DNA from: an archaeon
GTDB lineage: Archaea > Iainarchaeota > Iainarchaeia > Iainarchaeales > JAAZKV01
Assembly (NCBI GenBank): GCA_041659525.1
Contig: JBAZYC010000001.1
Location: forward strand, 205,731-269,730
DNA length: 64,000 bases
Reading direction: 5' to 3'
Below the pieces are notes generated by a model. The model made no database searches and was not told where the DNA came from. It saw only the letters and a list, made by a program, of their open reading frames with translations. How positions within the stretch are numbered: position 1 is the stretch's first letter; each line of letters opens with the position of its first letter. This document shows positions 1 to 64,000 of the stretch, one piece after another. A program made the translations under genes and the position numbers.

Positions 1-3000
1 TAAACTTTTTCAATTAATTCAACAAATCCATTTAGTGACATATACCATTTAGTTTTTCCATATTTGTTTGGCACAGAAGTCATACCTAAATTAGTAAACA
101 TCCCCTTGTATGCTGGGTTATCATCAATTTCAAATAACAAACTACTTTTGTCTTTAATTTCATTACTCTTTAATACATTACTCATTGACCAAAGCGCCTT
201 ATCAGTAGGTTTTTGTATAGGCATATTATAATCTGCAGTTAATGGAGGATTTACTAACCTATAAGGATCAGCAATTAATCCTTTATCCCCATTCAAATAA
301 TAATTCAAGTCCCCATCTTTGCACAAACTTATTTTTGGCCCAAGTGCTTCTCTATATAATTTATTCAAATCATTATTCTTCATGTTTAAATCTTCTGTAG
401 AAGTAATTTGAAGATTTAATTCATTAAATCTCTTTAGTAAGAATGCTTTCAACATTTCAGCGTTACAGAATTTAGTTGTACAATCAACTGGAGTATTCCA
501 ATTTAATTTTGTTGTTTCTATTAAGTTCATTCCATATGCTGTGGTGTCTGTTCCGCATGCTTTTGCTGCTGATCCTGCTCGGATTATTGATTTAACTACT
601 TCAGTATTAACATATTGAGTACATCCTTTGTTTTGTGCTAGGAATCTATCTGAAATACTGGTTGCTTGTGCAGTTAATTGTGCATCTGTAGAATCTGTTG
701 CTACAAGAGAGCCTGCCATGAATGCTTTCAAATCAGCTATGCACTTAACTTCGCTTCCTTCAGCTACTACCAAACATTGTTCTTCAACATTTCCAGTTAT
801 TGTGTAACCTGGTTTTGTTACAAGTATTGTTAGTGGCCATACTAGTTCTTGTGAATCAAATGTAGCTGCTCTTGATACTGTTCCTTTTACTGGAACACTT
901 ATTAGCAGGCAGTCTTTTGTCATTCCGCTTCTATCTACTTCAACCATTAAATTTGATCCTCTACTATTGTTAATCAAACTTCCAGAAGAAGTTTCGCTTA
1001 CAGTGATTTTTACTCCGCCAGTCTTTGATGGATCTACTGTTGATTGTAATTTGATTCCGTCAAGTAATCCGCAGTTCTTTGTAGCACTTCCTGCTTCTGT
1101 TTGAGTTTCTGCTTTTCTACTTTGGTAATAGTACATGTCATATTGTGGATAAGCTGTACTTGTTTGTGTTGGTGCAGGACCTATTCTTAGTGCTGCTGGT
1201 TCTGCTATGTAAACATATCTTGATCCAACGTAAGCTGAGTCAGGTACTGCTCCAGTTGAGCCAGCGTTTCGAGTTATCCAATAATTTCTAATATCAAGTG
1301 AACTTAGATTTTGACAATCTTTTGGTCTTGCAGTTGGATCTCCCCAGTTAAGTGCTGAGTCAATACTCTCTCCAATTCTCCACATATCTTCAATAGTAAT
1401 TGGGAATTCCATGCATTGTCCAGAACCGTATTGGTTAGTATAAGAGATATTTAAATTTCCGTAAACGTTTGTTCGTGCATCTGTCTCTGTCCCCCATTGT
1501 CTAATGCTTCCTAGTGTTTGGAATGGTCCTGCTTGTTGTGTTCTTGAATCAAATAATTTTCTTTGAGGAATGTATTGTGCACTTGGCATTACTTCGAAAT
1601 CAACTTGTTCAATTGATCCACTATCTCCTTGGATTATTTCTCTAGTTCTTGTTCTTGTTCCTGTTATTAGTGAGCAATTACTTGATGAAGCGCATCCACT
1701 TTGTTGAGTGTATTGTGAGTAAGAACTATATTGCGAATTAATTGGATAAGAGCTTGCATATTGTGATTCCATTCCTACTTGGAAGTAAGGTACACTTGAT
1801 TGCATTCCGTAAGTTGAGTTAGGAGCAGAGCATTCTATTGTTGCCATGTTATTTCCTCTTGAAAGCATTACTCCTGTATCATAACAGTAATTGTAAGCAG
1901 TGTATTTTTGTGGCTTATAGATAAATGAATTTAGATTAATCATTGTTACATTTGTTTTAATACAATCTTTGTCAGTGTCTCCAAGTTTTCTTACTAGTAC
2001 TGATACATCTGCAACTTTTTTCTTTACCTCTTGTGAGCCACTTGCTTTTGCATTTACTTTAATAGTGTATTTTCCTAAGACATATCCTGGGCTTACTATT
2101 ATTGTTGCATCAGAGTCTTTTGAAATTGTAACTTTTTCTTCTGAAACATTTACTCTTGAATCAGGATCTAAATCAATTTCTATATCCACTGTACAAGAAT
2201 TTTTAATTGTAAAAGAATTTTGTTGGAAACTATTGTTAGCAGTTGCTCCGCTTTGTCCAATACCACTATAACCTGCCCCATATCCCATGCTTCCGTATCC
2301 ACCCATACTCATTCCAGGCATCATCATGCTACCCATTCCGTATGGAGAAGATCTATTAGAGAATCCACCGTATAAAGATAATTGTGGAGAGTAATTACTT
2401 CCCATTAGTGCGCCGTAACCCATATTCCATGGAGCCATATCTAATATTAGTCCGCCAATTGGTTTGTCTATTTCAAGACACTTTGAAAGATTGCTCATTG
2501 TTGTGCTTGTTTTTATTTGTGCTTCTACTTTTTCAACTGACTTGTCTTCAAGAATATTTTTTCCAATAATTGAAATTGTAAAGTCTTGTGCTCCGCTTGC
2601 AACTGTTCCGCTTGGAATAAATGTAACAGTTAAATCTTCTTCTGCATTCTTTTCAAGATAGTCTCCTAACTTAGCGTAACTATCAGTTAGTGTTCCATTT
2701 GATAGTCCTTTTCCTGTTATTGAAATTGTTCCAAACTTAGCCGATTCACTTAACTTTGCTTCTAAATCATTTAGTGCAATATCAGTTCCTTCGGCAGTAC
2801 AAGTATTTGTTAGTGTAACTGTTTTTGTTGCGTTTCCATTCGCAGTAATGAATTCTATTGTTGCTGGATTAACTTTTAGGCACTTTCCACTATCAATCAT
2901 TCCGGGCATTGATAATCTTACAGCAATATTTATTTCGCTAGTGAATGATTGGTTTGTTCCGCTTATTTCTGAATTAATTATTAATTTTCCAGTTAGATCT

Positions 3001-6000
3001 TTTGGTTCTTTTAGTCTCATTGCGTTGCTATTTAGTTTCATTGATAAAATATAATTTCTGTCTTTTCCTTGTTCAATTACTGTTCCGTTTATTGTTCCAT
3101 TGAATTTAATGTCAACGTAGCTCTTTACGTCCCCATTTATCTCTGCGCTAGTTATTTTTACGTTCTTTGCAGTATCATTTTGAATTATTACTGATTCTTC
3201 TAGTCCAGTTATTTCTCCAATTTTAATTGTTTCATTTATTTGTGGAGGAGTAATTGTTAGTACTGAATCATCCACTATTTTTACAAATTCTTGCGAGTCA
3301 TATCCTTCTTTCTTTGCTGTAATTGTAATTTCGTCTCCGATTCTTGGTTCAGCTAGTTCGTACATTGCTAGTCCTTCTCCAGTTGTCTCAACTGTTGAAA
3401 GCAGATCTCTTCCTGATTTAATTGAAACCATTACTCCATCAAGTGAATCGTTTCCATCAGTTGCTTCAAAGAATAAAGTGTTGTTTATGTATGGAACAAT
3501 TACTTTTGGAACCATATCAAAAGTGAATTTCTTATTTGCTTTTACATTAATTGTAACTGTTTCATCTAACTCTGATTTTGAACTAGAATTAATTGCTAAT
3601 TTAATTCCACTTGTTCCTGATGCACTTGCAGTAAATAATATTTGTATTTGTATTGGAGCATCTATTCCTACAGTTCCAAGATTAATTGTTTTTTCAGCTT
3701 GTTCCGCTCCGTTAACACTAATTGCATTAATATCAATGCTCTTTCCTTGTACGCTTAGTACTGCTCCAACTAGTGCTTTTCCACTATAGTTTGTCAAGTC
3801 TGCAGTTAGTAAGTATTGTACTCCTTTCTTTGCTTCAATTGTTCCATTAACGTATTTTGTTTTTCCTGCTTCGCTTCCATCAAGTATTTGTAGAGTATAA
3901 GATTTGCAGAATGATCCAACGCATTGATTTGTTGCTCCTGCTAGTAGTACTCTTTTCTTTGCAGTCGAGTATAATTCGTTTGTGCCTGAAGAAGTTGATT
4001 GTGGATCTTTAATTATTGATCCTCCTTTTGCCCAAGCTCTATAGAATAAATTTAGTGGAGCATTTGGATTTGTTTCAGTAACAGTTATTTCTGCTTCTAC
4101 TTCGTAAGTTCCTTCTTGTGGATTCTTCCAAACAGAATTTGCCCACTTAGCATTCCCAGTTGTTAAATTCTTTGCATCTTTATCATATCCACTTGGCGGA
4201 GTGTAAGTAGTTCCCATTGTGATTCTTCCTGAAGAATCAATTTTGCTTAAGTATAATCCGTCTTCTTCCATTAGGTTAGTTACGTTTGCTGTTTCTTTTC
4301 CTGTTCTTAAGTGTAATCCTGCTTCAGTGAAAGATCCTTTTGGTACTTGTACTATTGTTCTTACTGTGTAAGTTCCTTGTGCTACACTTGCTGCGCCACT
4401 TTCTGTTTTTGCTGATACTTCTGCATTCCCACTATATACTCCAACTAGAGTAGCAATGATTTGTGCACTTGGTCTTACTAAAATTATTCCTTTTTCAGTT
4501 CGAGCATTTGCACTAGAATAAATTGCTGATGAAAAGTATTTTGAAAATCCTGTGCTTTCTACTACAAAGTAAACTTTCTTATCTGCTCTAAGAATAAATT
4601 CTGCTACCCCATCAGAGGAAGTTAATTTTGATTGTCCTTCTTGTGTTGAAGTGAAATAATTCATTGCTTTTACGCTTACTCCACTCAAAGGATTTTTTTC
4701 TGGATCAAGTACTTTGATTGCGATTGTTCCTTCTCCAATATCAAATACTACTTCTAAAACTTTTTGTGTTCTTGGAACAATTTGTATGCTTGTTGAGTTA
4801 ACACTTCCAAATCCTTCTTTTGAAACTGTTGCCATGTAAGATTTTGTTAATTCTAAATTGAAGAATTCTGCTTCTCCGCTCGCACCAGTAGTTTTTTCTC
4901 CAATTATTGGTTCAGCTGGATCAATTTTCTTTAGTACTACTCTTGCATTATCAATTGGGTTCTTTTTTCCATCCACTACTTTTACTAAAATAGAATTGCT
5001 TGTTGATGCATCTACTTTTGTAAGTAAAACTTCTACATTGTCTCCAGCTGTGGCAGCTTTTGTTTCTCCAATTACATATTCTGGGTGATCTACTGTTACA
5101 ATATATTCTCCATTTTCTGCTACATCAAAAGTTACTTGTCCCGTAGCTCCAGTTAATTTTGTTCGTACATCATTACTATTAGTTGCAAGTGTTAGTTTTA
5201 CTTCTGCTCCTAGAATTGGATTATTATTAGCTGCGTCTCTTACTATTACTTTTGTTGTTGCTCTAACTGCTTTTTGTAAAGTTACATCAAATTGAGTAGT
5301 AGTGTCTTTTAGAACATCTTTTACTTCCCCAATTTTGCTTCCATCATAACTAGAATAATTTCCATCTGGAGAAGTTATTAAAATATAATATTTTTTTACA
5401 GGAACATTATCAAATGAAACAATTGCTGTTCCTAGTGAAATATTTTCTATTGGTGCTGTTCCGTCCATTGGAACTAATTTTACTCTTAAACCAGCAGGAA
5501 CACTAGTTGAAGATTCAGCTGTAATTGTTACATTTACTTTTCCAAATGTTTGTTCTATTTCTTCTACTGTTACTGCTCCGTTCCCCGAGAATGATGCAGT
5601 TGCGTTAACTAAATTATAATTTTGTAAACTTAGCACTTCTATTTCTTTACAAGATGGACTTACTGTTGCTTGGAATACTCCATTAGTATAATTTGCTACT
5701 GATTCTTCGTTTGCTCCTTTGCATTTGTAAATTAAACTTCCGCTTCCACTAATTAGTGAGCCATTTGCTGTTTTTAAGTAAACTGCTTTTGAAATAGTTG
5801 CATCTTCTAAGCTTAAAGTAAATTCTTCTTCAACATTACCATTTAGAGTTATCTCTCTTGTTTGAGTTGCACTATTTTCTTTATCAATTTTTATTGAATA
5901 ACTTCCATTAGGGAGTAAGAATACTACTTTTCCATCAGTGCTTGTTGTTTGATTTCCTTTTTCAACATCATTTTGGAGTACTATTACTGTAGCTCCTTCG

Positions 6001-6254
6001 ATTGCACTTTGAGTATCATCAGTAACAATTACGCTTAGAGCAGAATTTCCGCTTGAAGTTATTACTACAAAGAGTAATAATAATATTAAAATAAGAATAA
6101 CTATTGCTAAAGGGAATGTTGGAATGTTTTTTTCTTCTAAAGCATCTACTATATTTCCCACTGCAGGAACTTTTTCACTAACGCCGTCCACTAAATTGTA
6201 CCATTTGTCTTCTAAAGAGTAGTAAACATCTTTTAGTGATTCAATTGCAGCCAT
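1..6254 (-). CDS. Giant membrane-anchored surface protein, paralog A (GP-A); 5' end complete, 3' end beyond window (>=2084 codons)
   Basis: Absent from the ORF track because no stop lies in the window. ATG at 6254 (plus-strand cat 6252-6254) sits 5 nt after GGTTGGG. Hand translation: MAAIESLKDVYYSLEDKWYNLVDGVSEKVPAVGNIVDALEEKNIPTFPLAIVILILILLLLFVVITSSGNSALSVIVTDDTQSAIEGATVIVLQNDVEKGNQTTS.. This shows an EDKWY motif, one TM helix, then a CarboxypepD_reg/PEGA-like beta-sandwich unit. I hand-translated nt 3-780 in the same frame and found it open (..QCLVVAEGSEVKCIADLKAFMAG..AKACGTDTTAYGMNLIETTKLNWNTPVDCTTKFCNAEMLKAFLLKRFNEL..NPAYKGMFTNLGMTSVPNKYGKTKWYMSLNGFVELIEKV). The track lists no minus-strand ORF fragments in 1..6254, consistent with one uninterrupted frame. 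Confidence 0.85.
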   Translation of the reverse strand, partial: MAAIESLKDVYYSLEDKWYNLVDGVSEKVPAVGNIVDALEEKNIPTFPLAIVILILILLLLFVVITSSGNSALSVIVTDDTQSAIEGATVIVLQNDVEKGNQTTSTDGKVVFLLPNGSYSIKIDKENSATQTREITLNGNVEEEFTLSLEDATISKAVYLKTANGSLISGSGSLIYKCKGANEESVANYTNGVFQATVSPSCKEIEVLSLQNYNLVNATASFSGNGAVTVEEIEQTFGKVNVTITAESSTSVPAGLRVKLVPMDGTAPIENISLGTAIVSFDNVPVKKYYILITSPDGNYSSYDGSKIGEVKDVLKDTTTQFDVTLQKAVRATTKVIVRDAANNNPILGAEVKLTLATNSNDVRTKLTGATGQVTFDVAENGEYIVTVDHPEYVIGETKAATAGDNVEVLLTKVDASTSNSILVKVVDGKKNPIDNARVVLKKIDPAEPIIGEKTTGASGEAEFFNLELTKSYMATVSKEGFGSVNSTSIQIVPRTQKVLEVVFDIGEGTIAIKVLDPEKNPLSGVSVKAMNYFTSTQEGQSKLTSSDGVAEFILRADKKVYFVVESTGFSKYFSSAIYSSANARTEKGIILVRPSAQIIATLVGVYSGNAEVSAKTESGAASVAQGTYTVRTIVQVPKGSFTEAGLHLRTGKETANVTNLMEEDGLYLSKIDSSGRITMGTTYTPPSGYDKDAKNLTTGNAKWANSVWKNPQEGTYEVEAEITVTETNPNAPLNLFYRAWAKGGSIIKDPQSTSSGTNELYSTAKKRVLLAGATNQCVGSFCKSYTLQILDGSEAGKTKYVNGTIEAKKGVQYLLTADLTNYSGKALVGAVLSVQGKSIDINAISVNGAEQAEKTINLGTVGIDAPIQIQILFTASASGTSGIKLAINSSSKSELDETVTINVKANKKFTFDMVPKVIVPYINNTLFFEATDGNDSLDGVMVSIKSGRDLLSTVETTGEGLAMYELAEPRIGDEITITAKKEGYDSQEFVKIVDDSVLTITPPQINETIKIGEITGLEESVIIQNDTAKNVKITSAEINGDVKSYVDIKFNGTINGTVIEQGKDRNYILSMKLNSNAMRLKEPKDLTGKLIINSEISGTNQSFTSEINIAVRLSMPGMIDSGKCLKVNPATIEFITANGNATKTVTLTNTCTAEGTDIALNDLEAKLSESAKFGTISITGKGLSNGTLTDSYAKLGDYLEKNAEEDLTVTFIPSGTVASGAQDFTISIIGKNILEDKSVEKVEAQIKTSTTMSNLSKCLEIDKPIGGLILDMAPWNMGYGALMGSNYSPQLSLYGGFSNRSSPYGMGSMMMPGMSMGGYGSMGYGAGYSGIGQSGATANNSFQQNSFTIKNSCTVDIEIDLDPDSRVNVSEEKVTISKDSDATIIVSPGYVLGKYTIKVNAKASGSQEVKKKVADVSVLVRKLGDTDKDCIKTNVTMINLNSFIYKPQKYTAYNYCYDTGVMLSRGNNMATIECSAPNSTYGMQSSVPYFQVGMESQYASSYPINSQYSSYSQYTQQSGCASSSNCSLITGTRTRTREIIQGDSGSIEQVDFEVMPSAQYIPQRKLFDSRTQQAGPFQTLGSIRQWGTETDARTNVYGNLNISYTNQYGSGQCMEFPITIEDMWRIGESIDSALNWGDPTARPKDCQNLSSLDIRNYWITRNAGSTGAVPDSAYVGSRYVYIAEPAALRIGPAPTQTSTAYPQYDMYYYQSRKAETQTEAGSATKNCGLLDGIKLQSTVDPSKTGGVKITVSETSSGSLINNSRGSNLMVEVDRSGMTKDCLLISVPVKGTVSRAATFDSQELVWPLTILVTKPGYTITGNVEEQCLVVAEGSEVKCIADLKAFMAGSLVATDSTDAQLTAQATSISDRFLAQNKGCTQYVNTEVVKSIIRAGSAAKACGTDTTAYGMNLIETTKLNWNTPVDCTTKFCNAEMLKAFLLKRFNELNLQITSTEDLNMKNNDLNKLYREALGPKISLCKDGDLNYYLNGDKGLIADPYRLVNPPLTADYNMPIQKPTDKALWSMSNVLKSNEIKDKSSLLFEIDDNPAYKGMFTNLGMTSVPNKYGKTKWYMSLNGFVELIEKV

Positions 6255-6393
6255 TTATTCCCAACCAACACAACTTAAGTTCAATAAACTTGCCTGTAAG
6301 TTTGTGAAACAAACTTATTCACTATACTAATATACTATTCAGGGCTTTATTAACTTAACTTTATTCTATAATCTGTTTATACTTTATCTTTTA

Positions 6394-6428
6394 AGTGCCT
6401 GTACTCCTCATTAGGAGTGCCTGTACTC
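6394..6428. repeat. 13-nt direct repeat pair with a central hairpin, intergenic (between the pilin-like gene stop and the GP-A start)
   Basis: AGTGCCTGTACTC occurs at 6394-6406 and 6416-6428. The junction forms the palindrome CTCCT-CATT-AGGAG (6404-6417). Function unknown; it could be a terminator or an operator. Confidence 0.8.
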
Positions 6429-6444
6429 TTTCTTTTTATTTATT

Positions 6445-7899
6445 TTAAGTACAAGTTCCGCTTGAACCTACTCCTGTTGAAGTGCAAATTCTTCCTGAAC
6501 TTAATAAAGAAGGCCCTGTCACGTTTTGAGTTCTTGTCATTGCTTCGTCACTTACTCTTATTTGGTAAACATTGCTTTTTCCCCCATCATAAGTCCCTTT
6601 TACGATGTAAGCTAAATTGTCTTCTTTATATGCAAGGTCTGCTGAAACCCCTGTTATTTTTCCACATTTTAATAAAGCTCCTGCACTAACTGCTCCTGAA
6701 CCTGTTTGTACAATAAATTTCGCTTCTTGACCTGTAGAAATTCTTAATCTATAAATTCCACAATTATTAATTGCTCTTTTTCTTTGTGGGTCTTCAGGGG
6801 GTAGAGTGGTATTTAAAATTTTAAAATCTCCACTCGTTAAATCAAATGCATCCGCATCAAGTAAGGCTTGGCAAACTACTTCTGATCCTTTTGCAAATAA
6901 TCCTTCATCTCCCGCTCGAGAATCTCCCGCAGTGTATTCAGTTACCCCTAATATTTCAGCAATTGTTACTTTTAATGTTCCATCACAAGGTTTTGCCCAA
7001 CTACTCAATCCTCCAGCGAAATCTGAATTTGGTTGGCAACCATTACAAAAACCTAATTCATAACTATCTAAATCATCATGTGCTTCTACGAGTCCATTAG
7101 CAGCTTTTCTTGCTTCGTTTAGTGCTTTAAAAAATCTTAATGGAATATAAATTTTCAAATTTGTTCTTGGAAGTATAGCCATTTTTATTTCTTCATTTGT
7201 AACCAAATCTTTTACTACAATTCGAGGAAGTGATTCATATGCTTCGTCACTTAATTTGTTTAATGGAATGTTAAAATAAAAAGTTCCCAGTGGACAATCA
7301 TCTTTAGTGCATCCTACTACATCCAAAAAACTTTCATCAGCTAAATTTGCTTCACTAACCGCACTTTTTACTACAGTGTAAAGCGCATTTTGTGCATCCA
7401 CTCTATTTTTGTATCCACTTAAATAAATACTAAATCTTCCATAAGTGTCTTCATTGAATTGACTAATAGTATTATCTGCAACGAATCTAATTGCTTTGTC
7501 AAATCCTTGTCCTGTGTTTGCGTCCATGTAAAGTATTGATTCTTCAAAAGTTTTTTTTACATCATCAAAAACAAATTCTTTACCAGGTTGTCTTAGTACA
7601 AATAAATTAAATCCTTGTTCTTCTTTTAATTTCGAATCACTATAAGAAAGAAATCCTTCTAGTTGTTCACGAAAATTGTAATTAAATGTCTGTAACGCAT
7701 CTGCTCTTGCAATATTTGCCGCATCCGCGAGTTGGTAATTATTTAGCATTGAATAAATTTGTCTACTAGTTTTTTCTTCAGTAGTAATTAGAGTACTTGT
7801 TAACACTACTCCAGTCATAATTAGGATAGTTGCAACTATCGCAGAAAACATATTGAATCCGCGTTCGTGCGAAAAACTTTTTTTAAAAAACTTTTTCAT
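6445..7899 (-). CDS. Secreted type IV pilin-like protein (archaeal class III signal peptide), 484 aa
   Basis: Track ORF 6445..7908 starts at TTG. The first ATG (7899) gives MKKFFKKSFSHERG|FNMFSAIVATILIMTGVVLTSTLI. That is a basic n-region, R-G at -2/-1, then a ~22-residue hydrophobic stretch, matching the prepilin-peptidase (PibD/FlaK-type) substrate pattern. The rest is a large Cys-containing soluble domain ending ..GRICTSTGVGSSGTCT. I recognise no family for the globular part. Confidence 0.6.
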   Translation of the reverse strand: MKKFFKKSFSHERGFNMFSAIVATILIMTGVVLTSTLITTEEKTSRQIYSMLNNYQLADAANIARADALQTFNYNFREQLEGFLSYSDSKLKEEQGFNLFVLRQPGKEFVFDDVKKTFEESILYMDANTGQGFDKAIRFVADNTISQFNEDTYGRFSIYLSGYKNRVDAQNALYTVVKSAVSEANLADESFLDVVGCTKDDCPLGTFYFNIPLNKLSDEAYESLPRIVVKDLVTNEEIKMAILPRTNLKIYIPLRFFKALNEARKAANGLVEAHDDLDSYELGFCNGCQPNSDFAGGLSSWAKPCDGTLKVTIAEILGVTEYTAGDSRAGDEGLFAKGSEVVCQALLDADAFDLTSGDFKILNTTLPPEDPQRKRAINNCGIYRLRISTGQEAKFIVQTGSGAVSAGALLKCGKITGVSADLAYKEDNLAYIVKGTYDGGKSNVYQIRVSDEAMTRTQNVTGPSLLSSGRICTSTGVGSSGTCT

Positions 7900-7968
7900 T
7901 AAAATCAAACAAAGAAATGTATTAAGTAGTTAAAAAGAATTTGCTCTAGAAGAAATTAGTTTAAAGTT

Positions 7969-8029
7969 TTATTGCGGGCAATTAAACTTCATTTCAAACA
8001 ATTATTGTGGGCAATGTTATTGCGGGCAA
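7969..8029. promoter_or_regulatory. Three copies of near-palindromic TTATTG(C/T)GGGCAA, spanning the GP-B stop codon and the region upstream of the pilin-like gene
   Basis: Copies at 7969-7981, 8002-8014 (one C>T change) and 8017-8029. The core TTGCnnGCAA is an inverted repeat. Copy 3 encodes the last codons and stop of GP-B (..FCPQ*). Copies lie 70-130 nt upstream of the 7899 ATG on the same strand. Confidence 0.7.
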
Positions 8030-11000
8030 AAGTCGCCTACTTCTTGTCTTGATTTACTATAGATTGCTATCCATAGTGTTGAATCTCTTACAAATTGCTC
8101 TAACAATTTTTGATCAGTTGTATTAGGGAATACTGCTTTTGCAACAGTTAAATCAACTTTGTTTTCAGAATTTTTACTTATTGCAACTAATGCAGTAGTT
8201 AATTTTCCTTTTAACCAAGTACTTTTTCCTTCTGCTTCTTGTACTACACTATCAGGAGAGTATTCTCTTTGACCTAATTTAGTTGTAGCAATAGCAATTG
8301 CAATTGGTTCTGCAGCATTAGGAGTAGTCCCATTAATTGTAATTAGATTTGGATTTGTTTTACAATCAAGTCCGCTTGTTGAAGTGTATCTAAATAATAC
8401 TTCTGGGAATTTTGAATCTTCTCCAAACATTCTCTTGTAAGGATTAGTTTTGATTACATTTACTGGATCTCCGCTAGCATAATCATCAACGTAATCTGTT
8501 TGTGTGCTCTTCATTAATTCTACCGCTACTTTTCTTGAAGTAACTATTGGATAAGCTCCAAGTAATCTTTGTTCAGGTAATAATCCCCCAACTTCTTTAG
8601 AGTATTTTTGTTCAGGTAATTTTCCGTTAACTGGTCTCTTCAAATCTAAAACATTTTGTATTTCGCTAACAACTAAATTATGTTCAGAATCAAGTCTCAA
8701 CATATACAATTTTCCTTTTGTAACGAAAACAGATTCTTTCATCTTAGTCATGTCACCATTGATTTTTGTAATACTATCCCCAATTTCATCCTTGTAGGCT
8801 TTCATTCCAACAGCATTTGAAACTAATCCACAAAAAATCCCTTTACCTAAAGCAGCCGCACCCGATTTAGACCACATAGAGTTTATTTTAGATCTCAAAT
8901 TATTTGTTTTTGTCATATCAGCTAATCCTAAGTCTCCGCCAGCTTTTACTTTAGGGCTAATTTCTTTAGCAATATCATCAATAGCTGTAGTCAAACTCGA
9001 ACTTGATTTCAAAGCAACTTCAATTTCTGGTTTAGCAGCAAGTTTTATTTCATTAATAATACTGTCTACTCTGTACCCTGTTCCAGCCACTAATCCTTTT
9101 TTGCCTACCTGCGAACCCATATAACTTTTCACAGGAATCTTATTATGTATTTTATCTATTAAATCTATTTTATCTTGACCCTTAATCCCTGGAACAGTTT
9201 GGCTAACTAAATCCTCAATTAGTGGGCGTAACTCAGCATGGTCTAAAGGTTGTACTAAAGAACCTAAATTATCAGCGTACCCTGCAAAAGAACTCTTTAA
9301 AGTTGTATTAAATAAAGTAAGATCTAATTTTAGTTTAGCTTTTATGATTTTTTCTAATGGAGAACCAGGTATCATTAATTTTGTAAGGTCATCTGCGTTT
9401 TTAGGAAGACGTCCTCTTGCTTTAAGCATTTCCTCAAAATTAGTAAGTTTTGATCCAGCTGGTTTTGTGAGTACATAACTTGCAGGATCTTGTATTAATT
9501 TATTATTTTTTATTGATAACTCTATATTTGTTTCTACTGAATTGTATTGTGGAGGAGTTAAAAGTCTTGATTTGGCTGATTGTAAAACAGTTGGTTTTGT
9601 AGCGGGTTTGATAAGATTGTTTTTTTGCATTTCTTTAGTAAGTTCCGTTACTAATTCATCTTTGTATCCTGTGCTCATATAAGCTATATCAAATTGACTA
9701 ACCTTTTTTGGATCAAAGGACTCTTCAAGTATTTTTTCAAATTCCTTTACATATGGTTCTGCCACATCACTTGCAATTGTTTTAATATTTGAAGAATTAA
9801 TTCCGTTCGCAAATCCTCTTCCTGTAGAAGCTCTGAATCCATTTAAAACTGCATTATTAAATGCTCCTTCTCCAGCAGCAAGTCCAGATTTAGTTAATGA
9901 ATACCCCGAGAGACTTTGTGATTCTATTTTTGTCGGAACAAACCAATCTAAATTCCAATCACTTTTTTTACCAAATAATCCTAGCACTGATTCAAATATA
10001 TCTAAAACCCCATTAACAAATTTGTCTGCTCCTGAAAGAGCTACTCTTCCACCCTTGGTTTCTGCGAAATCTGATTGTAAAACAGTCATTAATGGAAGTC
10101 CACAATCAGTTAATACTGAAAGAGCAGCTCCCCAAATTCCACCAGTAAGTGCAGTATTACAAACTGCAGAAGTTATTCCACATCCTATAGCATAACTCTT
10201 TACAGCACCTTGTCTTGCTGCAGATATTGCTGATAAATCTTTTTCTGTTTGTTCATTTCCTGCTATCGAGTATGCATCAAAGTTTCCTTGTCTTACAAGT
10301 GCTGTTTCGTATGCAGTTAAGTCAATTGTTTGTGGTCCATCTTTCCACATTGGAGTAAAGTAATATCCTTTTCCAGTTTCAACTGATTTACTTAGTACTA
10401 ATTGCAATAAATCTTTTGGATGTAGAGTTCCTGTATTAATTGTGATTAATTGTTTTGCACTTGATTCTGGTTGTGATTGGTTGAGTGCAACTATTCCTAA
10501 AGTAAATTGTACTCCATTAGCAAGTACATAAACTGGAGTTCCATCAGTTGATGATGCAGTAGTATCTTTAGTTGGATCTGATGCTAGCGCACAGATTTTA
10601 ATATTTCTATAATACTTGTAATCTTTAGAATTTTGATTGAACTTTAATTCAATTGGGTAATTTATTTTTTCTTCAACTAAATTTCCACCCATATAACTTA
10701 CTGTGTAATAATCTGTTCTCAAATTTCTTGTACTAACAGTTGAAGGAACTGAATTAACATTTGTAGTGTTAGGTATTTCTGCAGTTGGAACAGCTGGCAC
10801 TGTATCAGCAAATGAAAGTGCAGGCACTACATCTGCAAATGAAAGTTTTTCAACTTTAGAATCATCAGCAGCAACATTTGTTTTTGTTGAAGTACTTGCT
10901 CCAATTGGATTCTTTGTTGGAATTGCATCATTCACTGCTTGTCTATCTGCTTGTGAATTTTGGTTAGCAATAATACTTTCAGTAGTTGAGTTAGCATTAA

Positions 11001-14000
11001 CAGTTATTCCACTTTGTCCAATTGTAGTTAGTTTTGTTTCAGGCCCTACTATTGAATCATTTGCTTTTACTTGGATTTCTCTTATAGCATTAAAGTATTT
11101 TCCAGATGCACTTGGGTTAATTGGCTCTACTTGTACTGTTAGTGTTTCAGGAACGTTTGAGTAAATTGTTCCAGTTACACAACTCTCTACCCCAGAAGTT
11201 GAAGAGTTCATTGCTAACATAGAATTAGTTAGTTCTAATCTTCTTCTTCCTAAATTTCCAGAGTCATTTAATTTAACACAAGAATATACTTCCCCAGTTT
11301 TAATTAAGCAATTGTCTCCGAAGTTTCCTACTAAAGTATCTTGTACTAGATCTACTATTGCATTAGTGAAAGTAGCTTTTGAGAGTGCATCTGCTTTTGC
11401 AATTGAACTATCTACTGTAACTGTAATTATTTTCTTTTCTCCACCAGTTAAACAAATTTGTGCAATTGAATCTACTAGTGCTCCTTGAACTATCTTTACT
11501 TTGTTTCCTGATCCTGCTAGTGTTCTATTATCTGAACCAAATCTTGCTTTAGCAATCTTTGCAGCCATATCTTTTAGTAAAGTATCTGATTCTACTGTAG
11601 TCAACCATGTTCCATAATTTGAAGAGGTAGTTAACCCTGTATCAATTGGATTAAAGTTAGGAATATTTGTAATTGAACTTTGACATTCTCTTGTTACTAA
11701 TTTATTACTTCCTCCTTGAGGAACTGCTTTAATTGATAACACTGGGGTCATTGAATTAATTCCTTCTACTCCTGCTCCAAATGCTCCTGTAATAAATAAT
11801 TTGTAGTATCCGCATCCTTGGAGTACTGGGTCTAAGAATACTGTTTTATCATAAGCCATTGCTCTCATTTTCAAAAGAGTGGTATCTGCTTCGCCTGGAA
11901 CTACAATGAATCCTGTTGCGTCGCTTGTTTCTCTAAATGGAGTGGATGATGCTCCTTCGTTTTCTTCTCCATTCATTTGCTTTTGTAAAATGTATGGAGT
12001 TAGTGCATCATTTTGTAAGTATAGATCAATGTATTCTGGTTGCATTCCTATTTCTTCGAATGTACAAGCCCCAGTGTTTTGACAATCATAAGTTTCTTCT
12101 AAATTTTTAGCAGAGTATCCTTGTGATTGTGCTTTGCTTCTTATTTGTCTAATTATTTTATCCAAGTACTTTGCCGCTTGTACTGCATCACAATAAGCTT
12201 CTCCACAATTAGCATTATCACTAATTTTTGGAATAGTTACTTCTTGAGTTAATTCTTCTCCTACTTTTCCTCCGCAAACTTTTATTTTTACATTATTTGC
12301 TTTAACATGTTCGCTTGCCATGTCAAGTCCTGAGAAAATATTTATTGTGAATGGTTTTGAAATAATTGGAGTTTGACTTACTTCAGTTATTCCATTTACT
12401 ACTACTGAATAATTTTTTCTATTAACATTAGGAATTGCTGTAATTATTGTCATTGGAACATTTATTTGTTCGCCAGGTCCAATTGTTACCATTGGTAGTG
12501 ACATCATTATTGAACTTGAGGTTATTGGGAATCCGATTATTGGATTAACTTGGTTCATTGCTTGTCCTGCTGGAGTTGCTCCCACTATTCTTACTGGTTC
12601 TGCACATTTGTTGGTTACAGAAATTTTCTTTGCAAGTTGTCCGCCTTCGGGAGGGAATAAGTAATCAAAGTAACCTAAGCTATCTGAAACAATATTTGCG
12701 CTTAAGCAATTGTAACCTGAGTAGTACACTATTACCTCAATTAATCCTAGTGTTTGATTTGTGTTTTGGTAGTAATTTACATTAGAAGTTTTTGGATAAT
12801 AATTATTTAGTGGAGTAGTTCCGTCATAGTAATCATTATAGTAACCGTATCTATCATTTTGTCCTGATTGATTATTTAGTTGACCCATTTTTCCAGTTAT
12901 TTGAATTTGTGCTCTTGCTGGTTCGCTTATTTTATTATTTGCTGTAGCAATAACTAATTTTGTAGGAATAATTGCCTGTCCAGGTAAAAGACTTGTAGTT
13001 CCTGAGGGTTCTACACTTATTTTTACATTTGCTCCTGAAGTGTAATCATTATCCACACTAAATCCAATATTATCCACTGGGAATGCAGAAGTATTTGTAA
13101 CAAACAATGGTTGAGCTGCAATTGCTTTTTCTGCTGCACTATTTTGTGTTAACCACAGAGTTATTTGTGGGGGATAAGTTAGTGCTAGTGCTGGATTAAT
13201 TGTTTTTACATTAACACTTACTGTTTTCTTCAAATAATTTGAATCATAAACCACTTCATAAGAGAATATTTGTTCACGTGAATTAGCTCTATCTATTCCG
13301 TTTGTTGCTGTAATTGTAATATTTTTTGTTTCTCCTTGCTGTAAATCAATATCATCAGCTTCTATTCTAATGTAAGAATTCTTTGTTACCGCTCTTATTC
13401 TCTTTGTTAAATTTATTGATTGGTCACAATTATTTGTTACTTCTATTACATCTGAATCAGTTGAGCCTTGTGTTCCAAGTAAATTAATTATTGCTTTGTT
13501 TGGAGTTATTACTAAGCATGAAGCATCAAGTTTTCTATTATAAGTCATGTGAACGGTTGCACTTACTTTTGTTAAGAATTTTCCTTCAACCAGTCCTGAA
13601 ATTGTTATTGTTGAGGTTTCATCAGCAGAATCATCACTCTCTCCAATGTAACTAACAGTTATTTGTACTGATTGTTTTTGATCTTTACCAAGTGCAGAGG
13701 GGGCAATTGCAGTAATTTTGAATTTTCCACTTTCACTTGTTAAAGTATTCTCTCCAACCCCTGTAGAATCTTTTAGTTCTTCTCCATCAGTTGAAACAAA
13801 AATATTTTGTACAGTGAATTCAGAATTGTTTGATAATATTTCTGAAATCATATTTGATTTTGTTCCTAGTGGCATCTTTACTTCAATTGCATCTGTGAAT
13901 GACAAAATATTTTGAGTAGTAATTAGTAATGGAACTGTGTTTGTTGCGTAAGTTGGTACACTTACTTCAGCTGTATAAAGTCCAACTGATAAATCATTTT

Positions 14001-16959
14001 GTATTCTATAATATCCGTTCTTTCCTTTTCCGTCAGTTCCTTCTCCAACTACACTTTTCACTATTTTTCCATCTTTGTTAATTATTTTTACAAGTGCATC
14101 AGTAATTCCTTTTAATCCTTGGTCATTTACTTTTACAGTAAAGTTCTTTCCAGCCATTATTTGTGATTCTGATAATTCAACTAAAAGAGTTTTTTCTTGT
14201 ACTACTTTGAATGCTAAATTTTTCTCAACTGTTGCTACTCCTACTGCTTTTACACTTATTTGTGCATTTCCAATATTATTTGTTTTAAAGTAGAATCTTG
14301 TTTTTTCTTTTCCATTTTTAACTAGTGCTATTGCTGCACTTGCTTTTGATGATCCTGTCCCTTTAGCCTCGGCTTCTCTTACAAAATTAAAATTTCCTGT
14401 TTGGGTAGAAACGAAACTAATTGTATTATTATCAGTGCTTGCTGTTAATTGAACATAATCTGCTTCCATTGCAGTTACTTCTATTTCTAGTGCGTAAACT
14501 TTTTGAGTGAGTGCTTCAAATCCAACTTCTTTAATTAGTTGTTCACTTTCATCAAAGAAATTTGTTGTTAAGCAAATATTATCTTTACAATCAGGAAGGG
14601 CTTCGTATAAAGTTAAGTCCTCTGTATTTGTTGCCGCGTATACTCCAGCTTTTTTGTCGCTATAACTTTTTGTTAATAGTTCTACATCATCAGGTAATCT
14701 GTAGTAATCTTCTCCTACTACTGACCATGCTCTAAAGTGTAATTGTACTTTCCCTTCAGAGAAATCTTCCGCTCTTACTTTTACTTTTACAGTGTATGTT
14801 CCTTGCGGGTCAGTTATTACTCCTTCTATCCATTTACTTTTGTCTCCTTGCATTGTAGTATTTGATCTATCTACTACTTCGTTTCCTGGTACTGGAGAGG
14901 GAGTATAGGTATTTGATTGTGATATTTGTGCGCCTTGGAAACTTAAATCATAAACAGCGAATTTTTCTGATTCTGCGAATGGTACATTATCTGCTCCGCT
15001 TCTAAAGTGTACTCCCCCTTTTGTTGCAGCAAGTGGGTATGCAACACTAAATTTTGCCCAGTAAAATGCACCAGGGGTAAGTCCTTTTACTTCTGTTCCT
15101 TGTTCGTCTTCAAGTCCAATATATTCCATTACTGGAGTTAATGTACTTGCGTCTTTACTATACACTACTACTTCAACGTAATCTTTTCCCTTCACTGTAA
15201 CATTTTCTGTGAAAACATTTCCATCATCAAGAGTTACTTGTACTTCAATTATTTCTCTTTGTCCCGCGTCTAAGAATACTCTTGAATTACTAATTAAATC
15301 ATCAAATAAAAGTGTTCCATCTAGTCCCGATATTCTTGCTTTGCCAGTAACATCTTTTCCATATACATCAATAAATTTCATTTCAAGGACTTGTTCTTTT
15401 TTTGCCATAACTAAGTAAACTTTTTTATCCGCCTCTCCAGCTTTTACTTCTACTACGCTTCTTCCTCCCATTATTTCTGTTGTTCCTATTATTTCGTATG
15501 TTTTTGCGGGTGAAACTGTTGCTGCATAATATCCAGCGAATGTTGTTTGTCCTCCAGCTAATCCGTAGGGTAATTTGTTTCCATCTTTAATTTCAAAGAA
15601 TTCTAAATTCACTCCATTAATTGAAGTGCCTAATGAATCAGAAGTGTAAATATCAAGTCTTGCAGAATTAGTTGCACCTACGCTTTCCATTAATATTTTT
15701 ACCTCTTCAGTAGTGCTAACTAGTACTTGTTCTCTTTTTGGCAGGTAATTTTCTTTTGAAGCAGTAATGTAAATTGTTGCGTTTGAATCAATTCCAGTAA
15801 AATCTGTTCCTGCAATTGTTGAAGTTTGTTCAGCAAAAACTTCTCCATTTAATTTGTAAATTCTAACTATTGCATTATCAATTGCAAATCCTGATTTAGA
15901 ATCAAGTACGCTTACGTGTAATTTTTGTCCACCTTGTTTTAGTACAATATCAACTTTGTCTTCTTGTTTTCTAATTGTAATTCCTGCTCCAGAATCATCT
16001 GAATCATTTGTTAAATATCCTTGTTTTGTTACTACTATTCTTAGTGAAGTTCCTGCTTCTACCTCTCCAATTAATACTCCGTCAGCAGTGTAACCATTTA
16101 GTACTACTAAATTTTTTTGTTTATCATAAACATCTACTTTTGCGTCGCTAATTGTTTTTCCATCTATATCTTTTACATTAATTAATATATTTGCTTTTCC
16201 AACGTAGGATTGGTTTGATGGAATTAGTTCAATTGTTTTTACTTCTTTAGAACTAAATGTTACTTGTTGTTCGTAATTGTTATATCCTTCTGCACTTAAT
16301 TTCAAAAGCATTGTTACGCCTGTAGGAACTCCTGATTTTTTATAAAACCCGTTTGAATCTTCATCAAATTGTAAACTCAAATCTTTTGTAGAGGCAATTA
16401 CTGTTGCTCCATAAATAATTGTTTTTGTTTCATTATCAATTAATCTAATTTTTCCTTCAATTCCCTCGTAGGCTTTGCTAAATGAAACTCTTGGAGCGGT
16501 ATTATCTTTTCCAACTGTAAAATCAAGTGACTTTGGTTGGAAACCATCTTTAGAAGCAGTTAGTAATATTTTTTCTCCATTATAGAGTCCGCGATTTAGT
16601 GCTACTCTGTCCCCATCACTCTTTAATCCATCAAAAAGTACAGCTCCTTTTTCATCTGTTATTACTAGCTTTACGTTTTGCATTGCGCTTCCGTCAGCGT
16701 CTCTTAAAGAAAGAGTTAATTCATTTACATCCGGTCCTTTGTAAGTAAAAAGAAGTGAGAGTATTAGTAATAATAATACTATAATAGCGATTGTAACTAC
16801 AAAACTTGGTATTCCTTTGTTTTCGAAAAAATCAGAGTACTTGTAGACAGGAAGGCCTTTTCCGTCAAGGAAATCTAGTGTGTCAAAGTATTTGTCTTCT
16901 GCTTTTGTATAAATGCCGGCTAATTTTTCAGATATCAAAATACCCCACCAACGCCACAA
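8017..16959 (-). CDS. Giant membrane-anchored surface protein, paralog B (GP-B), ~2973-2980 aa
   Basis: Track ORF starts at TTG 16959. The TTG at 16938 is the more likely start, judged by alignment to GP-A/GP-C and a GGTGGGG-N4 SD-like motif (MISEKLAGIYTKAEDKYF..). The protein has an EDKYF motif plus a TM helix (IPSFVVTIAIIVLLLLILSLLF). A long array of beta-sandwich units follows (e.g. NVKLVITDEKGAVLFDG, ISDAKVDVYDKQKNLVVLNGYTADGV, IDNAIVRIYKLNGEVF). It then has a central block NCGEAYCDAVQAAKYLDKIIRQI shared with the paralogs. A ~770-aa C-terminal extension is unique to this copy. Confidence 0.9.
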   Translation of the reverse strand: MWRWWGILISEKLAGIYTKAEDKYFDTLDFLDGKGLPVYKYSDFFENKGIPSFVVTIAIIVLLLLILSLLFTYKGPDVNELTLSLRDADGSAMQNVKLVITDEKGAVLFDGLKSDGDRVALNRGLYNGEKILLTASKDGFQPKSLDFTVGKDNTAPRVSFSKAYEGIEGKIRLIDNETKTIIYGATVIASTKDLSLQFDEDSNGFYKKSGVPTGVTMLLKLSAEGYNNYEQQVTFSSKEVKTIELIPSNQSYVGKANILINVKDIDGKTISDAKVDVYDKQKNLVVLNGYTADGVLIGEVEAGTSLRIVVTKQGYLTNDSDDSGAGITIRKQEDKVDIVLKQGGQKLHVSVLDSKSGFAIDNAIVRIYKLNGEVFAEQTSTIAGTDFTGIDSNATIYITASKENYLPKREQVLVSTTEEVKILMESVGATNSARLDIYTSDSLGTSINGVNLEFFEIKDGNKLPYGLAGGQTTFAGYYAATVSPAKTYEIIGTTEIMGGRSVVEVKAGEADKKVYLVMAKKEQVLEMKFIDVYGKDVTGKARISGLDGTLLFDDLISNSRVFLDAGQREIIEVQVTLDDGNVFTENVTVKGKDYVEVVVYSKDASTLTPVMEYIGLEDEQGTEVKGLTPGAFYWAKFSVAYPLAATKGGVHFRSGADNVPFAESEKFAVYDLSFQGAQISQSNTYTPSPVPGNEVVDRSNTTMQGDKSKWIEGVITDPQGTYTVKVKVRAEDFSEGKVQLHFRAWSVVGEDYYRLPDDVELLTKSYSDKKAGVYAATNTEDLTLYEALPDCKDNICLTTNFFDESEQLIKEVGFEALTQKVYALEIEVTAMEADYVQLTASTDNNTISFVSTQTGNFNFVREAEAKGTGSSKASAAIALVKNGKEKTRFYFKTNNIGNAQISVKAVGVATVEKNLAFKVVQEKTLLVELSESQIMAGKNFTVKVNDQGLKGITDALVKIINKDGKIVKSVVGEGTDGKGKNGYYRIQNDLSVGLYTAEVSVPTYATNTVPLLITTQNILSFTDAIEVKMPLGTKSNMISEILSNNSEFTVQNIFVSTDGEELKDSTGVGENTLTSESGKFKITAIAPSALGKDQKQSVQITVSYIGESDDSADETSTITISGLVEGKFLTKVSATVHMTYNRKLDASCLVITPNKAIINLLGTQGSTDSDVIEVTNNCDQSINLTKRIRAVTKNSYIRIEADDIDLQQGETKNITITATNGIDRANSREQIFSYEVVYDSNYLKKTVSVNVKTINPALALTYPPQITLWLTQNSAAEKAIAAQPLFVTNTSAFPVDNIGFSVDNDYTSGANVKISVEPSGTTSLLPGQAIIPTKLVIATANNKISEPARAQIQITGKMGQLNNQSGQNDRYGYYNDYYDGTTPLNNYYPKTSNVNYYQNTNQTLGLIEVIVYYSGYNCLSANIVSDSLGYFDYLFPPEGGQLAKKISVTNKCAEPVRIVGATPAGQAMNQVNPIIGFPITSSSIMMSLPMVTIGPGEQINVPMTIITAIPNVNRKNYSVVVNGITEVSQTPIISKPFTINIFSGLDMASEHVKANNVKIKVCGGKVGEELTQEVTIPKISDNANCGEAYCDAVQAAKYLDKIIRQIRSKAQSQGYSAKNLEETYDCQNTGACTFEEIGMQPEYIDLYLQNDALTPYILQKQMNGEENEGASSTPFRETSDATGFIVVPGEADTTLLKMRAMAYDKTVFLDPVLQGCGYYKLFITGAFGAGVEGINSMTPVLSIKAVPQGGSNKLVTRECQSSITNIPNFNPIDTGLTTSSNYGTWLTTVESDTLLKDMAAKIAKARFGSDNRTLAGSGNKVKIVQGALVDSIAQICLTGGEKKIITVTVDSSIAKADALSKATFTNAIVDLVQDTLVGNFGDNCLIKTGEVYSCVKLNDSGNLGRRRLELTNSMLAMNSSTSGVESCVTGTIYSNVPETLTVQVEPINPSASGKYFNAIREIQVKANDSIVGPETKLTTIGQSGITVNANSTTESIIANQNSQADRQAVNDAIPTKNPIGASTSTKTNVAADDSKVEKLSFADVVPALSFADTVPAVPTAEIPNTTNVNSVPSTVSTRNLRTDYYTVSYMGGNLVEEKINYPIELKFNQNSKDYKYYRNIKICALASDPTKDTTASSTDGTPVYVLANGVQFTLGIVALNQSQPESSAKQLITINTGTLHPKDLLQLVLSKSVETGKGYYFTPMWKDGPQTIDLTAYETALVRQGNFDAYSIAGNEQTEKDLSAISAARQGAVKSYAIGCGITSAVCNTALTGGIWGAALSVLTDCGLPLMTVLQSDFAETKGGRVALSGADKFVNGVLDIFESVLGLFGKKSDWNLDWFVPTKIESQSLSGYSLTKSGLAAGEGAFNNAVLNGFRASTGRGFANGINSSNIKTIASDVAEPYVKEFEKILEESFDPKKVSQFDIAYMSTGYKDELVTELTKEMQKNNLIKPATKPTVLQSAKSRLLTPPQYNSVETNIELSIKNNKLIQDPASYVLTKPAGSKLTNFEEMLKARGRLPKNADDLTKLMIPGSPLEKIIKAKLKLDLTLFNTTLKSSFAGYADNLGSLVQPLDHAELRPLIEDLVSQTVPGIKGQDKIDLIDKIHNKIPVKSYMGSQVGKKGLVAGTGYRVDSIINEIKLAAKPEIEVALKSSSSLTTAIDDIAKEISPKVKAGGDLGLADMTKTNNLRSKINSMWSKSGAAALGKGIFCGLVSNAVGMKAYKDEIGDSITKINGDMTKMKESVFVTKGKLYMLRLDSEHNLVVSEIQNVLDLKRPVNGKLPEQKYSKEVGGLLPEQRLLGAYPIVTSRKVAVELMKSTQTDYVDDYASGDPVNVIKTNPYKRMFGEDSKFPEVLFRYTSTSGLDCKTNPNLITINGTTPNAAEPIAIAIATTKLGQREYSPDSVVQEAEGKSTWLKGKLTTALVAISKNSENKVDLTVAKAVFPNTTDQKLLEQFVRDSTLWIAIYSKSRQEVGDFCPQ

Positions 16960-17147
16960 AGCTAACTTATCTATTCACTATAAGTAATTACATTTACTTA
17001 CTTAATAAACCTTTTTACTTAGCCCAAACTCTAAGCAATCTCACTCAATTGGGCATGAGAAGGTACAAATTTAACTAAATAAACTTAAAATTAACTTAAA
17101 ATGAAACTAAAGCAGGCAAAAACCCCAATAAAAATTCAAAAAATATT

Positions 17148-17816
17148 TTATTTTCGTGATTTTTGCTCTTTTCCATTAGCCCAATAGAACCAAAGAACGT
17201 AAAATCCTACGATGTAAACAAACAAAATTACTCTAAATAGCAAATCATGAGTGAATTCTACTATTTGACCTTCTTGTCCAAGGATAATGTTTACTGTTAT
17301 TACTATTCTTAGTAAATTAAAAATTACACCAAGTATTATTGCAACTAAAATTCCTTGTAATTTCTTTTTCCAACTTACTCCAAAGCTTGCAAGTATCGCA
17401 CTTGCTAAAACAATTATTTCTAAAATCCCTGTGCAAAGCCAAGAAATAAAAATTACTTTTTCAATAGTAGTATTTGTTTGAAAGAAATAACAATTACTTG
17501 GAATTTCTGCCCCAATCCAATTTGCTTCAGTGCAACCAATAAAACTTCCTTCGCTTGTTGGAATTCCTTGTAAGGAAATAATTGATTGAACACTTTTTCC
17601 AACAGCGGCTTTGTAAAATTCACTTGGAATTAGCAAAACTAATCCAGTAATTAGGAGGTAAAAGAACACAAATCCTAACACAAAAAAAACTAATTGTTTT
17701 TTATTATCTGAAACAATTTTTTCTTCTTGAGCTTGAAAATATTTTTTAACTGAATCAAAAATATTGTCATTATTTTTTTTAGAATTTTTTAAAACTGCTT
17801 TTTTCTTAATGCTCAT
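17148..17816 (-). CDS. Exosortase/archaeosortase-family-like polytopic membrane protein (putative transpeptidase), ~222 aa
   Basis: ATG at 17816 immediately follows GGTG (the track start at 17819 is GTG). Several TM helices are apparent. The ordered motifs ..VIFISWLC-TGILEI.., ..GVIFNLLR-IVITV.. and ..EFTH-DLLFRVILF.. match the Cys/Arg/His catalytic signature and spacing of the EpsH (exosortase/archaeosortase) family. The call rests on motif recognition only. Confidence 0.5.
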   Translation of the reverse strand: MSIKKKAVLKNSKKNNDNIFDSVKKYFQAQEEKIVSDNKKQLVFFVLGFVFFYLLITGLVLLIPSEFYKAAVGKSVQSIISLQGIPTSEGSFIGCTEANWIGAEIPSNCYFFQTNTTIEKVIFISWLCTGILEIIVLASAILASFGVSWKKKLQGILVAIILGVIFNLLRIVITVNIILGQEGQIVEFTHDLLFRVILFVYIVGFYVLWFYWANGKEQKSRK

Positions 17817-17949
17817 CACCAGAATAGAGGTTTATTGATATTAAATAACTTTCTTTTAGATTTGTCAAAAGAAATAACTTTTTCTTTCGTATAATTTGAC
17901 AGCCCTCAAGTTTTTATATCTCTTTCACTCTTTACAATTACGTGAAAGC

Positions 17950-20253
17950 ATGAAGATTGGCGGATTCAAAGTAGGTGACTTTGTCATCAAAGATATTGGT
18001 GGAAAGCGTGCGCTGATTTTTGATTGTAAGAACTGTGTTTATTCTGCAAGTATTGCAGAGGACCATCACTGTAGATTCCACGCAATAAAAATTTTGCAAG
18101 AAGTGGAAGCAGATAGAGTTGTTTTAGCTGAAGTTTACGAACGTGTTTACGAAGAGAGTCAAACAAAAATGTTAATGGAGGTTGCAAACCTTTCCCAAAA
18201 ACTTTCAGTGGAAGGGGTTTGGAGTTATAACCATTTAGGAAAACCAATTAAAGAATGTGAAGCTTTTTTCCCTGAGCGCCACCAAATAATTGTCAGAGTA
18301 GCAAATGATTTGATTAGTTATGATCCAATTTTAGCTTATCTTTCTCTTTTGCAAGAATTAAGAAAAGAAGAAGAAAAAGTTAGACAGAGTGATCAATTAT
18401 ATGTTTCTTGTGCAGAACCTTATGTTGCTACTCTTGTTGAACTAAAAAATAGATTTGATTCTTTACTTTTAGTAATTAGAGCTAAAAGAATTTTAACAGA
18501 GCTTCAACAAACTCCTGACACTACTCAAATTTACAAATCGCTTTTTGAAGCAGATATTAAACCTAGTTTTATTGGTTCAAAACTTTCTTTCGCAGGAATG
18601 GAGGATTTTGAATTACTTGATGAGTACACTGTTCGTGAATCAAGTGTACAAATTTTAGCGGATCCAAAAAAAGTAGAGAAACTTTATTTCATTAATCCTC
18701 CTGAATATTCTTTAGCGCCTGATCAATATTTTGTTTTAAGTAAAACTAGAGAAATTGTTGCAACATACAAACCGGGTAGAACTTCTCTTTCAACAGTTGC
18801 TACTTCAAGAAAATATTTTGAAAGATTATACGAATCAACAATTAAAGAGGTTGCAGCTTTTAGTAGAGTTCCTCTTTCCCCTGAAGAAATGTCTTCTCTT
18901 GCAAAAGTTGTTGCAAGATATACTGTTGGTTATGGAATTTTAGAAGTAATTTTGAATGATAGAAAAATTACTGATGTTTATATTGATTCTCCAATTGGTT
19001 CAAGACCAATTTATATTGTTCACTCGGATTATGGTCAGTGTCAAACAAATGTTACTTTCACTGAGAACGAAGCAAATTCACTTATTTCAAAATTAAGAGC
19101 AATGTCTTCTCGTCCTTTTGATGAAGCTCACCCAGTACTTGATTTTGATTTACCTGATCTTGAGACTCGTGTCGCAGTAATTGGCCCTCCGCTCTCTCCA
19201 TCAAGTTATGGATTTGCTTTTAGATTACACAAGATGACTCCTTGGACGCTTGAGCAATTCATTGATGTTAATTATCTAAATCCACTCGCAGCAGGAATGT
19301 TAAGTTTCTTTATTGATATGCAATCAACTACATTAATTGCTGGTTCAAGAGGATCTGGGAAAACTTCTTTACTCCAAGCAGTAATGCTTGAGATTCCACA
19401 GAACTCAAGAATAATTGTTCAAGAAGATACTCTTGAATTACCAATCCCTTATATGAAAGAAATTGGTTTTAATATTCAAAGATTAAAAACTCGTTCTCCA
19501 ATTAGTGTTTCTAAAACTGAAACAGAAGTTGATCCTGCAGAAGCACTTAGAACTGCATTACGTTTAGGTGACTCTGCACTAATTTTAGGAGAAGTTCGTT
19601 CTAAGGAAGCTAAAGTACTTTACGAAGCAATGCGTGTTGGTGCTGCTGGTAATGTTGTACTAGGAACTATTCACGCTGATAGTGCTTACTCTGTTTGGGA
19701 CAGAGTAGTAAATGATTTAGGAGTACCAACTACCTCTTTCAAAGCAACTGATTTAGTTATTGTTGCTCGACCAATTAGATTTAAGGGAAGTTTAAAGAGA
19801 GTTAGAAGAATTGTTGAAATTACTGAAATTAAAAAACACTGGACTGAAGATCCTTCTACTCAAGGAGGATTACTTGATTTAATGAAATATGATGCTGGCA
19901 AAGATACTCTTGAATTAATTGAAGATAATTTAAAAGAAAGTGAATTATTCCAAAAGATTCAGAAAACTAGCGGACTTACTGTTGATGATATTTGGGCTGA
20001 GATAAGACTACGTGGAAATACTAAATTGTTTTTAGTTGAACAAAAAAATGCGCTTTCTCTTCCATCTTTACTTGAAGCAGAGAACACTAGTCTTGCTACT
20101 AACAAATTATTTTTAATGAAAGAAACTATGCTTGAAGAGGAAGGTAAAACTAATTACGAACAACTCTTAGGCCAATGGAAGAACTGGGTAACCACTGATT
20201 TGATTCCAAGACTGCAAAAAGCAAAACCTGTGAAAAAAGATAGTGATGATTAA
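17950..20253 (+). CDS. Type II/IV secretion-system ATPase (PilB/FlaI/VirB11 superfamily), 767 aa
   Basis: Track ORF begins at TTG 17896; the first ATG is at 17950 (MKIGGFKVGDF..). Motifs: Walker A GSRGSGKTS, Asp box IIVQEDTLEL, Walker B DSALILGEVR, His box GTIHADSA. It has a ~330-aa N-terminal region and a ~130-aa C-terminal extension, making it longer than typical FlaI. Confidence 0.85.
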   Translation: MKIGGFKVGDFVIKDIGGKRALIFDCKNCVYSASIAEDHHCRFHAIKILQEVEADRVVLAEVYERVYEESQTKMLMEVANLSQKLSVEGVWSYNHLGKPIKECEAFFPERHQIIVRVANDLISYDPILAYLSLLQELRKEEEKVRQSDQLYVSCAEPYVATLVELKNRFDSLLLVIRAKRILTELQQTPDTTQIYKSLFEADIKPSFIGSKLSFAGMEDFELLDEYTVRESSVQILADPKKVEKLYFINPPEYSLAPDQYFVLSKTREIVATYKPGRTSLSTVATSRKYFERLYESTIKEVAAFSRVPLSPEEMSSLAKVVARYTVGYGILEVILNDRKITDVYIDSPIGSRPIYIVHSDYGQCQTNVTFTENEANSLISKLRAMSSRPFDEAHPVLDFDLPDLETRVAVIGPPLSPSSYGFAFRLHKMTPWTLEQFIDVNYLNPLAAGMLSFFIDMQSTTLIAGSRGSGKTSLLQAVMLEIPQNSRIIVQEDTLELPIPYMKEIGFNIQRLKTRSPISVSKTETEVDPAEALRTALRLGDSALILGEVRSKEAKVLYEAMRVGAAGNVVLGTIHADSAYSVWDRVVNDLGVPTTSFKATDLVIVARPIRFKGSLKRVRRIVEITEIKKHWTEDPSTQGGLLDLMKYDAGKDTLELIEDNLKESELFQKIQKTSGLTVDDIWAEIRLRGNTKLFLVEQKNALSLPSLLEAENTSLATNKLFLMKETMLEEEGKTNYEQLLGQWKNWVTTDLIPRLQKAKPVKKDSDD

Positions 20254-20387
20254 AAGGAAACTATTTTTTAATCTAGTTTTATAAAAAAATTAATTTTTAA
20301 AAAAGTTTTCCAACTTATTGTAAGATGTGTCCAGGAATTTGAGTTATTAATTAAATAAAAAACAAAAAAAATTAAAGAATTGAGATT

Positions 20388-22292
20388 TTATCTCAATCTT
20401 ACAGTTTCAAGGTTTCTTATTGCGGTTGAAGAGATTCCAAATTTAGCTGCGCAGTATTTAGAGAATTCTACTGCTCTCATTGGGTCTCCGTGGTTTACTA
20501 TAATCTTTTTTGGTTTGGGTTTTAGTGAAGCAACATAAGAAGTTAATTGATTAAAATCAGAGTGTCCACTAAATCCATCAATTGTTTCTATTCTCATTTT
20601 AACATCAAGTCTCTTTGTTTTTCCATTATCAGAAATCGGGAGTGTTTTAAGTCCTTGTTGAATTTTTCTTCCAAAAGTTCCTTCAGCTAAGTAACCAACG
20701 AACACTAAAGTATTTGCAGGATTCTCAGCGAGTTTGTAGAAGTAATCCATTATTGGTCCGCCGTTCATCATTCCGCTTGTAGCAAGTATTACTGCTCCGC
20801 TTCCTGCACAAATTTTTTCTCTATCTTCTTTCTTTGCTTCTTTAAATAAATTTGAATCAAATGGAGAATCATTTGTTAAAATTCTTTTCTCAATACTTTG
20901 TCTTAAGTATTCAGGATAAGCAGTGTGTATTGCACTTGCTTCTCTAACCATTCCGTCAACGTAAATAGTATTTTTTTCACTCAAGAGTCCTCTCTTGTAT
21001 GCATCTTCAATTACCATGCACATCTCTTGTCCTCTTCCTACTCCAAATACAGGAATGATTACGTTTCCGCCGAATTGAGTTGTTTCTTGAATTATTTCAA
21101 TTAATTTTTGTTCAGCTTGTTCGCGAGTCATTTGAACTGCGTCTTTTGATCCATAAGTACTTTCAATTATTAGTGTTTCAATTCTAGGATATTTTATATC
21201 AATATTATCAAACAATCTAGTCATTCCATATTTGATATCTGCACTGTAAACTAAATTATGAGAACCTTCTGCAATGTTTAAGTGTACTGAAGCTGAACCC
21301 AAAATGTGAGCAGCATTGTGTAGAGTTAGTCTCATATCAGGAGCAATATCAGTTACTTCTCTATATTCTCTTGTGATTGAATGCATTAATGCATTTTTTA
21401 CATCTGCTTCTGCGTAAGGAGCAATTTTTTCTTGAGCAACACTTACATCAAGATAATCGAATTGTAGTAGAGTCATTAAGTCTCTTGTTGGTTCTGTACA
21501 ATAAACTGGTCCATCATAACCCATTTTGTAAATGAATGGAAGTAAGCCAGTGTGATCTGAGTGTGCGTGTGAAATTACAATTGCATCTATTTCACTTAAA
21601 GGATAACCTAGTGAATCAATGTAAGGGTAGGGATCATCTGCACTAAAATTTAATCCAGCATCAAGTAGTACTTTTGTAGCTTCGGTTTCAACAAGCATAC
21701 AACTTCTCCCAACCTCTCTAAATCCACCTAACGCAGTGAATCTAATCCATTGTCTTTTTGTATCAGATTTTTCTGCATAAATTTGTTCAGCTGTTTTTAA
21801 TAAGAATTTTTTTCTTTCATCAGCATGTTTGAATAAGTGTTTTCTAATTCCAGAAAGAGTATCAGATTTTGTTGTTGGTGCTCTTAATATTCTAGGAGTC
21901 CATCCTGTTTCAAGTATAATTCTTTTTGATAATTCTCCGCCCTTTCCAATTACTAGTCCTTTTTTTACTGCTTCAATTACTACTTCGCAAAATGGTTCTT
22001 CAAAGTAAATATCTTTTACATCCGCTTCTTTTGGAATCATTTCCAATATTTTTTTTCTTGCTTCTTCAGGATTTGATAAAAGTGATTTGTCTGTTCTAAT
22101 ATTAACTCTCTTTTTTAATTCAAAAGCTATTTTTGAAACTAAGTTTTCTGTTCCAAAAAATCCAGCTGGGTTTCTTGTGTAAATAACTACTTCAGGCCCT
22201 TCCATCTCTACTTTTGTTACTCCACATGAAGAGGGAACTATTTTTTTTATTATTTCGTTTATGTCGTCCAGTATTTTTATTTTTTGTACCAT
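20388..22292 (-). CDS. fttA: aCPSF1/FttA: KH-domain beta-CASP metallo-beta-lactamase ribonuclease (archaeal transcription termination factor)
   Basis: Track start is TTG 22301; ATG at 22292 (MVQKIKILDD..). It has N-terminal KH-like segments (LVIGKGGELSKRI), the MBL motif ISHAHSDHTG, and beta-CASP/RMMBL-like C-terminal parts (..GFSGHSD.., ..VNHGDP..). The ~634-aa length is typical of aCPSF1. Confidence 0.92.
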   Translation of the reverse strand: MVQKIKILDDINEIIKKIVPSSCGVTKVEMEGPEVVIYTRNPAGFFGTENLVSKIAFELKKRVNIRTDKSLLSNPEEARKKILEMIPKEADVKDIYFEEPFCEVVIEAVKKGLVIGKGGELSKRIILETGWTPRILRAPTTKSDTLSGIRKHLFKHADERKKFLLKTAEQIYAEKSDTKRQWIRFTALGGFREVGRSCMLVETEATKVLLDAGLNFSADDPYPYIDSLGYPLSEIDAIVISHAHSDHTGLLPFIYKMGYDGPVYCTEPTRDLMTLLQFDYLDVSVAQEKIAPYAEADVKNALMHSITREYREVTDIAPDMRLTLHNAAHILGSASVHLNIAEGSHNLVYSADIKYGMTRLFDNIDIKYPRIETLIIESTYGSKDAVQMTREQAEQKLIEIIQETTQFGGNVIIPVFGVGRGQEMCMVIEDAYKRGLLSEKNTIYVDGMVREASAIHTAYPEYLRQSIEKRILTNDSPFDSNLFKEAKKEDREKICAGSGAVILATSGMMNGGPIMDYFYKLAENPANTLVFVGYLAEGTFGRKIQQGLKTLPISDNGKTKRLDVKMRIETIDGFSGHSDFNQLTSYVASLKPKPKKIIVNHGDPMRAVEFSKYCAAKFGISSTAIRNLETVRLR

Positions 22293-22343
22293 TTTATTCA
22301 AATCCTTTTTTGTTTTTTTTAATAATTTTTTATTAATGCAATT

Positions 22344-22420
22344 AATTAATCTTTATCAACAATTAATCTTTTTTAATAATTAATCTTAATGTAAATTAAT
22401 TTTTTTAGGCAATTAATTGA
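22344..22420. repeat. AT-rich 17-nt periodic repeat upstream of fttA
   Basis: AATTAATCTT occurs at 22344, 22361 and 22378 (exact 17-nt spacing). Degenerate copies follow (ATTAATTTTT, AATTAATTGA). Confidence 0.6.
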
Positions 22421-22472
22421 ACTCATTTTTTTCAAAGTGAGTTTAAAGAAAAATAATTAAGCAGCGAACAAA

Positions 22473-23225
22473 TTACATTTTTGGTAGTTTTGCAAAATTG
22501 ATTTTTGTTTTGCTAATTGCTTTTTCTATTTCTTTTGGATCAACTATTCTAAATCCTTCTTTATCTATTATTACTGCTGAAATTGTTTTTCCACCAGTGT
22601 AAATATCTCTGTTCTTTGAAGCCATTACTGCTTTTACTGCGAGTGCAATAGCATCGTCTTCGCTTAGTCCTTCTTTGTAATCAGCATCAAGTATTGAAAT
22701 TGCAAAGTCAGATCCTGAACCTGTTACTCCGTATCTTTTTTTATCAGCTATGCTTCCAACTGGATCAATTTCATATAATTCAGCAATGTGATTTACTCCG
22801 CCAATTAAAGGCATAAACATAAATGGGTAGTATCTGTTTCCGTTTAATACATTTGATAATAATGAAGCAACTGCTTTTGGAGTTATTTTTGTTCCTCTTT
22901 CTACTTCATATAATGCTGCTTGGGCTTTTAAAAATCTTATAATTGCTAGTGCGTCTCCTACTCCTCCTGAGATTGTTAGTGCAACAAAATCTGTTATTGG
23001 GTAAATTTTTTGTGCATCTTCATCAGCTACAACGTTCCCCATTGTTGCTTGTTGATCTGCTGCTAATAAAACAAAATCTGCTCCAACTACCCCTACCGTA
23101 GTTGTTCCTGTTTTTTTGTTCTCCATTTTGTGATTAGGATTAACTGGAGTATTAACTGAACTAAATTTTACTCTTTCGCTTATCATACTAATTGGTAATC
23201 CTTCAATTTCTCGGTAATGATTCAT
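22473..23225 (-). CDS. psmB: Proteasome beta subunit (start uncertain)
   Basis: ..MENKKTG|TTTVGVVGADFVLLAADQQATMG.. shows the classic propeptide-G/TTTVG catalytic Thr N-terminus of the archaeal 20S beta subunit. In-frame ATGs occur at 23225, 23186 and 23126. The 23126 start would give a 7-aa propeptide like known archaeal PsmB. The track start 23294 is probably too long. Confidence 0.9.
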   Translation of the reverse strand: MNHYREIEGLPISMISERVKFSSVNTPVNPNHKMENKKTGTTTVGVVGADFVLLAADQQATMGNVVADEDAQKIYPITDFVALTISGGVGDALAIIRFLKAQAALYEVERGTKITPKAVASLLSNVLNGNRYYPFMFMPLIGGVNHIAELYEIDPVGSIADKKRYGVTGSGSDFAISILDADYKEGLSEDDAIALAVKAVMASKNRDIYTGGKTISAVIIDKEGFRIVDPKEIEKAISKTKINFAKLPKM

Positions 23226-23375
23226 AAAAATCCCTGCTCTCCAAAAACACTTTACTACTTTTCTTTTAACTCTCTTGCAAAAAATAAAAGGCAATTCAAC
23301 TAAAAACAGTTACTAATTAATTTGCATTTGAAAACCTTTAAAAAGCTATCCAGAACCCTCTTTCGCTAGCTAAAT

Positions 23376-23609
23376 TTACTCACTTAATCTTACTCTAATT
23401 TGAGCTAATTCACTTCTCATTTTCGCAAGTGATTTTTCCTTTAAAGTTCGGGCAGTTTCTGACATTAAACTATAATTTCCTGGTCTACCAATTTTTTGTA
23501 TTGCCACCTCTAAAGATTCTGCTCTTGATTTTAAAGATCTAACTTGAATAGGAGTTAGTGCCGCTTTAGCTAAACCAATTTTTGCACCAGTTTTTCTTCT
23601 TGGAGACAT
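23376..23609 (-). CDS. Small basic hypothetical protein, 77 aa
   Basis: ATG-initiated ORF on the same strand as its neighbours, with K/R/E-rich helical-looking sequence (MSPRRKTGAKIGLAKA..). No family recognised. Confidence 0.4.
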   Translation of the reverse strand: MSPRRKTGAKIGLAKAALTPIQVRSLKSRAESLEVAIQKIGRPGNYSLMSETARTLKEKSLAKMRSELAQIRVRLSE

Positions 23610-23671
23610 AAGTTCACTTCAACAATAAGTAATTCTCTAAAGAATATAAAACTTTCTTAGTAATCAAAAAT

Positions 23672-24193
23672 CTATTTAAACTTTTTTTTCATTACTTTTC
23701 TAATTTCAAACAACGTGGCGTGCACCCCAAGTTCTCCGTTTTCTGCTAGTCTTCTTGTTTCTCTGGCCATTGCTCTACTTGCACGATTGTTTTCTGCTAC
23801 TGTTGCTGTTCCATTGAATTGCTTCTTAAGACAATCTCGTTCTGTTTCATTTAAATTTGCTTTTGCAATCATGAAAAGAAAAAAACTTGCGTTTTTATTT
23901 TTTACTTTCTTACTCAAAGTTAAACAAAGTTTTCTGCTTCCAAGAAGTCTTGCCGCAAGTTCATTTTCAGACTTAATACTTTTCTTTAATAATTTTAACC
24001 CAGCAAATTGTGAAACTAATATTGATATTGTAGCAGCAACCGCTTTTGGTGAACTAAAAGTATTCATCACCCAAAAACCTATAGGTATGGTTCCAAAAAC
24101 TGTCCCTGTCCCTACTTTCTTTGAAGACTCAAGTCGGTCTAAATAAGAAGCGGTCTTATTAATGGTTTTCTGTCTATTAAACGCTTTACGCAT
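23672..24193 (-). CDS. Hypothetical protein (~173 aa)
   Basis: Track ORF starts at TTG 24202; ATG at 24193 (MRKAFNRQKT..). I prefer it over the antisense ORF 23715..24146 because its composition resembles neighbouring genes and the strand matches. No family recognised. Confidence 0.45.
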   Translation of the reverse strand: MRKAFNRQKTINKTASYLDRLESSKKVGTGTVFGTIPIGFWVMNTFSSPKAVAATISILVSQFAGLKLLKKSIKSENELAARLLGSRKLCLTLSKKVKNKNASFFLFMIAKANLNETERDCLKKQFNGTATVAENNRASRAMARETRRLAENGELGVHATLFEIRKVMKKKFK

Positions 24194-24319
24194 TAAATAC
24201 AAACGTATTTAGAATATAAAAAACGTAATCCTCCCTTTTAAAATTTGAAACCATCGCAATTCCAAAGTTAACCTATTTGTGCACGCATTTTCCCTAAACT
24301 CGCCATTGCAGATTAAACA

Positions 24320-27300
24320 TTAAATATTCTTTTTTTTCTTTACTATCTGATTCACTGTTAAAATAATTAGAATCACTAAAATAAAAATAACTCCGAAGCT
24401 TATTGAAGAAGTTGTATCAAGTCCAAAAAATGCTGTCGGACCCAAAGTATTTTCCTTAGGCGCTTCTTTTATTGAAAAAGAAGGAACAACTATTTCTTCC
24501 ACCCCCCTAATTTGTTGATTTGAACTACTATCTAATTGAGCAACTATTGATTTATCAACAAAAACATTTTCATCAGAATCAATTATTTTATTTTGATCCA
24601 CTACTGGAATAGTTACTACAATAGGCGCTCCACTTCTTCCACTTCCCCCACTAGATCCACTTCCAGAACTTCCCCCTGAATTATTTGTAGAAACAGTACT
24701 TATAGCATTACCACAAACTTGACCAGCTGAACAATCAACTTCAGATTGAGTTGAATTCAAAGAAAGAACACTTGGAGATGAATTCACTGACTCAGATGCA
24801 GAATCCAAAGCTAAAGCAGGAACTGAAAGTGGAGCCGATTCTTGTTGCCAATTTAATATAGGATAATTATTACTCACCTCTTTCCAATTATTATTAAAAT
24901 CCCAATCCCTAAAAGTTAATTTTGTTTTCATTTCGCTAGTTGTTTTACCAATTCCGCCCGCACTAATTATTTGTCCTGAAGAGTTAATATCCCAAAAAGA
25001 ATTAGTCACAGTCTTCCAAGGAGAATAACCTACTAATCCTCCAACATTATTTTGTCCAATTACTTTTCCAATTGAGTAAGAATTATTTACTTTAAAATAA
25101 TAATCTAAGTTTCCTACAAGACCACCAACATTACTTGCTCCATTTACATCCCCTGCCGAATAAGAATTATTTATCAAAGAACCATCTAGCGAACCATAAA
25201 CTCCAGAAAATCCAACAAGACCACCAACATTACTTTTCCCAATTACACTTCCGACTGAAGAAGAATTATTAATTTTGCATCCATTAAAAGCACCCATTAA
25301 TCCGCCTACATTATCCCCAGTTCCAACTATCTTTCCAGTTGAAAAAGAATTATTTATTACACATTCCCCATACATAGAATAACCGGCTAATCCTCCAACA
25401 TTATTTGTCCCACTTACGTTTGCAGTTGAGTATGAATCAGAAATTGTCCCTCCATTCCAACCAACAAGACCACCAACTTGATCTATTCCATTTACCTTTC
25501 CAGTTGAATAAGAATTGTTTATAGAACCAACAAAAAATCCAGTAAGCGCACCAACTTGGGTACCCCCAGTTATATTTGAGTTAACTAACCCAACATCCTT
25601 AATTGTAGCTCTGAAAGTATAGACAAACAAACCAACTTGTTTTGCCGAAGGCTTATTTATGTACAAATCAGAAATAATTTTTCTGTTTCCATCAAAAATT
25701 CCAGTAAATCCTTGATTACTATTTCCAATTGGATTAAATCCTGCTCCACCGTTCCAATTCTTTGTTTCAGAACAATTAATATCTTGACCCAAAACATAAT
25801 TTCCACTTAAATTATTAGAAACACTTTGCAAATCAGAACAATTACATAAAACAGAAGCACCATTAACTTTTGAGCTACTTACACAAGTTTGACCACAAAT
25901 AGTTGATTGGTTTGCAAGGAAAGTACACTCTAGTGCATCATCAATACCAATCCTGTTGCCTGATGCTGAATTAGACGTTGCATTAATGCACTCACTCCTA
26001 TAATAATTTGTGCACAAAGTGTTGCCTGTGAAAATATTATTTGAGCTTGTTCTAATCTCAAATGCTCTTTTATTATCATAAATATTATTATTAATAATTT
26101 TATTTCTTTGAGAAGATTCTAAATAAATTCCTCCAGCAAAATACCAAGTTCCAACACGGCCATTGTCATGCAATTGATTTTGTTGTATAAGACTATCATT
26201 TACTCTTGAAAAATAAACTGCCGCACCATAGTCACTTCCATAAACGTCATTATTTGTTATTGTAATAAAATTTGAGTCAGTTACATATATTGATGAATCC
26301 CAAGAAGAGGAAAAATTGTTGTCAATAATAGCAATATTTTTTGATCGCTGAATATTTATTATAATATTCGCTTCACGAGTAACACGACAATTTTTTATAG
26401 TTACATTATTTCGATCTATAATAGTGAATACTGTTCCATTGTACCCAGGAAATATTTGAGTATTTCCACAATCAACTACAACATTATCAGCAACAATATT
26501 CATATTAGTAAAAGCTTGGCTTTGAGGGCAAAATGCTATTGAAGAAGTTACTTGCATATTGCTTATAGGATTAACGCAAGTTGAAGCTGTCGGTGTATTA
26601 GTGCAAGAACTTGAAGTAGTTGCAGGGCTCAAGCAAACATCAGTGGTCAAAAAATTGTTATCGTTGCACTGAGAATCATTAATACATCTAATAGGAGTAT
26701 AACTACAAGCACTAGAAATTGTTCCTGGATTTGTACAAACATCTTGTGTATTAGCATTGCTATCATCACATGCTGCATCATTTAAACAAGCTATTGCTTG
26801 ATGAGTACAGCTACTTGAAATTGTTCCAGGGTTTATGCACTTATCAAAAGTAAAAAAATTATTATCATTACAATTCAAATCAGTGGAACAAGTAGGAGTA
26901 ATACATAAAGCATTATTACAAATTTGACCAACTGAGCAACTTGTTTTCAATTGATTTGCATCCACCGAGGAACAAGCAGCAGAAATAGTTCCAGGATTAT
27001 TACAAGTAAAAGTTCTAAATGTTCCCCAAATATCATTTGTGTTACAAAAAGCATTTCCAACAAAAGCATTAGTTCCACATTGTTCACTAATTGTGCAAGC
27101 AGGAGTCATGCAATTTCCTGCATTACAGATTTGTGGAGAGTCACAAGCAGTTATTGTTGTATTTGAATCACTAGAACTACATACTGAATTGATTGTTCCC
27201 CCATTTGAGCAAATATAAGTTCTATACGTTTGAGTAGAATTATTTCCTAAACAAAAAGCAGTTCCCAAATATCCATCGGCTCCACATTGAACATTACTTG

Positions 27301-28963
27301 AGCAAGTAATTGCAATTGGGGTATTGGTGCAGGAACTCGAAGAAGTACCCGAATTTACACAAACATCCATTGTGAGCGAATTATTATCATTGCATTGTAA
27401 ATCATTTATGCATCTAATAGAAGCATAAGTACAAACACTTGAAGCAGTTCCAGCATTCGCACAAATATCTTGAGTATTTGAATTATTATCATTACATTCA
27501 GAATCTGATGAACAAACTATAATTGGAATATTGTAAAGTACATTTTGTACACTATCAACTTTTGATTTTACCCCAGGAACTTTTTTCAAGAAATATTGAA
27601 AGTCCTTTGAGCCATCTTGGTATTGTAAAGCATTGAATGCTGATAATGCAATATATGATTGGCTCAATGTTTCAAAAATGTTTTTTCCATCTGAAGTATT
27701 TACTCCATTATAAGAAGTTTGATTTGCATAAGGGCTTGTTGTTACAACAAAACCAAAAGGATAAGTTCCTGTGTTAAAATAGTATCCTGCATTATCGTCT
27801 TTTACCATGCTAATCTTTGTCATCAAGATATCAAGAGTTGTTTGTTTCAAATCAGGAAGAACGTTTAGGGGAAGGAAAAATGCGTGTGGGGTGCTATGCG
27901 CTGGTGCAGTTGATGGAACCTGCCCACTTAAATTAGGGGGCAAATAATATCCAACAAATCCTTGTGTCATTGCATCAGAAAATCCAGGATAAGTTACTCC
28001 TAATAGTGTTCCATAAGCAAGTTGAGCCTCAGTCGCTGGAACAAAAGAATCTTTACTATAAGAAGTTCCAATGACTGGTATTCCTGCTAGTGAACGAACT
28101 CCCCAAGTAAACATTGAACTAAACCAAGCAGCTTCTTTGACAGTAATTCCATTCCATGTTGCGCTTGAACGCATTTGTGAACTTATAAGAGTAGTAAATG
28201 TAGATAAATCAGTTGAACCTGAAAGGTATTCAATAACAGCCATAAGCCCGCCTTCATCAGCATAAACATCCCATTTTGAAGCCCCACGTAAACCAGTATT
28301 TGCATTAATAATATGAGCCGCATATTTGTTTGTTCCTTGGGTAAAAATAAATCCATCAAATTTCATTCTTGAATAAATACTTTTAGACAAAGTTGAAAGA
28401 GCTGAATAATTATTGTCTATTGCCCACCCGTCAACAATTACTAATGATTGATAAAACAAACCATTGTCTATTGAAGGAATATCAGGACTTGAATCATGAT
28501 AAGGGAAAACATCCACTCCCGGATAATATGAAGCTGTTACTTTATAATAAGGGTAAAATAAATAATTGTAATTTTGTCCCGCAGTATCTTGCAAAGCTTT
28601 TACCGTGTTTAAAGTAGTTGTTATTTTTGCTAAAGCTGCAGATTTAGTTATTTTTCCTCGTTCAGCAGCAGCAATATACGCTTGAAGTAAATACCCCCAC
28701 TCAGTTGGATTTGAATAACCAAATCTTGACCGATCACCAACCTTGTAAGCACCAACAGGCATACCATAAACAGTAACAGCAGTACTACTCAAAAAGTAAT
28801 CAAAGTGAGTATTCATTATTGCACTCAAATCATTGTATTGTTGAGTACTCAAAGTTGCAGCAAAAGTGCTTGCAGAAAATAAAACTAATAAAAGTAAAAC
28901 TAACAAGAAAGAAAAAAGATGAGTCCTTATTGAAAATGACTTTTGACTAAAACCAAACCCCAT
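24320..28963 (-). CDS. 1547-aa multidomain secreted adhesin-like protein: signal peptide, (alpha/alpha)6 glycosidase-like N-domain, Cys-rich modules, parallel beta-helix (PbH1) repeats, GLUG-motif repeats, Ser/Gly linker, C-terminal TM anchor with Lys tail
   Basis: Signal peptide: MGFGFSQKSFSIRTHLFSFLLVLLLLVLFSASTFAATL. Residues ~60-480 (..NPTEWGYLLQAYIAAAERG.., SIDNG, YADEGG, PGFSDA) resemble putative-glucoamylase/DUF3131-type six-hairpin domains; this assignment is low confidence. Residues 484-796 hold Cys-rich modules. Residues ~845-985 look like a right-handed beta-helix (VTIKNCRV..NIAIIDNNF..ITITNNDVYG..NKIINNNIYDN). Residues ~1085-1345 carry about 8 units of the type NVGGLVG..NNSYSxG, which is the GLUG motif. 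The block ends FWDINSSGQ..GKTTSEMKT..WDFNNNW..YPILNW. The C-terminus is ..GPTAFFGLDTTSSISFGVIFILVILIILTVNQIVKKKKNI. Confidence 0.85.
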   Translation of the reverse strand: MGFGFSQKSFSIRTHLFSFLLVLLLLVLFSASTFAATLSTQQYNDLSAIMNTHFDYFLSSTAVTVYGMPVGAYKVGDRSRFGYSNPTEWGYLLQAYIAAAERGKITKSAALAKITTTLNTVKALQDTAGQNYNYLFYPYYKVTASYYPGVDVFPYHDSSPDIPSIDNGLFYQSLVIVDGWAIDNNYSALSTLSKSIYSRMKFDGFIFTQGTNKYAAHIINANTGLRGASKWDVYADEGGLMAVIEYLSGSTDLSTFTTLISSQMRSSATWNGITVKEAAWFSSMFTWGVRSLAGIPVIGTSYSKDSFVPATEAQLAYGTLLGVTYPGFSDAMTQGFVGYYLPPNLSGQVPSTAPAHSTPHAFFLPLNVLPDLKQTTLDILMTKISMVKDDNAGYYFNTGTYPFGFVVTTSPYANQTSYNGVNTSDGKNIFETLSQSYIALSAFNALQYQDGSKDFQYFLKKVPGVKSKVDSVQNVLYNIPIIVCSSDSECNDNNSNTQDICANAGTASSVCTYASIRCINDLQCNDNNSLTMDVCVNSGTSSSSCTNTPIAITCSSNVQCGADGYLGTAFCLGNNSTQTYRTYICSNGGTINSVCSSSDSNTTITACDSPQICNAGNCMTPACTISEQCGTNAFVGNAFCNTNDIWGTFRTFTCNNPGTISAACSSVDANQLKTSCSVGQICNNALCITPTCSTDLNCNDNNFFTFDKCINPGTISSSCTHQAIACLNDAACDDSNANTQDVCTNPGTISSACSYTPIRCINDSQCNDNNFLTTDVCLSPATTSSSCTNTPTASTCVNPISNMQVTSSIAFCPQSQAFTNMNIVADNVVVDCGNTQIFPGYNGTVFTIIDRNNVTIKNCRVTREANIIINIQRSKNIAIIDNNFSSSWDSSIYVTDSNFITITNNDVYGSDYGAAVYFSRVNDSLIQQNQLHDNGRVGTWYFAGGIYLESSQRNKIINNNIYDNKRAFEIRTSSNNIFTGNTLCTNYYRSECINATSNSASGNRIGIDDALECTFLANQSTICGQTCVSSSKVNGASVLCNCSDLQSVSNNLSGNYVLGQDINCSETKNWNGGAGFNPIGNSNQGFTGIFDGNRKIISDLYINKPSAKQVGLFVYTFRATIKDVGLVNSNITGGTQVGALTGFFVGSINNSYSTGKVNGIDQVGGLVGWNGGTISDSYSTANVSGTNNVGGLAGYSMYGECVINNSFSTGKIVGTGDNVGGLMGAFNGCKINNSSSVGSVIGKSNVGGLVGFSGVYGSLDGSLINNSYSAGDVNGASNVGGLVGNLDYYFKVNNSYSIGKVIGQNNVGGLVGYSPWKTVTNSFWDINSSGQIISAGGIGKTTSEMKTKLTFRDWDFNNNWKEVSNNYPILNWQQESAPLSVPALALDSASESVNSSPSVLSLNSTQSEVDCSAGQVCGNAISTVSTNNSGGSSGSGSSGGSGRSGAPIVVTIPVVDQNKIIDSDENVFVDKSIVAQLDSSSNQQIRGVEEIVVPSFSIKEAPKENTLGPTAFFGLDTTSSISFGVIFILVILIILTVNQIVKKKKNI
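24929..25711 (-). repeat. GLUG-motif repeat array inside the adhesin gene (protein-level repeats)
   Basis: Repeated ..[NQ]VGGL[VAM]G.. units at ~25-30-aa spacing: QVGALTGF, QVGGLVGW, NVGGLAGY, NVGGLMGA, NVGGLVGF, NVGGLVGN, NVGGLVGY. Confidence 0.8.
26576..27514 (-). repeat. Cys-rich module array inside the adhesin gene (protein-level repeats)
   Basis: About six units follow the pattern C-x-N-D-x-x-C-x-D-x-N-x-x-T-x-D-x-C-x-N-x-G-T-x-S-S-x-C (e.g. CINDLQCNDNNSLTMDVCVNSGTSSSSC, CLNDAACDDSNANTQDVCTNPGTISSAC). Two longer units are CSSNVQCGADGYLGTAFC..TYRTYICSNGGTINSVCSS..QICNAGNCMTPAC and CTISEQCGTNAFVGNAFC..TFRTFTCNNPGTISAACSS..QICNNALCITPTC. Confidence 0.8.
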
Positions 28964-28984
28964 ACTTTAACATTCACACACAGC

Positions 28985-29021
28985 TATTTAAATATCCTAC
29001 CGTTATACTACTTTATACTAC
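28985..29021. promoter_or_regulatory. Divergent promoter region: palindromic TATA-like box plus tandem 9-nt operator-like repeat upstream of the RHH gene
   Basis: TATTTAAATA (28985-28994) is its own reverse complement and lies 22 nt from the adhesin ATG (28963) and 41 nt from the RHH-gene ATG (29035). TTATACTAC occurs at 29003-29011 and again at 29013-29021 (10-nt period). Confidence 0.5.
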
Positions 29022-29034
29022 CAAGGAATTTTGT

Positions 29035-29904
29035 ATGAAAAATAAGATTTCAATTACTCTTGATGAGAATGTTGTCGAAGGAATAAAAACAATAATTGAT
29101 GGAATCTATATCCGAAATACCTCTCAAGCAGTAGAATATTTACTGAAAAAAACTCTTTCAGGAAACAACAAAGCAATTTTCCTCTGCGGAGGAGGAAGTT
29201 TTAAGCGAACTGAGAACGGGTACTTTAGACCCTGCACCCCTTTTATGGACAGCACCGCAATAGCTCACAACTTGCGATTTCTAAACCTTAACGGGTTTAA
29301 TGAAATAGTAATAGTTGCTCAAGAACCTAATCTTAATGAAATAAAAATCGCGGTTGAAAAAGAAAAAATAGTTGGAATGAATGTAAAATATATTGCAAAT
29401 GCAGAAGATACTCAAGGGTCCATGGATACTCTTCGCATGAGTGGTCTTCTTACTGGAACCACCCTTGTTTGCTTTGGAGATATTCTTTTTTTCGATAGTA
29501 ATCTTCAAAATTTTTGGAAAACTCATCTTTTGTACAAAGGAATTTCTACCCTTTATGTTCAAGCATTCACTAACAAATTAGGTAATGCAGGAGTAGTAAA
29601 TATGGAAGGAAACCAGATCAATAGTTTTGTTCAAAAACCAGGTACTCAGTTTTCATTAATTCATTTCAGTGCGGTTTTCATTACTGAGCCAAGTATTTTG
29701 GATTACAAAGGACACAGTTTAGAATTCGATATTTTTCCACAATTAGCAAAAAAGAAACAACTCATTGGTTACTTGAGTAATAAACCAATTCACCACTTTC
29801 ACACAGAAAAAGAAATCAAAAAATTAGAAACCCAATTAAAGAAACCTCTTCAATCAGAGAGTTCTTCTAACTCCCTTAAAAGAAAAAAGGTGAAACAAAA
29901 ATGA
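29035..29904 (+). CDS. Ribbon-helix-helix (CopG-like) domain fused to a sugar-phosphate nucleotidyltransferase-like domain, paralog 1 (289 aa)
   Basis: The N-terminus MKNKISITLDENVVEGIKTIIDGIYIRNTSQAVEYLLKKTL has an RHH beta-alpha-alpha pattern. The rest is collinear with RmlA/GlmU-type NTP-transferases (AIFLCGG..RPCTPF..IAHNLRFL..GFNEIVIV..GSMDTL..FGDILF..GVVNMEGNQINSFVQKP..EPSILDY..DIFPQLA..QLIGY). The canonical GGxGTRLxPLT loop is degenerate (CGGGSFKRTENGYFRPCTPF). Confidence 0.65.
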   Translation: MKNKISITLDENVVEGIKTIIDGIYIRNTSQAVEYLLKKTLSGNNKAIFLCGGGSFKRTENGYFRPCTPFMDSTAIAHNLRFLNLNGFNEIVIVAQEPNLNEIKIAVEKEKIVGMNVKYIANAEDTQGSMDTLRMSGLLTGTTLVCFGDILFFDSNLQNFWKTHLLYKGISTLYVQAFTNKLGNAGVVNMEGNQINSFVQKPGTQFSLIHFSAVFITEPSILDYKGHSLEFDIFPQLAKKKQLIGYLSNKPIHHFHTEKEIKKLETQLKKPLQSESSSNSLKRKKVKQK

Positions 29905-30716
29905 AAACAAAAATTTCTATTACCCTTGATGAAAACGTTATTGAAGAAATAAAAACAATGGTAGATGGAGTGCACATTAGAAATACTTCCCAAGCAGTAG
30001 AATACATGCTAAAAAAAACTCTTTCAGGAAACAACAAAGCAATTTTCCTCTGCGGAGGAAACATGAAGAAAACTGAGAGTGGTTATTTTAGACCATGCAC
30101 CCCTTTTTTGGGAGTCCCTGTAATAGTTCACAATATTAGATTTTTGAGGGATAATGGTTTTAGAGAAATAATTATACTTGCACAAAAACCAGCACTTATT
30201 GAAATAGAAAAAACAATTAATAGTGCAAAAATTAGTGGGGTAGAAATAAAATATTTAGAAGATCCTTTGAATTCTCAAGGAACAATGGACACTTTAAGAG
30301 AAGTAATTAAACTTGAAGGGACCACCCTCATTGCTTTTGGAGATGTAATCTTTTTTAATAATGATATTCAAAACTTTTGGAAAACCCATTTATTATACAA
30401 AGCAACTGCCACTCTTTATGCCCAAGCATTCATTGAAAAAATTCAGTGGGCAGGAGTAATAAGTATGGAAGGCAATCAAATAAATAGTTTTGTCCAAAAA
30501 CCTGGGAAAGTATTTTCCCTAATTCATTTTGGAGGAGCATTTATAGTTGAACCAAACATTATGGAGTATAAAGGAAACAGTCTTGAGTATGATATTTTTC
30601 CAGTACTTGCAGCAAAAAATCAATTAATTGGTTATATGAGTGAAAAACCAATTCACCACTTTCACACAGAAAAAGAAATAAAAGAACTAGAAACAAAACT
30701 AAAAAAGCCTTCCTGA
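29901..30716 (+). CDS. RHH + nucleotidyltransferase-like fusion, paralog 2 (271 aa)
   Basis: An ATGA start/stop overlap joins it to paralog 1 (29901-29904). It has the same architecture (MKTKISITLDENVIEEIKTMVDGVHIRNTSQAVEYMLKKTL; CGGNMKKTESGYFRPCTPF). Perfect nucleotide identity tracts with paralog 1: 48 nt (29146-29193 = 30012-30059) and 35 nt (29782-29816 = 30645-30679). Confidence 0.65.
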   Translation: MKTKISITLDENVIEEIKTMVDGVHIRNTSQAVEYMLKKTLSGNNKAIFLCGGNMKKTESGYFRPCTPFLGVPVIVHNIRFLRDNGFREIIILAQKPALIEIEKTINSAKISGVEIKYLEDPLNSQGTMDTLREVIKLEGTTLIAFGDVIFFNNDIQNFWKTHLLYKATATLYAQAFIEKIQWAGVISMEGNQINSFVQKPGKVFSLIHFGGAFIVEPNIMEYKGNSLEYDIFPVLAAKNQLIGYMSEKPIHHFHTEKEIKELETKLKKPS

Positions 30717-30830
30717 GAAATATTTAATTCAAAATAACTAAAAAAATTTAAACTAAAGTCTAATTTAATTTACCTAAAAAGATTTTTAGTTTTGAATGTT
30801 TTTTGGCGAGGATTTTAGAAAAAAACATTT

Positions 30831-32039
30831 TTAGACTTCATTTACTATACAGCGAACCCCTCCCCCATACTCCAAATTTGACTTTAATGGAACAATAGTG
30901 GAATGAACTTTGATTCCCGCTTGTTCTAAAGCTCTCCTAGTTTTAATTGCTCTTTTTTCAAGAAGTACTTCGTTTTCACCAAGCACTAAGAAATTAGCGG
31001 GGTGAAAAATTATTTCTGAAGAAGGAATTTGGACTATTCTTAATTGCTGTTCACGCACAGCTTGTTGCACTACGCCTTGGTTTTCTTTTAAGAAAAAAGG
31101 ATCAATTAACAAAGTCTTTCCAACTACCCCTAAGAAAAGATCCACATGAGTAGATTTTAAAAATACTTTTGTTTTAAATGCACGACTCAACCCTGGAGAA
31201 TACCGATTTCCTTTTTCTTCTAAGAAATATACTTTATTCCCTTTCCCAATTAATTTTTGGACAGCATAATCCTCTTTTAAGCGAGGATATGCAAAAAATG
31301 CAGTTGAATTAATATCAACTGAGAGTCCCCCCTCCCCAAGAGCGCTAGTAGAATTTGCAACAAATTTTAGTCTTTCTTTTCCAACTTTTTTGTAAATATC
31401 TCTCGCCCAATAATTATTTGCGGGGACAACATCTTTTTGCAAGGGAAATTTCCCGGGATATAGGTCATCAACATAAGGCATCCCAAATCTTAGCATTCTT
31501 TTTACAGGAAATGTCTTTGCATCTTTTCGCAACTTTGGATAAATACTTGTGGGTTCTTCTTTTCCCATTTCAATATATCTTGGTACCACTACTTTAAATC
31601 CAAGTTCGGCTAATTGATGAATTACTCTTACTCTTTCAAGATTTGTCTGAATAGAACTTCTTCGACCATGCACAAGTTCTAATTTAGAATCAAGATAACC
31701 CTTTAATGATTTAGGCAAATGTTCTTTGTCAATAACAAATCCTTGTTGAACGCGAACAATTAATTCACGGGTGTATTTGTTGGCTTGGCAGTGTTTCATT
31801 AGTTGAACAATCGAAGGGGTTCTGGCAGTCGGTGCTCTTCTTCGAGAAAAAAAACTTTCATCAGGAGCAAAATGAGGCATTAAGGCAACAAATTTTATTC
31901 TCCGATCTTTTTTTTCTCTTACCGAACTAGATATTTTTATTAAAGAAGTTTGGGTTTGCGACTTTTTAAAAGAACTAAATATTTTTTTTAACCCCCTTCG
32001 GGTTTTTGCGAAAGAAGGCTTAAACATATAATAATTCAT
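30831..32039 (-). CDS. Guanidino-group-modifying-enzyme superfamily protein (amidinotransferase / arginine deiminase / DDAH fold), 402 aa
   Basis: The C-terminal ..LEYGGGVRCIVNEV matches the catalytic GGG-x-x-C end of this superfamily. Upstream motifs STHVDLF (H-x-D) and FHPANFLVLGENEVLL are consistent with it. The basic N-terminal ~90 aa have no recognisable match. Substrate unknown. Confidence 0.5.
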   Translation of the reverse strand: MNYYMFKPSFAKTRRGLKKIFSSFKKSQTQTSLIKISSSVREKKDRRIKFVALMPHFAPDESFFSRRRAPTARTPSIVQLMKHCQANKYTRELIVRVQQGFVIDKEHLPKSLKGYLDSKLELVHGRRSSIQTNLERVRVIHQLAELGFKVVVPRYIEMGKEEPTSIYPKLRKDAKTFPVKRMLRFGMPYVDDLYPGKFPLQKDVVPANNYWARDIYKKVGKERLKFVANSTSALGEGGLSVDINSTAFFAYPRLKEDYAVQKLIGKGNKVYFLEEKGNRYSPGLSRAFKTKVFLKSTHVDLFLGVVGKTLLIDPFFLKENQGVVQQAVREQQLRIVQIPSSEIIFHPANFLVLGENEVLLEKRAIKTRRALEQAGIKVHSTIVPLKSNLEYGGGVRCIVNEV

Positions 32040-32155
32040 GCACTAAAGTATATTAGACTATTTGTTTCAAAAACAATTTGTTTGAAAAAAAGCATAATTT
32101 CTTTTTTTATTAAAAATAGTAACTTATCCCAATCGCTTAAAAATCAGATTTATTC

Positions 32156-32356
32156 TCATGCTTCTTTCTTTTTCTTCTTTTTTAATAGTAAGAACAATAA
32201 TAAAAACGCAATTATTAACAAAGGAATTCCTACAACAAATATATAATTAATTTCGTTTTTTTCGTTTTGTGAAGAAGTATTCACATCTATTTGTATTGCC
32301 TTGTGTAATTCAAACAGTGGAATACAAAAAGTAAATCCCCTTTCCAAAACTTGCAC
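32156..32356 (-). CDS. Small ORF ending in a TM helix plus poly-Lys tail (possible remnant of a surface-protein C-terminus)
   Basis: GTG-initiated 66-codon ORF. The C-terminus ..YIFVVGIPLLIIAFLLLFLLLKKKKKKEA resembles the anchors of the 1547-aa and 590-aa proteins. The coding status is weakly supported. Confidence 0.25.
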   Translation of the reverse strand: MQVLERGFTFCIPLFELHKAIQIDVNTSSQNEKNEINYIFVVGIPLLIIAFLLLFLLLKKKKKKEA

Positions 32357-32391
32357 AAAGGGCCAAGCAACAAATACTAATTTTCACAAAA

Positions 32392-32922
32392 CTAGGCTAT
32401 CTGTTCAGCAAGTTTCCTTGCAGTATTAACATTTCTCACTGTCATAAACTTATATTCATCACAACTAATAATTTTATTTAATTTACTTTTATTATAATTC
32501 TCTCTTTTAACATTCCAAAAAAGTGCTCCTTTTATGTATTGAATTTGAACATATTCTTTATTTATTGGCAAAACATCCAATATTTTTTTAGAATCAATTT
32601 CACTAAAAAGATAAGCTACATCAGTTTTTTGGGCATCATCATTAACCCAAGTCAAAGGTATTTTATGGGCAATGTTTTGTAATTCTTTTCTTGTTTTTAT
32701 TAAAGTAGGAACATCAAAACCCAAATTCTTTTTTAGTTCTGCTTCAACTTCTTTCTTAATCTCACTGCTATTTTTATTAGATTCAAAAAGTACATTTCCT
32801 GAATTAATGTACGTGAACACATTTGAACACCCAATCGACTCAAAAATAGTTTTGAGTTTTTTCATGTCAACTTTATGGTTTCCGCCAACATTAATTCCCC
32901 TAAGTAATGCAACATATTTCAT
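32392..32922 (-). CDS. DUF1697 family protein
   Basis: MKYVALLRGINVGGNHKVDMKKLKTIFESIGCSNVFTYINSGNVLFES.. is the characteristic DUF1697 N-terminus (ALLRGINVGG..K..M..L). The 176-aa length is typical. Confidence 0.85.
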   Translation of the reverse strand: MKYVALLRGINVGGNHKVDMKKLKTIFESIGCSNVFTYINSGNVLFESNKNSSEIKKEVEAELKKNLGFDVPTLIKTRKELQNIAHKIPLTWVNDDAQKTDVAYLFSEIDSKKILDVLPINKEYVQIQYIKGALFWNVKRENYNKSKLNKIISCDEYKFMTVRNVNTARKLAEQIA

Positions 32923-32998
32923 AATATCTAAAAAATAGTTTAACCTTTTAATTATTATTACTAACTAAAAACACTGGTTAGTAAAAAGTGTAATCCCC

Positions 32999-33030
32999 CC
33001 TCCCCGAGTGCCGCAGCCAGCACCGTTCCG
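32999..33030. repeat. 32-nt GC-rich direct repeat, copy 1
   Basis: CCTCCCCGAGTGCCGCAGCCAGCACCGTTCCG is identical to 34304-34335. It lies 13 nt downstream (minus sense) of the stop of 33044..34192. In minus sense it can form a 7-bp stem with a GCUG loop (GGUGCUG/CGGCACU). It overlaps the att-like 14-mer by 6 nt. Confidence 0.9.
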
Positions 33031-33043
33031 CCAAACATGCCAA

Positions 33044-34192
33044 TTAGGAATTAAGTAACTCAATACATTTACTTCTTAAGTTTTCAGACAATTTCGGAAA
33101 ATTTACCGATACAAAATTGTTAGCCTCAATTCTTGCATAATGCCCTGTATCTCCTCGCACATATCGTATATATTCAAAACACTTTTCAAGCAACACGGGA
33201 GATTCTAATATATCTTTGGAATAATAATTTGCTAAAACCATTACTTGCGTTTGAGTATTCCAACTTGCTGATTTATCTTTAAAACTTTTTATCAATATAT
33301 CATTAAACTGAGATTTAACGAATGTGTTTTTTATTTTGTTTTCATAATCAACATCACAAAGCAATTCCACTCCGGTAGCACCAAATAACATTACTTTTTG
33401 GTAAATTGCAGTAGCAATATGCTCAATTTCCTGTTGACTTAACAAAGCAACAAAATGCTTCAGATTGTATCTGAAATAACTTGTTTCCATAAAAAACAGG
33501 GCAAATAACTTTTCATTAAATCCATTACGTTGTAAAGAAGTCATTTTTGAAAATAGATATTCAAAGTCTTCAAAAGAAAACACATCCTCTTGTAAACAGT
33601 TCAAGTCCATATCAACAAGTAACTTGTCCATAATCTCCTTTTTTTCTGAGGAATATTCCTTTAGATTAACAGGCTTATTAATCTCAGCAGCTTTCTTAAT
33701 CAATTCTTTTTCATCCTTAGTCACCATACTATTCTTCAATTCATCCAAATTTTTGTTTGCGCTTAACAGTATTCTTTCTTGCATCTTAATCCAATCTTCA
33801 TCCCCAGGAAATTTTCTCCCAGAAAGTTCTTCAAAATACCCCAATACTGTTGTAACTTTTTTTTCATAATTCTGGTCTTGAGTTTCCAAGTTATGTTTAA
33901 AATAGGCTCTGAAAGCAGGTAACTTTTTTAAATCACCAGTATATATCTCAGAACTTTGTACACACTCAAAAAAATAAGAATAGGCATTTTCTATAAAATA
34001 CCCAAAAGTTTTGTCATCAGAAACTGGCTGGCTAAGTCTTAAAGGGATTGTTTCATAATTTGTTGAGGCTTTAAAAATAGTGATGCCCCCCCCTGTTAAT
34101 GAAAGTTCATTTATTATTTTCCTACTTTCGGTGATTTTTGCTACCACCTGTTTAAACCCCGCCTCCTTTCTTTCTATTAATCCAAAATCCAT
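33044..34192 (-). CDS. Hypothetical protein, 382 aa (bracketed by the 32-nt repeats)
   Basis: ATG at 34192 is preceded by GAGGGTGATTAA, a strong SD. The protein looks helical and soluble; no family recognised. Confidence 0.6.
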   Translation of the reverse strand: MDFGLIERKEAGFKQVVAKITESRKIINELSLTGGGITIFKASTNYETIPLRLSQPVSDDKTFGYFIENAYSYFFECVQSSEIYTGDLKKLPAFRAYFKHNLETQDQNYEKKVTTVLGYFEELSGRKFPGDEDWIKMQERILLSANKNLDELKNSMVTKDEKELIKKAAEINKPVNLKEYSSEKKEIMDKLLVDMDLNCLQEDVFSFEDFEYLFSKMTSLQRNGFNEKLFALFFMETSYFRYNLKHFVALLSQQEIEHIATAIYQKVMLFGATGVELLCDVDYENKIKNTFVKSQFNDILIKSFKDKSASWNTQTQVMVLANYYSKDILESPVLLEKCFEYIRYVRGDTGHYARIEANNFVSVNFPKLSENLRSKCIELLNS

Positions 34193-34303
34193 TTAATCAC
34201 CCTCAGCAGGACTAAAAGAATTCATAACATTAAATTTAAAGATTCATCTAGGCCAGCAAAATTAAAAAAAATACCCAAAATAAATCTTTTAAGTGTCTAC
34301 TCT

Positions 34304-34335
34304 CCTCCCCGAGTGCCGCAGCCAGCACCGTTCCG
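34304..34335. repeat. 32-nt GC-rich direct repeat, copy 2
   Basis: Identical to 32999-33030. It lies 9 nt downstream (minus sense) of the stop of 34345..35232 and ~110 nt upstream of the 34192 ATG. Confidence 0.9.
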
Positions 34336-34344
34336 TTTAATTTG

Positions 34345-35232
34345 TTATTCTACAAGTTGCATCTTTGATGTACCGATTTTAATAATTTTTTTAATTGGCT
34401 CAGAATTATCAGAATAAACAATAATCTCAAAGTCATAGTTTTCATTAATTGGCAAAGAAACCAAATTTCCATCTTTATTATCTTTTACTTTTAAATGCCA
34501 ACAGTCCAAACTTGCAAACTCCCCAACTAATTCCTCTTTTAATTTTTCTAAAGACAAAACAATTTCTGACCCCTCCGAAGTACGAATTACAGCACTTGGA
34601 GAATCCTTAGTTTTAAGTACTTCATATGCAATATCCAAAACGGCTTCATCATTTTTTGCAAGTTGAATAGAATCATAATTTTCAGGACCTGACCAAGACA
34701 ATCTTGTACCTTCATAAGAAAAATTGGCTGGAAGAGGCTTAATTTTTGACAATTTAGCATACACATTCTTTGCTGTGGCTGGCCCGACATTAACCACTTT
34801 TAACTTGTAATAATTTGCAAGATAATCAATAACTGCAGATTGTCTATCTTGTAATTCAACAATAACATGCGACCCAACATTCTCTCTTAGTATTATTTCA
34901 TGATCAAACTCGAGTTTTGCTTTTTGATTCCAATCTTGGAAAAGAGCCAAAATAACTACACTAACAGTCCCTATTGCAATAAATATATTCAATATTATAT
35001 TATAAATTGGCTCATGCTCTGCATGTACTCCAAACATACCCAAACTTGTGGAAATATAATTTATGTTTAATGTAACTGCCCCCAATAAAACAATTAAAAG
35101 AACTGGAACTAACAGCATTCTTCCTTGAAGAGAATTAAAAATACTAGCAGACGAAGTTCTTATCCACTTACAAATCCCATCTAAAGTAACACCCATAGTT
35201 ATCAAACCCATAAAAGAATTTAAAAATCTCAT
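34345..35232 (-). CDS. Membrane-anchored hypothetical protein, 295 aa
   Basis: ATG at 35232 is 5 nt after the stop of the upstream gene (operon-like). It has three N-terminal hydrophobic segments, then a ~190-aa beta-rich-looking domain. No family recognised. Confidence 0.55.
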   Translation of the reverse strand: MRFLNSFMGLITMGVTLDGICKWIRTSSASIFNSLQGRMLLVPVLLIVLLGAVTLNINYISTSLGMFGVHAEHEPIYNIILNIFIAIGTVSVVILALFQDWNQKAKLEFDHEIILRENVGSHVIVELQDRQSAVIDYLANYYKLKVVNVGPATAKNVYAKLSKIKPLPANFSYEGTRLSWSGPENYDSIQLAKNDEAVLDIAYEVLKTKDSPSAVIRTSEGSEIVLSLEKLKEELVGEFASLDCWHLKVKDNKDGNLVSLPINENYDFEIIVYSDNSEPIKKIIKIGTSKMQLVE

Positions 35233-35237
35233 TATAC

Positions 35238-36101
35238 CTATTGGTCAGCATTACCCCGCCACATAAATCGTTTATTTTTTTTGGTTACATTTACGTCTTT
35301 TAAGAAAGAAACCTTTGGTTTTTCTTTAAGCGGAAAAAGGTCAACCACAAAATAAATACCAGTCATTATTTTCATTATTGGATTAGTAATAGTATAATAA
35401 AAAGACCAAGTTGGAGAAAGTTCCCCCCAAAATCTATTACTTAATAATTTGAGATATCCTGTGTGCTGAGTCATCATAAAACCCCCTATAGAAAAAGGAA
35501 TAATAATGATCCCCAAAGCATAGCTACTGACTAATAATAAAGTTGAAAGACTTACAATGGATACACCTTGAACGAGCAAAGTTTGACTAATGACTACAAT
35601 CAATGCAAGTAAAGCCATTAATGAAAAATTAACAAGCCCAAAGCCAATGCTCACAAGCAAAGTTTTCAAAGATGCCTTTAATATTTCACCATCTTTAATT
35701 GTCTTTAAAAAAATATAACGAAATACTTGTAAGTAACAAATTAGAAACAAAATAATTCCAACTAGCGCAAGGCCTGTGGCAAATGGTTCAACAAGAGTAA
35801 CTTGTAATTGAAACACCACTTGCACAATCACAATTAATGCAGAAACAATAGTCAAGATTGGAGAAAATGCAAATATTACCGAAGCAAGAAGGATAAAAAG
35901 GCTAATAACTATTGCTGCCAGAATTGTCAAACTAAACTCTTCAGCTTGAAAGTCTAGTTCTGCATTTTTACCATATGTGGTGTTTCTAAAATAAAATATT
36001 AACCCCAACCCCGGTAGCAAAAAAAACAAAAAAAGAAAATTATAAGGATTGCCAGCAAGCAACTGAATCAATTGAAACAATTGAGCGATATATTCTAACA
36101 T
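35238..36101 (-). CDS. Polytopic membrane protein (~287 aa)
   Basis: Track start is TTG 36119; first ATG at 36101 (MLEYIAQLFQ..). It is hydrophobic throughout, with an estimated 7-8 TM helices. No family recognised. Confidence 0.55.
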   Translation of the reverse strand: MLEYIAQLFQLIQLLAGNPYNFLFLFFLLPGLGLIFYFRNTTYGKNAELDFQAEEFSLTILAAIVISLFILLASVIFAFSPILTIVSALIVIVQVVFQLQVTLVEPFATGLALVGIILFLICYLQVFRYIFLKTIKDGEILKASLKTLLVSIGFGLVNFSLMALLALIVVISQTLLVQGVSIVSLSTLLLVSSYALGIIIIPFSIGGFMMTQHTGYLKLLSNRFWGELSPTWSFYYTITNPIMKIMTGIYFVVDLFPLKEKPKVSFLKDVNVTKKNKRFMWRGNADQ

Positions 36102-36270
36102 AACACCACAACTTAACAATATAGCGATTGTTTTTTAACTACTTATTTCAAGACTCACTAACAACAAGTCAACGATAAGTATAACTGAATGCTGCAGACA
36201 GAGCCATTCAGTTTAGCATATAGACATTTCATTTACTGCCAAAGTGATAATACAAACTACTGGAGGTACC

Positions 36271-37806
36271 TTAGCAATTAAAGTCTAATAAAAATGATCC
36301 CGCTTGAAAAGGAAATCCAGGTACATTCAGGTTAACTAACGTGTTATCTATGTCTTTTTGTTGTTTCACATCACAACTACTACCTTGTTGGGAAGAAACA
36401 CAACCAACGAAGTTTGCATCCTTCGCTCCCGAAATATTAAACCTGAGAAATGTTTCTTTATCTGATCTCGGCACATAAGAAATATTTATGTCACACGACT
36501 TTGGAATGTAAGCATAGTTAATAATTGGGAGCAACTTATTTGGAGGATTATCTGAATGGAATATAGGATTAACACTCTGTTCAACATAAAATTCATTTAC
36601 AAAATTTAAATCCCTAAAAAACAAGCTATCTAATCCCCAAAATAATTTATTAAAATTTAAATCAATATTTATTGGAGCATGAATAAAACAACTATCCTTA
36701 GTATTTTCCAAACTATATGAAGTCGCTGCTACTTTGACCATATTAATATTTGGGAGAGTACTTGTAGCTTTTGCATAAGACAAATGAGACACGTTTTGCG
36801 CTGATTCCAAGATATTCTTTTTGTCAATCTCAAACTTACTGCAAGTTAATGGGCCGTTAGAACCTTCATTTGATTGATAATAAGTAGTTAACTCAGGATA
36901 TTTCTGGTTCGCATCAAAATAGAAAAATTTTTGTCGAACAAGTGAAAAGCGAATCATAACATTATCAGAATGACGTTCTTTGATGGTGTATATCAACAAG
37001 CTATTACTACTGGAAAAATCCGCATTACCATTTAGTTCAAATAAATATACTTGCGGGGATACTATTACTTGGGGCGTTGAAAAAAGAATTAATAAAAAGA
37101 ACAAAAAGGCCCCAACCAGAGGCAACAAAATAAAAAGAATAAAAGCTTTTTTTGTATCCAAAAACTTTAATGTTGCAGCCAAATTATCACGGATTGCCAT
37201 ATTTCCAAAAATTAGTTCATAAAAAAATTCTGTTATAAATATACAAAAAGTGAATGCCGCCACCCCCGTAAGAAATTTTATGCTAAGTAAAATATAATAA
37301 TTAGAATCAATAGGCCTAAACAAAAACGAAAATAGAAAAAATCCGAATAAGAACATTGCTAAAATAAACCCAAATTTTTGAATAGAATCTACTACTTTTC
37401 TCCAAATTAATTTTTTAGTTGTCCTTGGCGGAAATTTTACAAACTCTGCATAAAACTTGAACCAAAAGAAGAAAATCACGATAATTGTGACAAAGGTTAT
37501 TGTCAAAATCAAGCTAGTATCTTTAGAAATAAACCCCTGCGGGCTATTTGCAAACAAAAAATCAAATGTTGACAAGCCAGTCGAAAATGTGCTTATTGAA
37601 AGTAAAGATAAAACTCCAAGCGCCAATGCAAAAAGACTTGAAGAAAAAAAGTTTTTTAAAAAATTCCCTTTTTTATAAACTAACACTGAATAACATATAA
37701 ATGCAAGTAGAATAGACAATAAAGCTGTGCTTTCTAATGATAACCCTGTAAGCGAAAAAAGATAACTTGACACAAAGGTCAAAACCATTTCAACAAAATC
37801 TACCAT
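36271..37806 (-). CDS. Membrane protein with multi-TM N-terminal half and ~260-aa C-terminal soluble domain, 511 aa
   Basis: ATG start (MVDFVEMVLTF..). There are at least 6 hydrophobic helices in residues 1-245, then a polar Cys-containing domain. No family recognised. Confidence 0.6.
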   Translation of the reverse strand: MVDFVEMVLTFVSSYLFSLTGLSLESTALLSILLAFICYSVLVYKKGNFLKNFFSSSLFALALGVLSLLSISTFSTGLSTFDFLFANSPQGFISKDTSLILTITFVTIIVIFFFWFKFYAEFVKFPPRTTKKLIWRKVVDSIQKFGFILAMFLFGFFLFSFLFRPIDSNYYILLSIKFLTGVAAFTFCIFITEFFYELIFGNMAIRDNLAATLKFLDTKKAFILFILLPLVGAFLFFLLILFSTPQVIVSPQVYLFELNGNADFSSSNSLLIYTIKERHSDNVMIRFSLVRQKFFYFDANQKYPELTTYYQSNEGSNGPLTCSKFEIDKKNILESAQNVSHLSYAKATSTLPNINMVKVAATSYSLENTKDSCFIHAPINIDLNFNKLFWGLDSLFFRDLNFVNEFYVEQSVNPIFHSDNPPNKLLPIINYAYIPKSCDINISYVPRSDKETFLRFNISGAKDANFVGCVSSQQGSSCDVKQQKDIDNTLVNLNVPGFPFQAGSFLLDFNC

Positions 37807-37926
37807 AGTAATATTCTAGTTAGGACTTATTAAAAGCCTTTTTGATTACTTTCCAGCTTTGCTGCGCCAGTACTGAACCAAGCGTCATTCCATTAATTTT
37901 TATTCTTTTTAGAGACTCATATTTGT

Positions 37927-38502
37927 ATGCTTGAGATAAGTGATAAAGAACGTTACGCAATGAATATGTTTCTAAGATCCCAAAAAACTGCTTTTTTGAA
38001 TAGCAAATCACCAACTGAATTCCCTGAATTTTCTGCACGCACAGACATTGCAATTGTTTATCCAATTCGTGAAATCAAAGGAAAAATCAAGAGTTTATTT
38101 TACCAGCCATTATTGTTGAAAACTGGAGAAATAGAGTTCATAAAAGTAAAAAGGCCCAGAGGGCTTCCTTACGTTGACAAAAGTAAAGGTACAATTAAAC
38201 TAAAAGGAAAAGTTGTTGGATTACAAGCCTTGACTTACACTTTTACCGACAAAGAAAATAATGAACGAGGAATCTTTTTTGACAAACAACTTTTGTATAA
38301 AGACAAATACTATTTGCTGAAACTCTTTGCAAAAGAAATTTATCCACACTTAAATAAATTATCCTACAATGATTGGGAACTCGGAGCTTTTATTGAAATG
38401 TATAAAGATATTAAACCAAACGAAGATCTCCCAAGATATGCAAACAGAACTTCATTTACTCGTCTTTTAAGAAGATATATCAAAACAGATAAAATCCTAT
38501 AA
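37927..38502 (+). CDS. Hypothetical basic protein, 191 aa (start may be at an internal Met)
   Basis: ATG ORF divergent from the 36271..37806 operon. K/R-rich; no family recognised. Confidence 0.5.
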   Translation: MLEISDKERYAMNMFLRSQKTAFLNSKSPTEFPEFSARTDIAIVYPIREIKGKIKSLFYQPLLLKTGEIEFIKVKRPRGLPYVDKSKGTIKLKGKVVGLQALTYTFTDKENNERGIFFDKQLLYKDKYYLLKLFAKEIYPHLNKLSYNDWELGAFIEMYKDIKPNEDLPRYANRTSFTRLLRRYIKTDKIL

Positions 38503-38547
38503 TAATACTCCCCCCGGGTCAAATAGCAGTATAATGTTATAATTTAT

Positions 38548-38724
38548 ATGGATCAAACTGAAACCAAAATTTGTTCTTGCTGCGGGCAACCAATCTACAC
38601 CAGCAAAGAGCTCGAAAAAAAGCTTGGCTTACCAATTGTGTACTTGCTTGAACAATATGACTTGTGGAAAAAGCTTAATGATGAAAACCCCACACACACC
38701 CATAAACAGGAGGAATTAGTATGA
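38548..38724 (+). CDS. Small Cys-motif protein, 58 aa (below the ORF-track length cut-off)
   Basis: Hand translation: MDQTETKICSCCGQPIYTSKELEKKLGLPIVYLLEQYDLWKKLNDENPTHTHKQEELV*. Its TGA overlaps the next gene's ATG (ATGA at 38721-38724). The AGGAGG for the next gene lies within its 3' end. Confidence 0.45.
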   Translation: MDQTETKICSCCGQPIYTSKELEKKLGLPIVYLLEQYDLWKKLNDENPTHTHKQEELV

Positions 38725-38972
38725 AAGAAGATTTTCATAAACAGATTTTAGATTTTATGGATATTTTAACGAGAAAAGGACTTAATCAAGTTCCAGTGGA
38801 AAAACTGAAGCATGGTATTGCTGAGGTGTTTGGAGATGATAGGCACAGAGTTTCATTTATACTTAAACATCTAATAGAAATTGGTTTTGTTAAAGTGGAT
38901 AGAAACAATATAGCTAGGATAGATAGTTCTGTTGAAGAAAAGTATAGATTAGATAGATTATTTTTCATGTAG
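38721..38972 (+). CDS. Small winged-helix-like protein, 83 aa
   Basis: AGGAGG lies 8 nt upstream of the ATG. ..ILTRKGLNQVPVEKLKHGIAEVFGDDRHRVSFILKHLIEIGFVKVDRNN.. has an HTH plus wing-like pattern. The family assignment is tentative. Confidence 0.5.
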   Translation: MKEDFHKQILDFMDILTRKGLNQVPVEKLKHGIAEVFGDDRHRVSFILKHLIEIGFVKVDRNNIARIDSSVEEKYRLDRLFFM

Positions 38973-38990
38973 GTGTGGGTGGGTGGTAAA

Positions 38991-39476
38991 ATGACTTCAG
39001 AAATACAAGCAAACTCAAATAAAGAAAATGCTCAGAAAAGTACTGGACCAAACGACACAAGTGTTACTCGCTTTAATGCTGTAAAGTATGGTTTGACTGG
39101 AAAGTGCTTTATGACACCTGAAGAGGTACAAGTTACGGAAGAAATTTATGAAGATTTGGTACAAACATTCAATCCCAAAGATTCTATTGAAAGATTTCTT
39201 GTTTATCGTATGGCTCAAATAATAATCCGGCTTCAAAAGATTAATCAAATAGAATCAGCAACTCTTCAAAATTCTCTAACTTCTAAAGAAAATTGGGAAA
39301 GTAATCCCGTGTGCCAAGCATTAGAAGAACCTTTGAAAAACCCTGACGAAAAACCTTTGCTTAAATATGAAGATTTAACAAAAATTGAACTCTTAGCCAG
39401 ATATGAGACTAACCTAGAGAACCGATTGACCAAGATACTCAAGGTTTACTATGAAAAACAAGAACAACGCAATTAA
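38991..39476 (+). CDS. Hypothetical protein, 161 aa
   Basis: Track start is GTG 38973. ATG 38991 is preceded by GGTGGGTGG-TAAA (SD). The N-terminus MTSEIQANSNKENAQKSTGPNDTSVTRFNAVKYGL.. resembles a motif (N..NA.KSTGP....N..KHGL) that I recall from uncharacterised mobile-element proteins. This is unverified. Confidence 0.5.
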   Translation: MTSEIQANSNKENAQKSTGPNDTSVTRFNAVKYGLTGKCFMTPEEVQVTEEIYEDLVQTFNPKDSIERFLVYRMAQIIIRLQKINQIESATLQNSLTSKENWESNPVCQALEEPLKNPDEKPLLKYEDLTKIELLARYETNLENRLTKILKVYYEKQEQRN

Positions 39477-39644
39477 CTGGGTTCGTTTCGCAATAATATT
39501 GAGCAAACCAATAGAAAAAGAGTATTGAAATAGTATTACAAATTGCGTTAAAATGCAATTCAAATACTGCAATTTTGCTTCACAAAATTCCCTAAATGCG
39601 AGTCCTTTCCAATTAATCATTGGGTTAAAACTTATACTAATTTG

Positions 39645-39980
39645 TCATACTTTAATAAAATGAGACTTGCAAATAGGACAAGAAGGATCAACTTTATCCC
39701 TAATATAGATTCCAACTAAACCGCCCCAAAAAAATATCCAAAGCAACCCCTGAATTGAAGGATAAGGCACTAAAAACCAAAACAAAGCCACGTAAATCAA
39801 ATAAGCCATAACAATCTGTTTGGCCCACTGCATAAGAGTCATGCGTTGAGGCTGAACATTTTGTTTACAATTAACACAATATCTGGGTCCATTTTTCCCA
39901 TTAACAAAATTAGTTAAAGGGGCCGATTTTACCCAATCAGTAAAAGAAAATTTAGAGTCACCCTTCAATTTATCACTCAT
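39645..39980 (-). CDS. Small membrane protein with split zinc-ribbon-like CxxC pairs, 111 aa
   Basis: ATG at 39980 (MSDKLKGDSKF..) avoids overlap with the divergent 40032 gene. It has CVNC .. two TM helices .. CPIC. The 36 upstream codons in the track are probably not coding. Confidence 0.5.
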   Translation of the reverse strand: MSDKLKGDSKFSFTDWVKSAPLTNFVNGKNGPRYCVNCKQNVQPQRMTLMQWAKQIVMAYLIYVALFWFLVPYPSIQGLLWIFFWGGLVGIYIRDKVDPSCPICKSHFIKV

Positions 39981-40031
39981 GGTAAGTAAATGGTAACTAA
40001 ACATATTTAAAAGGTAATATGTCTTATTCTC

Positions 40032-40253
40032 ATGAAGACTAACTGGGAAGAAATAGCATTCATAAAAGCAAGCAAATACAGAAAACAAATACTAGACTCT
40101 TTATCCGAACCAAAAACCCCAACAGAATTAGCCAAAATAACTGGCCAAAACATAAGCCACATAAGCAGAACACTTAAAGAATTACAAGAACGAGAACTAA
40201 TCAAATGCTTAACTCCAAATCTACGAAAAGGACGACTTTATAAAAAGTTATAA
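40032..40253 (+). CDS. ArsR/MarR-like winged-helix transcription regulator, 73 aa
   Basis: ..ASKYRKQILDSLSEPKTPTELAKITGQNISHISRTLKELQERELIKCL.. shows a typical wHTH (recognition helix ISHISRTLKEL). Confidence 0.7.
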   Translation: MKTNWEEIAFIKASKYRKQILDSLSEPKTPTELAKITGQNISHISRTLKELQERELIKCLTPNLRKGRLYKKL

Positions 40254-40275
40254 TCAAATTAAATTAGTTGAAAAT

Positions 40276-40869
40276 ATGACTACAAATAAACAATCATTAG
40301 CTTCCCTAGCTAAAGCAGCATTTAATCCAGTAGCTAAGTTATGCAATAGTGAAAAAGATGATGAACGATTAGTTGGTATTAATATTATTCTTTTTATTTT
40401 TTGTTTAGCTCTTGTAGGAACAACACAACAATTAACCGATTTAAACAGTATTGGACTAGTTGCATACTTAGTTGTATTTGGTTTATTTGCATCAATAATC
40501 TCATTAGCATATAGACCTGCCCTTTTAGCAATTGCAGGATTTGTAAATAGAGATATTTTCGCACTAAAATTTTCTGTAGGAGTAATGTTTATCCTTAGCG
40601 GCCTAAGCTTTTATGCCGCATATTACCTTCGTAAAGATTTACTACCCCTACTAATTTTTGGAATTATTGCCCAACTTATGTCAATAGTAATTATTGGATT
40701 CGCAAAAATTCCAATAAAAACTTTCCAAACTCAATCAAAGGAGACAAACAAATTAACATTTTGGGAAATACTAGAAAAAATAGATACAATAGGAGGAGTC
40801 ATTGGTTTAATAATATTTTTGATTCCTTTCATTAGCGGAATTATAACTTATTTATTCTCTCTTTTGTAA
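40276..40869 (+). CDS. Polytopic membrane protein, 197 aa
   Basis: ATG start, 22 nt after the regulator gene. Five or six hydrophobic helices. No family recognised. Confidence 0.55.
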   Translation: MTTNKQSLASLAKAAFNPVAKLCNSEKDDERLVGINIILFIFCLALVGTTQQLTDLNSIGLVAYLVVFGLFASIISLAYRPALLAIAGFVNRDIFALKFSVGVMFILSGLSFYAAYYLRKDLLPLLIFGIIAQLMSIVIIGFAKIPIKTFQTQSKETNKLTFWEILEKIDTIGGVIGLIIFLIPFISGIITYLFSLL

Positions 40870-40937
40870 TTGTCTCTTCAACAACTACTTAAAACCAATG
40901 AAACTAAACAGAATTAAGACAATAAAAAAAGCAACGT

Positions 40938-41282
40938 TTATCTTCGTTTTATCTTTTTTGGCGCAGGAAGTAATAATTGCTTATCCATTTTATTGAGTTC
41001 AGCAAATAAATTTTTAAAAACCAATGTAGCTTGTGCAAGATTCTTTTTTTGAGCCACTGAATCTAATACTGCAAAGTTAATCCTATGGACTTGCTGAGTT
41101 GATCCAGACAAATTCGCCCCCGCTAAACTAATATCTATTTTTCCAGAGCTTTCTTTAGTAGTTGTTACAGAAATGTCAAAATTTAAACGCCCTTCTAAAT
41201 CAAATCCCTCTGGCAAAGCATCCTTAATTTGATTCAAAGTTTTTGCAACAAAATCTTTAATTTCATTTTCTGACATTATCAT
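40938..41282 (-). CDS. Small protein with Trypco2-like (effector-associated) sequence pattern, ~114 aa
   Basis: ..GFDLEGRLNFDISVTTTKESSGKIDISLAGANLSGSTQQVHRINFAVLD.. has alternating beta-strand segments ending in H-R-I-x-F. It resembles the trypsin-co-occurring domain 2 family from memory; not verified. Confidence 0.35.
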   Translation of the reverse strand: MIMSENEIKDFVAKTLNQIKDALPEGFDLEGRLNFDISVTTTKESSGKIDISLAGANLSGSTQQVHRINFAVLDSVAQKKNLAQATLVFKNLFAELNKMDKQLLLPAPKKIKRR

Positions 41283-41300
41283 CACCCTTAAAACTATAAA

Positions 41301-41771
41301 CTAAGCCTCTTTAACTTTTGAAATGCAAAAAACCTCATATTTATTAGTGTATTCTTGATTAATTTTTTCAGATACAATCTCGTAAATTTCAGTTACCCCA
41401 TTTTGTTCAATTTTAGCTATTTGAGACTCATTTAAATTAATTCTATGTCCAAGGATTTTTTCAGCAATGATTGAATCCTCTCTTACTACTTTTATGGCAT
41501 TGTTATTCTCCCCCTTATAAGTAGTAATATTAAGATGAGGGCCGCTAGAATCATGCTCATGCTCTCGGTCCACACGTATCTCTTCAATCAGCACAATCGG
41601 ATCCTTTGACCAAGGTTTTTCCACAATAGTAAGTTCAATACGATTGTCTTGAATCTCCCTAAATATCAATATAGCATTTCCTGCCTGCGCTTTACTTCCG
41701 CCAACACTATTATAAGTAAACCCCATTTGAGTTGCTGTTGAATTAGCAGTCGTATTATAAGCCCTTTCCAT
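41301..41771 (-). CDS. Hypothetical protein, 156 aa
   Basis: ATG ORF 15 nt upstream of the previous gene on the same strand (operon-like). No family recognised. Confidence 0.5.
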   Translation of the reverse strand: MERAYNTTANSTATQMGFTYNSVGGSKAQAGNAILIFREIQDNRIELTIVEKPWSKDPIVLIEEIRVDREHEHDSSGPHLNITTYKGENNNAIKVVREDSIIAEKILGHRINLNESQIAKIEQNGVTEIYEIVSEKINQEYTNKYEVFCISKVKEA

Positions 41772-41835
41772 TAAAGACTAGCCCAATAATAGTTTTTTAA
41801 ATTAATTTATAGTCGTTTCAATTCCCCAGTAACAA

Positions 41836-43080
41836 TTACTTTTTAACATTTTTTTGCAAAATATTGATTTGTTTTTCCATTTGCCGCATTTTATTAAAGA
41901 ATTCTTCGGGCGATTTCATATATTCAAGCAAAGCATTTTCCTTAACCTTATTTTCAAGCGCTTCTTTTTGTACCGTTTCAACATTTAGAGGCATTGCGCA
42001 TCTAAAACAGTAAGATGCGTTTGGAGGATTCTTTTCATTGCAACGTGAGCAAACTTTGGGTTTGAGTTTGCTTTCTTTTATATCTTCTTTTGGTTTTAAC
42101 CCGTTAACAGCTAGAATTGCATCATCAACATTTCGTCCAGACATGTGAACGTATCTTGCAGCCATGTCTGAGCTTTGAGTCCACCCGAAGTATTCTTTCA
42201 TTTGTGCTTCGGTTAGTTTGTTTGCTAAATCTGTTGCTCTTGCGTGTCTGAATTGGTGAGCATTATGTTTTTTCTTTACTCCTGCTCTTTCGAAGGCTGT
42301 TTCAAGTATTTTCTTTACTCCGCTATAACTTAGTGCTTGTACATTTCCAAGTTCAAGCGGTCTTCCTTTTCCTTTGCTTGGGCGATTCATTAATTTGATC
42401 CAAAGTGGTGCGTCAGGATTGTCTTTCAAAGGATGCATATTCAACCAAGTAGAAAGATAATTTGTTGAAGAGACTAACGGAATTCTTCTTTGGCCAGTTT
42501 TCCCATTTACTTGAATTGAAGTTATTTGTTCCCCAAAATGAATGTCCTTTATTCGAAGCGGCAGTATTTCTCCAATTCTTCCACCAGATTCAAACAACAT
42601 GAAAATTAAGCATTTGTCTCTTGGGCTTTGAGCATAACTAACAACTTTCAATAGTTCTTCTTCAGTGATTAAATCTTCAGGAAGTTGAGTATCATTTGGA
42701 CTTTTTATTTTCAGCCACTTAATACAGTCAGGATAATATTCATCATTTCCTAATAACCACTTGTAAAATCTTTTCAAGACAGTTTTGTAATCAGCTTTTG
42801 TCCATGCAGCGTAGTCTTTGTTATTTTCTATTTTCGCAATCATCTTTTCGCAATCATTTTTTGTTGCTTCTCTAAATGGTTTATTATTTCCTTGTGAAAT
42901 AAAACGAAGCACGATAACATTTTTTATTAATCTTATTTTTTTGATTCCTAAAGCTTGCATTGATGCAATGAAATTTTCAATGTCTTTCTTATCAGTAGAG
43001 GAAATTTTGCTTTCGTGTAGAGTTTTGAGTGCTGAATCAAGTCGTGCGTCACAGTAGTAAATGTCTTTGTGTTCAGCCAT
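41836..43080 (-). CDS. Tyrosine recombinase/integrase with C-terminal zinc ribbon, 414 aa
   Basis: N-terminal SAM-like core-binding region. Catalytic motifs: ..ESGGRIGEILPLRIKD.. (Arg I), ..HQFRHARATDL.. (H-x-x-R), ..GWTQSSDMAARYVHMS.. (catalytic Tyr). The C-terminal CSRCNEKNPPNASYCFRC is a Zn ribbon. The gene starts 58 nt from the tRNA-Tyr 3' end. Confidence 0.9.
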   Translation of the reverse strand: MAEHKDIYYCDARLDSALKTLHESKISSTDKKDIENFIASMQALGIKKIRLIKNVIVLRFISQGNNKPFREATKNDCEKMIAKIENNKDYAAWTKADYKTVLKRFYKWLLGNDEYYPDCIKWLKIKSPNDTQLPEDLITEEELLKVVSYAQSPRDKCLIFMLFESGGRIGEILPLRIKDIHFGEQITSIQVNGKTGQRRIPLVSSTNYLSTWLNMHPLKDNPDAPLWIKLMNRPSKGKGRPLELGNVQALSYSGVKKILETAFERAGVKKKHNAHQFRHARATDLANKLTEAQMKEYFGWTQSSDMAARYVHMSGRNVDDAILAVNGLKPKEDIKESKLKPKVCSRCNEKNPPNASYCFRCAMPLNVETVQKEALENKVKENALLEYMKSPEEFFNKMRQMEKQINILQKNVKK

Positions 43081-43137
43081 AATTACTGCATGCGCAATTC
43101 AATTTATAAATAAAACGGAACTGCACTCCAGTACTAA

Positions 43138-43252
43138 TCCCCCCTCCCAGAATTGCACCGGGGATATCTCGGTTACCGCACCAGAAAGATTATTTCTTTC
43201 ATGGGATTATAGATACTACAGCCGAGCGTTCTAGCTACTAAACTAAGGGGGG
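43138..43252 (-). tRNA. tRNA-Tyr (GUA) with a 42-nt intron at the canonical 37/38 position (intron ~43174..43215); no encoded CCA
   Basis: Hand fold of the minus strand: CCCCCCT-TA-GTTT-AGTAGCTA-GAAC-G-CTCGG-CTGTAG[42-nt intron]A-CCGAG-ATATC-CCCGG-TGCAATT-CTGGG-AGGGGGG-A. All stems pair (one G.U in each of the D and T stems). C1:G72 is the archaeal/eukaryal Tyr identity pair. The T-loop has G instead of U at position 55, and the D-loop lacks GG. Confidence 0.85.
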
Positions 43253-43386
43253 ATAAGGAGCTTTGCTTTCTTGTCCTTAATTGAAATAGTGGCAGAGGAG
43301 TTTTTTAAAGGTTTTGAGTGGGTTTTTGAAGTAAAGTTTTTGGTTTTAGTTAAGTTGTTTTTTAAAAAAAATAGAGTTTAAGAGAG

Positions 43387-44295
43387 TTATTTTTTCTTTT
43401 TCTTAGAATTAATTTTTTTCTTAGCTTTACCTGTAAAGCGATTAGCTTTAACTTCTTCTCTTTTTTTAACAAATTTTGATATTACTATTGGCCAAATTAG
43501 GGTGATGAATATTCCTGCTGAAAAGAAAGTTATTTGAGCTATTATCCCAGTAAATACAAAGTAAGCTAGTGCTCCCATTACCCCAAATATTGCCGTTCCA
43601 AAGAATAGTATCACTATTTTTTGATTTGTTGTTTTTGCTCGCACCATTACTTCAGCGAGTTTTGTGTGTCTGTATATTGCGTATCCTAAAAAGTATCCAA
43701 GTAGAGCATATGCTCCGTAGTATTCAGAGGGAACAAATAAGTTGAATACTATTAGTGCTACAAAAAATATTACTATTATGAATTCTTCTCTTATTTTTGA
43801 AATATGGAACTCTGTTTTGTTTATTTTTGCTTCAAATTTATAAACAACTAAAGCAATTATTGATCCTAAAAATAATCCAGCTATTACATCACTCAAATAA
43901 TGTACCCCTAAGTACATTCTTGAGATTGCTGTTAGTAGTGCTAGTACTAATATTAAGTATTTGAAATTCTTTTTTATTTCTCTTGAAAGAAAAGCATAAA
44001 CAGCAGCTATTCCTGCGATTGTTGAGTGTCCTGATGGAAAAGAAGATCCTACTACATTATCAAGAATCTTTATTCCTTCTGGTCTTGGTCTTGCAATAAT
44101 GCTTTTGAATAACCCTGAAAAAAATGATCCTATTAGTAAGAGTGACATTACGGTGAAACTCTTTTTTTCTTTTCCCAACCAAAATAACCATGCCCCAAGA
44201 ACGAACCAAGGAATTGGACTACCAAAATAAGTAATTATTTTGAAAAATAAATCTAAAAGATGGGTTGAGAAGGATTGTATGAATTGATTTATCAT
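43387..44295 (-). CDS. PAP2-family membrane phosphatase (phosphatidic acid phosphatase type 2 / undecaprenyl-diphosphatase-like)
   Basis: Three signature motifs: KSIIARPRP (KxxxxxxRP), PSGHS, SRMYLGVHYLSDV (SRxxxxxHxxxD). Multiple TM helices and a Lys-rich tail. Track start is TTG 44325; first ATG at 44295. Confidence 0.85.
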   Translation of the reverse strand: MINQFIQSFSTHLLDLFFKIITYFGSPIPWFVLGAWLFWLGKEKKSFTVMSLLLIGSFFSGLFKSIIARPRPEGIKILDNVVGSSFPSGHSTIAGIAAVYAFLSREIKKNFKYLILVLALLTAISRMYLGVHYLSDVIAGLFLGSIIALVVYKFEAKINKTEFHISKIREEFIIVIFFVALIVFNLFVPSEYYGAYALLGYFLGYAIYRHTKLAEVMVRAKTTNQKIVILFFGTAIFGVMGALAYFVFTGIIAQITFFSAGIFITLIWPIVISKFVKKREEVKANRFTGKAKKKINSKKKKK

Positions 44296-44373
44296 TATTT
44301 CTTCGAAAACCAAAATCTTCACCAACCATTTTCAAAATATGTCCATGAATTTGAGTTTTTTATTTTCTCAAAT

Positions 44374-44467
44374 TCTTTAGACTCTTTAGAGTCTTTAGAC
44401 TCCTTAGAGTCTTTAGACTTTTATTTATAAAAAAATTTATTCTTTAGACTCTTTAGAGTCCTTAGCA
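44374..44467. repeat. 9-nt tandem repeat TC(T/C)TTAGA(C/G): 5 intergenic copies plus 3 copies forming the gene's 3' end
   Basis: Copies at 44374-44418 (tctttagac tctttagag tctttagac tccttagag tctttagac) and 44441-44467, inside the CDS. In the CDS they encode ..KDAKDSKESKE*. The two blocks are separated by a stop codon and an A7 run, and the distal block is out of frame by 1. Confidence 0.85.
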
Positions 44468-44904
44468 TCTTTTGGAACTTTTTTCTTTAGTCTTCCCATA
44501 CCAGGTATTTCTATTTGAGAATAATCAACCATGAGTCCGCATGCTTTGAGACATTTTCTTGTAGCGTATGTTCTCAAAAAGTCAGCTACTTCTTTTTGCT
44601 GATTTTTTTGCAAGGTAGGTATTTGAGAAATTTCATTTATCACTTTTGAAATAGTTCTTGAATTAATTTCTTCTAAAGCTTTTACTGCATCCCCTTTAGC
44701 AAGTCCAAGTGTTTGGATTGCTGCGTCAAGTTTTGGTAAATCAACTTTTTTGCTTAAGTTAGATTCAACTTTAGCATCAACACTATTAGTAAGGCTTGCA
44801 AGAAATTCCATTACAGTTAATGGATCAGTTTTTTCTGTTACTGTTTGTTTCTTTACTGCTTTCCAACCATCATAATTAGCTACAAATTGAATACTTCCTT
44901 CCAT
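44437..44904 (-). CDS. Hypothetical protein with Lys/Ser/Glu-repeat tail, 155 aa
   Basis: ATG ORF (MEGSIQFVANYDGWKAV..). No family recognised. Confidence 0.55.
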   Translation of the reverse strand: MEGSIQFVANYDGWKAVKKQTVTEKTDPLTVMEFLASLTNSVDAKVESNLSKKVDLPKLDAAIQTLGLAKGDAVKALEEINSRTISKVINEISQIPTLQKNQQKEVADFLRTYATRKCLKACGLMVDYSQIEIPGMGRLKKKVPKDAKDSKESKE

Positions 44905-45026
44905 CTCAACACACCTTTCCTTTAATTTTTTAATTGACCCCTATTAGGGTAATCCTTCACTTATCTTGTATTCATTTTGTTTAAAAGGATTCTCTATCAA
45001 GAAAGTTTTTATAGGGTTGAATTAAT

Positions 45027-45998
45027 TTGGATAAAAATAATCTAAAAAAAGATTTTTCTCACAAAAAGTATGGTTTCTTTGAAGACGCCTCTGTTCAAGT
45101 TTGCGAGTGGAACAAAAAAGCTCTTCGTTCAGAAGGAAAGAATCATTGTTATAAGCAGGATTTTTATGGAGCTGATACGCTTTCCTGCCACCAAATTGCT
45201 CCCACTACTTTTTGGTGTAATAATTCTTGCATTTTTTGTTGGAGACCAAAAGAATACATGGGTAGTACTCCTGACAACACTTCAGATCCCAAAAAAATGA
45301 TTGAAGGATTAATTGAGGAAAGAAAAAAATTGATTAGTGGTTTTGGAGGACATGATAAGGTTAGTAAGAGTACTTTTGATAGTGCTTTGCAAACAAAGCA
45401 CTGGGCGATTTCTCTTTCAGGAGAACCAACTTTATACAAAAAACTTCCCGAGCTTGTAAAATTATTAAAAGAAAGAAAAGGAACTGAAACTGTTTTTATA
45501 GTTAGTAATGGAGAGAATCCTAAGATGATTCAAAAAATGTGGAAAGAAAATTCACTCCCCACTCAATTATACATTTCAATGGTTGCTCCTAATGAAAAAT
45601 TGTTTAAGAGTATTACTTGTAATAAAGAGAAAGATGGTTGGAAAAAATATTTGCGTACCCTTGCAATGCTGGCTCTTCTTCCTTGCCGAACGGTTATTCG
45701 ACTTACTTTGATTAAAGAATTAAATGAGTCTATAGAAACTATTGAAGAATTTGCAAAAATTTTAGAAGTAGTTAAACCAGATTTTGTTGAAATAAAATCT
45801 TACATGTGGTTAGGTTATTCAAGAGAGAGACTAAGAGAAGAAAATACCCCTTCTTATGAATATACAAAAGATTGGACAAATAAACTCCTTGCCTTAATGC
45901 CTTCTTTTAAATTTGAATCAGAGAAAGTTAATTCAAGAATAATTCTTTTGAAAAGAAAATCTTCAAAGTTCCCTACTAAGATAATTGATAGAGATTAG
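45027..45998 (+). CDS. taw1: tRNA 4-demethylwyosine synthase (radical SAM, Taw1/TYW1)
   Basis: ..VQVCEWNKKALRSEGKNHCYKQDFYGADTLSCHQIAPTTFWCNNSCIFCWRP.. carries the auxiliary-cluster Cys residues plus the radical-SAM CxxxCxxC motif, arranged as in archaeal Taw1. ..AISLSGEPTLY.. is also present. The ~320-aa length is typical. The start is apparently TTG (no in-frame upstream ATG). Confidence 0.85.
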   Translation: MDKNNLKKDFSHKKYGFFEDASVQVCEWNKKALRSEGKNHCYKQDFYGADTLSCHQIAPTTFWCNNSCIFCWRPKEYMGSTPDNTSDPKKMIEGLIEERKKLISGFGGHDKVSKSTFDSALQTKHWAISLSGEPTLYKKLPELVKLLKERKGTETVFIVSNGENPKMIQKMWKENSLPTQLYISMVAPNEKLFKSITCNKEKDGWKKYLRTLAMLALLPCRTVIRLTLIKELNESIETIEEFAKILEVVKPDFVEIKSYMWLGYSRERLREENTPSYEYTKDWTNKLLALMPSFKFESEKVNSRIILLKRKSSKFPTKIIDRD

Positions 45999-46038
45999 GC
46001 AAGTTCGCTAATTCAAAACTTATTAGGTTAAAATTAAT

Positions 46039-49000
46039 TTACTTTACACAGCTTACACTTGAATCATTTATTTTTGTTGAAAGCTTTTTCCCCTCATTTC
46101 CAGCTTTAGCATAAATTGTATCTTCTGGCCACCAAATTAGTTCTCTGTTTCCTAGACTTGAAACGCAAATACTTTTTGCTTCTACCCCTTTGAATGCATT
46201 ATACAAAGAATTAGGAGTGGATGAATTCGATTTGTCATTTGAAACCATTGTATTTATTCCTCCAAGCGGAAGTGGGTTACTCATTCCTTCTAAATCATTT
46301 GTGCTAAATATTTGTCCGTTCTCTGGTTTTACTATACTATAATTTTCACTAACAGGAGAATAAGCTACAGTTTTTAGATAACTTTTTCCACTTACTTGCG
46401 CAGTACTAAGTCCTACCCCATATAATTTTCCAATTCCATAATCAGGAGTTTTTTTGAAGAAAGTAGATAAAGGACTATCTACAAAGTCTGAGCATTCCCC
46501 AACAGAAGATAGTAAGAACATGTTACTCAAATTCGAGCTGAATGGGTTATTATCTTTGTTAATCATGTAAACAAAATCAGTTTCTTTTCCCTCTATTCCA
46601 TTTAATTCAAACAATAAAGGAGTGGCTGTTGTTGGAGAAAAGATTATTTTTGAATTATTATCATTGTAATTTTTTGTATTATAATTGTAAGTGTAATCAA
46701 ATATTTTTCCCCTCATTGATGGGAGTGCATTTAGGAGTGCAAAATTATTTACTTTAGTAAACCCTACTCTTGAAAGTGAATCTTTTTGATTTGATTCTAA
46801 AATTGCTCCCGCCGCATTTGATACTACAAATTCGTCTCCTGAATTCATTATTGATGAACCATATTTTTCGCGGCTTCCAGCATATTTTGTTCCAACTGAA
46901 CCATCAATTGGAGTATAGAACCAAGGACTATACCCATTATTTACCGGATCTAATAAATAGAGATCAACAATTATTTTAGCATTAGGTATTCCGCTTTCAA
47001 ATAATTTTGTATCATCAGCAAAATCAATTACTAATTTTACTCTGTATTTTCCAGCATCAGGGAGAGTCCATTTTAGATTTGGATTCAAAAAATTTGCTTG
47101 TGAACTATAATAGAAATAATCTTTTTCTTCCAGGTATTTCTTCGATCCGCTTACAGGATCAACAAATGAAGGCCCTGCTTTTAGAATTGCTCCAGTATAA
47201 TCATTTACAAAATCATATTGGAAAGCGGTTCCATACCCATCTCTCATTAAGTTAACATTGAAATCTATTATATCAGTCATTTCTTTTGCATTATTTATTT
47301 TTTCTACATCACTAAACCAATAATCCCATTCAGTTGGAGCAGCATCTTCAAAGAAATAATAAATTGCTGGCTTACCATCATATTCTCTTGTAGTCATTGG
47401 CAAGTAACAAATTTCTTCACTATCATTTCCACCAGTATACTCAGTTCCAGTATCAGGATTAATTAGATTTATTCTTACTTTTGTTAAAACTTTTTTTGCA
47501 GGATTCTCCGGGCAATAAGGTGAAACAGTTTGTAAGAAATTTGTTAGTGCCCCAATTTTTTTGCTAATTAAAATACTCATTTGGGTTGCATCAAGGTAAG
47601 GTTCTTCACTACTTCCGCTTCCAACTGCTGCGCTTGTTAGTGAACGGTATGAAGTTGATGCGCTTGAGAGTGATCCAATTCCTTTTACACTATTCCAATC
47701 CCATGAAAGAATTGTTTTTGGTAAAGCACTAGTTCCTGTTGTTCCTCTTAGTAATCCGTTTACACAATCATTTCCTACGAAAGCAACGTAATTATTTCCT
47801 TTCCTTGGTTCTGCATTAAATTTGAAGTGGTACTTTATAGTAGTTGGTTCTACGGCAAAGTCAGGTACATTAAATGGACCAAAAGTTGAATTAGTTATTG
47901 TGGGGTTTGAATGAGTGTGTTTCATTACATTAAATTCTACTAATCCGTAACCATTTTGTCTAATTCCATTTGAAGCAAACACTGCTCCTACTTCTTGGGA
48001 TTCGTAAACTCCAAATACTTGTGCATCAGAGAAATCCCAAACCGCTTTTACTCCATTATTTGAAATAGTAATTTCTTTTCCATCGTGAACCAAATTAATA
48101 ATATAATCAGGCATAGTCATAGTAACTATATTTGCACAATCTTCTTTCAAAAGTGAATCATTTTGTGAAGTAGTTGTTTCTTCATCAGCGAAAAAAATCT
48201 TTTTAGTTGTTTCGATTTGAGGAGCACTAGTTGCTGATCCGCTATTTGAAGTATCAATATCACTACTATCTCTTAGTGGAGAGGAACTTGTCGAGTAAGA
48301 AGTATTTTTTGTAGTGTAAACTCCTCCTTCATAAGCCCCATTAACAAATCCAGTACTAACCGCTGAACCAATTATTCCAATCATTCTTTTTTTGTTATAC
48401 TCTCCATCAAGCGGAACAAATGAATCACTTACTTCAAACGTAGAAGCTTCACTTGAATTCTCTTCTTGTTTAGATAAATTTCCAGCAGCAGTTATAGCAG
48501 GAGTAATACTTGCATTAGCTAAAGTTATTTCATCTTGCAAAGCATAAATCGCATCAATCGCAGAAGTTATTTTAGTAGTAGCGTCAGAAAGTTGAGGAAC
48601 ATAATCAGTAGTCATTTGCTGATAGGTTCTGAAAAGACTATAAAGTTGATTTACCTGTCCAATTAAAGAAATTATATTAGCATATTGGAGAGTTGCTTCA
48701 GATTGCGCAGTTGTAACCGCGGTTTGCGCAGTAACTAATGTACCAACAGCAGCACAACAAGTAGGATCTCCAGCTTCAGGAGTCAAGTCACATGAAGCTT
48801 GTGCCAAAGGCATTGCTGTAACAATAGCTCCACTTGTGGCTTTAAGTCCTGCTTGAATTGATCCAACTGTACCCGCTTCTGGAGCAAGCATTCCTATTAA
48901 ACTCACAATGGAACTTAAAGCTGATATAATAAGATCTGTTTTTGCATTATCATTATCAGTTAATGCAACTGTAATATCATCACTTGAAGTTAGCAATGGA

Positions 49001-51291
49001 TCAAGTGCTTCTGTTAGAATTGGTTGCATTGATGAAAGTTCGGCTTTTGCACTCATTAAATATTCTTTTGCTTGCTCATCATCACTCGAAGCAGAAGTTA
49101 AAGAATTTACTGAAGCAGATGCAAGCATTAATTGCATGTAATCATTTGCTTTGATTGCTTTTGCTTCTAATTTAGAAAGTTTATCAAGAGAAGTTTTTGT
49201 ATTACTAAGTGCACTTTCAGCATTAATTGTTTCCTGATCTTTTGATAATGCTACCAACGAATTATAAGTAGAATAAAGAGTACCCATTGTAGACAAAATC
49301 AGACCTGCCGTTTTGTAATGCAATACCCCTGCTGATGTCGCATCAGTCATACCTGCAGTCATCGTAGCTTTTTGCTCAGATATCACAGCACAAGGTAACA
49401 CTGCTTTTTCAGCAGTAGAAGCTGCTGTTAAACTAGTTGACAATACAGTTGCTGTGGATACAAGGCTAGTAATTGAACTAAAAATGCTGACTATTGAAGA
49501 TGCCATATCCGCAGCGCCAAAGCTATTCGCATTTCCAATCGCATCTTGTAAAGCTTTTGTCGAGTCATTTGATTTTTCTGCTGCATCTATTACTGCTTTT
49601 GTTTTTGCTAGTACTCCTTTTGAATCAGTATAAGCTTGTTTGATTTGAGAATTTTTTTGTGAAGAGTATTGTTGGGCTGCCATTGAAATGCTGTCAGTTG
49701 CACCCAAAGTGTTTATCATTGCTGCTTGATATTTTCCTGTTCCTGAGTAGTAATCATAATTTGTTGCAAGTTCGTTCCACCAAGTTTTTCCGAGTCCAAC
49801 ATAAGAAGTCATTGCTGCTCCAATTGAAGTGTCCCCTTTTATTCCTAGTGAGCTTTTGTAAAGAGAACAAACACTCGCTTCAACTGGAATATCTTCTGTC
49901 AAAGTATTATTTTTGATTCTAATTGAATCGCGTGTTCCTCCTAAGAGAGAGATAACAAATTTGTTAGGAACAATATTTTCTGCCTGTGTTGGTTGAACAA
50001 TTAATACTTTTTCATCAATTAGTACTTTTAGCATTCCCGGAATTCTGGCATAAACTGGTATTCCGTATGCTCCCGAAATTTCTTTTCTTGTAATTGAAAC
50101 TGATTTAGTAGCATTTCCTTGTGGACTTAAAGAAAAACTCATTCTATCAAGTTCAATTCCTCCTTCTGTATTCCCAGAGCATTCGGGATCATTATCGCAA
50201 AGAGAAATTTCTACGCTCTTTGAAGAACAAGAAGAAACATCTATGATCATTTGAGTGGATTCTTGATTTGGTTTTATTTCCATACTGGTTGGAGTTATTT
50301 TTACACATTGTTCTAAATTATCTAAAGCTAAATCGAAATTTATTTTTCCCTTGCTTTCCCCTATTCCAAAGTTTAGTACAAACATGGCTGTTCTTCCAGC
50401 ATATTCTCTAAACGGAGTAAAAACTATTTTTGTATCATATTCTCCTTGAGCAGGAACTGGAAAAATTGGTCTTTCTGAACTAAAGAGTACCCCTCCATAT
50501 TTGTTATTCCCTAGAGTTACTTCCACATTCCCCATTTGTTCCCCAGTCCAATTCACAGAGGAAACTAAATCATTGTAAGATTCGCAATTAACTTTTATTC
50601 TTGTGTTTAATTCAAACGAACCATAGTGAGTAGATTCTTTTATATTTGTTCTCTCAAGAGAGATGCAACCCGTTTCTACAAATTCTACAAAAGAGTAATC
50701 TGAAGGAATTTCTATTATGGTTGTTTCATTAGTGTCTTCATCAGTAATTACAAATTGGAAAGTTAAATCAGTGCTCCCTCCTTCTGGGAAAATATAAGTT
50801 TGAGTATTTTCATCAAAGTATCCTTCAAGCCCAAAGTCATTAAGAGGATTTAGAGTAAAATGAATGTTTCCATTTTCGTCAAGGTAAGTTCCATCTGAAA
50901 CAGTTTTCACTACTATTTGCCCATTAGAATTTTTTACCACAAGTTTTATTGTTTGGTTTTGTCTTACAAGCATATTTGTTTTTATTGAAGAGTTTACTAA
51001 ATCATTGGGATTTCCTTTTAAGTGTAATATGTTTCCGTCAGTTTCGTAAGAATCAATTAATTCTCCATTTTTTGAAATACTTACTTTTGAAGAGATTTTT
51101 TCCCCATTGGGTCCAAAGAGAGGATTGTTTTTTTGATTGGTTAAACTAAAGAAAAGTGCTAGTACTATTATTAATACTAATATAATCGCTCCGATTGTAA
51201 TCATCTTTCTAAAAGGAAAAATTGGCTCTTCAGCATCTTCTTCTTTTTTGTAAGAATAATAACTTTCTTCTTCTAACTGTTTTTTAGACAT
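46039..51291 (-). CDS. Giant membrane-anchored surface protein, paralog D (GP-D), 1750 aa
   Basis: ATG is preceded by GTGATTAA. The N-terminal acidic/aromatic tail is followed by a TM helix (KMITIGAIILVLIIVLALFFSL). A beta-rich N-terminal third follows, then a ~500-aa Ala/Ser/Thr-rich helical middle (residues ~490-990). The C-terminal third is collinear with GP-C (..YLDATQMSILISKKI.., ..YSPWFYTPIDGSVGTKYAG.., ..SICVSSLGNRELIWWPEDT..). Confidence 0.9.
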   Translation of the reverse strand: MSKKQLEEESYYSYKKEEDAEEPIFPFRKMITIGAIILVLIIVLALFFSLTNQKNNPLFGPNGEKISSKVSISKNGELIDSYETDGNILHLKGNPNDLVNSSIKTNMLVRQNQTIKLVVKNSNGQIVVKTVSDGTYLDENGNIHFTLNPLNDFGLEGYFDENTQTYIFPEGGSTDLTFQFVITDEDTNETTIIEIPSDYSFVEFVETGCISLERTNIKESTHYGSFELNTRIKVNCESYNDLVSSVNWTGEQMGNVEVTLGNNKYGGVLFSSERPIFPVPAQGEYDTKIVFTPFREYAGRTAMFVLNFGIGESKGKINFDLALDNLEQCVKITPTSMEIKPNQESTQMIIDVSSCSSKSVEISLCDNDPECSGNTEGGIELDRMSFSLSPQGNATKSVSITRKEISGAYGIPVYARIPGMLKVLIDEKVLIVQPTQAENIVPNKFVISLLGGTRDSIRIKNNTLTEDIPVEASVCSLYKSSLGIKGDTSIGAAMTSYVGLGKTWWNELATNYDYYSGTGKYQAAMINTLGATDSISMAAQQYSSQKNSQIKQAYTDSKGVLAKTKAVIDAAEKSNDSTKALQDAIGNANSFGAADMASSIVSIFSSITSLVSTATVLSTSLTAASTAEKAVLPCAVISEQKATMTAGMTDATSAGVLHYKTAGLILSTMGTLYSTYNSLVALSKDQETINAESALSNTKTSLDKLSKLEAKAIKANDYMQLMLASASVNSLTSASSDDEQAKEYLMSAKAELSSMQPILTEALDPLLTSSDDITVALTDNDNAKTDLIISALSSIVSLIGMLAPEAGTVGSIQAGLKATSGAIVTAMPLAQASCDLTPEAGDPTCCAAVGTLVTAQTAVTTAQSEATLQYANIISLIGQVNQLYSLFRTYQQMTTDYVPQLSDATTKITSAIDAIYALQDEITLANASITPAITAAGNLSKQEENSSEASTFEVSDSFVPLDGEYNKKRMIGIIGSAVSTGFVNGAYEGGVYTTKNTSYSTSSSPLRDSSDIDTSNSGSATSAPQIETTKKIFFADEETTTSQNDSLLKEDCANIVTMTMPDYIINLVHDGKEITISNNGVKAVWDFSDAQVFGVYESQEVGAVFASNGIRQNGYGLVEFNVMKHTHSNPTITNSTFGPFNVPDFAVEPTTIKYHFKFNAEPRKGNNYVAFVGNDCVNGLLRGTTGTSALPKTILSWDWNSVKGIGSLSSASTSYRSLTSAAVGSGSSEEPYLDATQMSILISKKIGALTNFLQTVSPYCPENPAKKVLTKVRINLINPDTGTEYTGGNDSEEICYLPMTTREYDGKPAIYYFFEDAAPTEWDYWFSDVEKINNAKEMTDIIDFNVNLMRDGYGTAFQYDFVNDYTGAILKAGPSFVDPVSGSKKYLEEKDYFYYSSQANFLNPNLKWTLPDAGKYRVKLVIDFADDTKLFESGIPNAKIIVDLYLLDPVNNGYSPWFYTPIDGSVGTKYAGSREKYGSSIMNSGDEFVVSNAAGAILESNQKDSLSRVGFTKVNNFALLNALPSMRGKIFDYTYNYNTKNYNDNNSKIIFSPTTATPLLFELNGIEGKETDFVYMINKDNNPFSSNLSNMFLLSSVGECSDFVDSPLSTFFKKTPDYGIGKLYGVGLSTAQVSGKSYLKTVAYSPVSENYSIVKPENGQIFSTNDLEGMSNPLPLGGINTMVSNDKSNSSTPNSLYNAFKGVEAKSICVSSLGNRELIWWPEDTIYAKAGNEGKKLSTKINDSSVSCVK

Positions 51292-51423
51292 TTAATCACT
51301 TGTAAAATCAATAGATTAAACGTTTTTTTTATTTAAATACTTTGGGAGTGAAGAAATTAGCAAAAAGAAGAGAGTTTTCTAAACTAATTTTTTACCTTTA
51401 TACAGCAAAGGGTTTGCCAAATT

Positions 51424-53196
51424 TTACTTTTTTTGCTTTTGAGTTAAAATAAATAGAACTGTGATTAAAAGAACTATAACCATTAACGGACTTGAATCAG
51501 GAATATTCATTTTCGCAGCAAACTTATTAAAAGACAAAAAAGTTTGTCTACTACAAACCACACAATTAGGTAAATAATTTGAAACATTACAAGTAGCTAA
51601 AAGAACCCTGGTTTTTTCAATTTCAATAGAAGAATCCAAATTAATTTGGGTAGTCGCCCCACTAGTTGTACAATCAATAACACTAGGGCTAATACTAATT
51701 GGCTCTAAAGTATTAGCAAACACTAAATTCAAATCAACTGAAGTATTACTAGAACACCTAGCATTTATGAAAACATTCCCATCTATGGCTTCTCCTGTGC
51801 AAGAAAGAATTGAATTCTTACCCCCTCCAGGACCAATTATTGAAGTACCCCCCCTTGTAGCTAAGCACCAAACAGGATCATTATTTTCATCTGCACAAAC
51901 CCAAGTAGAGGATTCACCAAAAATTGGATTTTTTGGCAAGGTTTGAAGAGGCCTACTATAAAGACAATAATCCCCTCTTGGGAAACTTTCGTTTGCAGAA
52001 TAATCTCCAGCAGCAGTTCCACAAAAACTATCACTTTTTTTTGCGATACAATGAGGAGTTGCTTTTCCGGAATCCCCTACACAAACCCAATCAGTAAATC
52101 CCCCTATTGGTGGGAAATTACTATCTGTTAAATTTGAATTTGGGTTTCCATATGCACAAAAAGTATCTGTGCCAAAAGAATTTTCATTTCTTAAGTAAGT
52201 TTTTGCTGCGCTACCGCAAACCCCATTCCCATCAAGCCTTTCTCCTTGACCTGCAAAGCAACCTGTTTCGCCACCATCTAATCCATTACAAGTCCAATTC
52301 ACAGAATTCCCAGGAGCAGGAAATCCAATAATTGCGGGACTGGGTGTTCCAATATTACAAAAAGTATCAAATCCAAATCCAAATGAACCAAATGGATAAA
52401 CTTTATTTGCCGAGCCACACTCAGTGAGACAGTTAGGGTGATTTGTTCCCACAAATTCTGTTGTAGTTATAATAGTATTATTACAATCACAAGGACAATT
52501 ATAATCCCCATTTTGAACATACCAATATCCATTTCCACAAAGACCTGTATAAGTCTGTTTATTAAAATATCCATTTCCACAACCACAATTCATAGAATCA
52601 GGAATAATTATGTCAGGAGTACAAACCCCTTCCCAACTAGTGCAGTTCCACTCTCCTCCGCATTCATATTCTACTGTTTCACAAACATTTTCACAAAACT
52701 CAAAAGGTGCACTAAGACACCCATTTCCAGCGTCATAATAACAATTAGTTTCGTCATCATCTGCAAAATTTTCTCCTAAACCTTCACAATAATCAACTTG
52801 ATCATTAAAACTTGGATCCCCAAGTGGCTCACAAATCTCTTCAGTCCAACACTCAGTAGTGCATATTTCTTCAGTACAATAATCAGGAACCCATTCTCCT
52901 TCAACACATTCAATAGTACACACCCCATAAATAGTCACTCCATTTCCACATGGGCAAACAGTAGTTTCAGGAACCCAAGTATTTACATCATAAGAACAAT
53001 TATTTGTATCAGGAACCCATACCGCATTATTATCACATTTACAAGTAGGGGCTTTTTCTACGCAATCATTTGTAATAGTAGTTTTCCAAAGATTAGTATC
53101 CTTGCAAAAATAATCATCAACAGCATAAGTAAATGATAATCCTAAAGTTAAAACTAATAAGAAAATAAAATAATTCAATATTTTTTTTTCATTCAC
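51424..53196 (-). CDS. Cys-rich secreted protein with C-terminal TM anchor, 590 aa
   Basis: GTG start. Signal peptide ILNYFIFLLVLTLGLSFTYAV. There are dozens of Cys in the N-terminal half (..CPCGNGVTIYGVCTIECVEGEWVPDYCTEEICTTECWTEEIC..), followed by three ~55-aa repeats. The C-terminus is ..NIPDSSPLMVIVLLITVLFILTQKQKK. Confidence 0.8.
   Translation of the reverse strand: MNEKKILNYFIFLLVLTLGLSFTYAVDDYFCKDTNLWKTTITNDCVEKAPTCKCDNNAVWVPDTNNCSYDVNTWVPETTVCPCGNGVTIYGVCTIECVEGEWVPDYCTEEICTTECWTEEICEPLGDPSFNDQVDYCEGLGENFADDDETNCYYDAGNGCLSAPFEFCENVCETVEYECGGEWNCTSWEGVCTPDIIIPDSMNCGCGNGYFNKQTYTGLCGNGYWYVQNGDYNCPCDCNNTIITTTEFVGTNHPNCLTECGSANKVYPFGSFGFGFDTFCNIGTPSPAIIGFPAPGNSVNWTCNGLDGGETGCFAGQGERLDGNGVCGSAAKTYLRNENSFGTDTFCAYGNPNSNLTDSNFPPIGGFTDWVCVGDSGKATPHCIAKKSDSFCGTAAGDYSANESFPRGDYCLYSRPLQTLPKNPIFGESSTWVCADENNDPVWCLATRGGTSIIGPGGGKNSILSCTGEAIDGNVFINARCSSNTSVDLNLVFANTLEPISISPSVIDCTTSGATTQINLDSSIEIEKTRVLLATCNVSNYLPNCVVCSRQTFLSFNKFAAKMNIPDSSPLMVIVLLITVLFILTQKQKK
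51859..52419 (-). repeat. Three tandem ~55-aa four-Cys modules (protein-level)
   Basis: The three modules are CGSANKVYPFGSFGFGFDTFCNIGTPSP..GNSVNWTCNGLDGGETGCFA, CGSAAKTYLRNENSFGTDTFCAYGNPNS..GGFTDWVCVGDSGKATPHCIA and CGTAAGDYSANESFPRGDYCLYSRPLQ..GESSTWVCADENNDPVWCLA. The pattern is CG[ST]A-x(n)-[FY]C-x(n)-W-x-C-x(n)-C-x-A. Confidence 0.8.
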
Positions 53197-53292
53197 TAAT
53201 AAATCCCTTCAAAAATAAAAATTCTTCAACTAATCAATTTTTTTAAAAAATTTACTTAATTATAAAGTATCTTCTATTATATTTAATCCTAT

Positions 53293-56200
53293 CTAACAAC
53301 TATTAATTCCGCTTGAATCTATTTCTGCTTGTATTTTCTCTAAGTAATCTGGGTTCCACCACACTGTTAATTTGTTAGCAGAGTTTTGAGACATACACAT
53401 TTGTTTGTTCGAAATTCTGTCAAAAATTCCTTTTAGGGTAGTATAATCTTGTATTCCCTGGTCATCAAAGTACTTAAGTATTAATTTTACATTTTGTATT
53501 GAGGTTAGTGAAGGAACTTTTTTAGAAGTATTTAGTTTAACTGAATTTAATTGAGTTGTTTCAACCATTGTTATTCCTGATGATTTAACTGGGGGGTTAA
53601 AGAAAGTGGTTACAAGTTCTAAAGTTCCTTTCTTTTGTCCGTTAGGCCAACTTATTACTCTTTTTCCATTTATCTGTTGGTCAGTAAAGAATACTTTTTT
53701 GTTTCCTTCAAAGTCTAAGCAACCATTCTTTAAAATTGTAGAAGAAAGTAGAGTCCATTTCTTTTGCATTGTAGCAGGTACCCCAAATCCACTCATTAAA
53801 TATTCTGCATTAACTGCTCCGCCATTACTAGTAATTGTCATAAGAACAGGAGTAGGTTGTGAAGGATAGAAATTCATTTGTTTGGTATTATTATCGTAAG
53901 CAAGAACTATTTGCTTATCTAGTTCTGATAAAGAATTTGTAGTTAATAAATTAATATTTGTAAGAGGATTTCCTTGGTAAGTGGTGATTGTTGGACCGTC
54001 TTGGTATAATTGTAAACTTTGATTTTGATTTACACTCGCCCCATAACCATCTCTAATCAAGGTCCCACCATTTTTTCCAACCTCTCCATCGAAAGGAGTT
54101 TCATAAAATGGATTGTAATCTTTTGCTTCGTTTACAAGTCCAACTGTCACAGTGACATTCGCGTTTGGAGTATTATCATCAAGTAATCTATTAACATTTT
54201 CATTTATATAATTCAAATCAATTTCTACTCTATATAGTCCACCCTTTGAAAGATTAGATCGGTTTTCTACAACTCCATCTGTTTTTATTTTGAAATTCAG
54301 CATATTTTGCGAGATAAATTGATCGTACCCTTTAGAGTTTTCAGTTGAATTAAAAATTATTCCAGTGAATGGAACTGATGAATAGTAAGTATCAAAGTCA
54401 CTAAGGAATGCAGAATTATAATTATCTTTTACTAAGTAAGCATAGAACCCAGTTAGTTTAGGAATTTCTGCCTCTTTATTTCCGCCCAAAATTTTCAAAT
54501 CATTTATTTTTGCAAGTCTCTTAAACAAACTTAATGTGAATTGAGTAGCATCACAGTAGGTATAATTAGGGTTTAGTGAATCACATTGATCATAAGTAAT
54601 AATTGAAGGGCTCCAATTAAACAATAATCTTGGAACAAATTCAGGTCCAGTAAATCCTGGAGTTCCGTCAGTTGAGTAACAATTTGTAGGGTTTCCAATT
54701 AACTTTACTTGGAAAATCTTTTCTTGTTTTTCAGTATTATTAATCCAATCTTTAACTGTAATTATTGCGTATTGTTCGCCTAACAAATTAACTCTTGTAA
54801 TTACTACATTGATATCAGGACTAGCTACAGTTGGTTTTCCAATGTATTCAGCGTAAACGTGTCCGTTTTTCAAAAACATTCTTGTTTCATCAGGAATATT
54901 ACTTAATTCATATTTTATTCTTCCAGAAGCATCATATTCTATTAGAGAACTATTTTCATCCCATCTTGATGCAAACATTTTTGGATTTCCTTCGTTTGCA
55001 TCAGGGTTAATATAAAGTTCTGGTGCAACAAATCCTATTCCTTGTATCCCTAGTGTTTCTACTCCCCCAGGCAGCCCTGCAATTTCATCTTCTCTCATCC
55101 ATTGGGGAGTAGGAGAGGCTTCGTATCTTCCAAGATCATAAACTTTTCCCTCTACAGGAATAAGGTTAACATCTTTTTCCCAAACTTTGTTTTGTATTTT
55201 TGCGTAAGAAATATTTCTATACATTTCTGGTTGTAGGGTAATTGATGAAGTCGCACAGCATCTGAACCAATTAAATATCTTGCAACTCTTCTTCCATCCT
55301 TTTGTGTGCACAATGAAATCTATTCCGCTTTCACTAGGCGTAATTCCTTCTAAGTCAGCATTTCTGTTTGATGAAATTATTTCTACTTTTCCAAGCCCTT
55401 GTTCATCTACTCCAGCTACACAATAATCAGGATTTTGCGAATCAACACAAACATTAAATTCAGGAGGGATCGGTGCAGTAATAACTGGAAGAGTATAAGC
55501 TTTGTCATAACAATGTTGAACTGTTGCTTCAGCTATCCCGAAGAATTCCCCATATCCATAAGAGCCACATGAGTTTGAAACCTCTTCAAGTTCTGAACAA
55601 ATATTTACGTTTGTGTTTTCATCAGTTGATGATTCCCAATCAGTACCAATTGGTAAATTTTCATCAATAGTAGATAAACTTCCATCAGCATTATGCAAAA
55701 CCCAATTTCGATCATAATAAGTTCCATCAGAATTATAACAAAATCCAGTACTAGAATTATAATTCATATCAATAGCTTCGCAATCAGTAATATAATTTGC
55801 ATCGGAAGAAACTACTCCTGGTTCTTCTGCAAAGTGGATTATTGTTTCTTTTTGCACTGCTTCAAGTCCTGCACCAGTAGTTGCCTGTGCTCCCCAGGAA
55901 ATGTTATCTCCATTTATTTCTGAAACAATTTTGTTTTGAATTGCAATTGGGAGTGAGTAAAAAGGGATTGCGGGATTTGTTGTATCTAAATCAGGTTCTG
56001 GTTTTTCAGTTGCATCTGTGTCTGTTAAATTATCAATTATTGAATTACAAATATCTGTTGCCTCATCAGAAAAATAAAGATCATCTCTTTCGCTTATCGC
56101 TCCAGTTGAACAAGAAGGACATTTGCTTCTTTGAGATATTTTCATCCCCCAACCATAACAGTATACTATTGCTTCTATTGCTGAACCCACTACTTTTGGC

Positions 56201-59200
56201 CGTAGGTTTATTACTTCAGGAGTACCTGGTTTGTTATAAGAAAGAGAAACAGTATTTGTCCCAATATCCAATTGAGGGTAATAATTATCTTTTCTTCCAC
56301 TGAACGCATTATTTTTTATAATTGCATTTATTTGTTCAGTGCTTCTAAAATCAAATATGTATTGCGAGAATTCAAATGGATTAGTAGGGTCAGTTACTAT
56401 TGCATCAAAGAACCAATTCTGTCTTACTGAACTTGTAGAAAGTGCTTCTATTTTTACAGGGTAAGCTCCAAGCATTCCCCCTCTTGTTTGAACTGTATTA
56501 TGAGCAAGTAAAGGGATTGTTTTTGTTTCCCCTTGCTTAATTACAAATCTCAAATACGGGGAAGCATCTAAATCAGTTAAAACCCCTACTAAAATATCCT
56601 CTCCAGAACAATAATTATTATCAGTAGAATATTCTACTTCAAAATATTTGTTCGTTGCATTAACATCTATATTTATTACTGGATTAATAGTGCCAAAAAT
56701 ATCGACTCCATTAATTTTTACTTTTAAGCAAGGGGGGATTTCTGAAGCCTGTTCAGGGAACGGATCTGAAACAATTATTTCCAAGTGTGCAGGATTAGAA
56801 TTATTTTCATCAGTTGCTTCAAAAATTAATTTTGTTCCAGCAGGAATATTAGAAGCATCAAAGCTTACTATATCTACCCCATTTCCATCAGTGGTTCCGC
56901 TTTGAAATGCCATCGCATCCCCTTCTTTTTTCACTGACCAATTAGCTTTAACCCCAGTTCTTGAAATCATTGTTTTTACTAAAAACATTGGGTAAACCGC
57001 ATTTTGATAAATAGTGTTCTGTACACTTGTCGCCATAATAAGAATATTCAAGTCACTCTTGTTTCGAACATCAATTCTAACAAAATCTGTTCTTCCAGGA
57101 TAATCAGCTAACGCATCATTTAATCCGCTTTTTTTCTCAACTCTTTCAAATATTTTTGCCCCTACTGCTGCTTTGATTAAACTTAGAGGAAATTCTTTTA
57201 CTCCGCTATTAGCTATTGGATTAAGTATAATTTGTTGTGAAGTTAGATTCGCATCAGCCCCATTTACTTTGAATAATATTGGAGCATCCGTTCCACTCTT
57301 TTCAAGTGAAAGTGCAAGAGTTGCCTCTCCAACTGCTTTATCAGTGTTATTTGCTACAATGGTCTTTAGAGTATAACTATCCCCTATTTGTACTTTAGTT
57401 ACATTTTGTCCAGCTACTAATTCTATTGGATTAACTCCATTAGCAGGAGCTACTCCGGTTTTTGTCCAAATTAAATAATTAGAAAACAAAAATGAAGGAC
57501 AATCATCCCCTAAGCAAAATGTTTGTCCAATAGTAAACTCTTTTGAGTTCTTCAGAACTGGTTGTAAATTATTAAAACTAGGTTCAAAATAAATCCCCGC
57601 TAACCCTTTAGCATTAATGTCAACAGCTATTTCCAAAATAATTGGAATTACTTTAGGGCCGGTTTGATTAGCAATAATCACATTTGCTTGTTTAGCATTT
57701 TCTACCTCTTCATCTACGTCAATTGAAAAGTTTTTGTTTGTAGCAGATTTTTTTACTAGTGCTCCATCTACAGAGTAAGCTTTTGTAATTGTAATAGGAG
57801 TATTATTATCTAGAGTGTTTTTGTCTTTTGGACCTACATAAAAGTTTGCAGTAGCATCCCCAGCCCCACTATTATTTAAAATTAAATCAAATGCAAAATA
57901 ATATTTACTCCCAGCAATTAATTTTCGGGATTCATTTTCAGTTGCAATTAATGGGTTTGTATCATAAACCTGTCTTAGGATTAATTGAACATTATTATCA
58001 TTTGGAAGAGAGGATTGCGAATATAAGAAAACATTTTTTTCTTGAGTAGTTCTTTTTACCGTGTAAACTGGAGTTTCATAAGACAAATAATTTTCATCAT
58101 TAATAATTATTTTTACTTCATTCCCAGCTTTGAGTTTTGTTAATTGTTTAGTAATGTATTTTCCATTAATTGCTCTTACCGCTTCTATTCCATCAAAGCT
58201 TCCTGAAGAATTTTTCAAGTAAAGCATTCCGGCAGGATTTACTTTTCCCACACTATCAAAAAAGTTGAAAGTAATTGTCCCTCTTCCTGTTACTAAAACT
58301 AATGTTACGTTTTTGTCCGAGCTACCAACTGAAATTCCAGTTAATGTTCCTTCATCAGTATCTGTTTTTGCAGTTAACGAATAAGTTCCACTGGGAACTC
58401 CATAGTAAGTAGTTATTCCATTTCCATCAGTAGGAAGAGCTTTGTCAAAATATCCTTTGAATGAATTATTGTACAAAGTTGTAGAAATATTTTTTTGAAT
58501 AACGTTTTGATCATCAACAACTTTTACAATTAATTTTACTCCTCCTTGAGTCATTTGAACTATTTGCGGCCCTTCACTCATTGTTTTTAGCGTAATTGGA
58601 ACTATTTGTGTTTTGTAACCATTTGATTTTATTATAGCAGTAAAAGTTTTTCCATTAATATCAATCATTGGAATTGGACCCATTGTCCCATCCATTTTTC
58701 CAGTTAAGGGAAAAAGATAATTAGTATCATTTCCTTTTGTAAAAAATATATTTGCATTAGCAAGTATTACAGGAGAATTTTTATCCATTAATTTTAGATA
58801 AACATTTTTTGTTGTGTCTAAATTTATTTGTCGATTTACATCTGCAGTTAATCCTTCAAAATAAATATTTACATCTCTTGTTTGTTTACCCATTACTTCA
58901 AAAGTTCCGTTCGCAGATAGTCCTTTTACCATTGCTGAGTAAGAATAAGTTCCTTCAGTAAGTTCTCTTGTTATTCCCCCACTAGAAAGAGTAATTAGTG
59001 TTTCACTTCTATCAAAATCATCTGTTATTGTTATTACAGCTCCAACTTGCGGACCTATCGGACTATTAGCAGTAATTATTACGGTCCCTTTTACTAAACT
59101 GCTTTCAAGCACAATTGTTTTAGTTGTTTCTTCTCTTCCAAGCGTAATTGTATTCTCAATATAATCTTGTGCAGTTGCTTTTAGTTGAACACTTGTACAA

Positions 59201-59826
59201 GAAGATAATACACTAAAAGAAAATCCCGCGTTTGGTTGAGTATTGTTTGATTGAAGTGTTTTTACTTGTTGTTTGTTTGAATCATTCCCATTAACACAGA
59301 TATATTCTAATTTCGCGGTTGAAATAATTTGCCCAATTTCGTTTTGTACTCTCACTTGGACATTTTTTTGAGGAACAGGCATTGCAGTTAAACTAACTTT
59401 TTGTGCTTTTTCTTCTGTAAAATCAATTATCTTTGAGAACTGCATATAATTTTCTTTATCAATTGTCACTTCAACTAATTCAGAACAAGAAACAAACTTG
59501 GCTTTTCCTTCTGCGTTTGTGGTAACACTTAGTTCTTGGTCATCCCCTTTGGCACAAGTAACAATTAAATTTACTATTGCTCCATCAACTGGATTCTTAC
59601 TTGGACTTAACACAGTTAATTCAACATCATATTGCGGATTAACTCCTAAAAAGGTAAATCCTAGAACCGCTATTAGTAATACTAATAGTAATACTAAGAA
59701 AAGAGCAAAACTTGGAACTACTTCATCAATTTTGTCAGTAATTTTTAGGATTGGAACAAAATTATTTACCCATTCAAGTGAATCATACCACTTATCTTCA
59801 AGAGTAGAATATAGCCCCACAACCAA
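53293..59826 (-). CDS. Giant membrane-anchored surface protein, paralog C (GP-C), ~2175-2177 aa
   Basis: The start is TTG 59826 or GTG 59820; there is no ATG. The N-terminus MVVGLYSTLEDKWYDSLEWVNNFVPILKITDKIDEVVPSFALFLVLLLVLLIAVLGF has the EDKWY motif plus a TM helix. An array of beta-sandwich units follows (NPVDGAIVNLIV..NAEGKAKF; PQVGAVITITDD..). Distal blocks: LLFNWSPSIITYDQCDSLNPNYTYCDATQFTLSLFKRL, YNPFYETPFDGEVGKNGG and the C-terminal QMCMSQNSANKLTVWWNPDY. Confidence 0.9.
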   Translation of the reverse strand: MVVGLYSTLEDKWYDSLEWVNNFVPILKITDKIDEVVPSFALFLVLLLVLLIAVLGFTFLGVNPQYDVELTVLSPSKNPVDGAIVNLIVTCAKGDDQELSVTTNAEGKAKFVSCSELVEVTIDKENYMQFSKIIDFTEEKAQKVSLTAMPVPQKNVQVRVQNEIGQIISTAKLEYICVNGNDSNKQQVKTLQSNNTQPNAGFSFSVLSSCTSVQLKATAQDYIENTITLGREETTKTIVLESSLVKGTVIITANSPIGPQVGAVITITDDFDRSETLITLSSGGITRELTEGTYSYSAMVKGLSANGTFEVMGKQTRDVNIYFEGLTADVNRQINLDTTKNVYLKLMDKNSPVILANANIFFTKGNDTNYLFPLTGKMDGTMGPIPMIDINGKTFTAIIKSNGYKTQIVPITLKTMSEGPQIVQMTQGGVKLIVKVVDDQNVIQKNISTTLYNNSFKGYFDKALPTDGNGITTYYGVPSGTYSLTAKTDTDEGTLTGISVGSSDKNVTLVLVTGRGTITFNFFDSVGKVNPAGMLYLKNSSGSFDGIEAVRAINGKYITKQLTKLKAGNEVKIIINDENYLSYETPVYTVKRTTQEKNVFLYSQSSLPNDNNVQLILRQVYDTNPLIATENESRKLIAGSKYYFAFDLILNNSGAGDATANFYVGPKDKNTLDNNTPITITKAYSVDGALVKKSATNKNFSIDVDEEVENAKQANVIIANQTGPKVIPIILEIAVDINAKGLAGIYFEPSFNNLQPVLKNSKEFTIGQTFCLGDDCPSFLFSNYLIWTKTGVAPANGVNPIELVAGQNVTKVQIGDSYTLKTIVANNTDKAVGEATLALSLEKSGTDAPILFKVNGADANLTSQQIILNPIANSGVKEFPLSLIKAAVGAKIFERVEKKSGLNDALADYPGRTDFVRIDVRNKSDLNILIMATSVQNTIYQNAVYPMFLVKTMISRTGVKANWSVKKEGDAMAFQSGTTDGNGVDIVSFDASNIPAGTKLIFEATDENNSNPAHLEIIVSDPFPEQASEIPPCLKVKINGVDIFGTINPVINIDVNATNKYFEVEYSTDNNYCSGEDILVGVLTDLDASPYLRFVIKQGETKTIPLLAHNTVQTRGGMLGAYPVKIEALSTSSVRQNWFFDAIVTDPTNPFEFSQYIFDFRSTEQINAIIKNNAFSGRKDNYYPQLDIGTNTVSLSYNKPGTPEVINLRPKVVGSAIEAIVYCYGWGMKISQRSKCPSCSTGAISERDDLYFSDEATDICNSIIDNLTDTDATEKPEPDLDTTNPAIPFYSLPIAIQNKIVSEINGDNISWGAQATTGAGLEAVQKETIIHFAEEPGVVSSDANYITDCEAIDMNYNSSTGFCYNSDGTYYDRNWVLHNADGSLSTIDENLPIGTDWESSTDENTNVNICSELEEVSNSCGSYGYGEFFGIAEATVQHCYDKAYTLPVITAPIPPEFNVCVDSQNPDYCVAGVDEQGLGKVEIISSNRNADLEGITPSESGIDFIVHTKGWKKSCKIFNWFRCCATSSITLQPEMYRNISYAKIQNKVWEKDVNLIPVEGKVYDLGRYEASPTPQWMREDEIAGLPGGVETLGIQGIGFVAPELYINPDANEGNPKMFASRWDENSSLIEYDASGRIKYELSNIPDETRMFLKNGHVYAEYIGKPTVASPDINVVITRVNLLGEQYAIITVKDWINNTEKQEKIFQVKLIGNPTNCYSTDGTPGFTGPEFVPRLLFNWSPSIITYDQCDSLNPNYTYCDATQFTLSLFKRLAKINDLKILGGNKEAEIPKLTGFYAYLVKDNYNSAFLSDFDTYYSSVPFTGIIFNSTENSKGYDQFISQNMLNFKIKTDGVVENRSNLSKGGLYRVEIDLNYINENVNRLLDDNTPNANVTVTVGLVNEAKDYNPFYETPFDGEVGKNGGTLIRDGYGASVNQNQSLQLYQDGPTITTYQGNPLTNINLLTTNSLSELDKQIVLAYDNNTKQMNFYPSQPTPVLMTITSNGGAVNAEYLMSGFGVPATMQKKWTLLSSTILKNGCLDFEGNKKVFFTDQQINGKRVISWPNGQKKGTLELVTTFFNPPVKSSGITMVETTQLNSVKLNTSKKVPSLTSIQNVKLILKYFDDQGIQDYTTLKGIFDRISNKQMCMSQNSANKLTVWWNPDYLEKIQAEIDSSGINSC

Positions 59827-60016
59827 TCACACAAAAGTCTAGTAATAATTAGTCATTTTTATTTAATAAACCTTGCTGTAAAGGCTTAGAAAAAATAAAC
59901 TAAAGAAATTGCTTAATATATTCAAAAATTAGAATTAAAAATTTTAAGAATTATTTTTTAATAATTAAATTAATTAATTTTCTTACCCATAATCAATTAA
60001 TTTGTTTTCTAAAAAG

Positions 60017-60184
60017 TTACTTTTTAGTAATTAAGTATACTCCAATTGCCACTAGTGCAAAAGCTAAGAGAGTACAAACTTTGGCGTCAAAGAGTTGAAA
60101 ATCAAGCATTTCAAGCCCTGACATTAAGAAAAATGCTGCAGCTATTAGGACAACTATCCCTAATTGTGAGTCTTTTTCAGTCAT
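60017..60184 (-). CDS. Small two-TM membrane protein, 55 aa (below the ORF-track cut-off)
   Basis: Hand translation: MTEKDSQLGIVVLIAAAFFLMSGLEMLDFQLFDAKVCTLLAFALVAIGVYLITKK*. AAGGTG lies 7 nt upstream of the ATG. It is antisense to the weaker track ORF 60046..60303. Confidence 0.45.
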   Translation of the reverse strand: MTEKDSQLGIVVLIAAAFFLMSGLEMLDFQLFDAKVCTLLAFALVAIGVYLITKK

Positions 60185-60420
60185 TTAGTACACCTTTTAC
60201 TAACATTAAATGCTCTTTTACTATTACTAATTATGCCCTAAAACCTATAAAAAGCTTTCTTTCACTGGAAAAAGTTATTTCTCTTCTCCGGCAGAACGCT
60301 TAGGATAGCTTTATAAGCATCTTCAAATAAAAATAAGTTATAAAGGCAGTAAACTTCAAGGGCTCTTTTTAAGAAAACTTGTTTTTTAGCTAGCTTTTTG
60401 TAAAATAAGGTGGAATAAAA

Positions 60421-60651
60421 ATGGATAATAATAGAAGATTCGGAAATAGTAGACCAAGCTTTGGCGGTCCAAGAGAAATGCATAAGGCAACATGCTCAGA
60501 TTGCGGAACTGAAACAGAAGTACCTTTCAAACCAATTGAAGGAAGACCTGTTTACTGCAGAGATTGTTACCAAAAGCACAAAACTGATAGACCAACAAGA
60601 GGCGGATTTAGAAACGACAGATCTAACGACTCTGAAGGATCAGAAGAATAA
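60421..60651 (+). CDS. CxxC-x17-CxxC zinc-ribbon domain protein, 76 aa
   Basis: MDNNRRFGNSRPSFGGPREMHKATCSDCGTETEVPFKPIEGRPVYCRDCYQKHK.. has two CxxC pairs 17 residues apart with the flanking PF.P...RPVYC..C pattern. Both tails are basic and disordered. AAGGTGG lies 7 nt upstream of the ATG. Confidence 0.75.
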   Translation: MDNNRRFGNSRPSFGGPREMHKATCSDCGTETEVPFKPIEGRPVYCRDCYQKHKTDRPTRGGFRNDRSNDSEGSEE

Positions 60652-60677
60652 AATTGATTGATATTTTATCAAAACTA

Positions 60678-60720
60678 AGAGGGCAGAAATGCCCTTCTAA
60701 TTCTTTTTTTTAATTTTTTT
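60678..60720 (+). terminator. Hairpin plus oligo-T tract downstream of the zinc-ribbon gene
   Basis: AGAGGGCA-GAAA-TGCCCTTCT forms a 6-bp perfect stem (longer if one bulge is allowed). It is followed by TAATTCTTTTTTTTAATTTTTTT. Archaeal termination typically uses oligo-T runs. Confidence 0.5.
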
Positions 60721-60853
60721 GCTTAAGAAAAGACTAAACTCTAATTACCCTTCGAATTAAGAAATTCTTTTTGTTTTAGAATTAAAAATTAAAAAAATAG
60801 AGTAATCTTTCCAAAGAAAGATTACTAAAAATCAATAGAATTCAACTCAAACT

Positions 60854-61255
60854 TTACTGAGTTTCCCAATTGAATGTTTGTGCTAGCGCACCTCTATCAG
60901 CAAAGTGCTTTGCTGCTTCAAGAACCATTTGTAGGTTTAAGCATCTCTTTGAAGGGTAGTGTCCTTTTTTTCCGGCAACAGTTAATTCTATTGGTGCTTT
61001 GTAAACATCACATTTGTTTGCCATGAAATATTTTTTTCCTTTTAGTAAAGCATAAACTGCGTATTTTCCGCCTTGTCCGCCCCCAATAACCATATAGTTT
61101 TGAGAATCTTTTTGCAATAGTACAGCTGTTTTGTTTTCTCCGTTAATTTTTTCAACTGCTTCTTTTACTTGAGGCAATTCTCTTAATTCGCTAATTATGT
61201 CTTCTTCTGACTTACTATTCAAATCTTCTTCAATAATTTTTTTTACAAACAACAT
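60854..61255 (-). CDS. Hypothetical protein, 133 aa
   Basis: Track start is GTG 61279. ATG 61255 is preceded by TTGGTTGGTGGGTAC (SD-like). No family recognised. Confidence 0.5.
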   Translation of the reverse strand: MLFVKKIIEEDLNSKSEEDIISELRELPQVKEAVEKINGENKTAVLLQKDSQNYMVIGGGQGGKYAVYALLKGKKYFMANKCDVYKAPIELTVAGKKGHYPSKRCLNLQMVLEAAKHFADRGALAQTFNWETQ

Positions 61256-61339
61256 GTACCCACCAACCAAATTCTCCACCGAGCGTATTATATTACCTGC
61301 TGGTAGAACCGAAAAGTAAGAATTTTTAAAGAAAAAGAA

Positions 61340-61426
61340 AGCCTCAGGTGGGATTTGAACTCACGACCGCCGGTTCGTTTGCTTTTATGATACAAAACCG
61401 GTGCTCTACCGCTGAGCTACTGAGGC
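61340..61426 (-). tRNA. tRNA-Thr (UGU) with a 15-nt intron at the canonical 37/38 position; no encoded CCA
   Basis: Hand fold of the minus strand: GCCTCAG-TA-GCTC-AGCGGTA-GAGC-A-CCGGT-TTTGTA[TCATAAAAGCAAACG]A-ACCGG-CGGTC-GTGAG-TTCAAAT-CCCAC-CTGAGGC-T. The T-loop is canonical (TTCAAAT). There is one A:C mismatch in the T-stem. Confidence 0.85.
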
Positions 61427-61450
61427 ATACAAATACTTGATTCGGTATCG

Positions 61451-61458
61451 TTTATAAA
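61451..61458 (-). promoter_or_regulatory. TATA box for tRNA-Thr
   Basis: Minus-strand AAAAGA-TTTATAAA, then 24 nt to the tRNA 5' end. This matches archaeal BRE/TATA spacing. Confidence 0.55.
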
Positions 61459-61471
61459 TCTTTTATTTGAC

Positions 61472-61870
61472 CTAAAAATACAAATAATCTTTCGCATCAC
61501 GGATATTCTTTTTTTGATTATTCTTTGATTTTTCAATCCTCAAAGTTATCTCAGTCATACCCGAAACTACCTCTATTGGTAACAAATACCCACTTTTACT
61601 CTCAGCGTCATACAATCCAAAATAATCAATCTCATTTTTCGAATATTTTTTGACTTGCCAATTATTAGAAGACTTTAATCTACCAAATAATACCCCATTT
61701 TTTGATTTTGTTGACTTTATTTGAATTCGTTTAAACTCTCCGTTTTTTTGAATTAAAAGATCAATTGGACTATCCTCCCCATAAGGCAAGAAAACATTCC
61801 ATCCTTTCCTAATAAATTCAGCAGCAAATCTTAATTCCCCTTCTTTTGCCAATTGTTTTTTGTCAGTCAT
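61472..61870 (-). CDS. PD-(D/E)xK nuclease-fold protein (archaeal Holliday-junction-resolvase-like / restriction-endonuclease-like), 132 aa
   Basis: ..GELRFAAEFIRKGWNVFLPYGEDSPIDLLIQKNGEFKRIQIKS.. has E .. D-x(n)-[EQ]-x-K arranged as in small PD-(D/E)xK endonucleases. Motif-level call only. Confidence 0.5.
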   Translation of the reverse strand: MTDKKQLAKEGELRFAAEFIRKGWNVFLPYGEDSPIDLLIQKNGEFKRIQIKSTKSKNGVLFGRLKSSNNWQVKKYSKNEIDYFGLYDAESKSGYLLPIEVVSGMTEITLRIEKSKNNQKKNIRDAKDYLYF

Positions 61871-61984
61871 ACCAACGTTATACTATACCGATGGTTTATT
61901 ATTTGTTTCTATTTATTATAAAAGAATAAAAAATAAATCTAAGATTATCACGCTTTTTTAAAATCTTGCAAACACAATCCTAAA

Positions 61985-62683
61985 ATGAATAAGCAGCCTA
62001 AACTCTCAAAAAAGGAGGAAAGTGATAGCTGCCTTGCTTGCGGAGAGTGCTGTAAGAAGTACTGGATAACCGTTCTCCCTAATGAGTCGGATAAAATTTC
62101 TAAAGAACTGGGCATTTCAAAGAAAGAGTTTTTAGAAAAAAATTGTGTTTTGCACGTAAAGTTATTTCCAAAAAGCACTCCTGGAGTGTTAACTTTTCCC
62201 AGTACTTTTTTCCCTAAAAGAATTTTTGATTTATTAAAAAAAGAATTTGGAAACTTCCCAGAAAGTTTTTTTATTGTCCCACAAGTTGTGTTAAAACGAG
62301 AAGAGAAAATTACTTTTAGTTTTAAAGAAAAAAAATCTAAACAAGAAAAAAGACTTGCTTGTTCTTTTATTGATGCAACTAACGCTTGTTCAATTTACCC
62401 AGTTCGACCCGCTCCTTGCAGATTATTTCCTTTTATTGCAGTAAGTGGTTTTCGTGAGCAATATCCTTTTTGCGAATTGTTTTCTAAAACTTTCAAAGAT
62501 TATTCTATTGAATCAAAAATTTATTATGCAAAAGTCCAAGGATATTTTAAAGAAGTTAATGATAAAACTTTTACAAAACTTTGGAAATCTCCACCTAAGA
62601 AAGGTATTTTTTACTTGCAAGATAAATACTTAGGCGAAATCAATCTTAGTGAACTTGAAGAAATGATGCCTAAAAAAGAGTGA
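61985..62683 (+). CDS. YkgJ-family (CxxCxxCC) putative zinc/iron-sulfur-binding protein, 232 aa
   Basis: The N-terminal CLACGECCKKYWITV matches the YkgJ/UPF0153 signature. Downstream Cys residues are also present (..ACSFIDATNACSIYPVRPAPCRLFPF..). Confidence 0.6.
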   Translation: MNKQPKLSKKEESDSCLACGECCKKYWITVLPNESDKISKELGISKKEFLEKNCVLHVKLFPKSTPGVLTFPSTFFPKRIFDLLKKEFGNFPESFFIVPQVVLKREEKITFSFKEKKSKQEKRLACSFIDATNACSIYPVRPAPCRLFPFIAVSGFREQYPFCELFSKTFKDYSIESKIYYAKVQGYFKEVNDKTFTKLWKSPPKKGIFYLQDKYLGEINLSELEEMMPKKE

Positions 62684-62744
62684 ACTTCAGCCTTATTAAA
62701 AAAAATTAATTTGATTAAAAAAAGTTAATTAAATTAAATAAAAT

Positions 62745-63494
62745 TTATTCTAAATAATTCATATCAGTAATCACTGCATTTGAATAAGAAAGCAGAACTA
62801 TTTTTTTTGCTTCAACATATTTTCTCTCCAAAGAAGTAGAGTTTTGAATTAAAAGTTTTTTTGTTCTAACATAATCCTCAAATATTTCTTTTGCAGTGCT
62901 TAAGAAAACTTTTCTTTCGCGCTCATTTTCAAACAACTGCATAAGCTCATCATCATTAAACAAAACTGGAGTATTAACATCAGTTACAAGAGCAGTTGCT
63001 ATTTTTTCTTCTTTATTCGCTTCCCCAATTTCAAAAGAAAAATCCACATTCAATTGAATAATATACTCTGCACTCATTGAGAGCGCAGCTTCTTTTGCAA
63101 AAACATCGTTACTTGGTTTTGAATAAAATATCTCTTTGTTCTTTGCCTGTATCCACTCAAGATCATCTTGTATTGAGTACAAATAATCATCATCAAGAGT
63201 GCTCTCTACAGGATTAGCCATTTCAAGTAATAGATTTTGTTTGTATTCTTCAGTAACCATGTTAAGATCTAGATAAATTTGTTTTGCAAGTCCAGCTTTT
63301 TCGCTAGCCCCATCTCCCAAGTAATAAGCGTAAGTAAACAAAAGAATAATGATTATTGAGATAATTAGAGCTATTACAAAATAAGGTTTTTCTTTGGCAA
63401 AGCTGTTAATTTTGTGAACAAAGGAATTAATTTTACTTACCTGTTTTTTTTGAACACTTTTTTTCATACAATCAACAAAATTAATCCATTTCAA
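62745..63494 (-). CDS. N-terminally membrane-anchored hypothetical protein, ~240-249 aa
   Basis: TTG start in the track (internal ATG at 63467). One TM helix (YFVIALIISIIIILLFTYAYYL), then an acidic helical domain. No family recognised. Confidence 0.5.
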   Translation of the reverse strand: MKWINFVDCMKKSVQKKQVSKINSFVHKINSFAKEKPYFVIALIISIIIILLFTYAYYLGDGASEKAGLAKQIYLDLNMVTEEYKQNLLLEMANPVESTLDDDYLYSIQDDLEWIQAKNKEIFYSKPSNDVFAKEAALSMSAEYIIQLNVDFSFEIGEANKEEKIATALVTDVNTPVLFNDDELMQLFENERERKVFLSTAKEIFEDYVRTKKLLIQNSTSLERKYVEAKKIVLLSYSNAVITDMNYLE

Positions 63495-63529
63495 TTAATA
63501 AACATATTCAGTTAAGATAACTTTTAATT

Positions 63530-64000
63530 TTAACAAAATTTTTCTTTTAATAATTCACGATTCTCTTCGCTCAATCTGATTTTTTTTAGTAAATCTGAGC
63601 TTATTATTAATACTAACGAAACTATTCCTGCAAATAACCAAAACACTGGACTTATTGGAGTTACTTCAAACAATATATTTAGAGGAGTATAAATTACAAC
63701 TGCGGTTGTAACTAGCGAAGCAATTGTTGTCCAAAGCAAATATTTGTTTGAGTTCAATGGCAGTTCGTGTACTCCGAATCTAAATGATCTAAAACAAAAC
63801 GCATTAACTAATTGCAGGAAAATTAAAGTTACTAATGTAATTGTTCTTGAAATTTCTAAAGTATTTTGCATAATGTTTAATGAAGTCCAAAACACAGCTA
63901 AGGAAACAATTCCCATTACAAGCGCTGAAATAACTATAAACAAAATGGATTCTTTATCAATAAGCGAAGAATTTTTTCTAGGTTTTGCTCGCATTGCATC
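63530..64000 (-). CDS. P-type cation-transporting ATPase, C-terminal membrane domain (5' part beyond window)
   Basis: The frame stays open to nt 64000 (..DAMRAKPRKNSSLIDKE..). The pattern [D]-x-M-x-x-x-P-R, followed by TM helices with ..RTITLVTLIFLQLVNAFCFRS.., is typical of the C-terminal (M7-M10) region of P2-type ATPases. Confidence 0.7.
   Translation of the reverse strand, partial: DAMRAKPRKNSSLIDKESILFIVISALVMGIVSLAVFWTSLNIMQNTLEISRTITLVTLIFLQLVNAFCFRSFRFGVHELPLNSNKYLLWTTIASLVTTAVVIYTPLNILFEVTPISPVFWLFAGIVSLVLIISSDLLKKIRLSEENRELLKEKFC

What the first reader, a model, noticed from the sequence alone, without database searches (positions are those of the whole stretch)
1..59826. Four paralogous giant (1750 to 2980 aa) membrane-anchored beta-sandwich-array proteins occupy ~42% of the window
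Seen directly, point (i): the N-termini align. GP-A is MAAIESLKDVYYSLEDKWYNLVDGVSEKVPAVGNIVDALEEKNIPTFPLAIVILIL. GP-B is ..ISEKLAGIYTKAEDKYFDTLDFLDGKGLPVYKYSDFFENKGIPSFVVTIAIIVLL. GP-C is MVVGLYSTLEDKWYDSLEWVNNFVPILKITDKIDEVVPSFALFLVLLLVLL. The shared pattern is Y-[ST]-x-x-E-D-K-[WY]-[YF], then [IV]-P-[ST]-F and a single TM helix. GP-D has an acidic/aromatic N-tail plus a TM helix. Point (ii): each protein continues with many CarboxypepD_reg/PEGA-type units. Point (iii): the distal blocks are collinear. The first block reads A KLNWNTPVDCTTKFCNAEMLKAFLLKRF / B NCGEAYCDAVQAAKYLDKIIRQI / C LLFNWSPS..YTYCDATQFTLSLFKRL / D LSWDWNS..EEPYLDATQMSILISKKI. The second reads C YNPFYETPFDGEVGKNGG / D YSPWFYTPIDGSVGTKYAG. 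The C-terminal block reads C QMCMSQNSANKLTVWWNPDY / D SICVSSLGNRELIWWPEDT. I recognise no catalytic or characterised adhesin domain in the conserved distal region. Inference: this is a lineage-specific family of type II (N-in) anchored giant surface proteins. Investing ~27 kb of 64 kb in it within a presumably small genome suggests a central role in cell envelope or host contact.
Basis: partly seen in the sequence, partly recalled or inferred. Interest (0 to 1): 0.85.

Follow-up and report, generated by a model that had tools for sequence, protein, structure and literature searches.

The report
Giant anchored surface proteins of Iainarchaeia
Four very large genes in this small-genome DPANN archaeon encode related stalk-and-head surface proteins held in the membrane by a highly conserved N-terminal anchor; the family is widespread in related uncultured archaea, is in no domain database, and sits in a conserved locus with a mini-archaeosortase and a pilin-like gene, but its function is still unknown.

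Summary
The four giant ORFs are real: GP-A 3..6254, GP-B 8017..16959, GP-D 46039..51291 and GP-C 53293..59826, all on the minus strand. Together they make up 42% of the window.

They are related, but as a mosaic. A, B and C share a roughly 45-aa N-terminal motif (EDK[WY][YF]...P[ST]F), one TM helix, and about 500-1200 aa of beta-sandwich stalk. C and D clearly share a 500-700 aa C-terminal "head" module. GP-A, whose full length is 2464 aa, has a divergent copy of that head. GP-B shows only motif-level traces of it. GP-D lacks both the N-motif and detectable CarboxypepD_reg units.

Each paralogue has its own orthologues in Iainarchaeia/Diapherotrites MAGs, and gene order is conserved. The head-module profile finds 890 representative proteins in a library of 1.84 billion, almost always at the C-terminus of 2000-3250 aa proteins. 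It matches no Pfam or NCBIfam family and no PDB or BFVD fold.

Three points are new relative to the finding. GP-B is always preceded by a mini exosortase/archaeosortase-family gene. It is followed by a prepilin-like gene and lies beside a FlaI-type ATPase. A related genome carries at least two further giant paralogues.

Best reading: N-in anchored stalk-and-head surface fibrils. This is a new variant of the known class of giant DPANN surface proteins. What the head binds, and what the proteins do, is unresolved.

The parts
1..6254 (-). GP-A, N-terminal 2084 aa of a 2464-aa protein (P0026). The stop codon lies beyond the window start.
   Evidence: P0026 is 100% identical and comes from a 985,290-bp contig.
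6057..6254 (-). GP-A N-terminal motif (YYSLEDKWY...NIPTF) plus a single TM helix (residues 47-65).
   Evidence: for the TM helix; for the motif (HMM E 2e-28).
4464..6044 (-). GP-A array of CarboxypepD_reg-like beta-sandwich units (residues 71-597). One further unit lies at residues 931-1004.
   Evidence: PF13620 scores 93 bits against a cut-off of 32; six units detected.
3..656 (-). Start of GP-A's divergent head module (residues ~1867-2084; the rest lies outside the window). Contains the TKFCNAEMLKAFLLKRF block.
   Evidence: hhalign against the head profile gives E 1.5e-6 and probability 90%. The C-terminal block is conserved across the GP-A clade.
6445..7908 (-). 487-aa prepilin-like protein between GP-B and GP-A. 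Its N-terminus reads ...ERG|FNMFSAIVATILIM..., a class III signal-like motif.
   Evidence: [KR]-G-F-[NT]-[ML]-F is invariant in 12 orthologues. Its position after GP-B is conserved. It has no Pfam or NCBIfam hit.
8017..16959 (-). GP-B, 2980-aa ORF. The database protein P0056 starts 7 codons later, at 16938, and is 2973 aa.
   Evidence: About 36 orthologues of 2725-3092 aa.
16744..16938 (-). GP-B N-terminal motif (IYTKAEDKYF...GIPSF) plus the TM helix. This is the most conserved 50 aa of the whole protein.
   Evidence: E 8e-32; mean column identity 0.85 here, against 0.2-0.7 elsewhere.
15397..16725 (-). GP-B array of CarboxypepD_reg-like units (residues 72-514). One further unit lies at residues 932-1015.
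12261..13221 (-). GP-B residues ~1240-1560: three tandem Ig-like (PapD/ASH-like) beta-sandwich domains.
   Evidence: AF2 model with pLDDT 77. Foldseek PDB hits at E 1e-9 to 1e-6 to Hydin, the CEP192 SPD-2 domain, PapD/FimC and RbmA.
11659..12261 (-). GP-B residues ~1560-1760: a possible remnant of the first half of the head module. Motifs in order: YCDAVQ followed by a long helix, then LYLQND, then GCGYY.
   Evidence: Motifs and secondary-structure order are collinear with GP-D. The profile-profile comparison is not significant (E 0.1).
17148..17816 (-). 222-aa multi-TM protein of the exosortase/archaeosortase family ("mini-archaeosortase"), directly upstream of GP-B on the same strand.
   Evidence: TIGR04178 scores 42.1 bits against a cut-off of 23. 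Cys, Arg and His motifs are invariant in 20 orthologues. Synteny is shown.
17896..20253 (+). 785-aa FlaI/PilB/TadA-type secretion ATPase, transcribed divergently from the sortase-giant operon.
   Evidence: PF00437 E 2e-19. FlaI model E 1.6e-45, which is below the equivalog cut-off. Its position is conserved.
46039..51291 (-). GP-D, 1750 aa: an acidic/aromatic N-tail, a TM helix (residues 30-48), the mid module, a helical Ala/Ser/Thr-rich region and the head module.
   Evidence: A 47%-identical orthologue occupies the same position after GP-C.
49072..50814 (-). GP-D mid module (residues ~160-740). It is homologous to residues ~1100-1650 of the 2300-2650 aa relatives.
   Evidence: local jackhmmer domain E-values of 1e-77 to 1e-123.
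46042..48174 (-). GP-D head (distal) module, residues 1040-1750.
   Evidence: AF2 model with pLDDT 71 and pTM 0.66. No fold match.
51424..53196 (-). 590-aa Cys-rich protein (46 Cys) with a signal-like N-terminus and a C-terminal TM helix plus Lys tail, lying between GP-C and GP-D. It is a neighbour of the family, not a member.
   Evidence: It is absent from the orthologous position in L030.
53293..59826 (-). GP-C, 2177 aa.
   Evidence: Orthologues P0001-P0014.
59641..59826 (-). GP-C N-terminal motif (LYSTLEDKWY...VVPSF) plus the TM helix.
   Evidence: E 2e-22.
58009..59628 (-). GP-C array of six CarboxypepD_reg-like units (residues 67-606).
   Evidence: The Pfam hit itself is below the cut-off (26 bits against 32).
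53296..54798 (-). GP-C head (distal) module, residues 1677-2177.

Best explanation
The four genes encode members of one mosaic family of giant cell-surface "stalk-and-head" proteins of Iainarchaeia (Diapherotrites, DPANN).

Proposed mechanism, with the basis for each step:
1. A ~45-residue N-terminal tail stays in the cytoplasm. Its pattern is ...YY.LEDK[WY][YF]..[LV]D....[IV]P.[YF]....D...K.[IV]P[ST]F. The motif is shown; its cytoplasmic location is inferred.
2. A single hydrophobic helix acts as an uncleaved or late-cleaved signal-anchor and holds the protein in the membrane. The helix is shown; the N-in orientation has only weak support.
3. A stalk of a thousand or more residues projects the C-terminal part away from the cell. 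It is built of divergent tandem beta-sandwich domains: prealbumin/CarboxypepD_reg-like, macroglobulin-like and PapD/ASH-like Ig. The domain types are shown for A, B and C.
4. A 500-700 aa alpha/beta head sits at the tip. It carries conserved Cys pairs and invariant Asp, Arg, Tyr and Gln positions, and would bind a ligand such as a host-cell or substrate surface, or a partner paralogue. The module is shown; binding is inferred.

The paralogues differ in stalk length and in head type. GP-D has lost the beta-sandwich stalk and the N-motif. GP-B carries a different, poorly conserved C-terminal extension. The set would therefore present heads at different heights.

The genes belong to a conserved surface-biogenesis locus: mini-archaeosortase -> GP-B -> prepilin-like protein -> GP-A, with further giants in relatives, beside a FlaI-type ATPase. 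The N-tail is the best-conserved part of the proteins, so it probably docks onto a conserved cytoplasmic or membrane partner that targets or positions these very long chains. In that respect it would be functionally comparable to the extended signal regions of giant bacterial surface proteins. This last point is inference by analogy.
For: - **Family and mosaic relationships.**
- **One TM helix per protein, none at the C-terminus.**
- **N-motif.** Of the 237 relatives in hand, 169 have a complete N-motif. In 166 of those 169, P-[ST]-[FL] directly precedes the helix. The N-terminal 50 aa are the most conserved segment of GP-B.
- **Positive-inside bias.** 1.6 against 0.64 K+R over 176 relatives.
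- **Beta-sandwich arrays.** PF13620 is above its cut-off in A and B. Six units are detected in each of A, B and C. Relatives carry only beta-sandwich Pfam families: SpaA, SdrD_B, Big_1, bMG3, MG4, PEGA and Ig_DR_A0283. Three PapD/ASH-like Ig domains are modelled in GP-B.
- **Head module.** 890 representative proteins at E<=1e-3 and 562 at E<=1e-30. In the 150 best, which are the ones listed, the match is nearly always at the extreme C-terminus of 2000-3250 aa proteins. Invariant and near-invariant Cys are listed.
- **No enzyme signature anywhere.**
- **Orthologues of A, B, C and D are kept separately in many genomes.** In at least 11 cases the A and B hits report the same longest-contig length. 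Gene order is shared.
- **The arrays are old.** No DNA-level tandem repeats occur inside the genes. Base composition is uniform across the window.
Against: - No experimental or expression data exist for any member.
- Topology rests on a modest charge bias and on domain types, not on a dedicated predictor.
- Whether the anchor is cleaved is unknown. The GP-A clade has small residues after the helix, whereas GP-B has Pro at +1.
- The head has no detectable similarity to any binding domain. "Ligand binding" is therefore an argument from architecture only, and three invariant Asp plus one Arg could equally mark a catalytic or metal site.
- The GP-B and GP-D stalks are only partly beta-sandwich.
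- One-to-one orthologues with conserved synteny fit a housekeeping envelope role at least as well as host-specific adhesion.
- N-glycosylation sequons are not enriched beyond what the composition predicts.
Confidence: 0.6

Rival explanations
1. The giants are the S-layer or main envelope lattice of these archaea. The paralogues would co-assemble through their head modules into a canopy, held at a fixed distance from the membrane by the N-anchored stalks. This would be analogous to the SlaA/SlaB or tetrabrachion arrangement. Their main role would then be structural, not adhesion.
For: - Each paralogue has its own orthologue, in conserved order, across Iainarchaeia. That pattern fits core envelope components.
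- No recognised S-layer protein was seen in the window.
- The paralogues differ in stalk length.
- The locus includes a sortase-family enzyme, which in haloarchaea matures the S-layer glycoprotein. That last point is established knowledge; see the abstracts of PMC7157517 listed.
Against: - There is no match to any S-layer family in Pfam or NCBIfam.
- There is no C-terminal anchor or PGF-CTERM signal.
- Only 64 kb of a ~985-kb genome was examined, so a conventional S-layer gene may lie elsewhere.
- Nothing here indicates lattice contacts.
- Proteins of 2000-3000 aa in six or more paralogues would be an unusual S-layer.
Confidence: 0.2
2. The conserved N-terminal element (EDKWY...P[ST]F followed by a hydrophobic helix) is a dedicated sorting signal, and the mini-archaeosortase encoded immediately upstream recognises or processes it. 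The giants would then be cleaved and re-anchored, or released, by a transpeptidation-type reaction. This would be the first exosortase-family substrate signal that is not C-terminal.
For: - A sortase-family gene with invariant Cys, Arg and His motifs lies directly upstream of GP-B in 20 of the 29 genome loci.
- In 25 of the 29 metagenome loci that have more than 700 nt of downstream sequence, the sortase is followed on the same strand by an N-motif ORF. In 19 of them the ORF starts within 1.5 kb.
- P-[ST]-F directly abutting the helix occurs in 166 of 169 relatives. It resembles the PGF/PEF-plus-helix layout of archaeosortase signals; this resemblance comes from my own knowledge of those signals and is a lead, not a test.
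- The giants have no other recognisable sorting signal.
Against: - Every described exosortase or archaeosortase signal is a C-terminal tripartite domain (abstract of 10.1101/2023.06.07.544157). The giants have no C-terminal helix.
- With an N-in topology the P[ST]F motif lies at the cytoplasmic face. The sortase Cys sits at the start of TM2, after a Cys-containing loop that follows a Lys-rich N-tail, which places it near the outer face. This is inferred from the sequence.
- The window holds conventional candidate substrates with a C-terminal helix plus Lys tail, at 24320..28963 and 51424..53196.
- All the loci come from one lineage, in which the sortases are at least 43% identical. The synteny may therefore be inherited rather than functional.
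Confidence: 0.1
3. The giants are accessory or tip components of a type IV pilus-like apparatus. This surface filament or secretion device would be built from the prepilin-like 487-aa protein and powered by the adjacent FlaI-type ATPase. It would be broadly comparable to the secretion-channel role proposed for nanohaloarchaeal giant proteins.
For: - The arrangement ATPase <-> sortase, GP-B, prepilin-like protein, GP-A is conserved.
- The class III signal-like motif is invariant in orthologues of the 487-aa protein.
- In nanohaloarchaeal giants, an adjacent secretion ATPase has been used to argue for a secretion role (PMC10266531).
Against: - No PilC/FlaJ-type platform protein or prepilin peptidase was found in the window.
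- The giants have their own membrane anchors and no class III signal.
- They have no ATPase domain, unlike the SPEARE-type proteins.
- The ATPase is transcribed divergently and may simply be a neighbour.
Confidence: 0.1

Closest known systems
Giant surface proteins of other DPANN archaea (the nanohaloarchaeal "SPEARE" proteins, e.g. SVXNc_0300; PMC10266531)
   Same: Both are very large membrane-anchored extracellular proteins in ~1-Mb DPANN genomes. Both are built largely of Ig-like tandem domains and are presumed to mediate contact with other cells.
   Different: - The nanohaloarchaeal proteins are single genes of 8,880-9,409 aa with a VirB4/TraG-like ATPase domain.
- Here there are four to six or more paralogues of 1750-2980 aa with no ATPase or other enzyme domain.
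- The family here has its own N-terminal motif and its own C-terminal head module.
- No sequence relationship between the two groups was seen.
Bacterial fibrillar adhesins: a stalk of tandem beta-sandwich repeats with a distal adhesive domain (e.g. the SdrD, SpaA, SiiE or Embp type)
   Same: The stalk-and-head logic is the same, and so are the stalk domain types: prealbumin-like, SdrD_B, SpaA and Big_1 hits in A and in relatives. The size range is similar, and several paralogues occur per genome.
   Different: - The anchor here is an N-terminal helix with a conserved cytoplasmic tail. It is not LPXTG, a T1SS retention module or an autotransporter.
- The repeats are old and divergent, with no DNA-level tandem repeats.
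- The head is an unknown fold.
- The proteins are archaeal.
Archaeosortase/exosortase systems with PGF-CTERM-type substrates
   Same: An exosortase/archaeosortase-family gene with conserved Cys, Arg and His is encoded next to large surface proteins. A Pro-x-Phe motif abuts a TM helix.
   Different: The motif-plus-helix is at the N-terminus, not the C-terminus. The giants have no basic C-terminal tail and no C-terminal helix. The enzyme is a short ~220-aa form that is below the cut-off of every named subfamily.
Extended signal regions of giant bacterial secreted proteins (ESPR of autotransporters/TpsA; YSIRK signal peptides)
   Same: In both cases a conserved extra segment lies N-terminal to the hydrophobic core of the export signal and is found specifically on very large surface proteins. 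This comparison is an analogy from established knowledge and was not tested here.
   Different: There is no sequence similarity: Pfam and NCBIfam give no hit at the N-terminus. The system here is archaeal, and it is not known whether the helix is cleaved.
NOMO/pM5-type proteins and other CarboxypepD_reg (PF13620) array proteins
   Same: Both have tandem CarboxypepD_reg/prealbumin-like domains attached to a single membrane helix.
   Different: The array accounts for only ~500 aa of each protein here. The rest of the stalk, the head and the N-motif are unrelated to these proteins, and GP-D has no such domain.

Membership tests
CarboxypepD_reg domain proteins (Pfam PF13620) | At least one match above the Pfam gathering score (32.3 bits). 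| tested here: met
   - GP-A scores 93.2 bits and GP-B 37.0 bits, so the criterion is met for both.
- GP-C scores 26 bits, below the cut-off.
- GP-D has no match.
- A family-specific HMM finds six units in each of A, B and C and none in D.
- The label describes only ~20% of each protein.
The giant-protein family itself (as defined here) | N-terminal motif E-D-[KR]-[WY]-[YF] ... P-[ST]-F immediately followed by a single TM helix. | tested here: met
   - GP-A, GP-B and GP-C match the HMM at E 2e-28, 8e-32 and 2e-22.
- GP-D does not match (E 0.5).
- 169 of 237 relatives carry the complete motif.
The giant-protein family itself (as defined here) | C-terminal head module with these motifs in order: WDW, YCDATQ, YLIKDNYS.DF, G.Y, PFDG.VG...R..YG, PS.ATPV, C.DF.G, C.S...WWNP, and a terminal Cys. 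| tested here: met
   - GP-C and GP-D are unambiguous.
- GP-A is divergent: hhalign E 1.5e-6, with the first and last blocks aligned confidently.
- GP-B is inconclusive: E 0.1, with three motifs only.
Archaeosortase/exosortase substrates (PGF-CTERM, PEF-CTERM, PEP-CTERM and similar) | A C-terminal tripartite signal: a short motif, a TM helix and a basic tail. | tested here: not met
   None of the four giants has a C-terminal hydrophobic helix. Two other window proteins do have one, at 24320..28963 and 51424..53196.
Archaeosortase/exosortase substrates | Genomic association with an exosortase/archaeosortase-family gene. | tested here: met
   The gene at 17148..17816 matches TIGR04178 at 42.1 bits against a cut-off of 23. 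It lies directly upstream of GP-B here, in 20 genome loci, and in most metagenome loci.
Type IV pilin-like proteins (class III signal peptide) | A short basic N-terminus, then [KR]-[GA] before a ~20-residue hydrophobic stretch at the extreme N-terminus. | tested here: not met
   The giants have a ~45-aa acidic/aromatic tail and no [KR]-G cleavage motif. The neighbouring 487-aa protein at 6445..7908 does show it, as RG|FNMFSAIVA, invariant in orthologues. That is a motif-level observation only, with no Pfam or NCBIfam support.
Known S-layer protein families | A match to an S-layer family model in Pfam or NCBIfam, or an archaeal S-layer anchoring signal. | tested here: not met
   There is no such hit at E<=0.01 in Pfam or E<=0.1 in NCBIfam, and no PGF-CTERM. 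Lattice formation itself cannot be tested with these tools.
SPEARE-type nanohaloarchaeal giant proteins | A single protein of more than 5000 aa with Ig-like arrays plus a VirB4/TraG-like ATPase domain (as re-analysed in PMC10266531). | tested here: not met
   No ATPase, protease or nuclease domain is present in any of the four. Sizes are 1750-2980 aa.
Bacterial fibrillar adhesins | A stalk of tandem repeat domains together with a recognised adhesive domain and a cell-wall or outer-membrane anchor. | tested here: inconclusive
   A stalk is present. No recognised adhesive domain was found, and the anchor is of a different kind. The proteins work like fibrillar adhesins by architecture, but membership cannot be claimed.

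The most novel reading that the evidence does not exclude
The ultra-conserved N-terminal element (EDKWY...P[ST]F plus helix) and the mini-archaeosortase that always precedes GP-B form a new protein-sorting pair. This would be the first exosortase-family system acting on a signal that is not C-terminal. Together with the prepilin-like protein and the FlaI-type ATPase, it would assemble a previously undescribed DPANN surface organelle made of six or more giant stalk-and-head proteins whose head is a new fold.
Probability: 0.1. Interest if true: 0.85.

Novelty: new variant of a known kind. Interest (0 to 1): 0.55.

Why it matters
Giant surface proteins are the main candidates for how ultra-small DPANN archaea attach to, and live off, other cells. 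Only the nanohaloarchaeal ones have been examined in any detail.

This family gives a second, unrelated case with several useful properties:
- It is present as separately conserved paralogues across Iainarchaeia. The four genes take up about 3% of the ~1-Mb source contig, and a related genome carries at least six.
- It contains two sequence elements that no database describes: a cytoplasmic N-terminal tail that is the best-conserved part of the protein, and a 500-700 aa head with no known fold.
- It sits in a fixed genomic partnership with an exosortase-family enzyme.

It therefore offers concrete markers for finding the cell-surface machinery in metagenomes. It also offers defined targets (head module, N-tail, mini-sortase) for structural and proteomic work on enrichment cultures.

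If the function turns out to be ordinary adhesion or envelope building, the result is a useful annotation rather than a surprise.

Tried and rejected
1. **Direct all-vs-all BLASTP of the four proteins** gave only three weak or moderate hits. This was not enough to show paralogy, so I moved to orthologue profiles.
2. **Local jackhmmer from the GP-D head** never recruited the GP-A clade or GP-B. Only hhalign linked GP-A. GP-B stayed non-significant.
3. **GP-B C-terminal extension (residues 2090-2973) against the GP-D helical region (480-1045)** showed no similarity (E 0.5).
4. **PDB sequence-profile search with the head module** found nothing (best E 0.45).
5. **Foldseek of the head model** against PDB and BFVD gave only sub-threshold jelly-roll, PA14, CBM and C1q-like hits (best E 0.2 and 0.008, TM below 0.1). 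I rejected these as evidence.
6. **Pfam scan of 18 head modules, and NCBIfam scan of the four giants,** found nothing relevant.
7. **N-glycosylation sequon enrichment as a test of surface exposure** showed no enrichment beyond composition, so it is uninformative.
8. **DNA tandem repeats inside the genes:** none. Recent repeat expansion is rejected.
9. **Mobile-element or viral origin:** rejected. The giants are syntenic with FttA, a proteasome subunit, Tyw1 and PAP2 in related genomes, and composition is uniform. The integrase at 41839..43080 lies between the two clusters, not within them.
10. **Literature searches** for this family in Diapherotrites/Iainarchaeia or DPANN found no description of it.
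11. **Looking up the full GP-A contig** failed because P0026 is not on record in the contig index. A relative, P0030, was used instead.

Full report
**Names.** GP-A is window 3..6254, GP-B 8017..16959, GP-C 53293..59826 and GP-D 46039..51291. All four are on the minus strand.

**1. The observation**

Six-frame ORF listing shows four giant minus-strand ORFs. Three are complete, at 2980, 1750 and 2177 aa. A fourth runs off the window start with 2084 aa visible. Together they cover 26,982 nt, or 42% of the window.

A hydropathy scan finds exactly one strong transmembrane helix per protein, at residues ~30-65, and none at the C-terminus. GC content is uniform at 31-35%. There are no DNA-level tandem repeats inside the genes.

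**2. Are they paralogues?**

Direct BLASTP is weak. Only three pairs give a hit:
- A-C, N-termini: E 5e-4.
- A-B, residues ~640-740: E 5e-5.
- C-D, last 450 aa: E 6.5e-11.

Database searches settled the question. Each of GP-A, GP-B and GP-C has its own set of full-length orthologues in uncultured archaeal MAGs:
- GP-C: P0001-P0014.
- GP-A: P0026-P0052, including the complete 2464-aa protein P0026 on a 985,290-bp contig.
- GP-B: P0056-P0093.

More distant relatives of 2200-2800 aa bridge the clades. P0022, for example, matches collinearly to GP-A 7-1274, GP-B 6-791, GP-D 209-500 and 1047-1721, and GP-C 1724-2171.

Profile-profile comparison of the orthologue alignments gives B-A E 1.8e-35, A-C 4e-29 and B-C 1.5e-15. 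With a stricter alignment setting, the confidently aligned parts are the first ~1190 residues (A-B), ~1000 (A-C) and ~500 (B-C).

The relationship is real but mosaic. A, B and C share the N-terminal anchor and stalk. C and D share the C-terminal module.

**3. N-terminal element**

An alignment of ~95 N-termini shows a striking pattern...L-K-x-x-Y-Y-x-x-E-D-K-[WY]-[YF]-x-x-[LV]-D ... [IV]-P-[VI]-[YF] ... D ... K-x-[IV]-P-[ST]-F, followed at once by the hydrophobic helix.

- An HMM of this element hits only GP-A, GP-B and GP-C in a six-frame scan of the window. GP-D does not match.
- Of the 237 relatives in hand, 169 have the complete element. In 166 of those, P-[ST]-[FL] abuts the helix.
- In GP-B orthologues, the first 50 residues are the most conserved stretch of the whole 2973-aa protein: mean column identity 0.85, against 0.2-0.7 elsewhere.
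- Neither Pfam nor NCBIfam has a model for it.
- K+R counts in the 15 residues flanking the helix are 1.6 on the N side and 0.64 on the C side, averaged over 176 relatives. This is modest support for an N-in orientation.

**4. Stalk**

Pfam sees CarboxypepD_reg above its cut-off in GP-A and GP-B, below it in GP-C, and not at all in GP-D. A family-specific iterated HMM finds six units in each of A, B and C. These lie mostly within residues ~70-600, with one more near residue 930-1015 in A and B. It finds none in GP-D.

Precomputed Pfam lists for relatives contain only beta-sandwich families: SpaA, SdrD_B, Big_1, bMG3, MG4, PEGA and Ig_DR_A0283.

An AlphaFold2 model of GP-B residues 1240-1950 (pLDDT 77) shows three more tandem beta-sandwiches. 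Foldseek matches them to PapD/ASH-type Ig domains such as Hydin, the CEP192 SPD-2 domain, FimC/PapD and RbmA, at E 1e-9 to 1e-6.

GP-D is different. Its residues 160-740 correspond to a "mid module" found at positions ~1100-1650 of the 2300-2650 aa relatives. Its residues ~520-960 are Ala/Ser/Thr/Gln-rich and look helical. GP-D therefore looks like a family member that has lost the N-motif and the ~1000-aa beta-sandwich stalk.

**5. Head (distal) module**

A local profile started from GP-D 1040-1750 recruits GP-C and all bridging relatives with very low E-values. Its conserved motifs, in order, are:
- WDW
- YCDATQ
- YLIKDNYS.DF
- G.Y
- PFDG.VG...R..YG
- PS.ATPV
- C.DF.G
- C.S...WWNP
- a Cys within the last few residues.

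The GP-A clade is not recruited by HMM iteration. Profile-profile alignment does give E 1.5e-6 (90% probability) over 501 columns. That C-terminal block is conserved throughout the GP-A clade.

GP-B is not significantly similar (E 0.1). It does have YCDAVQ followed by a long helix, then LYLQND, then GCGYY, in the same order and with a similar order of secondary-structure elements to GP-D. This may be a remnant of the first half of the module. GP-B lacks the C-terminal block and instead carries a poorly conserved ~900-aa extension.

An exhaustive profile search of 1.84 billion representative proteins finds 890 with E<=1e-3 and 562 with E<=1e-30. In the 150 best hits, which are the ones listed, the match is nearly always at the extreme C-terminus of 2000-3250 aa proteins.

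The module matches nothing known:
- No Pfam family in any of 18 diverse copies.
- No PDB sequence.
- The AF2 model (pLDDT 71, pTM 0.66) has no significant Foldseek match in PDB or BFVD.

**6. Who has it**

The window is archaeal. It encodes FttA/aCPSF1, a proteasome subunit and Tyw1. All named relatives are Candidatus Iainarchaeum/ainarchaeum, Diapherotrites, "archaeon", or in one case Micrarchaeota MAGs.

In at least 11 cases the A and B orthologues report the same longest-contig length. GP-C and GP-D are adjacent in a 203-kb contig, with the same flanking Tyw1 and PAP2 genes as here.

In that same genome, the GP-A orthologue is followed by a 154-aa membrane protein. A 2986-aa giant comes next, with the N-motif and the head module, and then a 2560-aa giant with the N-motif. 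"Four" is therefore a lower bound, and the window edge probably cuts a larger cluster.

**7. The locus**

This was not in the finding.

Directly upstream of GP-B lies a 222-aa multi-pass membrane protein at 17148..17816. It passes the exosortase/archaeosortase signature model TIGR04178 (42 bits against a cut-off of 23). It keeps invariant WLC.G..E, FN..R and E..HD.LF motifs in 20 orthologues.

Between GP-B and GP-A lies a 487-aa protein whose N-terminus, [KR]-G-F-[NT]-[ML]-F-[ST]-A plus a hydrophobic stretch, is invariant in orthologues and looks like a class III (prepilin) signal. A 785-aa FlaI/PilB/TadA-type ATPase is transcribed divergently.

The order ATPase <-> sortase -> GP-B -> prepilin-like -> GP-A recurs in the 29 genome loci wherever the contig is long enough. 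In an independent metagenome scan seeded with the sortase, 29 loci had more than 700 nt of downstream sequence. In 25 of those, a same-strand ORF with the N-motif follows the sortase, and in 19 it starts within 1.5 kb.

Two other proteins in the window have a C-terminal helix plus Lys tail and are conventional candidate sortase substrates:
- 24320..28963, a 1547-aa GLUG/parallel-beta-helix protein.
- 51424..53196, a 590-aa protein with 46 Cys.

**8. Interpretation**

The best-supported reading (about 0.6) is a family of N-in anchored stalk-and-head surface proteins. The parts are a conserved cytoplasmic tail, one helix, a long stalk of divergent beta-sandwich domains and a Cys-stabilised head of unknown fold at the tip. 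Paralogues present different heads at different heights.

The architecture, the anchor and the family relationships are shown. The orientation is weakly supported. Ligand binding by the head, and docking of the N-tail to a conserved partner, are inferred.

Rivals:
- **A true S-layer or envelope lattice (0.2).** Separately conserved orthologues and synteny favour it. No family match or lattice evidence supports it.
- **The N-motif as a non-C-terminal sortase signal (0.1).** Tight synteny and the P[ST]F-helix layout favour it. Against it, every known exosortase-family signal is C-terminal. In addition, the motif would sit at the inner membrane face while the sortase Cys sits at the outer one.
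- **An accessory of a type IV pilus-like device (0.1).**

**9. Comparison with what is known**

Giant surface proteins are known in DPANN. The nanohaloarchaeal SPEARE-type proteins are 8,880-9,409 aa, with Ig-like arrays and a VirB4/TraG-like ATPase domain (PMC10266531).

The present family is unrelated in sequence, smaller and multi-paralogous. It has no enzyme domain, and it carries its own N-terminal and C-terminal elements.

Architecturally it works like a bacterial fibrillar adhesin, but it fails or cannot be tested on that class's defining anchor and adhesive domain. It fails the test for archaeosortase substrates (no C-terminal signal), for pilins, for known S-layer families and for SPEARE proteins.

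Public records label these proteins only "carboxypeptidase regulatory-like domain-containing protein" or "hypothetical". Literature searches found no description of the family.

**10. Verdict**

The finding is a new variant of a known kind. It contains two uncatalogued sequence modules and an unexpected, strongly conserved partnership with a mini-archaeosortase.

Interest is moderate (0.55). It would rise sharply if the sortase link or a new surface organelle were demonstrated.

Noticed in passing
window 17148..17816 (-): A 222-aa exosortase/archaeosortase-family membrane protein lies directly upstream of GP-B. It matches TIGR04178 above the cut-off but is below the cut-off of every named subfamily (XrtX, XrtH, ArtD and others). 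Cys, Arg and His motifs are invariant in 20 orthologues, and its position is conserved in more than 40 loci.
   Followed up: yes
window 6445..7908 (-): A 487-aa protein lies between GP-B and GP-A. Its N-terminus has an invariant [KR]-G-F-[NT]-[ML]-F-[ST]-A motif plus a hydrophobic stretch, which looks like a class III/prepilin signal. It has no Pfam or NCBIfam family, and its position after GP-B orthologues is conserved.
   Followed up: partly
window 17896..20253 (+): A 785-aa FlaI/PilB/TadA-type ATPase with a ~300-aa N-terminal extension is transcribed divergently from the sortase-giant operon. It is 64-87% identical in related loci, which is much better conserved than the giants. No PilC/FlaJ-type partner was seen in the window.
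   Followed up: partly
L074:17407-27275 (related 203-kb contig): Downstream of the GP-A orthologue lie a 154-aa multi-TM protein, a 2986-aa giant (N-motif plus head module) and the start of a 2560-aa giant (N-motif). The cluster therefore holds at least six giants in that genome, and the window probably cuts a larger cluster at its start.
   Followed up: partly
window 24320..28963 (-): A 1547-aa protein has an N-terminal signal-like helix, GLUG and parallel-beta-helix repeats, 52 Cys, and a C-terminal TM helix followed by KKKK. It is a conventional candidate for a sortase substrate or a C-terminally anchored surface protein.
   Followed up: no
window 51424..53196 (-): A 590-aa protein with 46 Cys shows repeated segments of the C..G..A..Y.....FG.DTFC type. 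It has a signal-like N-terminus and a C-terminal TM helix plus Lys tail. It sits between GP-C and GP-D here but is absent from that position in the related genome (L030).
   Followed up: partly
window ~32000..43100: A run of minus-strand ORFs without any family match (33044..34192, 34348..35244, 35241..36134, 36271..37806) ends near a tyrosine integrase at 41839..43080. The stretch separating the two giant clusters is ~29 kb here, against ~16 kb in the related genome. This may be an integrated element.
   Followed up: no
window 61340..61426 (-): ARAGORN calls an 87-nt tRNA-Asp with anticodon "atc". The unusual anticodon and length suggest an intron-containing archaeal tRNA that has been mis-parsed.
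   Followed up: no
window 28951..30713 (+): Two adjacent, overlapping NTP_transferase-family ORFs (317 and 278 aa) lie next to the GLUG protein. They may be sugar-nucleotide synthesis genes for surface glycosylation.
   Followed up: no
head module; C-termini of GP-C (53296..) and GP-D (46042..), and relatives: A Cys within the last 1-7 residues is nearly invariant and co-occurs with the invariant Cys of the C.S...WWNP block. This suggests a disulfide that pins the C-terminal tail. The GP-A clade keeps the first Cys but not the terminal one.
   Followed up: partly

What the first reader, a model, noticed from the sequence alone, without database searches (positions are those of the whole stretch)
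1..20253. Locus 1: giant / pilin-like / giant triad contiguous with an archaeosortase-like protein and an orphan PilB/FlaI-class ATPase
On the minus strand the order is GP-B (16959->8017), the class-III-signal pilin-like protein (7899->6445), then GP-A (6254->off window). Immediately upstream lies the exosortase/archaeosortase-like gene (17816->17148). Divergent from it is a 767-aa secretion ATPase (17950..20253). The clustering of surface substrates, a pilin-like subunit, a putative sorting transpeptidase and an assembly ATPase suggests one functional module for building or anchoring a surface structure. The usual partners of such ATPases are not in the window, namely a PilC/FlaJ/TadC platform protein and a prepilin peptidase. 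The ATPase also carries unusually long N- and C-terminal extensions.
Basis: inference. Interest (0 to 1): 0.75.

Follow-up and report, generated by a model that had tools for sequence, protein, structure and literature searches.

The report
Giant-protein operon beside pilus motor
In this small uncultured archaeon (Iainarchaeota, DPANN), a conserved operon for giant surface proteins, a large pilin-like protein and a small sorting enzyme lies back to back with the motor ATPase of a type IV pilus system. The rest of that pilus system has moved elsewhere in this genome, so the ATPase only looks like an orphan.

Summary
All five ORFs are present as described.

- **Conservation:** the order small archaeosortase-family gene → GP-B → class-III-signal pilin-like → GP-A recurs in about 30 related loci. 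Off-window it continues with a 4-TM protein and a third giant. Among one-per-species loci, the archaeosortase-like gene lies divergently upstream of the ATPase in 29/32, and a leader-bearing giant in 24/29.
- **ATPase:** it is not a true orphan. In 28/36 species it is followed directly by a ~780-aa TadC/FlaJ-like platform and 6-7 small pilins. Only the window's own clade has this operon split. A platform orthologue (P0148) is reported on a contig of the same length (985,290 bp).
- **Extensions:** the long ATPase ends are family-wide, at 60-91% identity over the full length.
- **Archaeosortase-like protein:** it passes TIGR04178 and keeps the invariant Cys/Asn/Arg/His. No giant, nor the pilin-like protein, has a C-terminal sorting signal. 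Better substrate candidates are Sec-type proteins ending [ILVA]-P-[DE]…TM…basic, such as the window's 590-aa protein.
- **Giants:** they share an exclusive ~45-aa N-terminal leader plus one TM helix, which is the topology of a prepilin.

Verdict: a new variant of known kinds. Function is inferred from synteny only.

The parts
1..6254 (-). GP-A: a giant surface protein, truncated by the window edge (2084 aa visible). It has a conserved ~45-aa N-terminal leader (..LEDKWY..EEKN-IPTF), a single TM helix (residues 47-65), then four CarboxypepD_reg (Ig-like) domain hits and a Cys-rich ectodomain.
   Evidence: Orthologues of 2342-2519 aa always follow the pilin-like gene, and those inspected have no C-terminal TM helix.
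6445..7899 (-). Modular pilin-like protein (484 aa). It has a class-III-type signal (..HERG|FNMFSAIVATILIM..), a predicted 70-residue N-terminal helix, and a Cys-rich globular head with no detectable structural relative.
   Evidence: 80 homologues. Alignment A1 shows 8 invariant Cys. The AF2 model has pLDDT 89.2 and pTM 0.80. Foldseek against PDB found nothing at E<=0.001. No Pfam or NCBIfam family matched.
8017..16959 (-). GP-B: a giant surface protein (2980 aa; the probable true start is TTG at 16938). Its leader is ..EDKYF..FENKG-IPSF, followed by one strong TM helix (residues 53-71). It has no C-terminal TM helix.
   Evidence: Orthologues lie directly downstream of the Xrt-like gene in about 50 loci.
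17148..17816 (-). Small exosortase/archaeosortase-family membrane protein (222 aa, about 4 TM helices). The invariant C128, N167, R170 and H190 (plus F194 and R195) are predicted to lie in the outer half of the membrane or on its outer face. It is the first gene of the giant-protein operon.
   Evidence: TIGR04178 scores 42.1 bits (cut-off 23), and no named subfamily reaches its cut-off. Invariant residues come from 41 and 71 sequences. The family has about 200 clusters among 1.84 billion representatives.
17817..17949 (.). A 133-bp AT-rich divergent intergenic region between the Xrt-like gene and the ATPase gene, with TATA-like stretches. It is presumed to hold a promoter for each direction.
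   Evidence: Sequence read. Promoter function is inferred and was not tested.
17950..20253 (+). FlaI/GspE2-class type IV pilus ATPase (767 aa). The core spans roughly residues 296-686 and includes the Walker A motif GSRGSGKTS. A family-wide N-terminal extension carries C26-x2-C29..C41-x2-H44, and there is a helical C-terminal extension.
   Evidence: PF00437 scores 70 bits. Sequence matches to PDB 2oap and 4ii7. Foldseek E=8e-26 to afGspE and FlaI. AF2 model. Orthologues are 60-91% identical over the full length.
51424..53196 (-). Candidate substrate of the Xrt-like enzyme; it lies outside the finding's range. It is a 590-aa Cys-rich protein with a Sec-type signal peptide, ending ..MNIPDSSP-LMVIVLLITVLFILT-QKQKK.
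   Evidence: It has the same [ILVA]-P-[DE]/TM/basic architecture as seven other proteins in related loci. No known CTERM model matches it.
24320..28963 (-). Second, weaker candidate substrate. It is a 1547-aa secreted protein with beta-helix and GLUG repeats, ending ..GPTAFFGLDTTSS-TM-..KKKKNI.
   Evidence: A similar GPAGFFAMGD..TM..basic tail occurs in the 879-aa protein of L004.

Best explanation
The region is one half of a conserved two-operon cell-surface supercluster of Iainarchaeota.

**Minus-strand operon.** The order is archaeosortase-family enzyme -> GP-B -> large modular pilin -> GP-A. Off the window it continues with a ~165-aa 4-TM protein and a third giant.

**Plus-strand operon.** This is the lineage's type IV pilus-like operon. 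It starts with the 767-aa FlaI/GspE2-class ATPase. In most relatives it continues with a ~780-aa TadC/FlaJ-like platform and 6-7 small class-III pilins. In the window's clade a rearrangement moved the platform and pilins elsewhere in the genome, leaving the ATPase behind.

**Proposed working (inferred)**
1. The ATPase and the distant platform pull prepilin-type proteins out of the membrane after signal cleavage and polymerise them into a filament.
2. The 484-aa protein enters that filament as a minor or tip subunit and carries a novel Cys-rich head.
3. The giants are exported with prepilin-like topology: a cytoplasmic ~45-aa leader, one TM helix and a huge Ig-like-rich ectodomain. They form the adhesive or coat part of the same surface structure and remain held by that N-terminal helix.
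4. The small archaeosortase has its catalytic residues in the outer half of the membrane. It cleaves C-terminal [ILVA]-P-[DE]/TM/basic signals of other Sec-exported surface proteins, for example the window's 590-aa protein, and anchors them covalently.

**Shown:** the gene content, family assignments, conserved residues, conserved gene order and the operon split. **Inferred:** every functional step.
For: **Gene order in species-representative loci**
- An Xrt-like gene lies upstream and divergent from the ATPase in 29/32 loci.
- A leader-bearing giant lies there in 24/29 loci.
- The platform lies within 600 nt downstream in 28/36 loci.
- The exceptions lacking a platform nearby include the window's own clade, where aCPSF1 and the proteasome gene follow instead.

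**Giant operon**
- Loci seeded on the pilin-like protein show GP-B, the pilin-like gene and GP-A in the same order wherever the flanks allow.
- The Xrt-like gene is seen directly upstream of GP-B in 8 of them (6 distinct).
- This holds in the genome where the operon lies about 37 kb from the ATPase (L087 against L004).
- In the most distant locus, L090 (labelled Micrarchaeota), giant genes flank the pilin-like gene on both sides, and an IS element sits where the Xrt-like gene is expected.

**Pilus operon**
- The platform has a weak T2SSF match, and some members carry PF00482.
- Small pilins with ..AQA|..F.L-type signals follow it.
- In a close relative, the platform and pilins sit without an ATPase on the same contig as a giant triad (L006 and L058).
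- P0148 is listed on a 985,290-bp contig, the same length as the window's.

**Individual proteins**
- ATPase fold and family.
- Pilin-like N-terminus and model.
- Xrt-like signature and invariant residues.
- The leader occurs only on giants: 68 distinct ORFs, all at least 2177 aa or cut by a locus end.
- C-terminal tripartite signals were found in 10 distinct Sec-type proteins of these loci, eight of them with [ILVA]-P-[DE].
- Three full-length members of a ~1550-aa family have the NLPSLP signal, and partial homologues of that family follow the pilin operon in 8 loci.
Against: - No experiment or expression data exist. Conserved synteny in small, slowly rearranging genomes can outlive any functional coupling.
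- The two operons can separate: 37 kb apart in one genome, and the pilus operon itself is split in the window's clade. Co-regulation is therefore not obligatory.
- The pilin-like head has no structural relative, and no Pfam pilin family matches it.
- Its signal ([KR]G|F) differs from that of the small pilins (AQA|..).
- No prepilin peptidase was seen in any locus.
- The proposed Xrt substrates rest on a short motif in 8-10 proteins, and no curated CTERM model matches them.
- The Xrt-like gene travels with the giants rather than with those candidate substrates (L087), which this model does not explain.
Confidence: 0.55

Rival explanations
1. This is a cell-envelope gene island without direct mechanistic coupling. 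The type IV pilus system, the giant membrane-anchored (S-layer-like or adhesin) proteins and the archaeosortase would be independent surface systems. They would sit together only through inheritance of an ancestral arrangement in small genomes.
For: - The pilus operon was split in the window's clade without loss of either half.
- In the L004/L087 genome the giant operon lies about 37 kb from the ATPase.
- In L020 GP-B sits on the other side of the pilus genes.
- Housekeeping genes (aCPSF1, proteasome) now abut the ATPase.
Against: - The divergent adjacency persists down to about 60% ATPase identity, while the genes further out differ between loci.
- A class-III-signal protein is embedded between the giants, which ties that operon to a prepilin-processing and assembly system.
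Confidence: 0.25
2. The giants are themselves giant pilin-like subunits. Their exclusive ~45-aa leader, ending [KR]-[GNS]|[IV]-P-[ST]-F and followed by a TM helix, would be a long variant of a class III signal. It would be cut at the cytoplasmic face, and the N-terminal helix would then be extracted by the ATPase/platform machine so that the giants decorate or cap a fibre.
For: - The topology is that of a prepilin: cytoplasmic leader, one TM helix, ectodomain.
- In all but one of the roughly 30 GP-B orthologues inspected, [KR]-G sits directly before the hydrophobic stretch.
- The leader occurs on no other protein.
- The giants are co-operonic with a pilin-like protein and adjacent to the pilus ATPase.
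Against: - In GP-A the -1 residue is often Asn or Ser.
- In the third giant family the [KR]-G is absent (D-x-[VI]-[IV]-P-S-F).
- Pro at +2 and a 45-50-aa leader are not typical of known archaeal class III signals (from memory of the FlaFind pattern; not tested here).
- No pilin of about 3000 aa is known.
Confidence: 0.12
3. The archaeosortase-like enzyme acts non-canonically on the giants it is co-transcribed with. It could shed or re-anchor their ectodomains, or cut at a conserved Cys/Gly-rich hydrophobic segment about 70% along GP-B, in the way ArtA cuts an internal tripartite signal.
For: - The Xrt-like gene is directly upstream of GP-B in nearly every locus and stays with the giants when they are separated from the pilus operon.
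- ArtA can process a tripartite signal that is not C-terminal (PMC9263693).
- GP-B orthologues share a weakly hydrophobic Cys/Gly-rich segment near residues 2030-2200.
Against: - No conserved motif lies on the outer side of the giants' N-terminal TM helix.
- The internal segments are only marginally hydrophobic (1.6-1.8 on the Kyte-Doolittle scale), are not detected in every orthologue, and show no evident basic cluster.
- The conserved IPSF motif is on the cytoplasmic side, whereas the enzyme's catalytic residues are predicted to face outward (topology read from the sequence).
Confidence: 0.08

Closest known systems
Archaeal type IV pilus-like systems (FlaI/GspE2-class ATPase, TadC/FlaJ platform and class III-signal pilins), including the divergent DPANN loci noted by Makarova et al. 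(PMC4858521, PMC6393860)
   Same: - The ATPase fold and family match (PF00437; Foldseek E=8e-26 to afGspE 2oap and FlaI 4ii7).
- In relatives a polytopic T2SSF-like platform and a run of small pilins with class III signals follow the ATPase directly.
- Large non-pilin proteins encoded in archaeal pilus loci have been suggested to be tip adhesins (PMC4858521).
   Different: - The ATPase has a roughly 200-aa extra N-terminal part with a CxxC..CxxH motif and a helical C-terminal extension.
- The platform is about 780 aa and barely matches T2SSF.
- The locus is paired with an operon of three leader-bearing giants of 2300-3100 aa, a ~480-aa modular pilin and an archaeosortase-family gene.
- In the window's clade the ATPase is separated from the platform and pilins.
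Archaeosortase/exosortase systems (ArtA with PGF-CTERM; small forms such as ArtD, XrtH and XrtX; NCBIfam pacearchaeosortase)
   Same: - It passes the family signature TIGR04178.
- It has the invariant Cys, Arg and His (plus a second Arg), corresponding to the residues needed in ArtA (Cys173, Arg214, Arg253; PMC9263693).
- It is a small polytopic membrane protein.
- Candidate targets have the tripartite motif/TM/basic architecture.
   Different: - It reaches no curated subfamily cut-off; the best is XrtX at 37 bits against 170.
- The candidate signal ([ILVA]-P-[DE]) matches no curated CTERM model.
- The gene heads an operon of giant proteins that lack any C-terminal signal, and it lies next to a pilus ATPase.
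Minor-pilin plus large-adhesin modules of bacterial type IV pili (PilY1 with minor pilins) and modular pilins (from general knowledge; PilY analogy cited in PMC4858521)
   Same: - A pilin with a large extra module, and very large non-pilin surface proteins, are encoded together beside the pilus machinery.
   Different: - There is no sequence or fold similarity.
- The giants here are two to three times larger than PilY1 and carry their own N-terminal TM helix and leader.
Giant membrane-anchored 'SPEARE' proteins of Nanohaloarchaeota, which are linked to VirB4/TraG-like ATPases (PMC10266531)
   Same: - They occur in a DPANN lineage.
- They are multi-thousand-residue surface proteins rich in Ig-like domains, encoded next to a secretion-type ATPase.
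- They are proposed to mediate cell-cell contact.
   Different: - The ATPase class differs: type IV pilus here, type IV secretion there.
- The anchor differs: an N-terminal leader plus TM helix here, a Sec signal with a C-terminal membrane/ATPase part there.
- No homology was detected.

Membership tests
Exosortase/archaeosortase superfamily | Match to the family signature model (TIGR04178 exo_archaeo) above its curated cut-off | tested here: met
   42.1 bits against a cut-off of 23, E=8e-11. All 71 family representatives also match. Pfam Exosortase_EpsH scores only 14.3 bits for the window protein, but 33.8 bits for the L005 orthologue.
Exosortase/archaeosortase superfamily | Conserved catalytic Cys and Arg residues (ArtA Cys173, Arg214, Arg253) and the conserved His | tested here: met
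   C128, N167, R170 and H190 are invariant, and F194 and R195 nearly invariant, in 71 diverse members and in 41 orthologues. The residue roles are taken from PMC9263693.
Exosortase/archaeosortase superfamily | Cognate substrates with a tripartite C-terminal signal (motif, TM helix, basic cluster) in the same genomes | tested here: inconclusive
   The giants and the pilin-like protein lack one. Ten distinct Sec-type proteins in these loci have one, eight with [ILVA]-P-[DE], including the window's 590-aa protein. No genome-wide co-occurrence test was possible.
Named archaeosortase/exosortase subfamilies (ArtA-H, XrtX, XrtH, XrtM, XrtG, pacearchaeosortase) | Score above the subfamily's curated cut-off | tested here: not met
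   The best scores are XrtX 37.3 (cut-off 170), XrtH 26.2 (86), XrtM 26 (125), XrtG 21.8 (102.75) and ArtD 21.6 (125). Pacearchaeosortase is not among the window protein's matches at E<=0.1.
Type II/IV secretion-family ATPase, archaeal FlaI/GspE2 class | T2SSE domain with Walker A motif, and the FlaI/GspE fold | tested here: met
   PF00437 scores 70 bits against a cut-off of 24.9. The Walker A motif GSRGSGKTS is present. phmmer gives 2oap 1.7e-31 and 4ii7 9e-26. Foldseek gives E=8e-26 and TM-score (target) 0.66-0.72.
Archaellum motor ATPase FlaI (equivalog NF058587) | Score above the equivalog cut-off, with archaellin and FlaH/G/F genes nearby | tested here: not met
   155.9 bits against a cut-off of 550. 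No archaellin-family or archaellum accessory match was found among the ORFs scanned, in the window or downstream of the L005 ATPase.
Type IV pilus system (complete locus) | A TadC/FlaJ/PilC-type platform protein partnered with the ATPase | tested here: inconclusive
   It is absent from the window. In relatives a ~780-aa polytopic protein follows the ATPase (28/36 loci). Its T2SSF match is weak (21.2 bits against a cut-off of 25.2), and some members carry PF00482 or are named T2SS F family. The orthologue P0148 is listed on a contig of the same length as the window's, but that contig could not be fetched.
Type IV pilin / class III signal protein (the 484-aa protein) | A short basic leader ending [KR]-G/A, directly followed by a ~20-residue hydrophobic helix that begins a long alpha-1 helix | tested here: met
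   The sequence reads ..HERG|FNMFSAIVATILIMTGVVL. The orthologues read MNKKG|FTLFTALVSFVLIL and MNQRA|FNLFTALVAFVLIM. F18, V22, A23 and L26 are nearly invariant. AF2 predicts a helix over residues 15-84.
Type IV pilin / class III signal protein (the 484-aa protein) | Match to a curated pilin or archaellin family, or a pilin-like head fold | tested here: not met
   No Pfam or NCBIfam family matched. Foldseek against PDB found nothing at E<=0.001.
Type IV pilin / class III signal protein | Cleavage by a prepilin peptidase (PibD/FlaK/EppA) and incorporation into a filament | not testable with these tools
   No peptidase gene was seen in the window or the loci. The rest of the genome could not be retrieved.

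The most novel reading that the evidence does not exclude
The giants would be a new class of giant pilins. Their exclusive ~45-aa leader, ending [KR]-[GNS]|[IV]-P-[ST]-F and followed by one TM helix, would be a long class-III-like signal. After leader removal, the FlaI-class ATPase and the ~780-aa platform would lift proteins of 2300-3100 aa out of the membrane by their N-terminal helix. The result would be a fibre or cap decorated with megadalton ectodomains. The co-operonic archaeosortase-family enzyme would finish or anchor the assembly. This would be a surface organelle type not described in any domain of life.
Probability: 0.12. Interest if true: 0.85.

Novelty: new variant of a known kind. 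Interest (0 to 1): 0.6.

Why it matters
Iainarchaeota and other DPANN archaea are uncultured, have tiny genomes, and are thought to depend on contact with other cells. How they build their surface is largely unknown.

This work defines a class-wide, strictly ordered operon of three giant proteins, one modular pilin and a new archaeosortase subfamily, tied to the lineage's only visible pilus motor. That gives concrete candidates for the attachment apparatus.

It also gives three testable biochemical questions:
- What removes or uses the giant-specific leader?
- What does a 4-TM mini-archaeosortase cut?
- Is [ILVA]-P-[DE]-CTERM a new sorting signal?

Finally, it corrects an annotation trap. An ATPase that looks orphaned in a 64-kb view is the displaced head of a split operon.

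Tried and rejected
- **Retrieving the window's own contig.** I tried to see the rest of GP-A, the platform and a prepilin peptidase. Look-ups of the pilin-like protein, P0001 and P0148 all returned 'not on record'. I used close relatives instead.
- **Metagenome scan seeded on Xrt alignments.** I used the pilin-like alignment instead.
- **Structure and sequence searches that found nothing.** Foldseek of the pilin-like model against PDB gave no significant match. PDB sequence searches with GP-B, GP-A and the Xrt profile gave nothing.
- **Family scans of other proteins.** Pfam and NCBIfam scans of the candidate substrates, the 4-TM protein and the platform found no informative family and no known CTERM model.
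- **Archaellum reading.** Rejected: the FlaI equivalog score is far below its cut-off, and no archaellins are present.
- **Giants as canonical archaeosortase substrates.** Rejected: none has a C-terminal TM helix.
- **The 1547-aa protein as a homologue of the ~1550-aa NLPSLP family.** Rejected by BLAST.
- **Literature.** Searches for DPANN or Diapherotrites with exosortase, archaeosortase, giant proteins or pili found no description of this arrangement.
- **Promoter scan.** The sigma-70 promoter/terminator scan was not run, because the organism is archaeal.

Full report
**1. Observation**

The window is archaeal and about 33% GC. aCPSF1 (20388-22301) and a proteasome beta subunit (22473-23294) lie beside the finding. 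The closest relatives of its proteins are labelled Diapherotrites, Iainarchaeum or Forterrea, that is phylum Iainarchaeota within DPANN.

- GP-A (6254 -> 1, minus strand) runs off the window with 2084 aa visible.
- The pilin-like protein (7899 -> 6445) is 484 aa and identical to public protein P0241.
- GP-B (16959 -> 8017) is 2980 aa. Orthologue N-termini suggest that the true start is the TTG at 16938.
- The 222-aa membrane protein runs 17816 -> 17148.
- The divergent ATPase (17950-20253) is 767 aa, and its start matches the orthologue consensus.

No platform-like or prepilin-peptidase-like ORF was found in the window.

**2. Family assignments**

*The 222-aa protein.* It passes the exosortase/archaeosortase signature model TIGR04178 at 42.1 bits against a cut-off of 23. 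It reaches no named subfamily cut-off: XrtX scores 37 against 170, and XrtH, XrtM, XrtG and ArtD are all well below theirs.
- An exhaustive HMMER search of 1.84 billion representatives finds only about 200 related clusters, nearly all under 300 aa. All 71 representatives that I aligned also match TIGR04178.
- C128, N167, R170 and H190 are invariant, and F194 and R195 nearly so.
- These correspond to the Cys and Arg residues needed for ArtA activity (PMC9263693).
- From the sequence and the positive-inside rule, I read four TM helices with both ends in the cytoplasm. C128, H190 and R195 fall at or near the outer face, and N167 and R170 within TM3 (inference).

*The ATPase.* It has a T2SSE domain (70 bits). 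Residues ~296-686 align to archaeal GspE (2oap), CpaF and FlaI (4ii7). Its AF2 model matches afGspE and FlaI at E=8e-26. It is far below the archaellum FlaI equivalog cut-off, at 156 bits against 550.

*The ATPase extensions.* They are real, but they are the family norm.
- 120 listed homologues are mostly about 760 aa and 62-91% identical, most of them over 97-100% of the query. Some are longer because of inteins, and a few are fragments.
- The N-terminal part has a near-invariant C26-x2-C29..C41-x2-H44 motif and is modelled with pLDDT of about 80-90. The C-terminal helices (about residues 660-758) are modelled similarly well.

*The 484-aa protein.* No Pfam or NCBIfam family matches it.
- Its N-terminus (..HERG|FNMFSAIVATILIM) is conserved as [KR]-[GA]|F-[NT]-[LM]-F-[ST]-A-[IL]-V in orthologues.
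- The AF2 model (pLDDT 89, pTM 0.80) has a 70-residue N-terminal helix followed by alpha/beta domains.
- Eight Cys are invariant.
- Foldseek finds no relative of the head in the PDB.
- I therefore call it a modular pilin-like protein, on the basis of its signal and helix only.

*The giants.* They hit only CarboxypepD_reg and other Ig-like domain families and have no PDB relatives by sequence.

**3. The ATPase is not an orphan**

In relatives with 79%, 67% and 65% identical ATPases (L003, L004, L005), the ATPase is followed directly by several genes.
- First comes a 775-810-aa polytopic protein. It has a weak T2SSF match (21.2 bits), and some family members carry PF00482 or are named T2SS F family.
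- Then come six or seven small proteins with class III signals such as ..GQA|FSVFRLLISAIMG.

Among GTDB species-representative loci, the platform lies within 600 nt downstream in 28 of 36. The exceptions without a platform in the flank include the window's own clade (ATPase at least 83% identical: L007, L009, L011, L038, and also L001, L002 and L008). There, aCPSF1 and the proteasome gene follow instead, exactly as in the window.

In a close relative, the platform and pilins sit without any ATPase on the same contig as a GP-B / pilin-like / GP-A triad (L006 and L058). A platform orthologue (P0148, 797 aa) is listed on a 985,290-bp contig. That is the same length as the contig carrying the window's ATPase and pilin-like protein.

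I infer that the operon was split in this clade and that the partners are encoded elsewhere in the same genome. That contig could not be fetched.

**4. The neighbourhood is strongly conserved**

Species-representative loci:
- An Xrt-like gene lies upstream of the ATPase on the opposite strand in 29 of 32 loci with at least 3 kb of flank.
- A leader-bearing giant lies there in 24 of 29 loci with at least 5 kb. Two more have it nearby: L020 on the other side of the pilus genes, and L014 about 11 kb away (L059).
- The arrangement was not seen in three more distant loci labelled Micrarchaeota, whose ATPases are 48-52% identical (L041, L054, L056).

Thirty metagenome loci seeded on the pilin-like protein, plus three look-ups, show a constant order wherever the flanks allow: Xrt -> GP-B -> pilin-like -> GP-A -> a ~165-aa 4-TM protein -> a third giant.

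The window therefore starts inside a longer operon. About 260-430 aa of GP-A, the 4-TM gene and a third giant should lie to its left.

In the genome of L004, where nothing of this lies upstream of the ATPase, the whole operon, including the Xrt-like gene, sits about 37 kb away (L087). The Xrt-like gene is thus linked to the giants more tightly than to the ATPase.

**5. What the giants and the sortase can and cannot be**

- Every giant has one strong TM helix near the N-terminus. None of those seen to their C-termini has a TM helix there, and internal hydrophobic segments are marginal.
- The ~45-aa N-terminal leader ([ED]-D-K-[WY]-[YF]..[LF]D....[KR]-[GNS]-[IV]-P-[STA]-F) occurs on 68 distinct ORFs in my loci. 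Every one is either at least 2177 aa long or cut by a locus end.
- This is prepilin topology. In all but one of the roughly 30 GP-B orthologues inspected, [KR]-G sits just before the helix. GP-A often has Asn or Ser there, and the third giant family has neither.
- The canonical reading, in which the archaeosortase anchors the giants, is not supported.

I looked for proteins with a Sec-type N-terminus and a C-terminal TM helix plus basic tail, using a filter over 522 distinct complete ORFs and a separate motif scan. Together they found ten.
- Eight carry [ILVA]-P-[DE] just before the helix: NLPSLPEDPL, NLPSLPEQPL, NLPSLPIQD, NIPDNN, NIPDSSP, APEIH, APDWT and VPETN.
- Two carry G-P-x-x-F-F-x-x-D: the window's 1547-aa protein and the 879-aa protein of L004.
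- The NLPSLP proteins belong to a ~1550-aa family. Partial homologues of that family follow the pilin operon in L004, L005, L006, L013, L021, L025, L026 and L044.
- One [ILVA]-P-[DE] protein is the window's 590-aa protein (51424-53196).
- No curated CTERM model matches any of them.

They are plausible, but unproven, substrates.

**6. Best explanation and rivals**

I propose a two-operon surface supercluster. A type IV pilus-like machine, comprising the ATPase here and the platform and pilins displaced elsewhere, assembles a filament. That filament includes the 484-aa modular pilin. The giants form the adhesive or coat part of the same structure and are held by their N-terminal helix. The mini-archaeosortase processes Sec-exported proteins that end in P-[DE]. 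My confidence is 0.55 for the module as a whole, and lower for each individual step.

Rivals:
- A cell-envelope island kept together by inheritance (0.25). It is supported by the observed splits.
- Giants as true giant pilins (0.12).
- Non-canonical processing of the giants by the Xrt-like enzyme (0.08).

The rivals are not wholly exclusive of one another.

**7. Comparison and novelty**

Divergent type IV pilus loci with unrecognisable pilins are already noted for DPANN (PMC6393860). Large proteins in archaeal pilus loci have been proposed as tip adhesins (PMC4858521). Giant membrane-anchored proteins next to secretion ATPases are known in Nanohaloarchaeota, with a different ATPase class (PMC10266531). 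Small archaeosortases of DPANN exist as curated models, for example pacearchaeosortase.

I found no description of this arrangement: an archaeosortase-headed operon of leader-bearing giants and a modular pilin, paired with the pilus operon. That search covers open-access text only.

I rate it a new variant of known kinds. It is interesting mainly for the giant-specific leader, the new sortase subfamily with its possible new sorting signal, and the clear example of a split operon that mimics an orphan ATPase.

Noticed in passing
window 46039-59826 (-): This is a second giant cluster. It contains p2177 (53293-59826), which carries the same N-terminal leader, then the 590-aa Cys-rich Sec protein with an NIPDSSP/TM/KQKK tail, then p1750 (46039-51291). 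p1750 and p2177 share a ~430-aa C-terminal domain at 23% identity. No orthologues of these appeared in the related loci.
   Followed up: partly
window 24320-28963 (-): A 1547-aa secreted protein with parallel beta-helix and GLUG repeats ends GPTAFFGLD..TM..KKKKNI. A similar GPAGFFAMGD tail occurs in L004 1083-3722. This may be a second, PGF-like sorting-signal flavour.
   Followed up: partly
L003, L004, L005, L006, L020, L023, L028 and others: A ~1550-aa secreted protein family, preceded by a ~180-aa membrane protein, follows the pilin operon in many Iainarchaeota. The three full-length copies end NLPSLP..TM..basic.
   Followed up: partly
L058 18940-19443; L059 18633-19130; beyond the left edge of the window: A conserved ~165-aa 4-TM protein and a third leader-bearing giant (about 2700-2860 aa) follow GP-A in relatives. 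They should therefore lie just outside the window. The 4-TM protein matches no Pfam or NCBIfam family.
   Followed up: partly
ATPase orthologues P0013, P0036, P0085; loci L040, L042, L043, L047, L048, L051, L054, L056: Many orthologues of the ATPase are about 1270-1815 aa. The listed proteins carry intein/homing-endonuclease domains (PF14528, PF14890); the long ORFs in the loci were not scanned for them. The window copy has none.
   Followed up: no
window 17950-18540 (ATPase residues 1-~200): The family-wide N-terminal extension has a near-invariant C26-x2-C29..C41-x2-H44 motif, which looks like a zinc-binding site, followed by a helical bundle modelled at pLDDT 80-90.
   Followed up: partly
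window 61340-61426 (-): This tRNA is 87 nt long. ARAGORN calls it tRNA-Asp with the anticodon 'atc', which is unusual. It is probably an intron-containing archaeal tRNA that was mis-parsed. Rfam confirms a tRNA at 59 bits.
   Followed up: no
window 29035-30716 (+): This is a tandem pair of clearly paralogous genes (289 and 271 aa) with near-identical N-termini (MKNKISITLDENVVEGIK.. and MKTKISITLDENVIEEIK..).
   Followed up: no
window ~33000-45000: This stretch holds many small ORFs. None of the four scanned has a family match, and the rest were not scanned. It also contains an ORF at 41836-43080 that looks like a tyrosine integrase by eye. It may be an integrated element.
   Followed up: no
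L090 31-1202: In a more distant MAG labelled Micrarchaeota, an IS element (rve transposase) sits where the Xrt-like gene is expected, upstream of the first giant. Giant genes of 2784 and 3046 aa still flank the pilin-like gene on both sides.
   Followed up: no

Follow-up and report, generated by a model that had tools for sequence, protein, structure and literature searches.

Candidate nucleotide-sugar-sensing regulators: a tandem pair of ribbon-helix-helix proteins with a remodelled nucleotidyltransferase-like domain in a DPANN archaeon

In the tiny genomes of DPANN archaea hardly any transcription factors can be recognised, and next to nothing is known of how these organisms regulate their surface proteins and glycans, which are thought to mediate host attachment. 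In the 64 000-nucleotide stretch of archaeal DNA analysed here (the window), two overlapping genes each join a ribbon-helix-helix (RHH) DNA-binding domain to what resembles a sugar-1-phosphate nucleotidyltransferase (NTase). Are their products enzymes, regulators or both? The locus comprises the following genes.

29035–29904, + strand: paralog 1, 289 aa, with the RHH domain at aa 1–45, the NTase-like domain at aa ~46–270 and a Lys-rich tail at aa 272–289
29901–30716, + strand: paralog 2, 271 aa, RHH and NTase-like domain, basic tail absent
24320–28963, − strand: giant surface-protein gene, 1547 aa, the predicted regulated target (from the ORF call, a GLUG motif and homology to the neighbours of orthologs)

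The reading frames, N-termini, altered loops and overlap were all found on the + strand where the original prediction had placed them. The ATGA at 29901–29904 supplies both the stop codon of gene 1 and the start codon of gene 2, and is preceded by a Shine-Dalgarno-like GGTGA. Across a 71-bp spacer the pair is transcribed divergently from the 1547-aa gene, the adhesin gene of that prediction. The paralogs share 67% protein and 72% nucleotide identity. Paralog 1 clusters in the tree with single-copy orthologs, and paralog 2 is the more diverged copy, forming a basal branch of the subfamily; orthologous loci carry one gene copy, the tandem duplication being the unusual part of this locus. No Rfam or tRNA match fell within this locus when the window was scanned. 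Judged from their sequences, the two genes probably form a single operon of paralogous one-component transcription regulators.

The N-terminal RHH domain that had been proposed is borne out by family profiles and by the predicted structure. A profile of 52 family N-termini matched NikR of E. coli (1q5v, E = 3.9e-10) and of P. horikoshii (8.8e-7), an RHH antitoxin (3e-5) and CopG (2e-3), and Pfam RHH_1 was matched by 47 of the 52 family members (best 7.8e-11). The window sequence alone stays below the RHH_1 cutoff (E = 0.011, 16 bits, cutoff 20.5), and the single-sequence DUF6364 and NikR matches of the window proteins are also under cutoff. With 12.1 bits against a cutoff of 175, over the RHH part only, they fall outside the NikR family TIGR02793. 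The AF2 model places helices at residues 11–20 and 29–40, after an unstructured strand segment; pLDDT is < 50 in this part because an obligate-dimer fold was modelled as a monomer. The alternating polar/hydrophobic pattern of the KISITLD strand, with helix 2 starting at RNTSQ, is that of the RHH class. KISITLD, the predicted DNA-reading strand, is identical in both paralogs; across the family the strand residues fall into SxT, TxT and AxS classes. The pair evolves under purifying selection (dN/dS 0.23), the RHH being its most constrained part (dN 0.096 versus 0.264). The conserved repeat element beside the gene (see below) indirectly suggests that the domain may dimerize and bind DNA sequence-specifically through its paired strands.

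NikR (PDB 1q5v, 2hzv, 2bj1) offers the closest parallel for this part. It too has an N-terminal RHH, closely similar in sequence (RVTITLDDDLLETLD...NRSEAIRDILR, compared with KISITLDENVIEEIK...NTSQAVEYMLK in the window), a C-terminal domain for ligand binding and oligomerization, one-component logic and an operator at the promoter. However, the C-terminal domain of NikR is ACT-like, Ni-binding and tetramerizing, whereas that of the window proteins has the NTase fold, and NikR recognizes an inverted repeat whose halves are 16 bp apart rather than three 10-bp direct repeats.

The predicted full-length sugar-1-phosphate NTase fold was confirmed by Pfam NTP_transferase (PF00483; 26.3 and 29.0 bits, cutoff 21.2) and by Foldseek, which aligned about 230–250 columns with GDP-mannose, ADP-glucose and dTDP-glucose pyrophosphorylases (E ~1e-14, TM 0.6–0.7), PDB 7d72 (GMPPA) being among the best matches. 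The original prediction had the glycine-rich signature replaced, and the substitutions indeed extend from this loop to the PKPL Lys and the second Mg-binding Asp. The signature loops of the pair are CGGGSFKRTENGYFRPCTPF and CGGNMKKTESGYFRPCTPF: GxGTR(L) has become GGNMKKT and GGGSFKRT, in which the Gly and Thr are gone and only the basic residue is left. PKPL is replaced by FRPC (catalytic Lys to Arg) and WxDxG by HHFHT (second Mg-binding Asp to His, Gly to His). The Asp of GD (FGD), the Lys of EKP (QKP) and the Gly of GT (QGT) are kept. RmlA, the GlmU N-domain, ST0452 and HddC resemble the window proteins in fold and in the GD, EKP and GT motifs; what sets the window proteins apart is the missing GxGTR loop, the Arg for the PKPL Lys, the His for the second Mg Asp and the added RHH. 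With its catalytic signature not intact, neither protein is an ordinary pyrophosphorylase carrying an unrelated leader. The fold lacks the residues that handle the triphosphate and catalysis while keeping those that hold the nucleotide and the sugar phosphate, which suggests that the proteins are not catalytically active. Since a basic residue stays conserved in the loop ([KR]-T-E), its 'degenerate' appearance means that it was remodelled under selection, not decayed.

The fold also bears on a toxin–antitoxin module of type II/IV, in which an RHH antitoxin would be fused to, or paired with, an NTase toxin. The toxin–antitoxin literature mentions RHH domains together with 'nucleotidyltransferases', and some family N-termini weakly match HicB-like or CopG antitoxin models. 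The fold, however, is that of sugar-1-phosphate NTP_transferases (GT-A-like), not Pol-beta/MNT or DUF1814; the two genes are paralogs rather than toxin and antitoxin, and their orthologs are single genes beside sugar operons. We rejected this extremely improbable reading on the fold assignment.

A precedent for sensing by such a fold exists in GMPPA, a non-catalytic NTP_transferase-fold paralog of GMPPB that senses an NDP-sugar by binding it (PMC11228364). GMPPA resembles the window proteins in fold, in lost catalysis and in its role as sensor and regulator, and GMPPA and GMPPB structures are among the best fold matches. In contrast to the window proteins, it lacks a DNA-binding domain, acts allosterically on an enzyme through protein contact and has a left-handed beta-helix at its C-terminus. 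Plant KONJAC and eIF2B gamma/epsilon are grouped with GMPPA as comparable systems.

The architecture recognized in the original prediction is real, but it is by no means restricted to this locus. RHH–NTase fusions, with alignments that start at profile position 1, make up at least 150 clusters when grouped at 50% identity, and all genome matches are to DPANN archaea, so that we are dealing with a large DPANN family. Databases annotate it as enzyme only ('NDP-sugar pyrophosphorylase', 'mannose-1-phosphate guanyltransferase'). These labels are probably misleading, given the differences from the canonical enzymes described above; such mis-annotation inflates the glycan-biosynthetic capacity inferred for DPANN archaea. 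That prediction knew of no characterized RHH–NTP-transferase regulator; likewise, our literature searches on RHH with nucleotidyltransferase, on DPANN RHH and on NDP-sugar pseudoenzyme regulators returned only toxin–antitoxin or unrelated papers and none on this architecture.

All six catalytic hallmarks are intact in about seven of 160 family members, and P0075, P0091, P0111, P0120, P0123 and P0124 combine every catalytic motif with the RHH. Because this minority exists, the family probably descends from a bifunctional enzyme-regulator. Its members grade from enzymes that are intact and also carry a DNA-binding domain, by way of forms with a remodelled pocket, to forms without the loop, and so exemplify a path from enzyme to sensor. 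The same minority is an argument for regarding the window proteins as trigger enzymes of the PutA/BirA/NadR type, that is, as NTases still active with altered chemistry or substrate, to which the RHH adds autoregulation only. The retained GD Asp, (Q)KP Lys and basic residue at the loop-Arg position agree with this, as do the conservation of the remodelled loop within the subfamily and that of pocket residues compatible with residual or altered catalysis. Against it, loss of the Gly-rich loop, the PKPL Lys-to-Arg change and the Asp-to-His change at the Mg site co-occur (loop and Mg-binding Asp are both missing in 113 of the 160), a canonical NTP_transferase is encoded elsewhere in the genome, and some loop-deleted relatives retain both RHH and operator. 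We regard trigger enzymes as an unlikely description of this pair.

PutA, a trigger enzyme that combines an RHH with proline-catabolic enzyme domains, is instructive here. As in the window proteins, its RHH is fused ahead of an enzyme fold, and PutA acts on a region of divergent promoters, its own gene being among those controlled. Those RHH–NTase proteins whose loop is canonical may work in a PutA-like way. Its enzyme domains are, however, active and unrelated (PRODH/P5CDH) and are switched by redox state and membrane association, whereas the window proteins are devoid of catalytic hallmarks.

Could the NTase-like domain instead serve oligomerization only, the proteins being constitutive repressors or architectural proteins without an effector? 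RHH proteins in general need higher-order assembly on tandem repeats, and the loop is hypervariable among family members or missing altogether, both of which a mere scaffold would accommodate. Contact residues are nevertheless conserved beyond what a scaffold needs (of the 160 members, 152 keep the GD Asp, 123 the EKP Lys and 140 the GT Gly, a range of 77–95%), and the dN/dS value given above argues in the same direction. We consider such a scaffold highly improbable.

The spacer between the divergent genes contains two elements relevant to DNA binding.

28987–28994, strand not assigned: TATA-box-like octamer TTTAAATA (sequence and aligned loci)
28992–29021, + strand: predicted operator, three 10-bp-phased direct repeats, ATATCCTACC, GTTATACTAC and TTTATACTAC (conservation and PWM)

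The octamer and the first repeat overlap by 3 nt, and the repeats have CTAC cores. By seed matching and PWM, with presence scored at ≥ 24 of 30 matches, this 30-bp element of three TATCCTAC-like repeats next to a TATA box was found upstream of the gene, on the same strand, at 18 of 21 loci; it is missing at three distant loci (L023, L024 and L026). An A/T octamer precedes it at the same register in all aligned loci, and its distance to the start codon is fixed at 13, −2 or 33 nt, depending on the class, the 33-nt class having a second TATA box 20–22 nt ahead of the start codon. In the loop-deleted relative L031, two TATA elements flank three TTCCTAC repeats that are spaced at 10 bp. The 1.06-Mb genome holds a single element (39.5 bits; runner-up 7.0, shuffled-genome maximum about 9.7), with no second site above background that would point to a wider regulon. 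A PWM made only from relatives with 33–40% identity still ranks the site first (25.5 versus 11.3 bits).

Archaeal promoters typically have their TATA box at about −30 to −23. From this geometry and the TATA position, transcripts are expected to begin at about 28964 in the leftward direction, which would make the giant-gene mRNA leaderless, and at about 29017, within repeat 3, in the rightward direction. Tandem-repeat operators are familiar from RHH proteins, which bind them as cooperative dimers on repeats about one helical turn or less apart. MetJ metboxes, the heptads of the omega repressor and the operators of Arc/Mnt and CopG resemble the present element in their short tandem repeats and promoter overlap. 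These regulators are unlike the window proteins in having no enzyme-derived domain, and the repeat sequence, 10-bp phasing and archaeal TATA context are specific to the RHH–NTase proteins.

Candidate targets were sought among the neighbouring genes. The 1547-aa protein begins with a signal/anchor segment and has a TM anchor at its C-terminus; it also contains Cys-rich repeats, GLUG motifs and a NosD-like beta-helix region. Its gene is homologous to large genes that lie divergent from the single-copy orthologs in L001 and L003 and have Glycoamylase/NosD/Beta_helix Pfam matches, and its N-terminal domain has a 64% identical counterpart in G009, adjoining the regulator of that genome. Close orthologs are divergent from giant surface-protein genes and distant relatives from UDP-sugar operons: at least 10 relatives face operons of UDP-Glc/GDP-Man dehydrogenase, canonical NTP_transferase and epimerase, and L031 faces DegT, GT9 and epimerase. 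UDP-glucose dehydrogenase, the ancestral target, was not found in the present genome, so the ancestral regulatory logic is not directly transferable; the canonical NTase/epimerase cluster (C1:52.5–54.4 kb) has no operator.

These neighbours also bear on the nature of the ligand. Cys51, Cys66 and the His-x-His at the former Mg site might form a new site, e.g. for a transition metal, in which case the signal would be something other than a nucleotide-sugar. Such a sensor would account for the near-complete conservation of the FLCGG and RPC cysteines in the close subfamily, where H253 and H255 are invariant, and for the HxH that replaces DxG in about 60 of the 160 family members; moreover, NikR, whose RHH is the most similar one, is itself a metal sensor. 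The cysteines are, however, missing in the relatives of 35–40% identity that have the same operator, and the neighbours are sugar-nucleotide and glycan genes, not genes for metal transport. A sensor for metals or other such ligands therefore appears quite improbable.

Overall, the best reading of the pair, and one that we think probably holds, is that of autoregulators that would bind DNA and sense a nucleotide-sugar. RHH dimers would bind the three 10-bp repeats cooperatively, as homo- or heteromers, since the KISITLD strand is identical in both copies. The repeats adjoin and partly overlap the TATA box that would be common to both divergent promoters, and their occupancy would block access of TBP, TFB and RNA polymerase, so that the giant surface-protein gene would be repressed along with the operon of the regulators themselves. 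If the former active site takes up a nucleotide-sugar, or a related nucleotide, the geometry of the oligomer and its affinity for DNA would change. That the proteins bind this element, whether they repress or activate, and what their effector is are all predictions.

More tentatively, and with somewhat less than even confidence, we speculate that the family is a hitherto unrecognised, DPANN-wide set of one-component transcription factors in which bifunctional enzyme-repressors gave rise to NDP-sugar sensors, directly coupling NDP-sugar status to surface-glycan and surface-protein genes via a TATA-adjacent three-repeat operator. Here, a gene-converting pair (see below) would form heteromeric sensors through which two ligands act together on the single operator of a giant host-interaction surface protein. 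If true, these would be the first transcription factors on a sugar-nucleotidyltransferase fold. The family supplies a predicted regulator, a predicted operator (one per genome) and predicted target genes, and thereby opens regulation in uncultivated archaea to in vitro study with purified protein and 70 bp of DNA.

The two copies share tracts of perfect identity, which measure exactly the 48 and 35 nt originally reported.

29146–29193, + strand: 48-nt tract identical to 30012–30059, RHH–NTase linker and first strand (KKTLSGNNKAIFLCGG)
29782–29816, + strand: 35-nt tract identical to 30645–30679, KPIHHFHTEKEI, the remodelled WxDxG site

Either gene conversion or strong local constraint had been suggested as their cause. 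When synonymous codons were shuffled among columns of the same amino-acid pair (20 000 trials), the longest identical run had a mean of 19 nt and a 95th percentile of 26 nt (P(≥ 49) = 5e-5), and no trial gave a second run of ≥ 35 nt, which rules out amino-acid conservation with codon bias. A family-wide constraint at the nucleotide level is ruled out as well, since ortholog pairs vary at synonymous sites within both tracts; the constraint proposal does not stand in this form. Ortholog pairs of similar divergence have longest runs of 14–28 nt. Together with the permutation, this favours the other suggestion, and gene conversion is the probable and best explanation of the 48- and 35-nt tracts.

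The two genes overlap by ATGA and diverge from a giant surface-protein gene, as originally described, and their products are 67% identical; a ribosome-binding motif, GGTGA, lies within the 3' end of the paralog 1 gene. The window is archaeal (FttA and a proteasome subunit are encoded; G+C 33%), and its source contig measures 985 kb in a genome of 1.06 Mb.

Features of the locus
24320-28963, minus strand: giant gene (1547 aa), divergent from the pair across a 71-bp spacer
28987-28994: TATA box
28992-29021, plus strand: predicted operator element (PWM, family conservation)
29035-29904, plus strand: paralog 1, ORF of 289 aa
29901-30716, plus strand: paralog 2, ORF of 271 aa

Both proteins exceed the gathering score of Pfam NTP_transferase, and their closest solved sequences are GDP-mannose pyrophosphorylases. 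With the AF2 model (pLDDT 77) as query, Foldseek recovers GDP-Man, ADP-Glc and dTDP-Glc pyrophosphorylases at E ~1e-14, bearing out the proposed sugar-1-phosphate nucleotidyltransferase-like fold. The ribbon-helix-helix (RHH) likeness of the N-terminal 45 residues is weak when the window sequences are searched singly; a profile from 52 family N-termini matches E. coli NikR (3.9e-10), Pyrococcus NikR (8.8e-7) and CopG (2e-3), and 47 of the 52 match Pfam RHH_1, so that this assignment also holds. AF2 places helices at 11-20 and 29-40 and leaves the strand segment ahead of them unstructured, as expected because an obligate-dimer fold was modelled as a monomer. A TA module was rejected on fold.

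An exhaustive profile search yields at least 150 clusters (50% identity) whose match runs the full length, starting at profile position 1. This marks the fusion as a genuine family of some size and not an artefact of gene calling. In the sources that name them, members are labelled NDP-sugar pyrophosphorylases. All 21 matches in species-representative genomes are from DPANN archaea (Woese-, Aenigm-, Nano- and Micrarchaeota). The fusion has a patchy distribution in the window's own genus (6/21 genomes, completeness 62-93%), and some of these genomes carry a second RHH-nucleotidyltransferase paralog, 40-47% identical (G006:C9, locus L044; G015:C26, locus L037). The original prediction knew of no characterized regulator of this kind, and our literature search likewise found no description of the architecture. 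Fusion of a DNA-binding domain to an enzyme-derived sensor is already known as a principle from NikR, PutA, BirA and NadR.

The glycine-rich signature is indeed replaced in both window proteins, and other catalytic motifs are altered.

Catalytic hallmarks and their counterparts in the window proteins
GGxGTRL loop: GGNMKKT / GGGSFKRT
PKPL: FRPC
PLGTAG: QGT
GD: FGD (kept)
EKP: QKP (Lys kept)
WxDxG: HHFHT

Canonical-loop members of the family (e.g. P0075, P0111) have GGxGTRLxP, PKPL, PLGTAG, GD, EKP and WxDxG all present; the six hallmarks are complete in 7 of 160 members, and in 113 the loop and the Mg-binding Asp are both missing. Across the 160 members the GD Asp is retained in 152, the EKP Lys in 123 and the GT Gly in 140; thus residues that hold the nucleotide and sugar phosphate are conserved, whereas those handling the triphosphate and second metal are not. 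The remodelled loop is conserved inside the window subfamily ([KR]-T-E ... F-R-P-C) and the paralogs show a dN/dS of 0.23, which looks like altered function under selection rather than decay. There is a precedent in GMPPA, an NTP_transferase paralog without catalytic activity that binds GDP-mannose (PMC11228364). We favour, with moderate confidence, a model in which the two proteins sense a nucleotide or nucleotide-sugar and act as RHH autoregulators of the divergent promoter region, in support of the original interpretation. The main alternative, a trigger enzyme of the PutA type with catalysis intact, we regard as unlikely; a metal site formed by Cys and His residues, or a scaffold role with no effector, is less likely still.

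The main new result is a 30-bp DNA element common to the regions upstream of family genes (consensus ATATCTTACC TTTATCCTAC TTTATGCGAT). Three repeats phased at 10 bp make it up, the first of them overlapping a TATA-like octamer; 18 of 21 loci carry it on the same strand as the gene (≥24/30 matches). The element lies at one of three set distances from the start codon (13 nt, -2 nt or 33 nt); the 33-nt class has a second TATA box 20-22 nt upstream of the start, a leaderless-mRNA geometry. Upstream of a loop-deleted relative, three TTCCTAC repeats (10-bp spacing) stand between two TATA boxes. The window element is the sole PWM site in the 1.06-Mb genome (39.5 bits; runner-up 7.0, shuffled-genome maximum ~9.7); the scan found none at the other four giant ORFs of the window. 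With a PWM from distant relatives alone it still ranks first (25.5 versus 11.3 bits). Since the element is gene-specific, unique in the genome and retained with the gene family whatever the divergent partner, it looks like the cognate operator of an autoregulator. Standard archaeal promoter geometry would place a leaderless giant-gene transcript leftward of the TATA box (start ~28964) and a rightward start at ~29017, within repeat 3; protein bound to the element would then occlude TBP/TFB/RNAP at both divergent promoters. Regulator, operator and targets are thus all predicted for a poorly understood archaeal group, which gives the system above-average interest.

Two relatives' loci have two copies of the element in one divergent spacer (L005, ~5850-6000; L014, upstream region), one abutting a sugar operon and the other near the regulator gene. 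Upstream of the gene at L037 the element is a variant, in which two CCTAC direct repeats precede an inverted GTAGGA.

Both copies have the same DNA-reading strand and the same beginning of helix 2, so each should recognize the one predicted operator; what sets them apart is the pocket loop and a Lys/Ser-rich C-terminal tail. In the ML tree copy 1 is nested among single-copy orthologs and copy 2 sits at the subfamily base (support 85/82); hence the pair are not recent duplicates, or copy 2 is accelerated. The perfect tracts are exact at 48 nt (29146-29193 = 30012-30059) and 35 nt (29782-29816 = 30645-30679). With dS ~1.0 between copies, these identities are far above expectation (P ~5e-5), and orthologs differ at synonymous sites inside both tracts. 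Of the two explanations offered, local constraint and gene conversion, short-tract conversion between the tandem copies is the best. The tail of paralog 1 (PLQSESSSNSLKRKKVKQK; aa 272-289, window 29848-29901), present in most orthologs and missing from paralog 2, could make non-specific DNA or nucleic-acid contacts.

Close orthologs (60-78% identity) are single-copy. In 5/6 distinct loci the gene divergent from them encodes a homologous giant surface protein, which has Cys-rich repeats, a beta-helix and, in some, a Glycoamylase-like N-terminus; in the sixth (L009) it encodes a nucleoside phosphorylase. At 33-40% identity, relatives in at least 10 loci are divergent from a UDP-Glc/GDP-Man dehydrogenase, a canonical NTP_transferase and an NAD-dependent epimerase/dehydratase, and a loop-deleted member from a DegT aminotransferase, GT9 and an epimerase. 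UDP-glucose dehydrogenase was not found in the window's own genome (89% complete), whose only canonical NTP_transferase adjoins two NAD-dependent epimerase/dehydratase genes (G000:C1:52561-54387).

Four further giant ORFs of 1750-2980 aa (3-6254, 8017-16959, 46039-51291 and 53293-59826, all minus strand) make the region rich in very large, probably surface-exposed proteins. Downstream of the pair and convergent with it, a 402-aa protein (30831-32039, minus strand) has a weak C-terminal amidinotransferase/arginine-deiminase-like match (E ~1e-4, slightly under Pfam cutoffs). An 87-nt tRNA (61340-61426, minus strand; Rfam tRNA 59 bits) is called tRNA-Asp, anticodon 'atc', by ARAGORN; its length suggests an intron, which may have misled the anticodon call.
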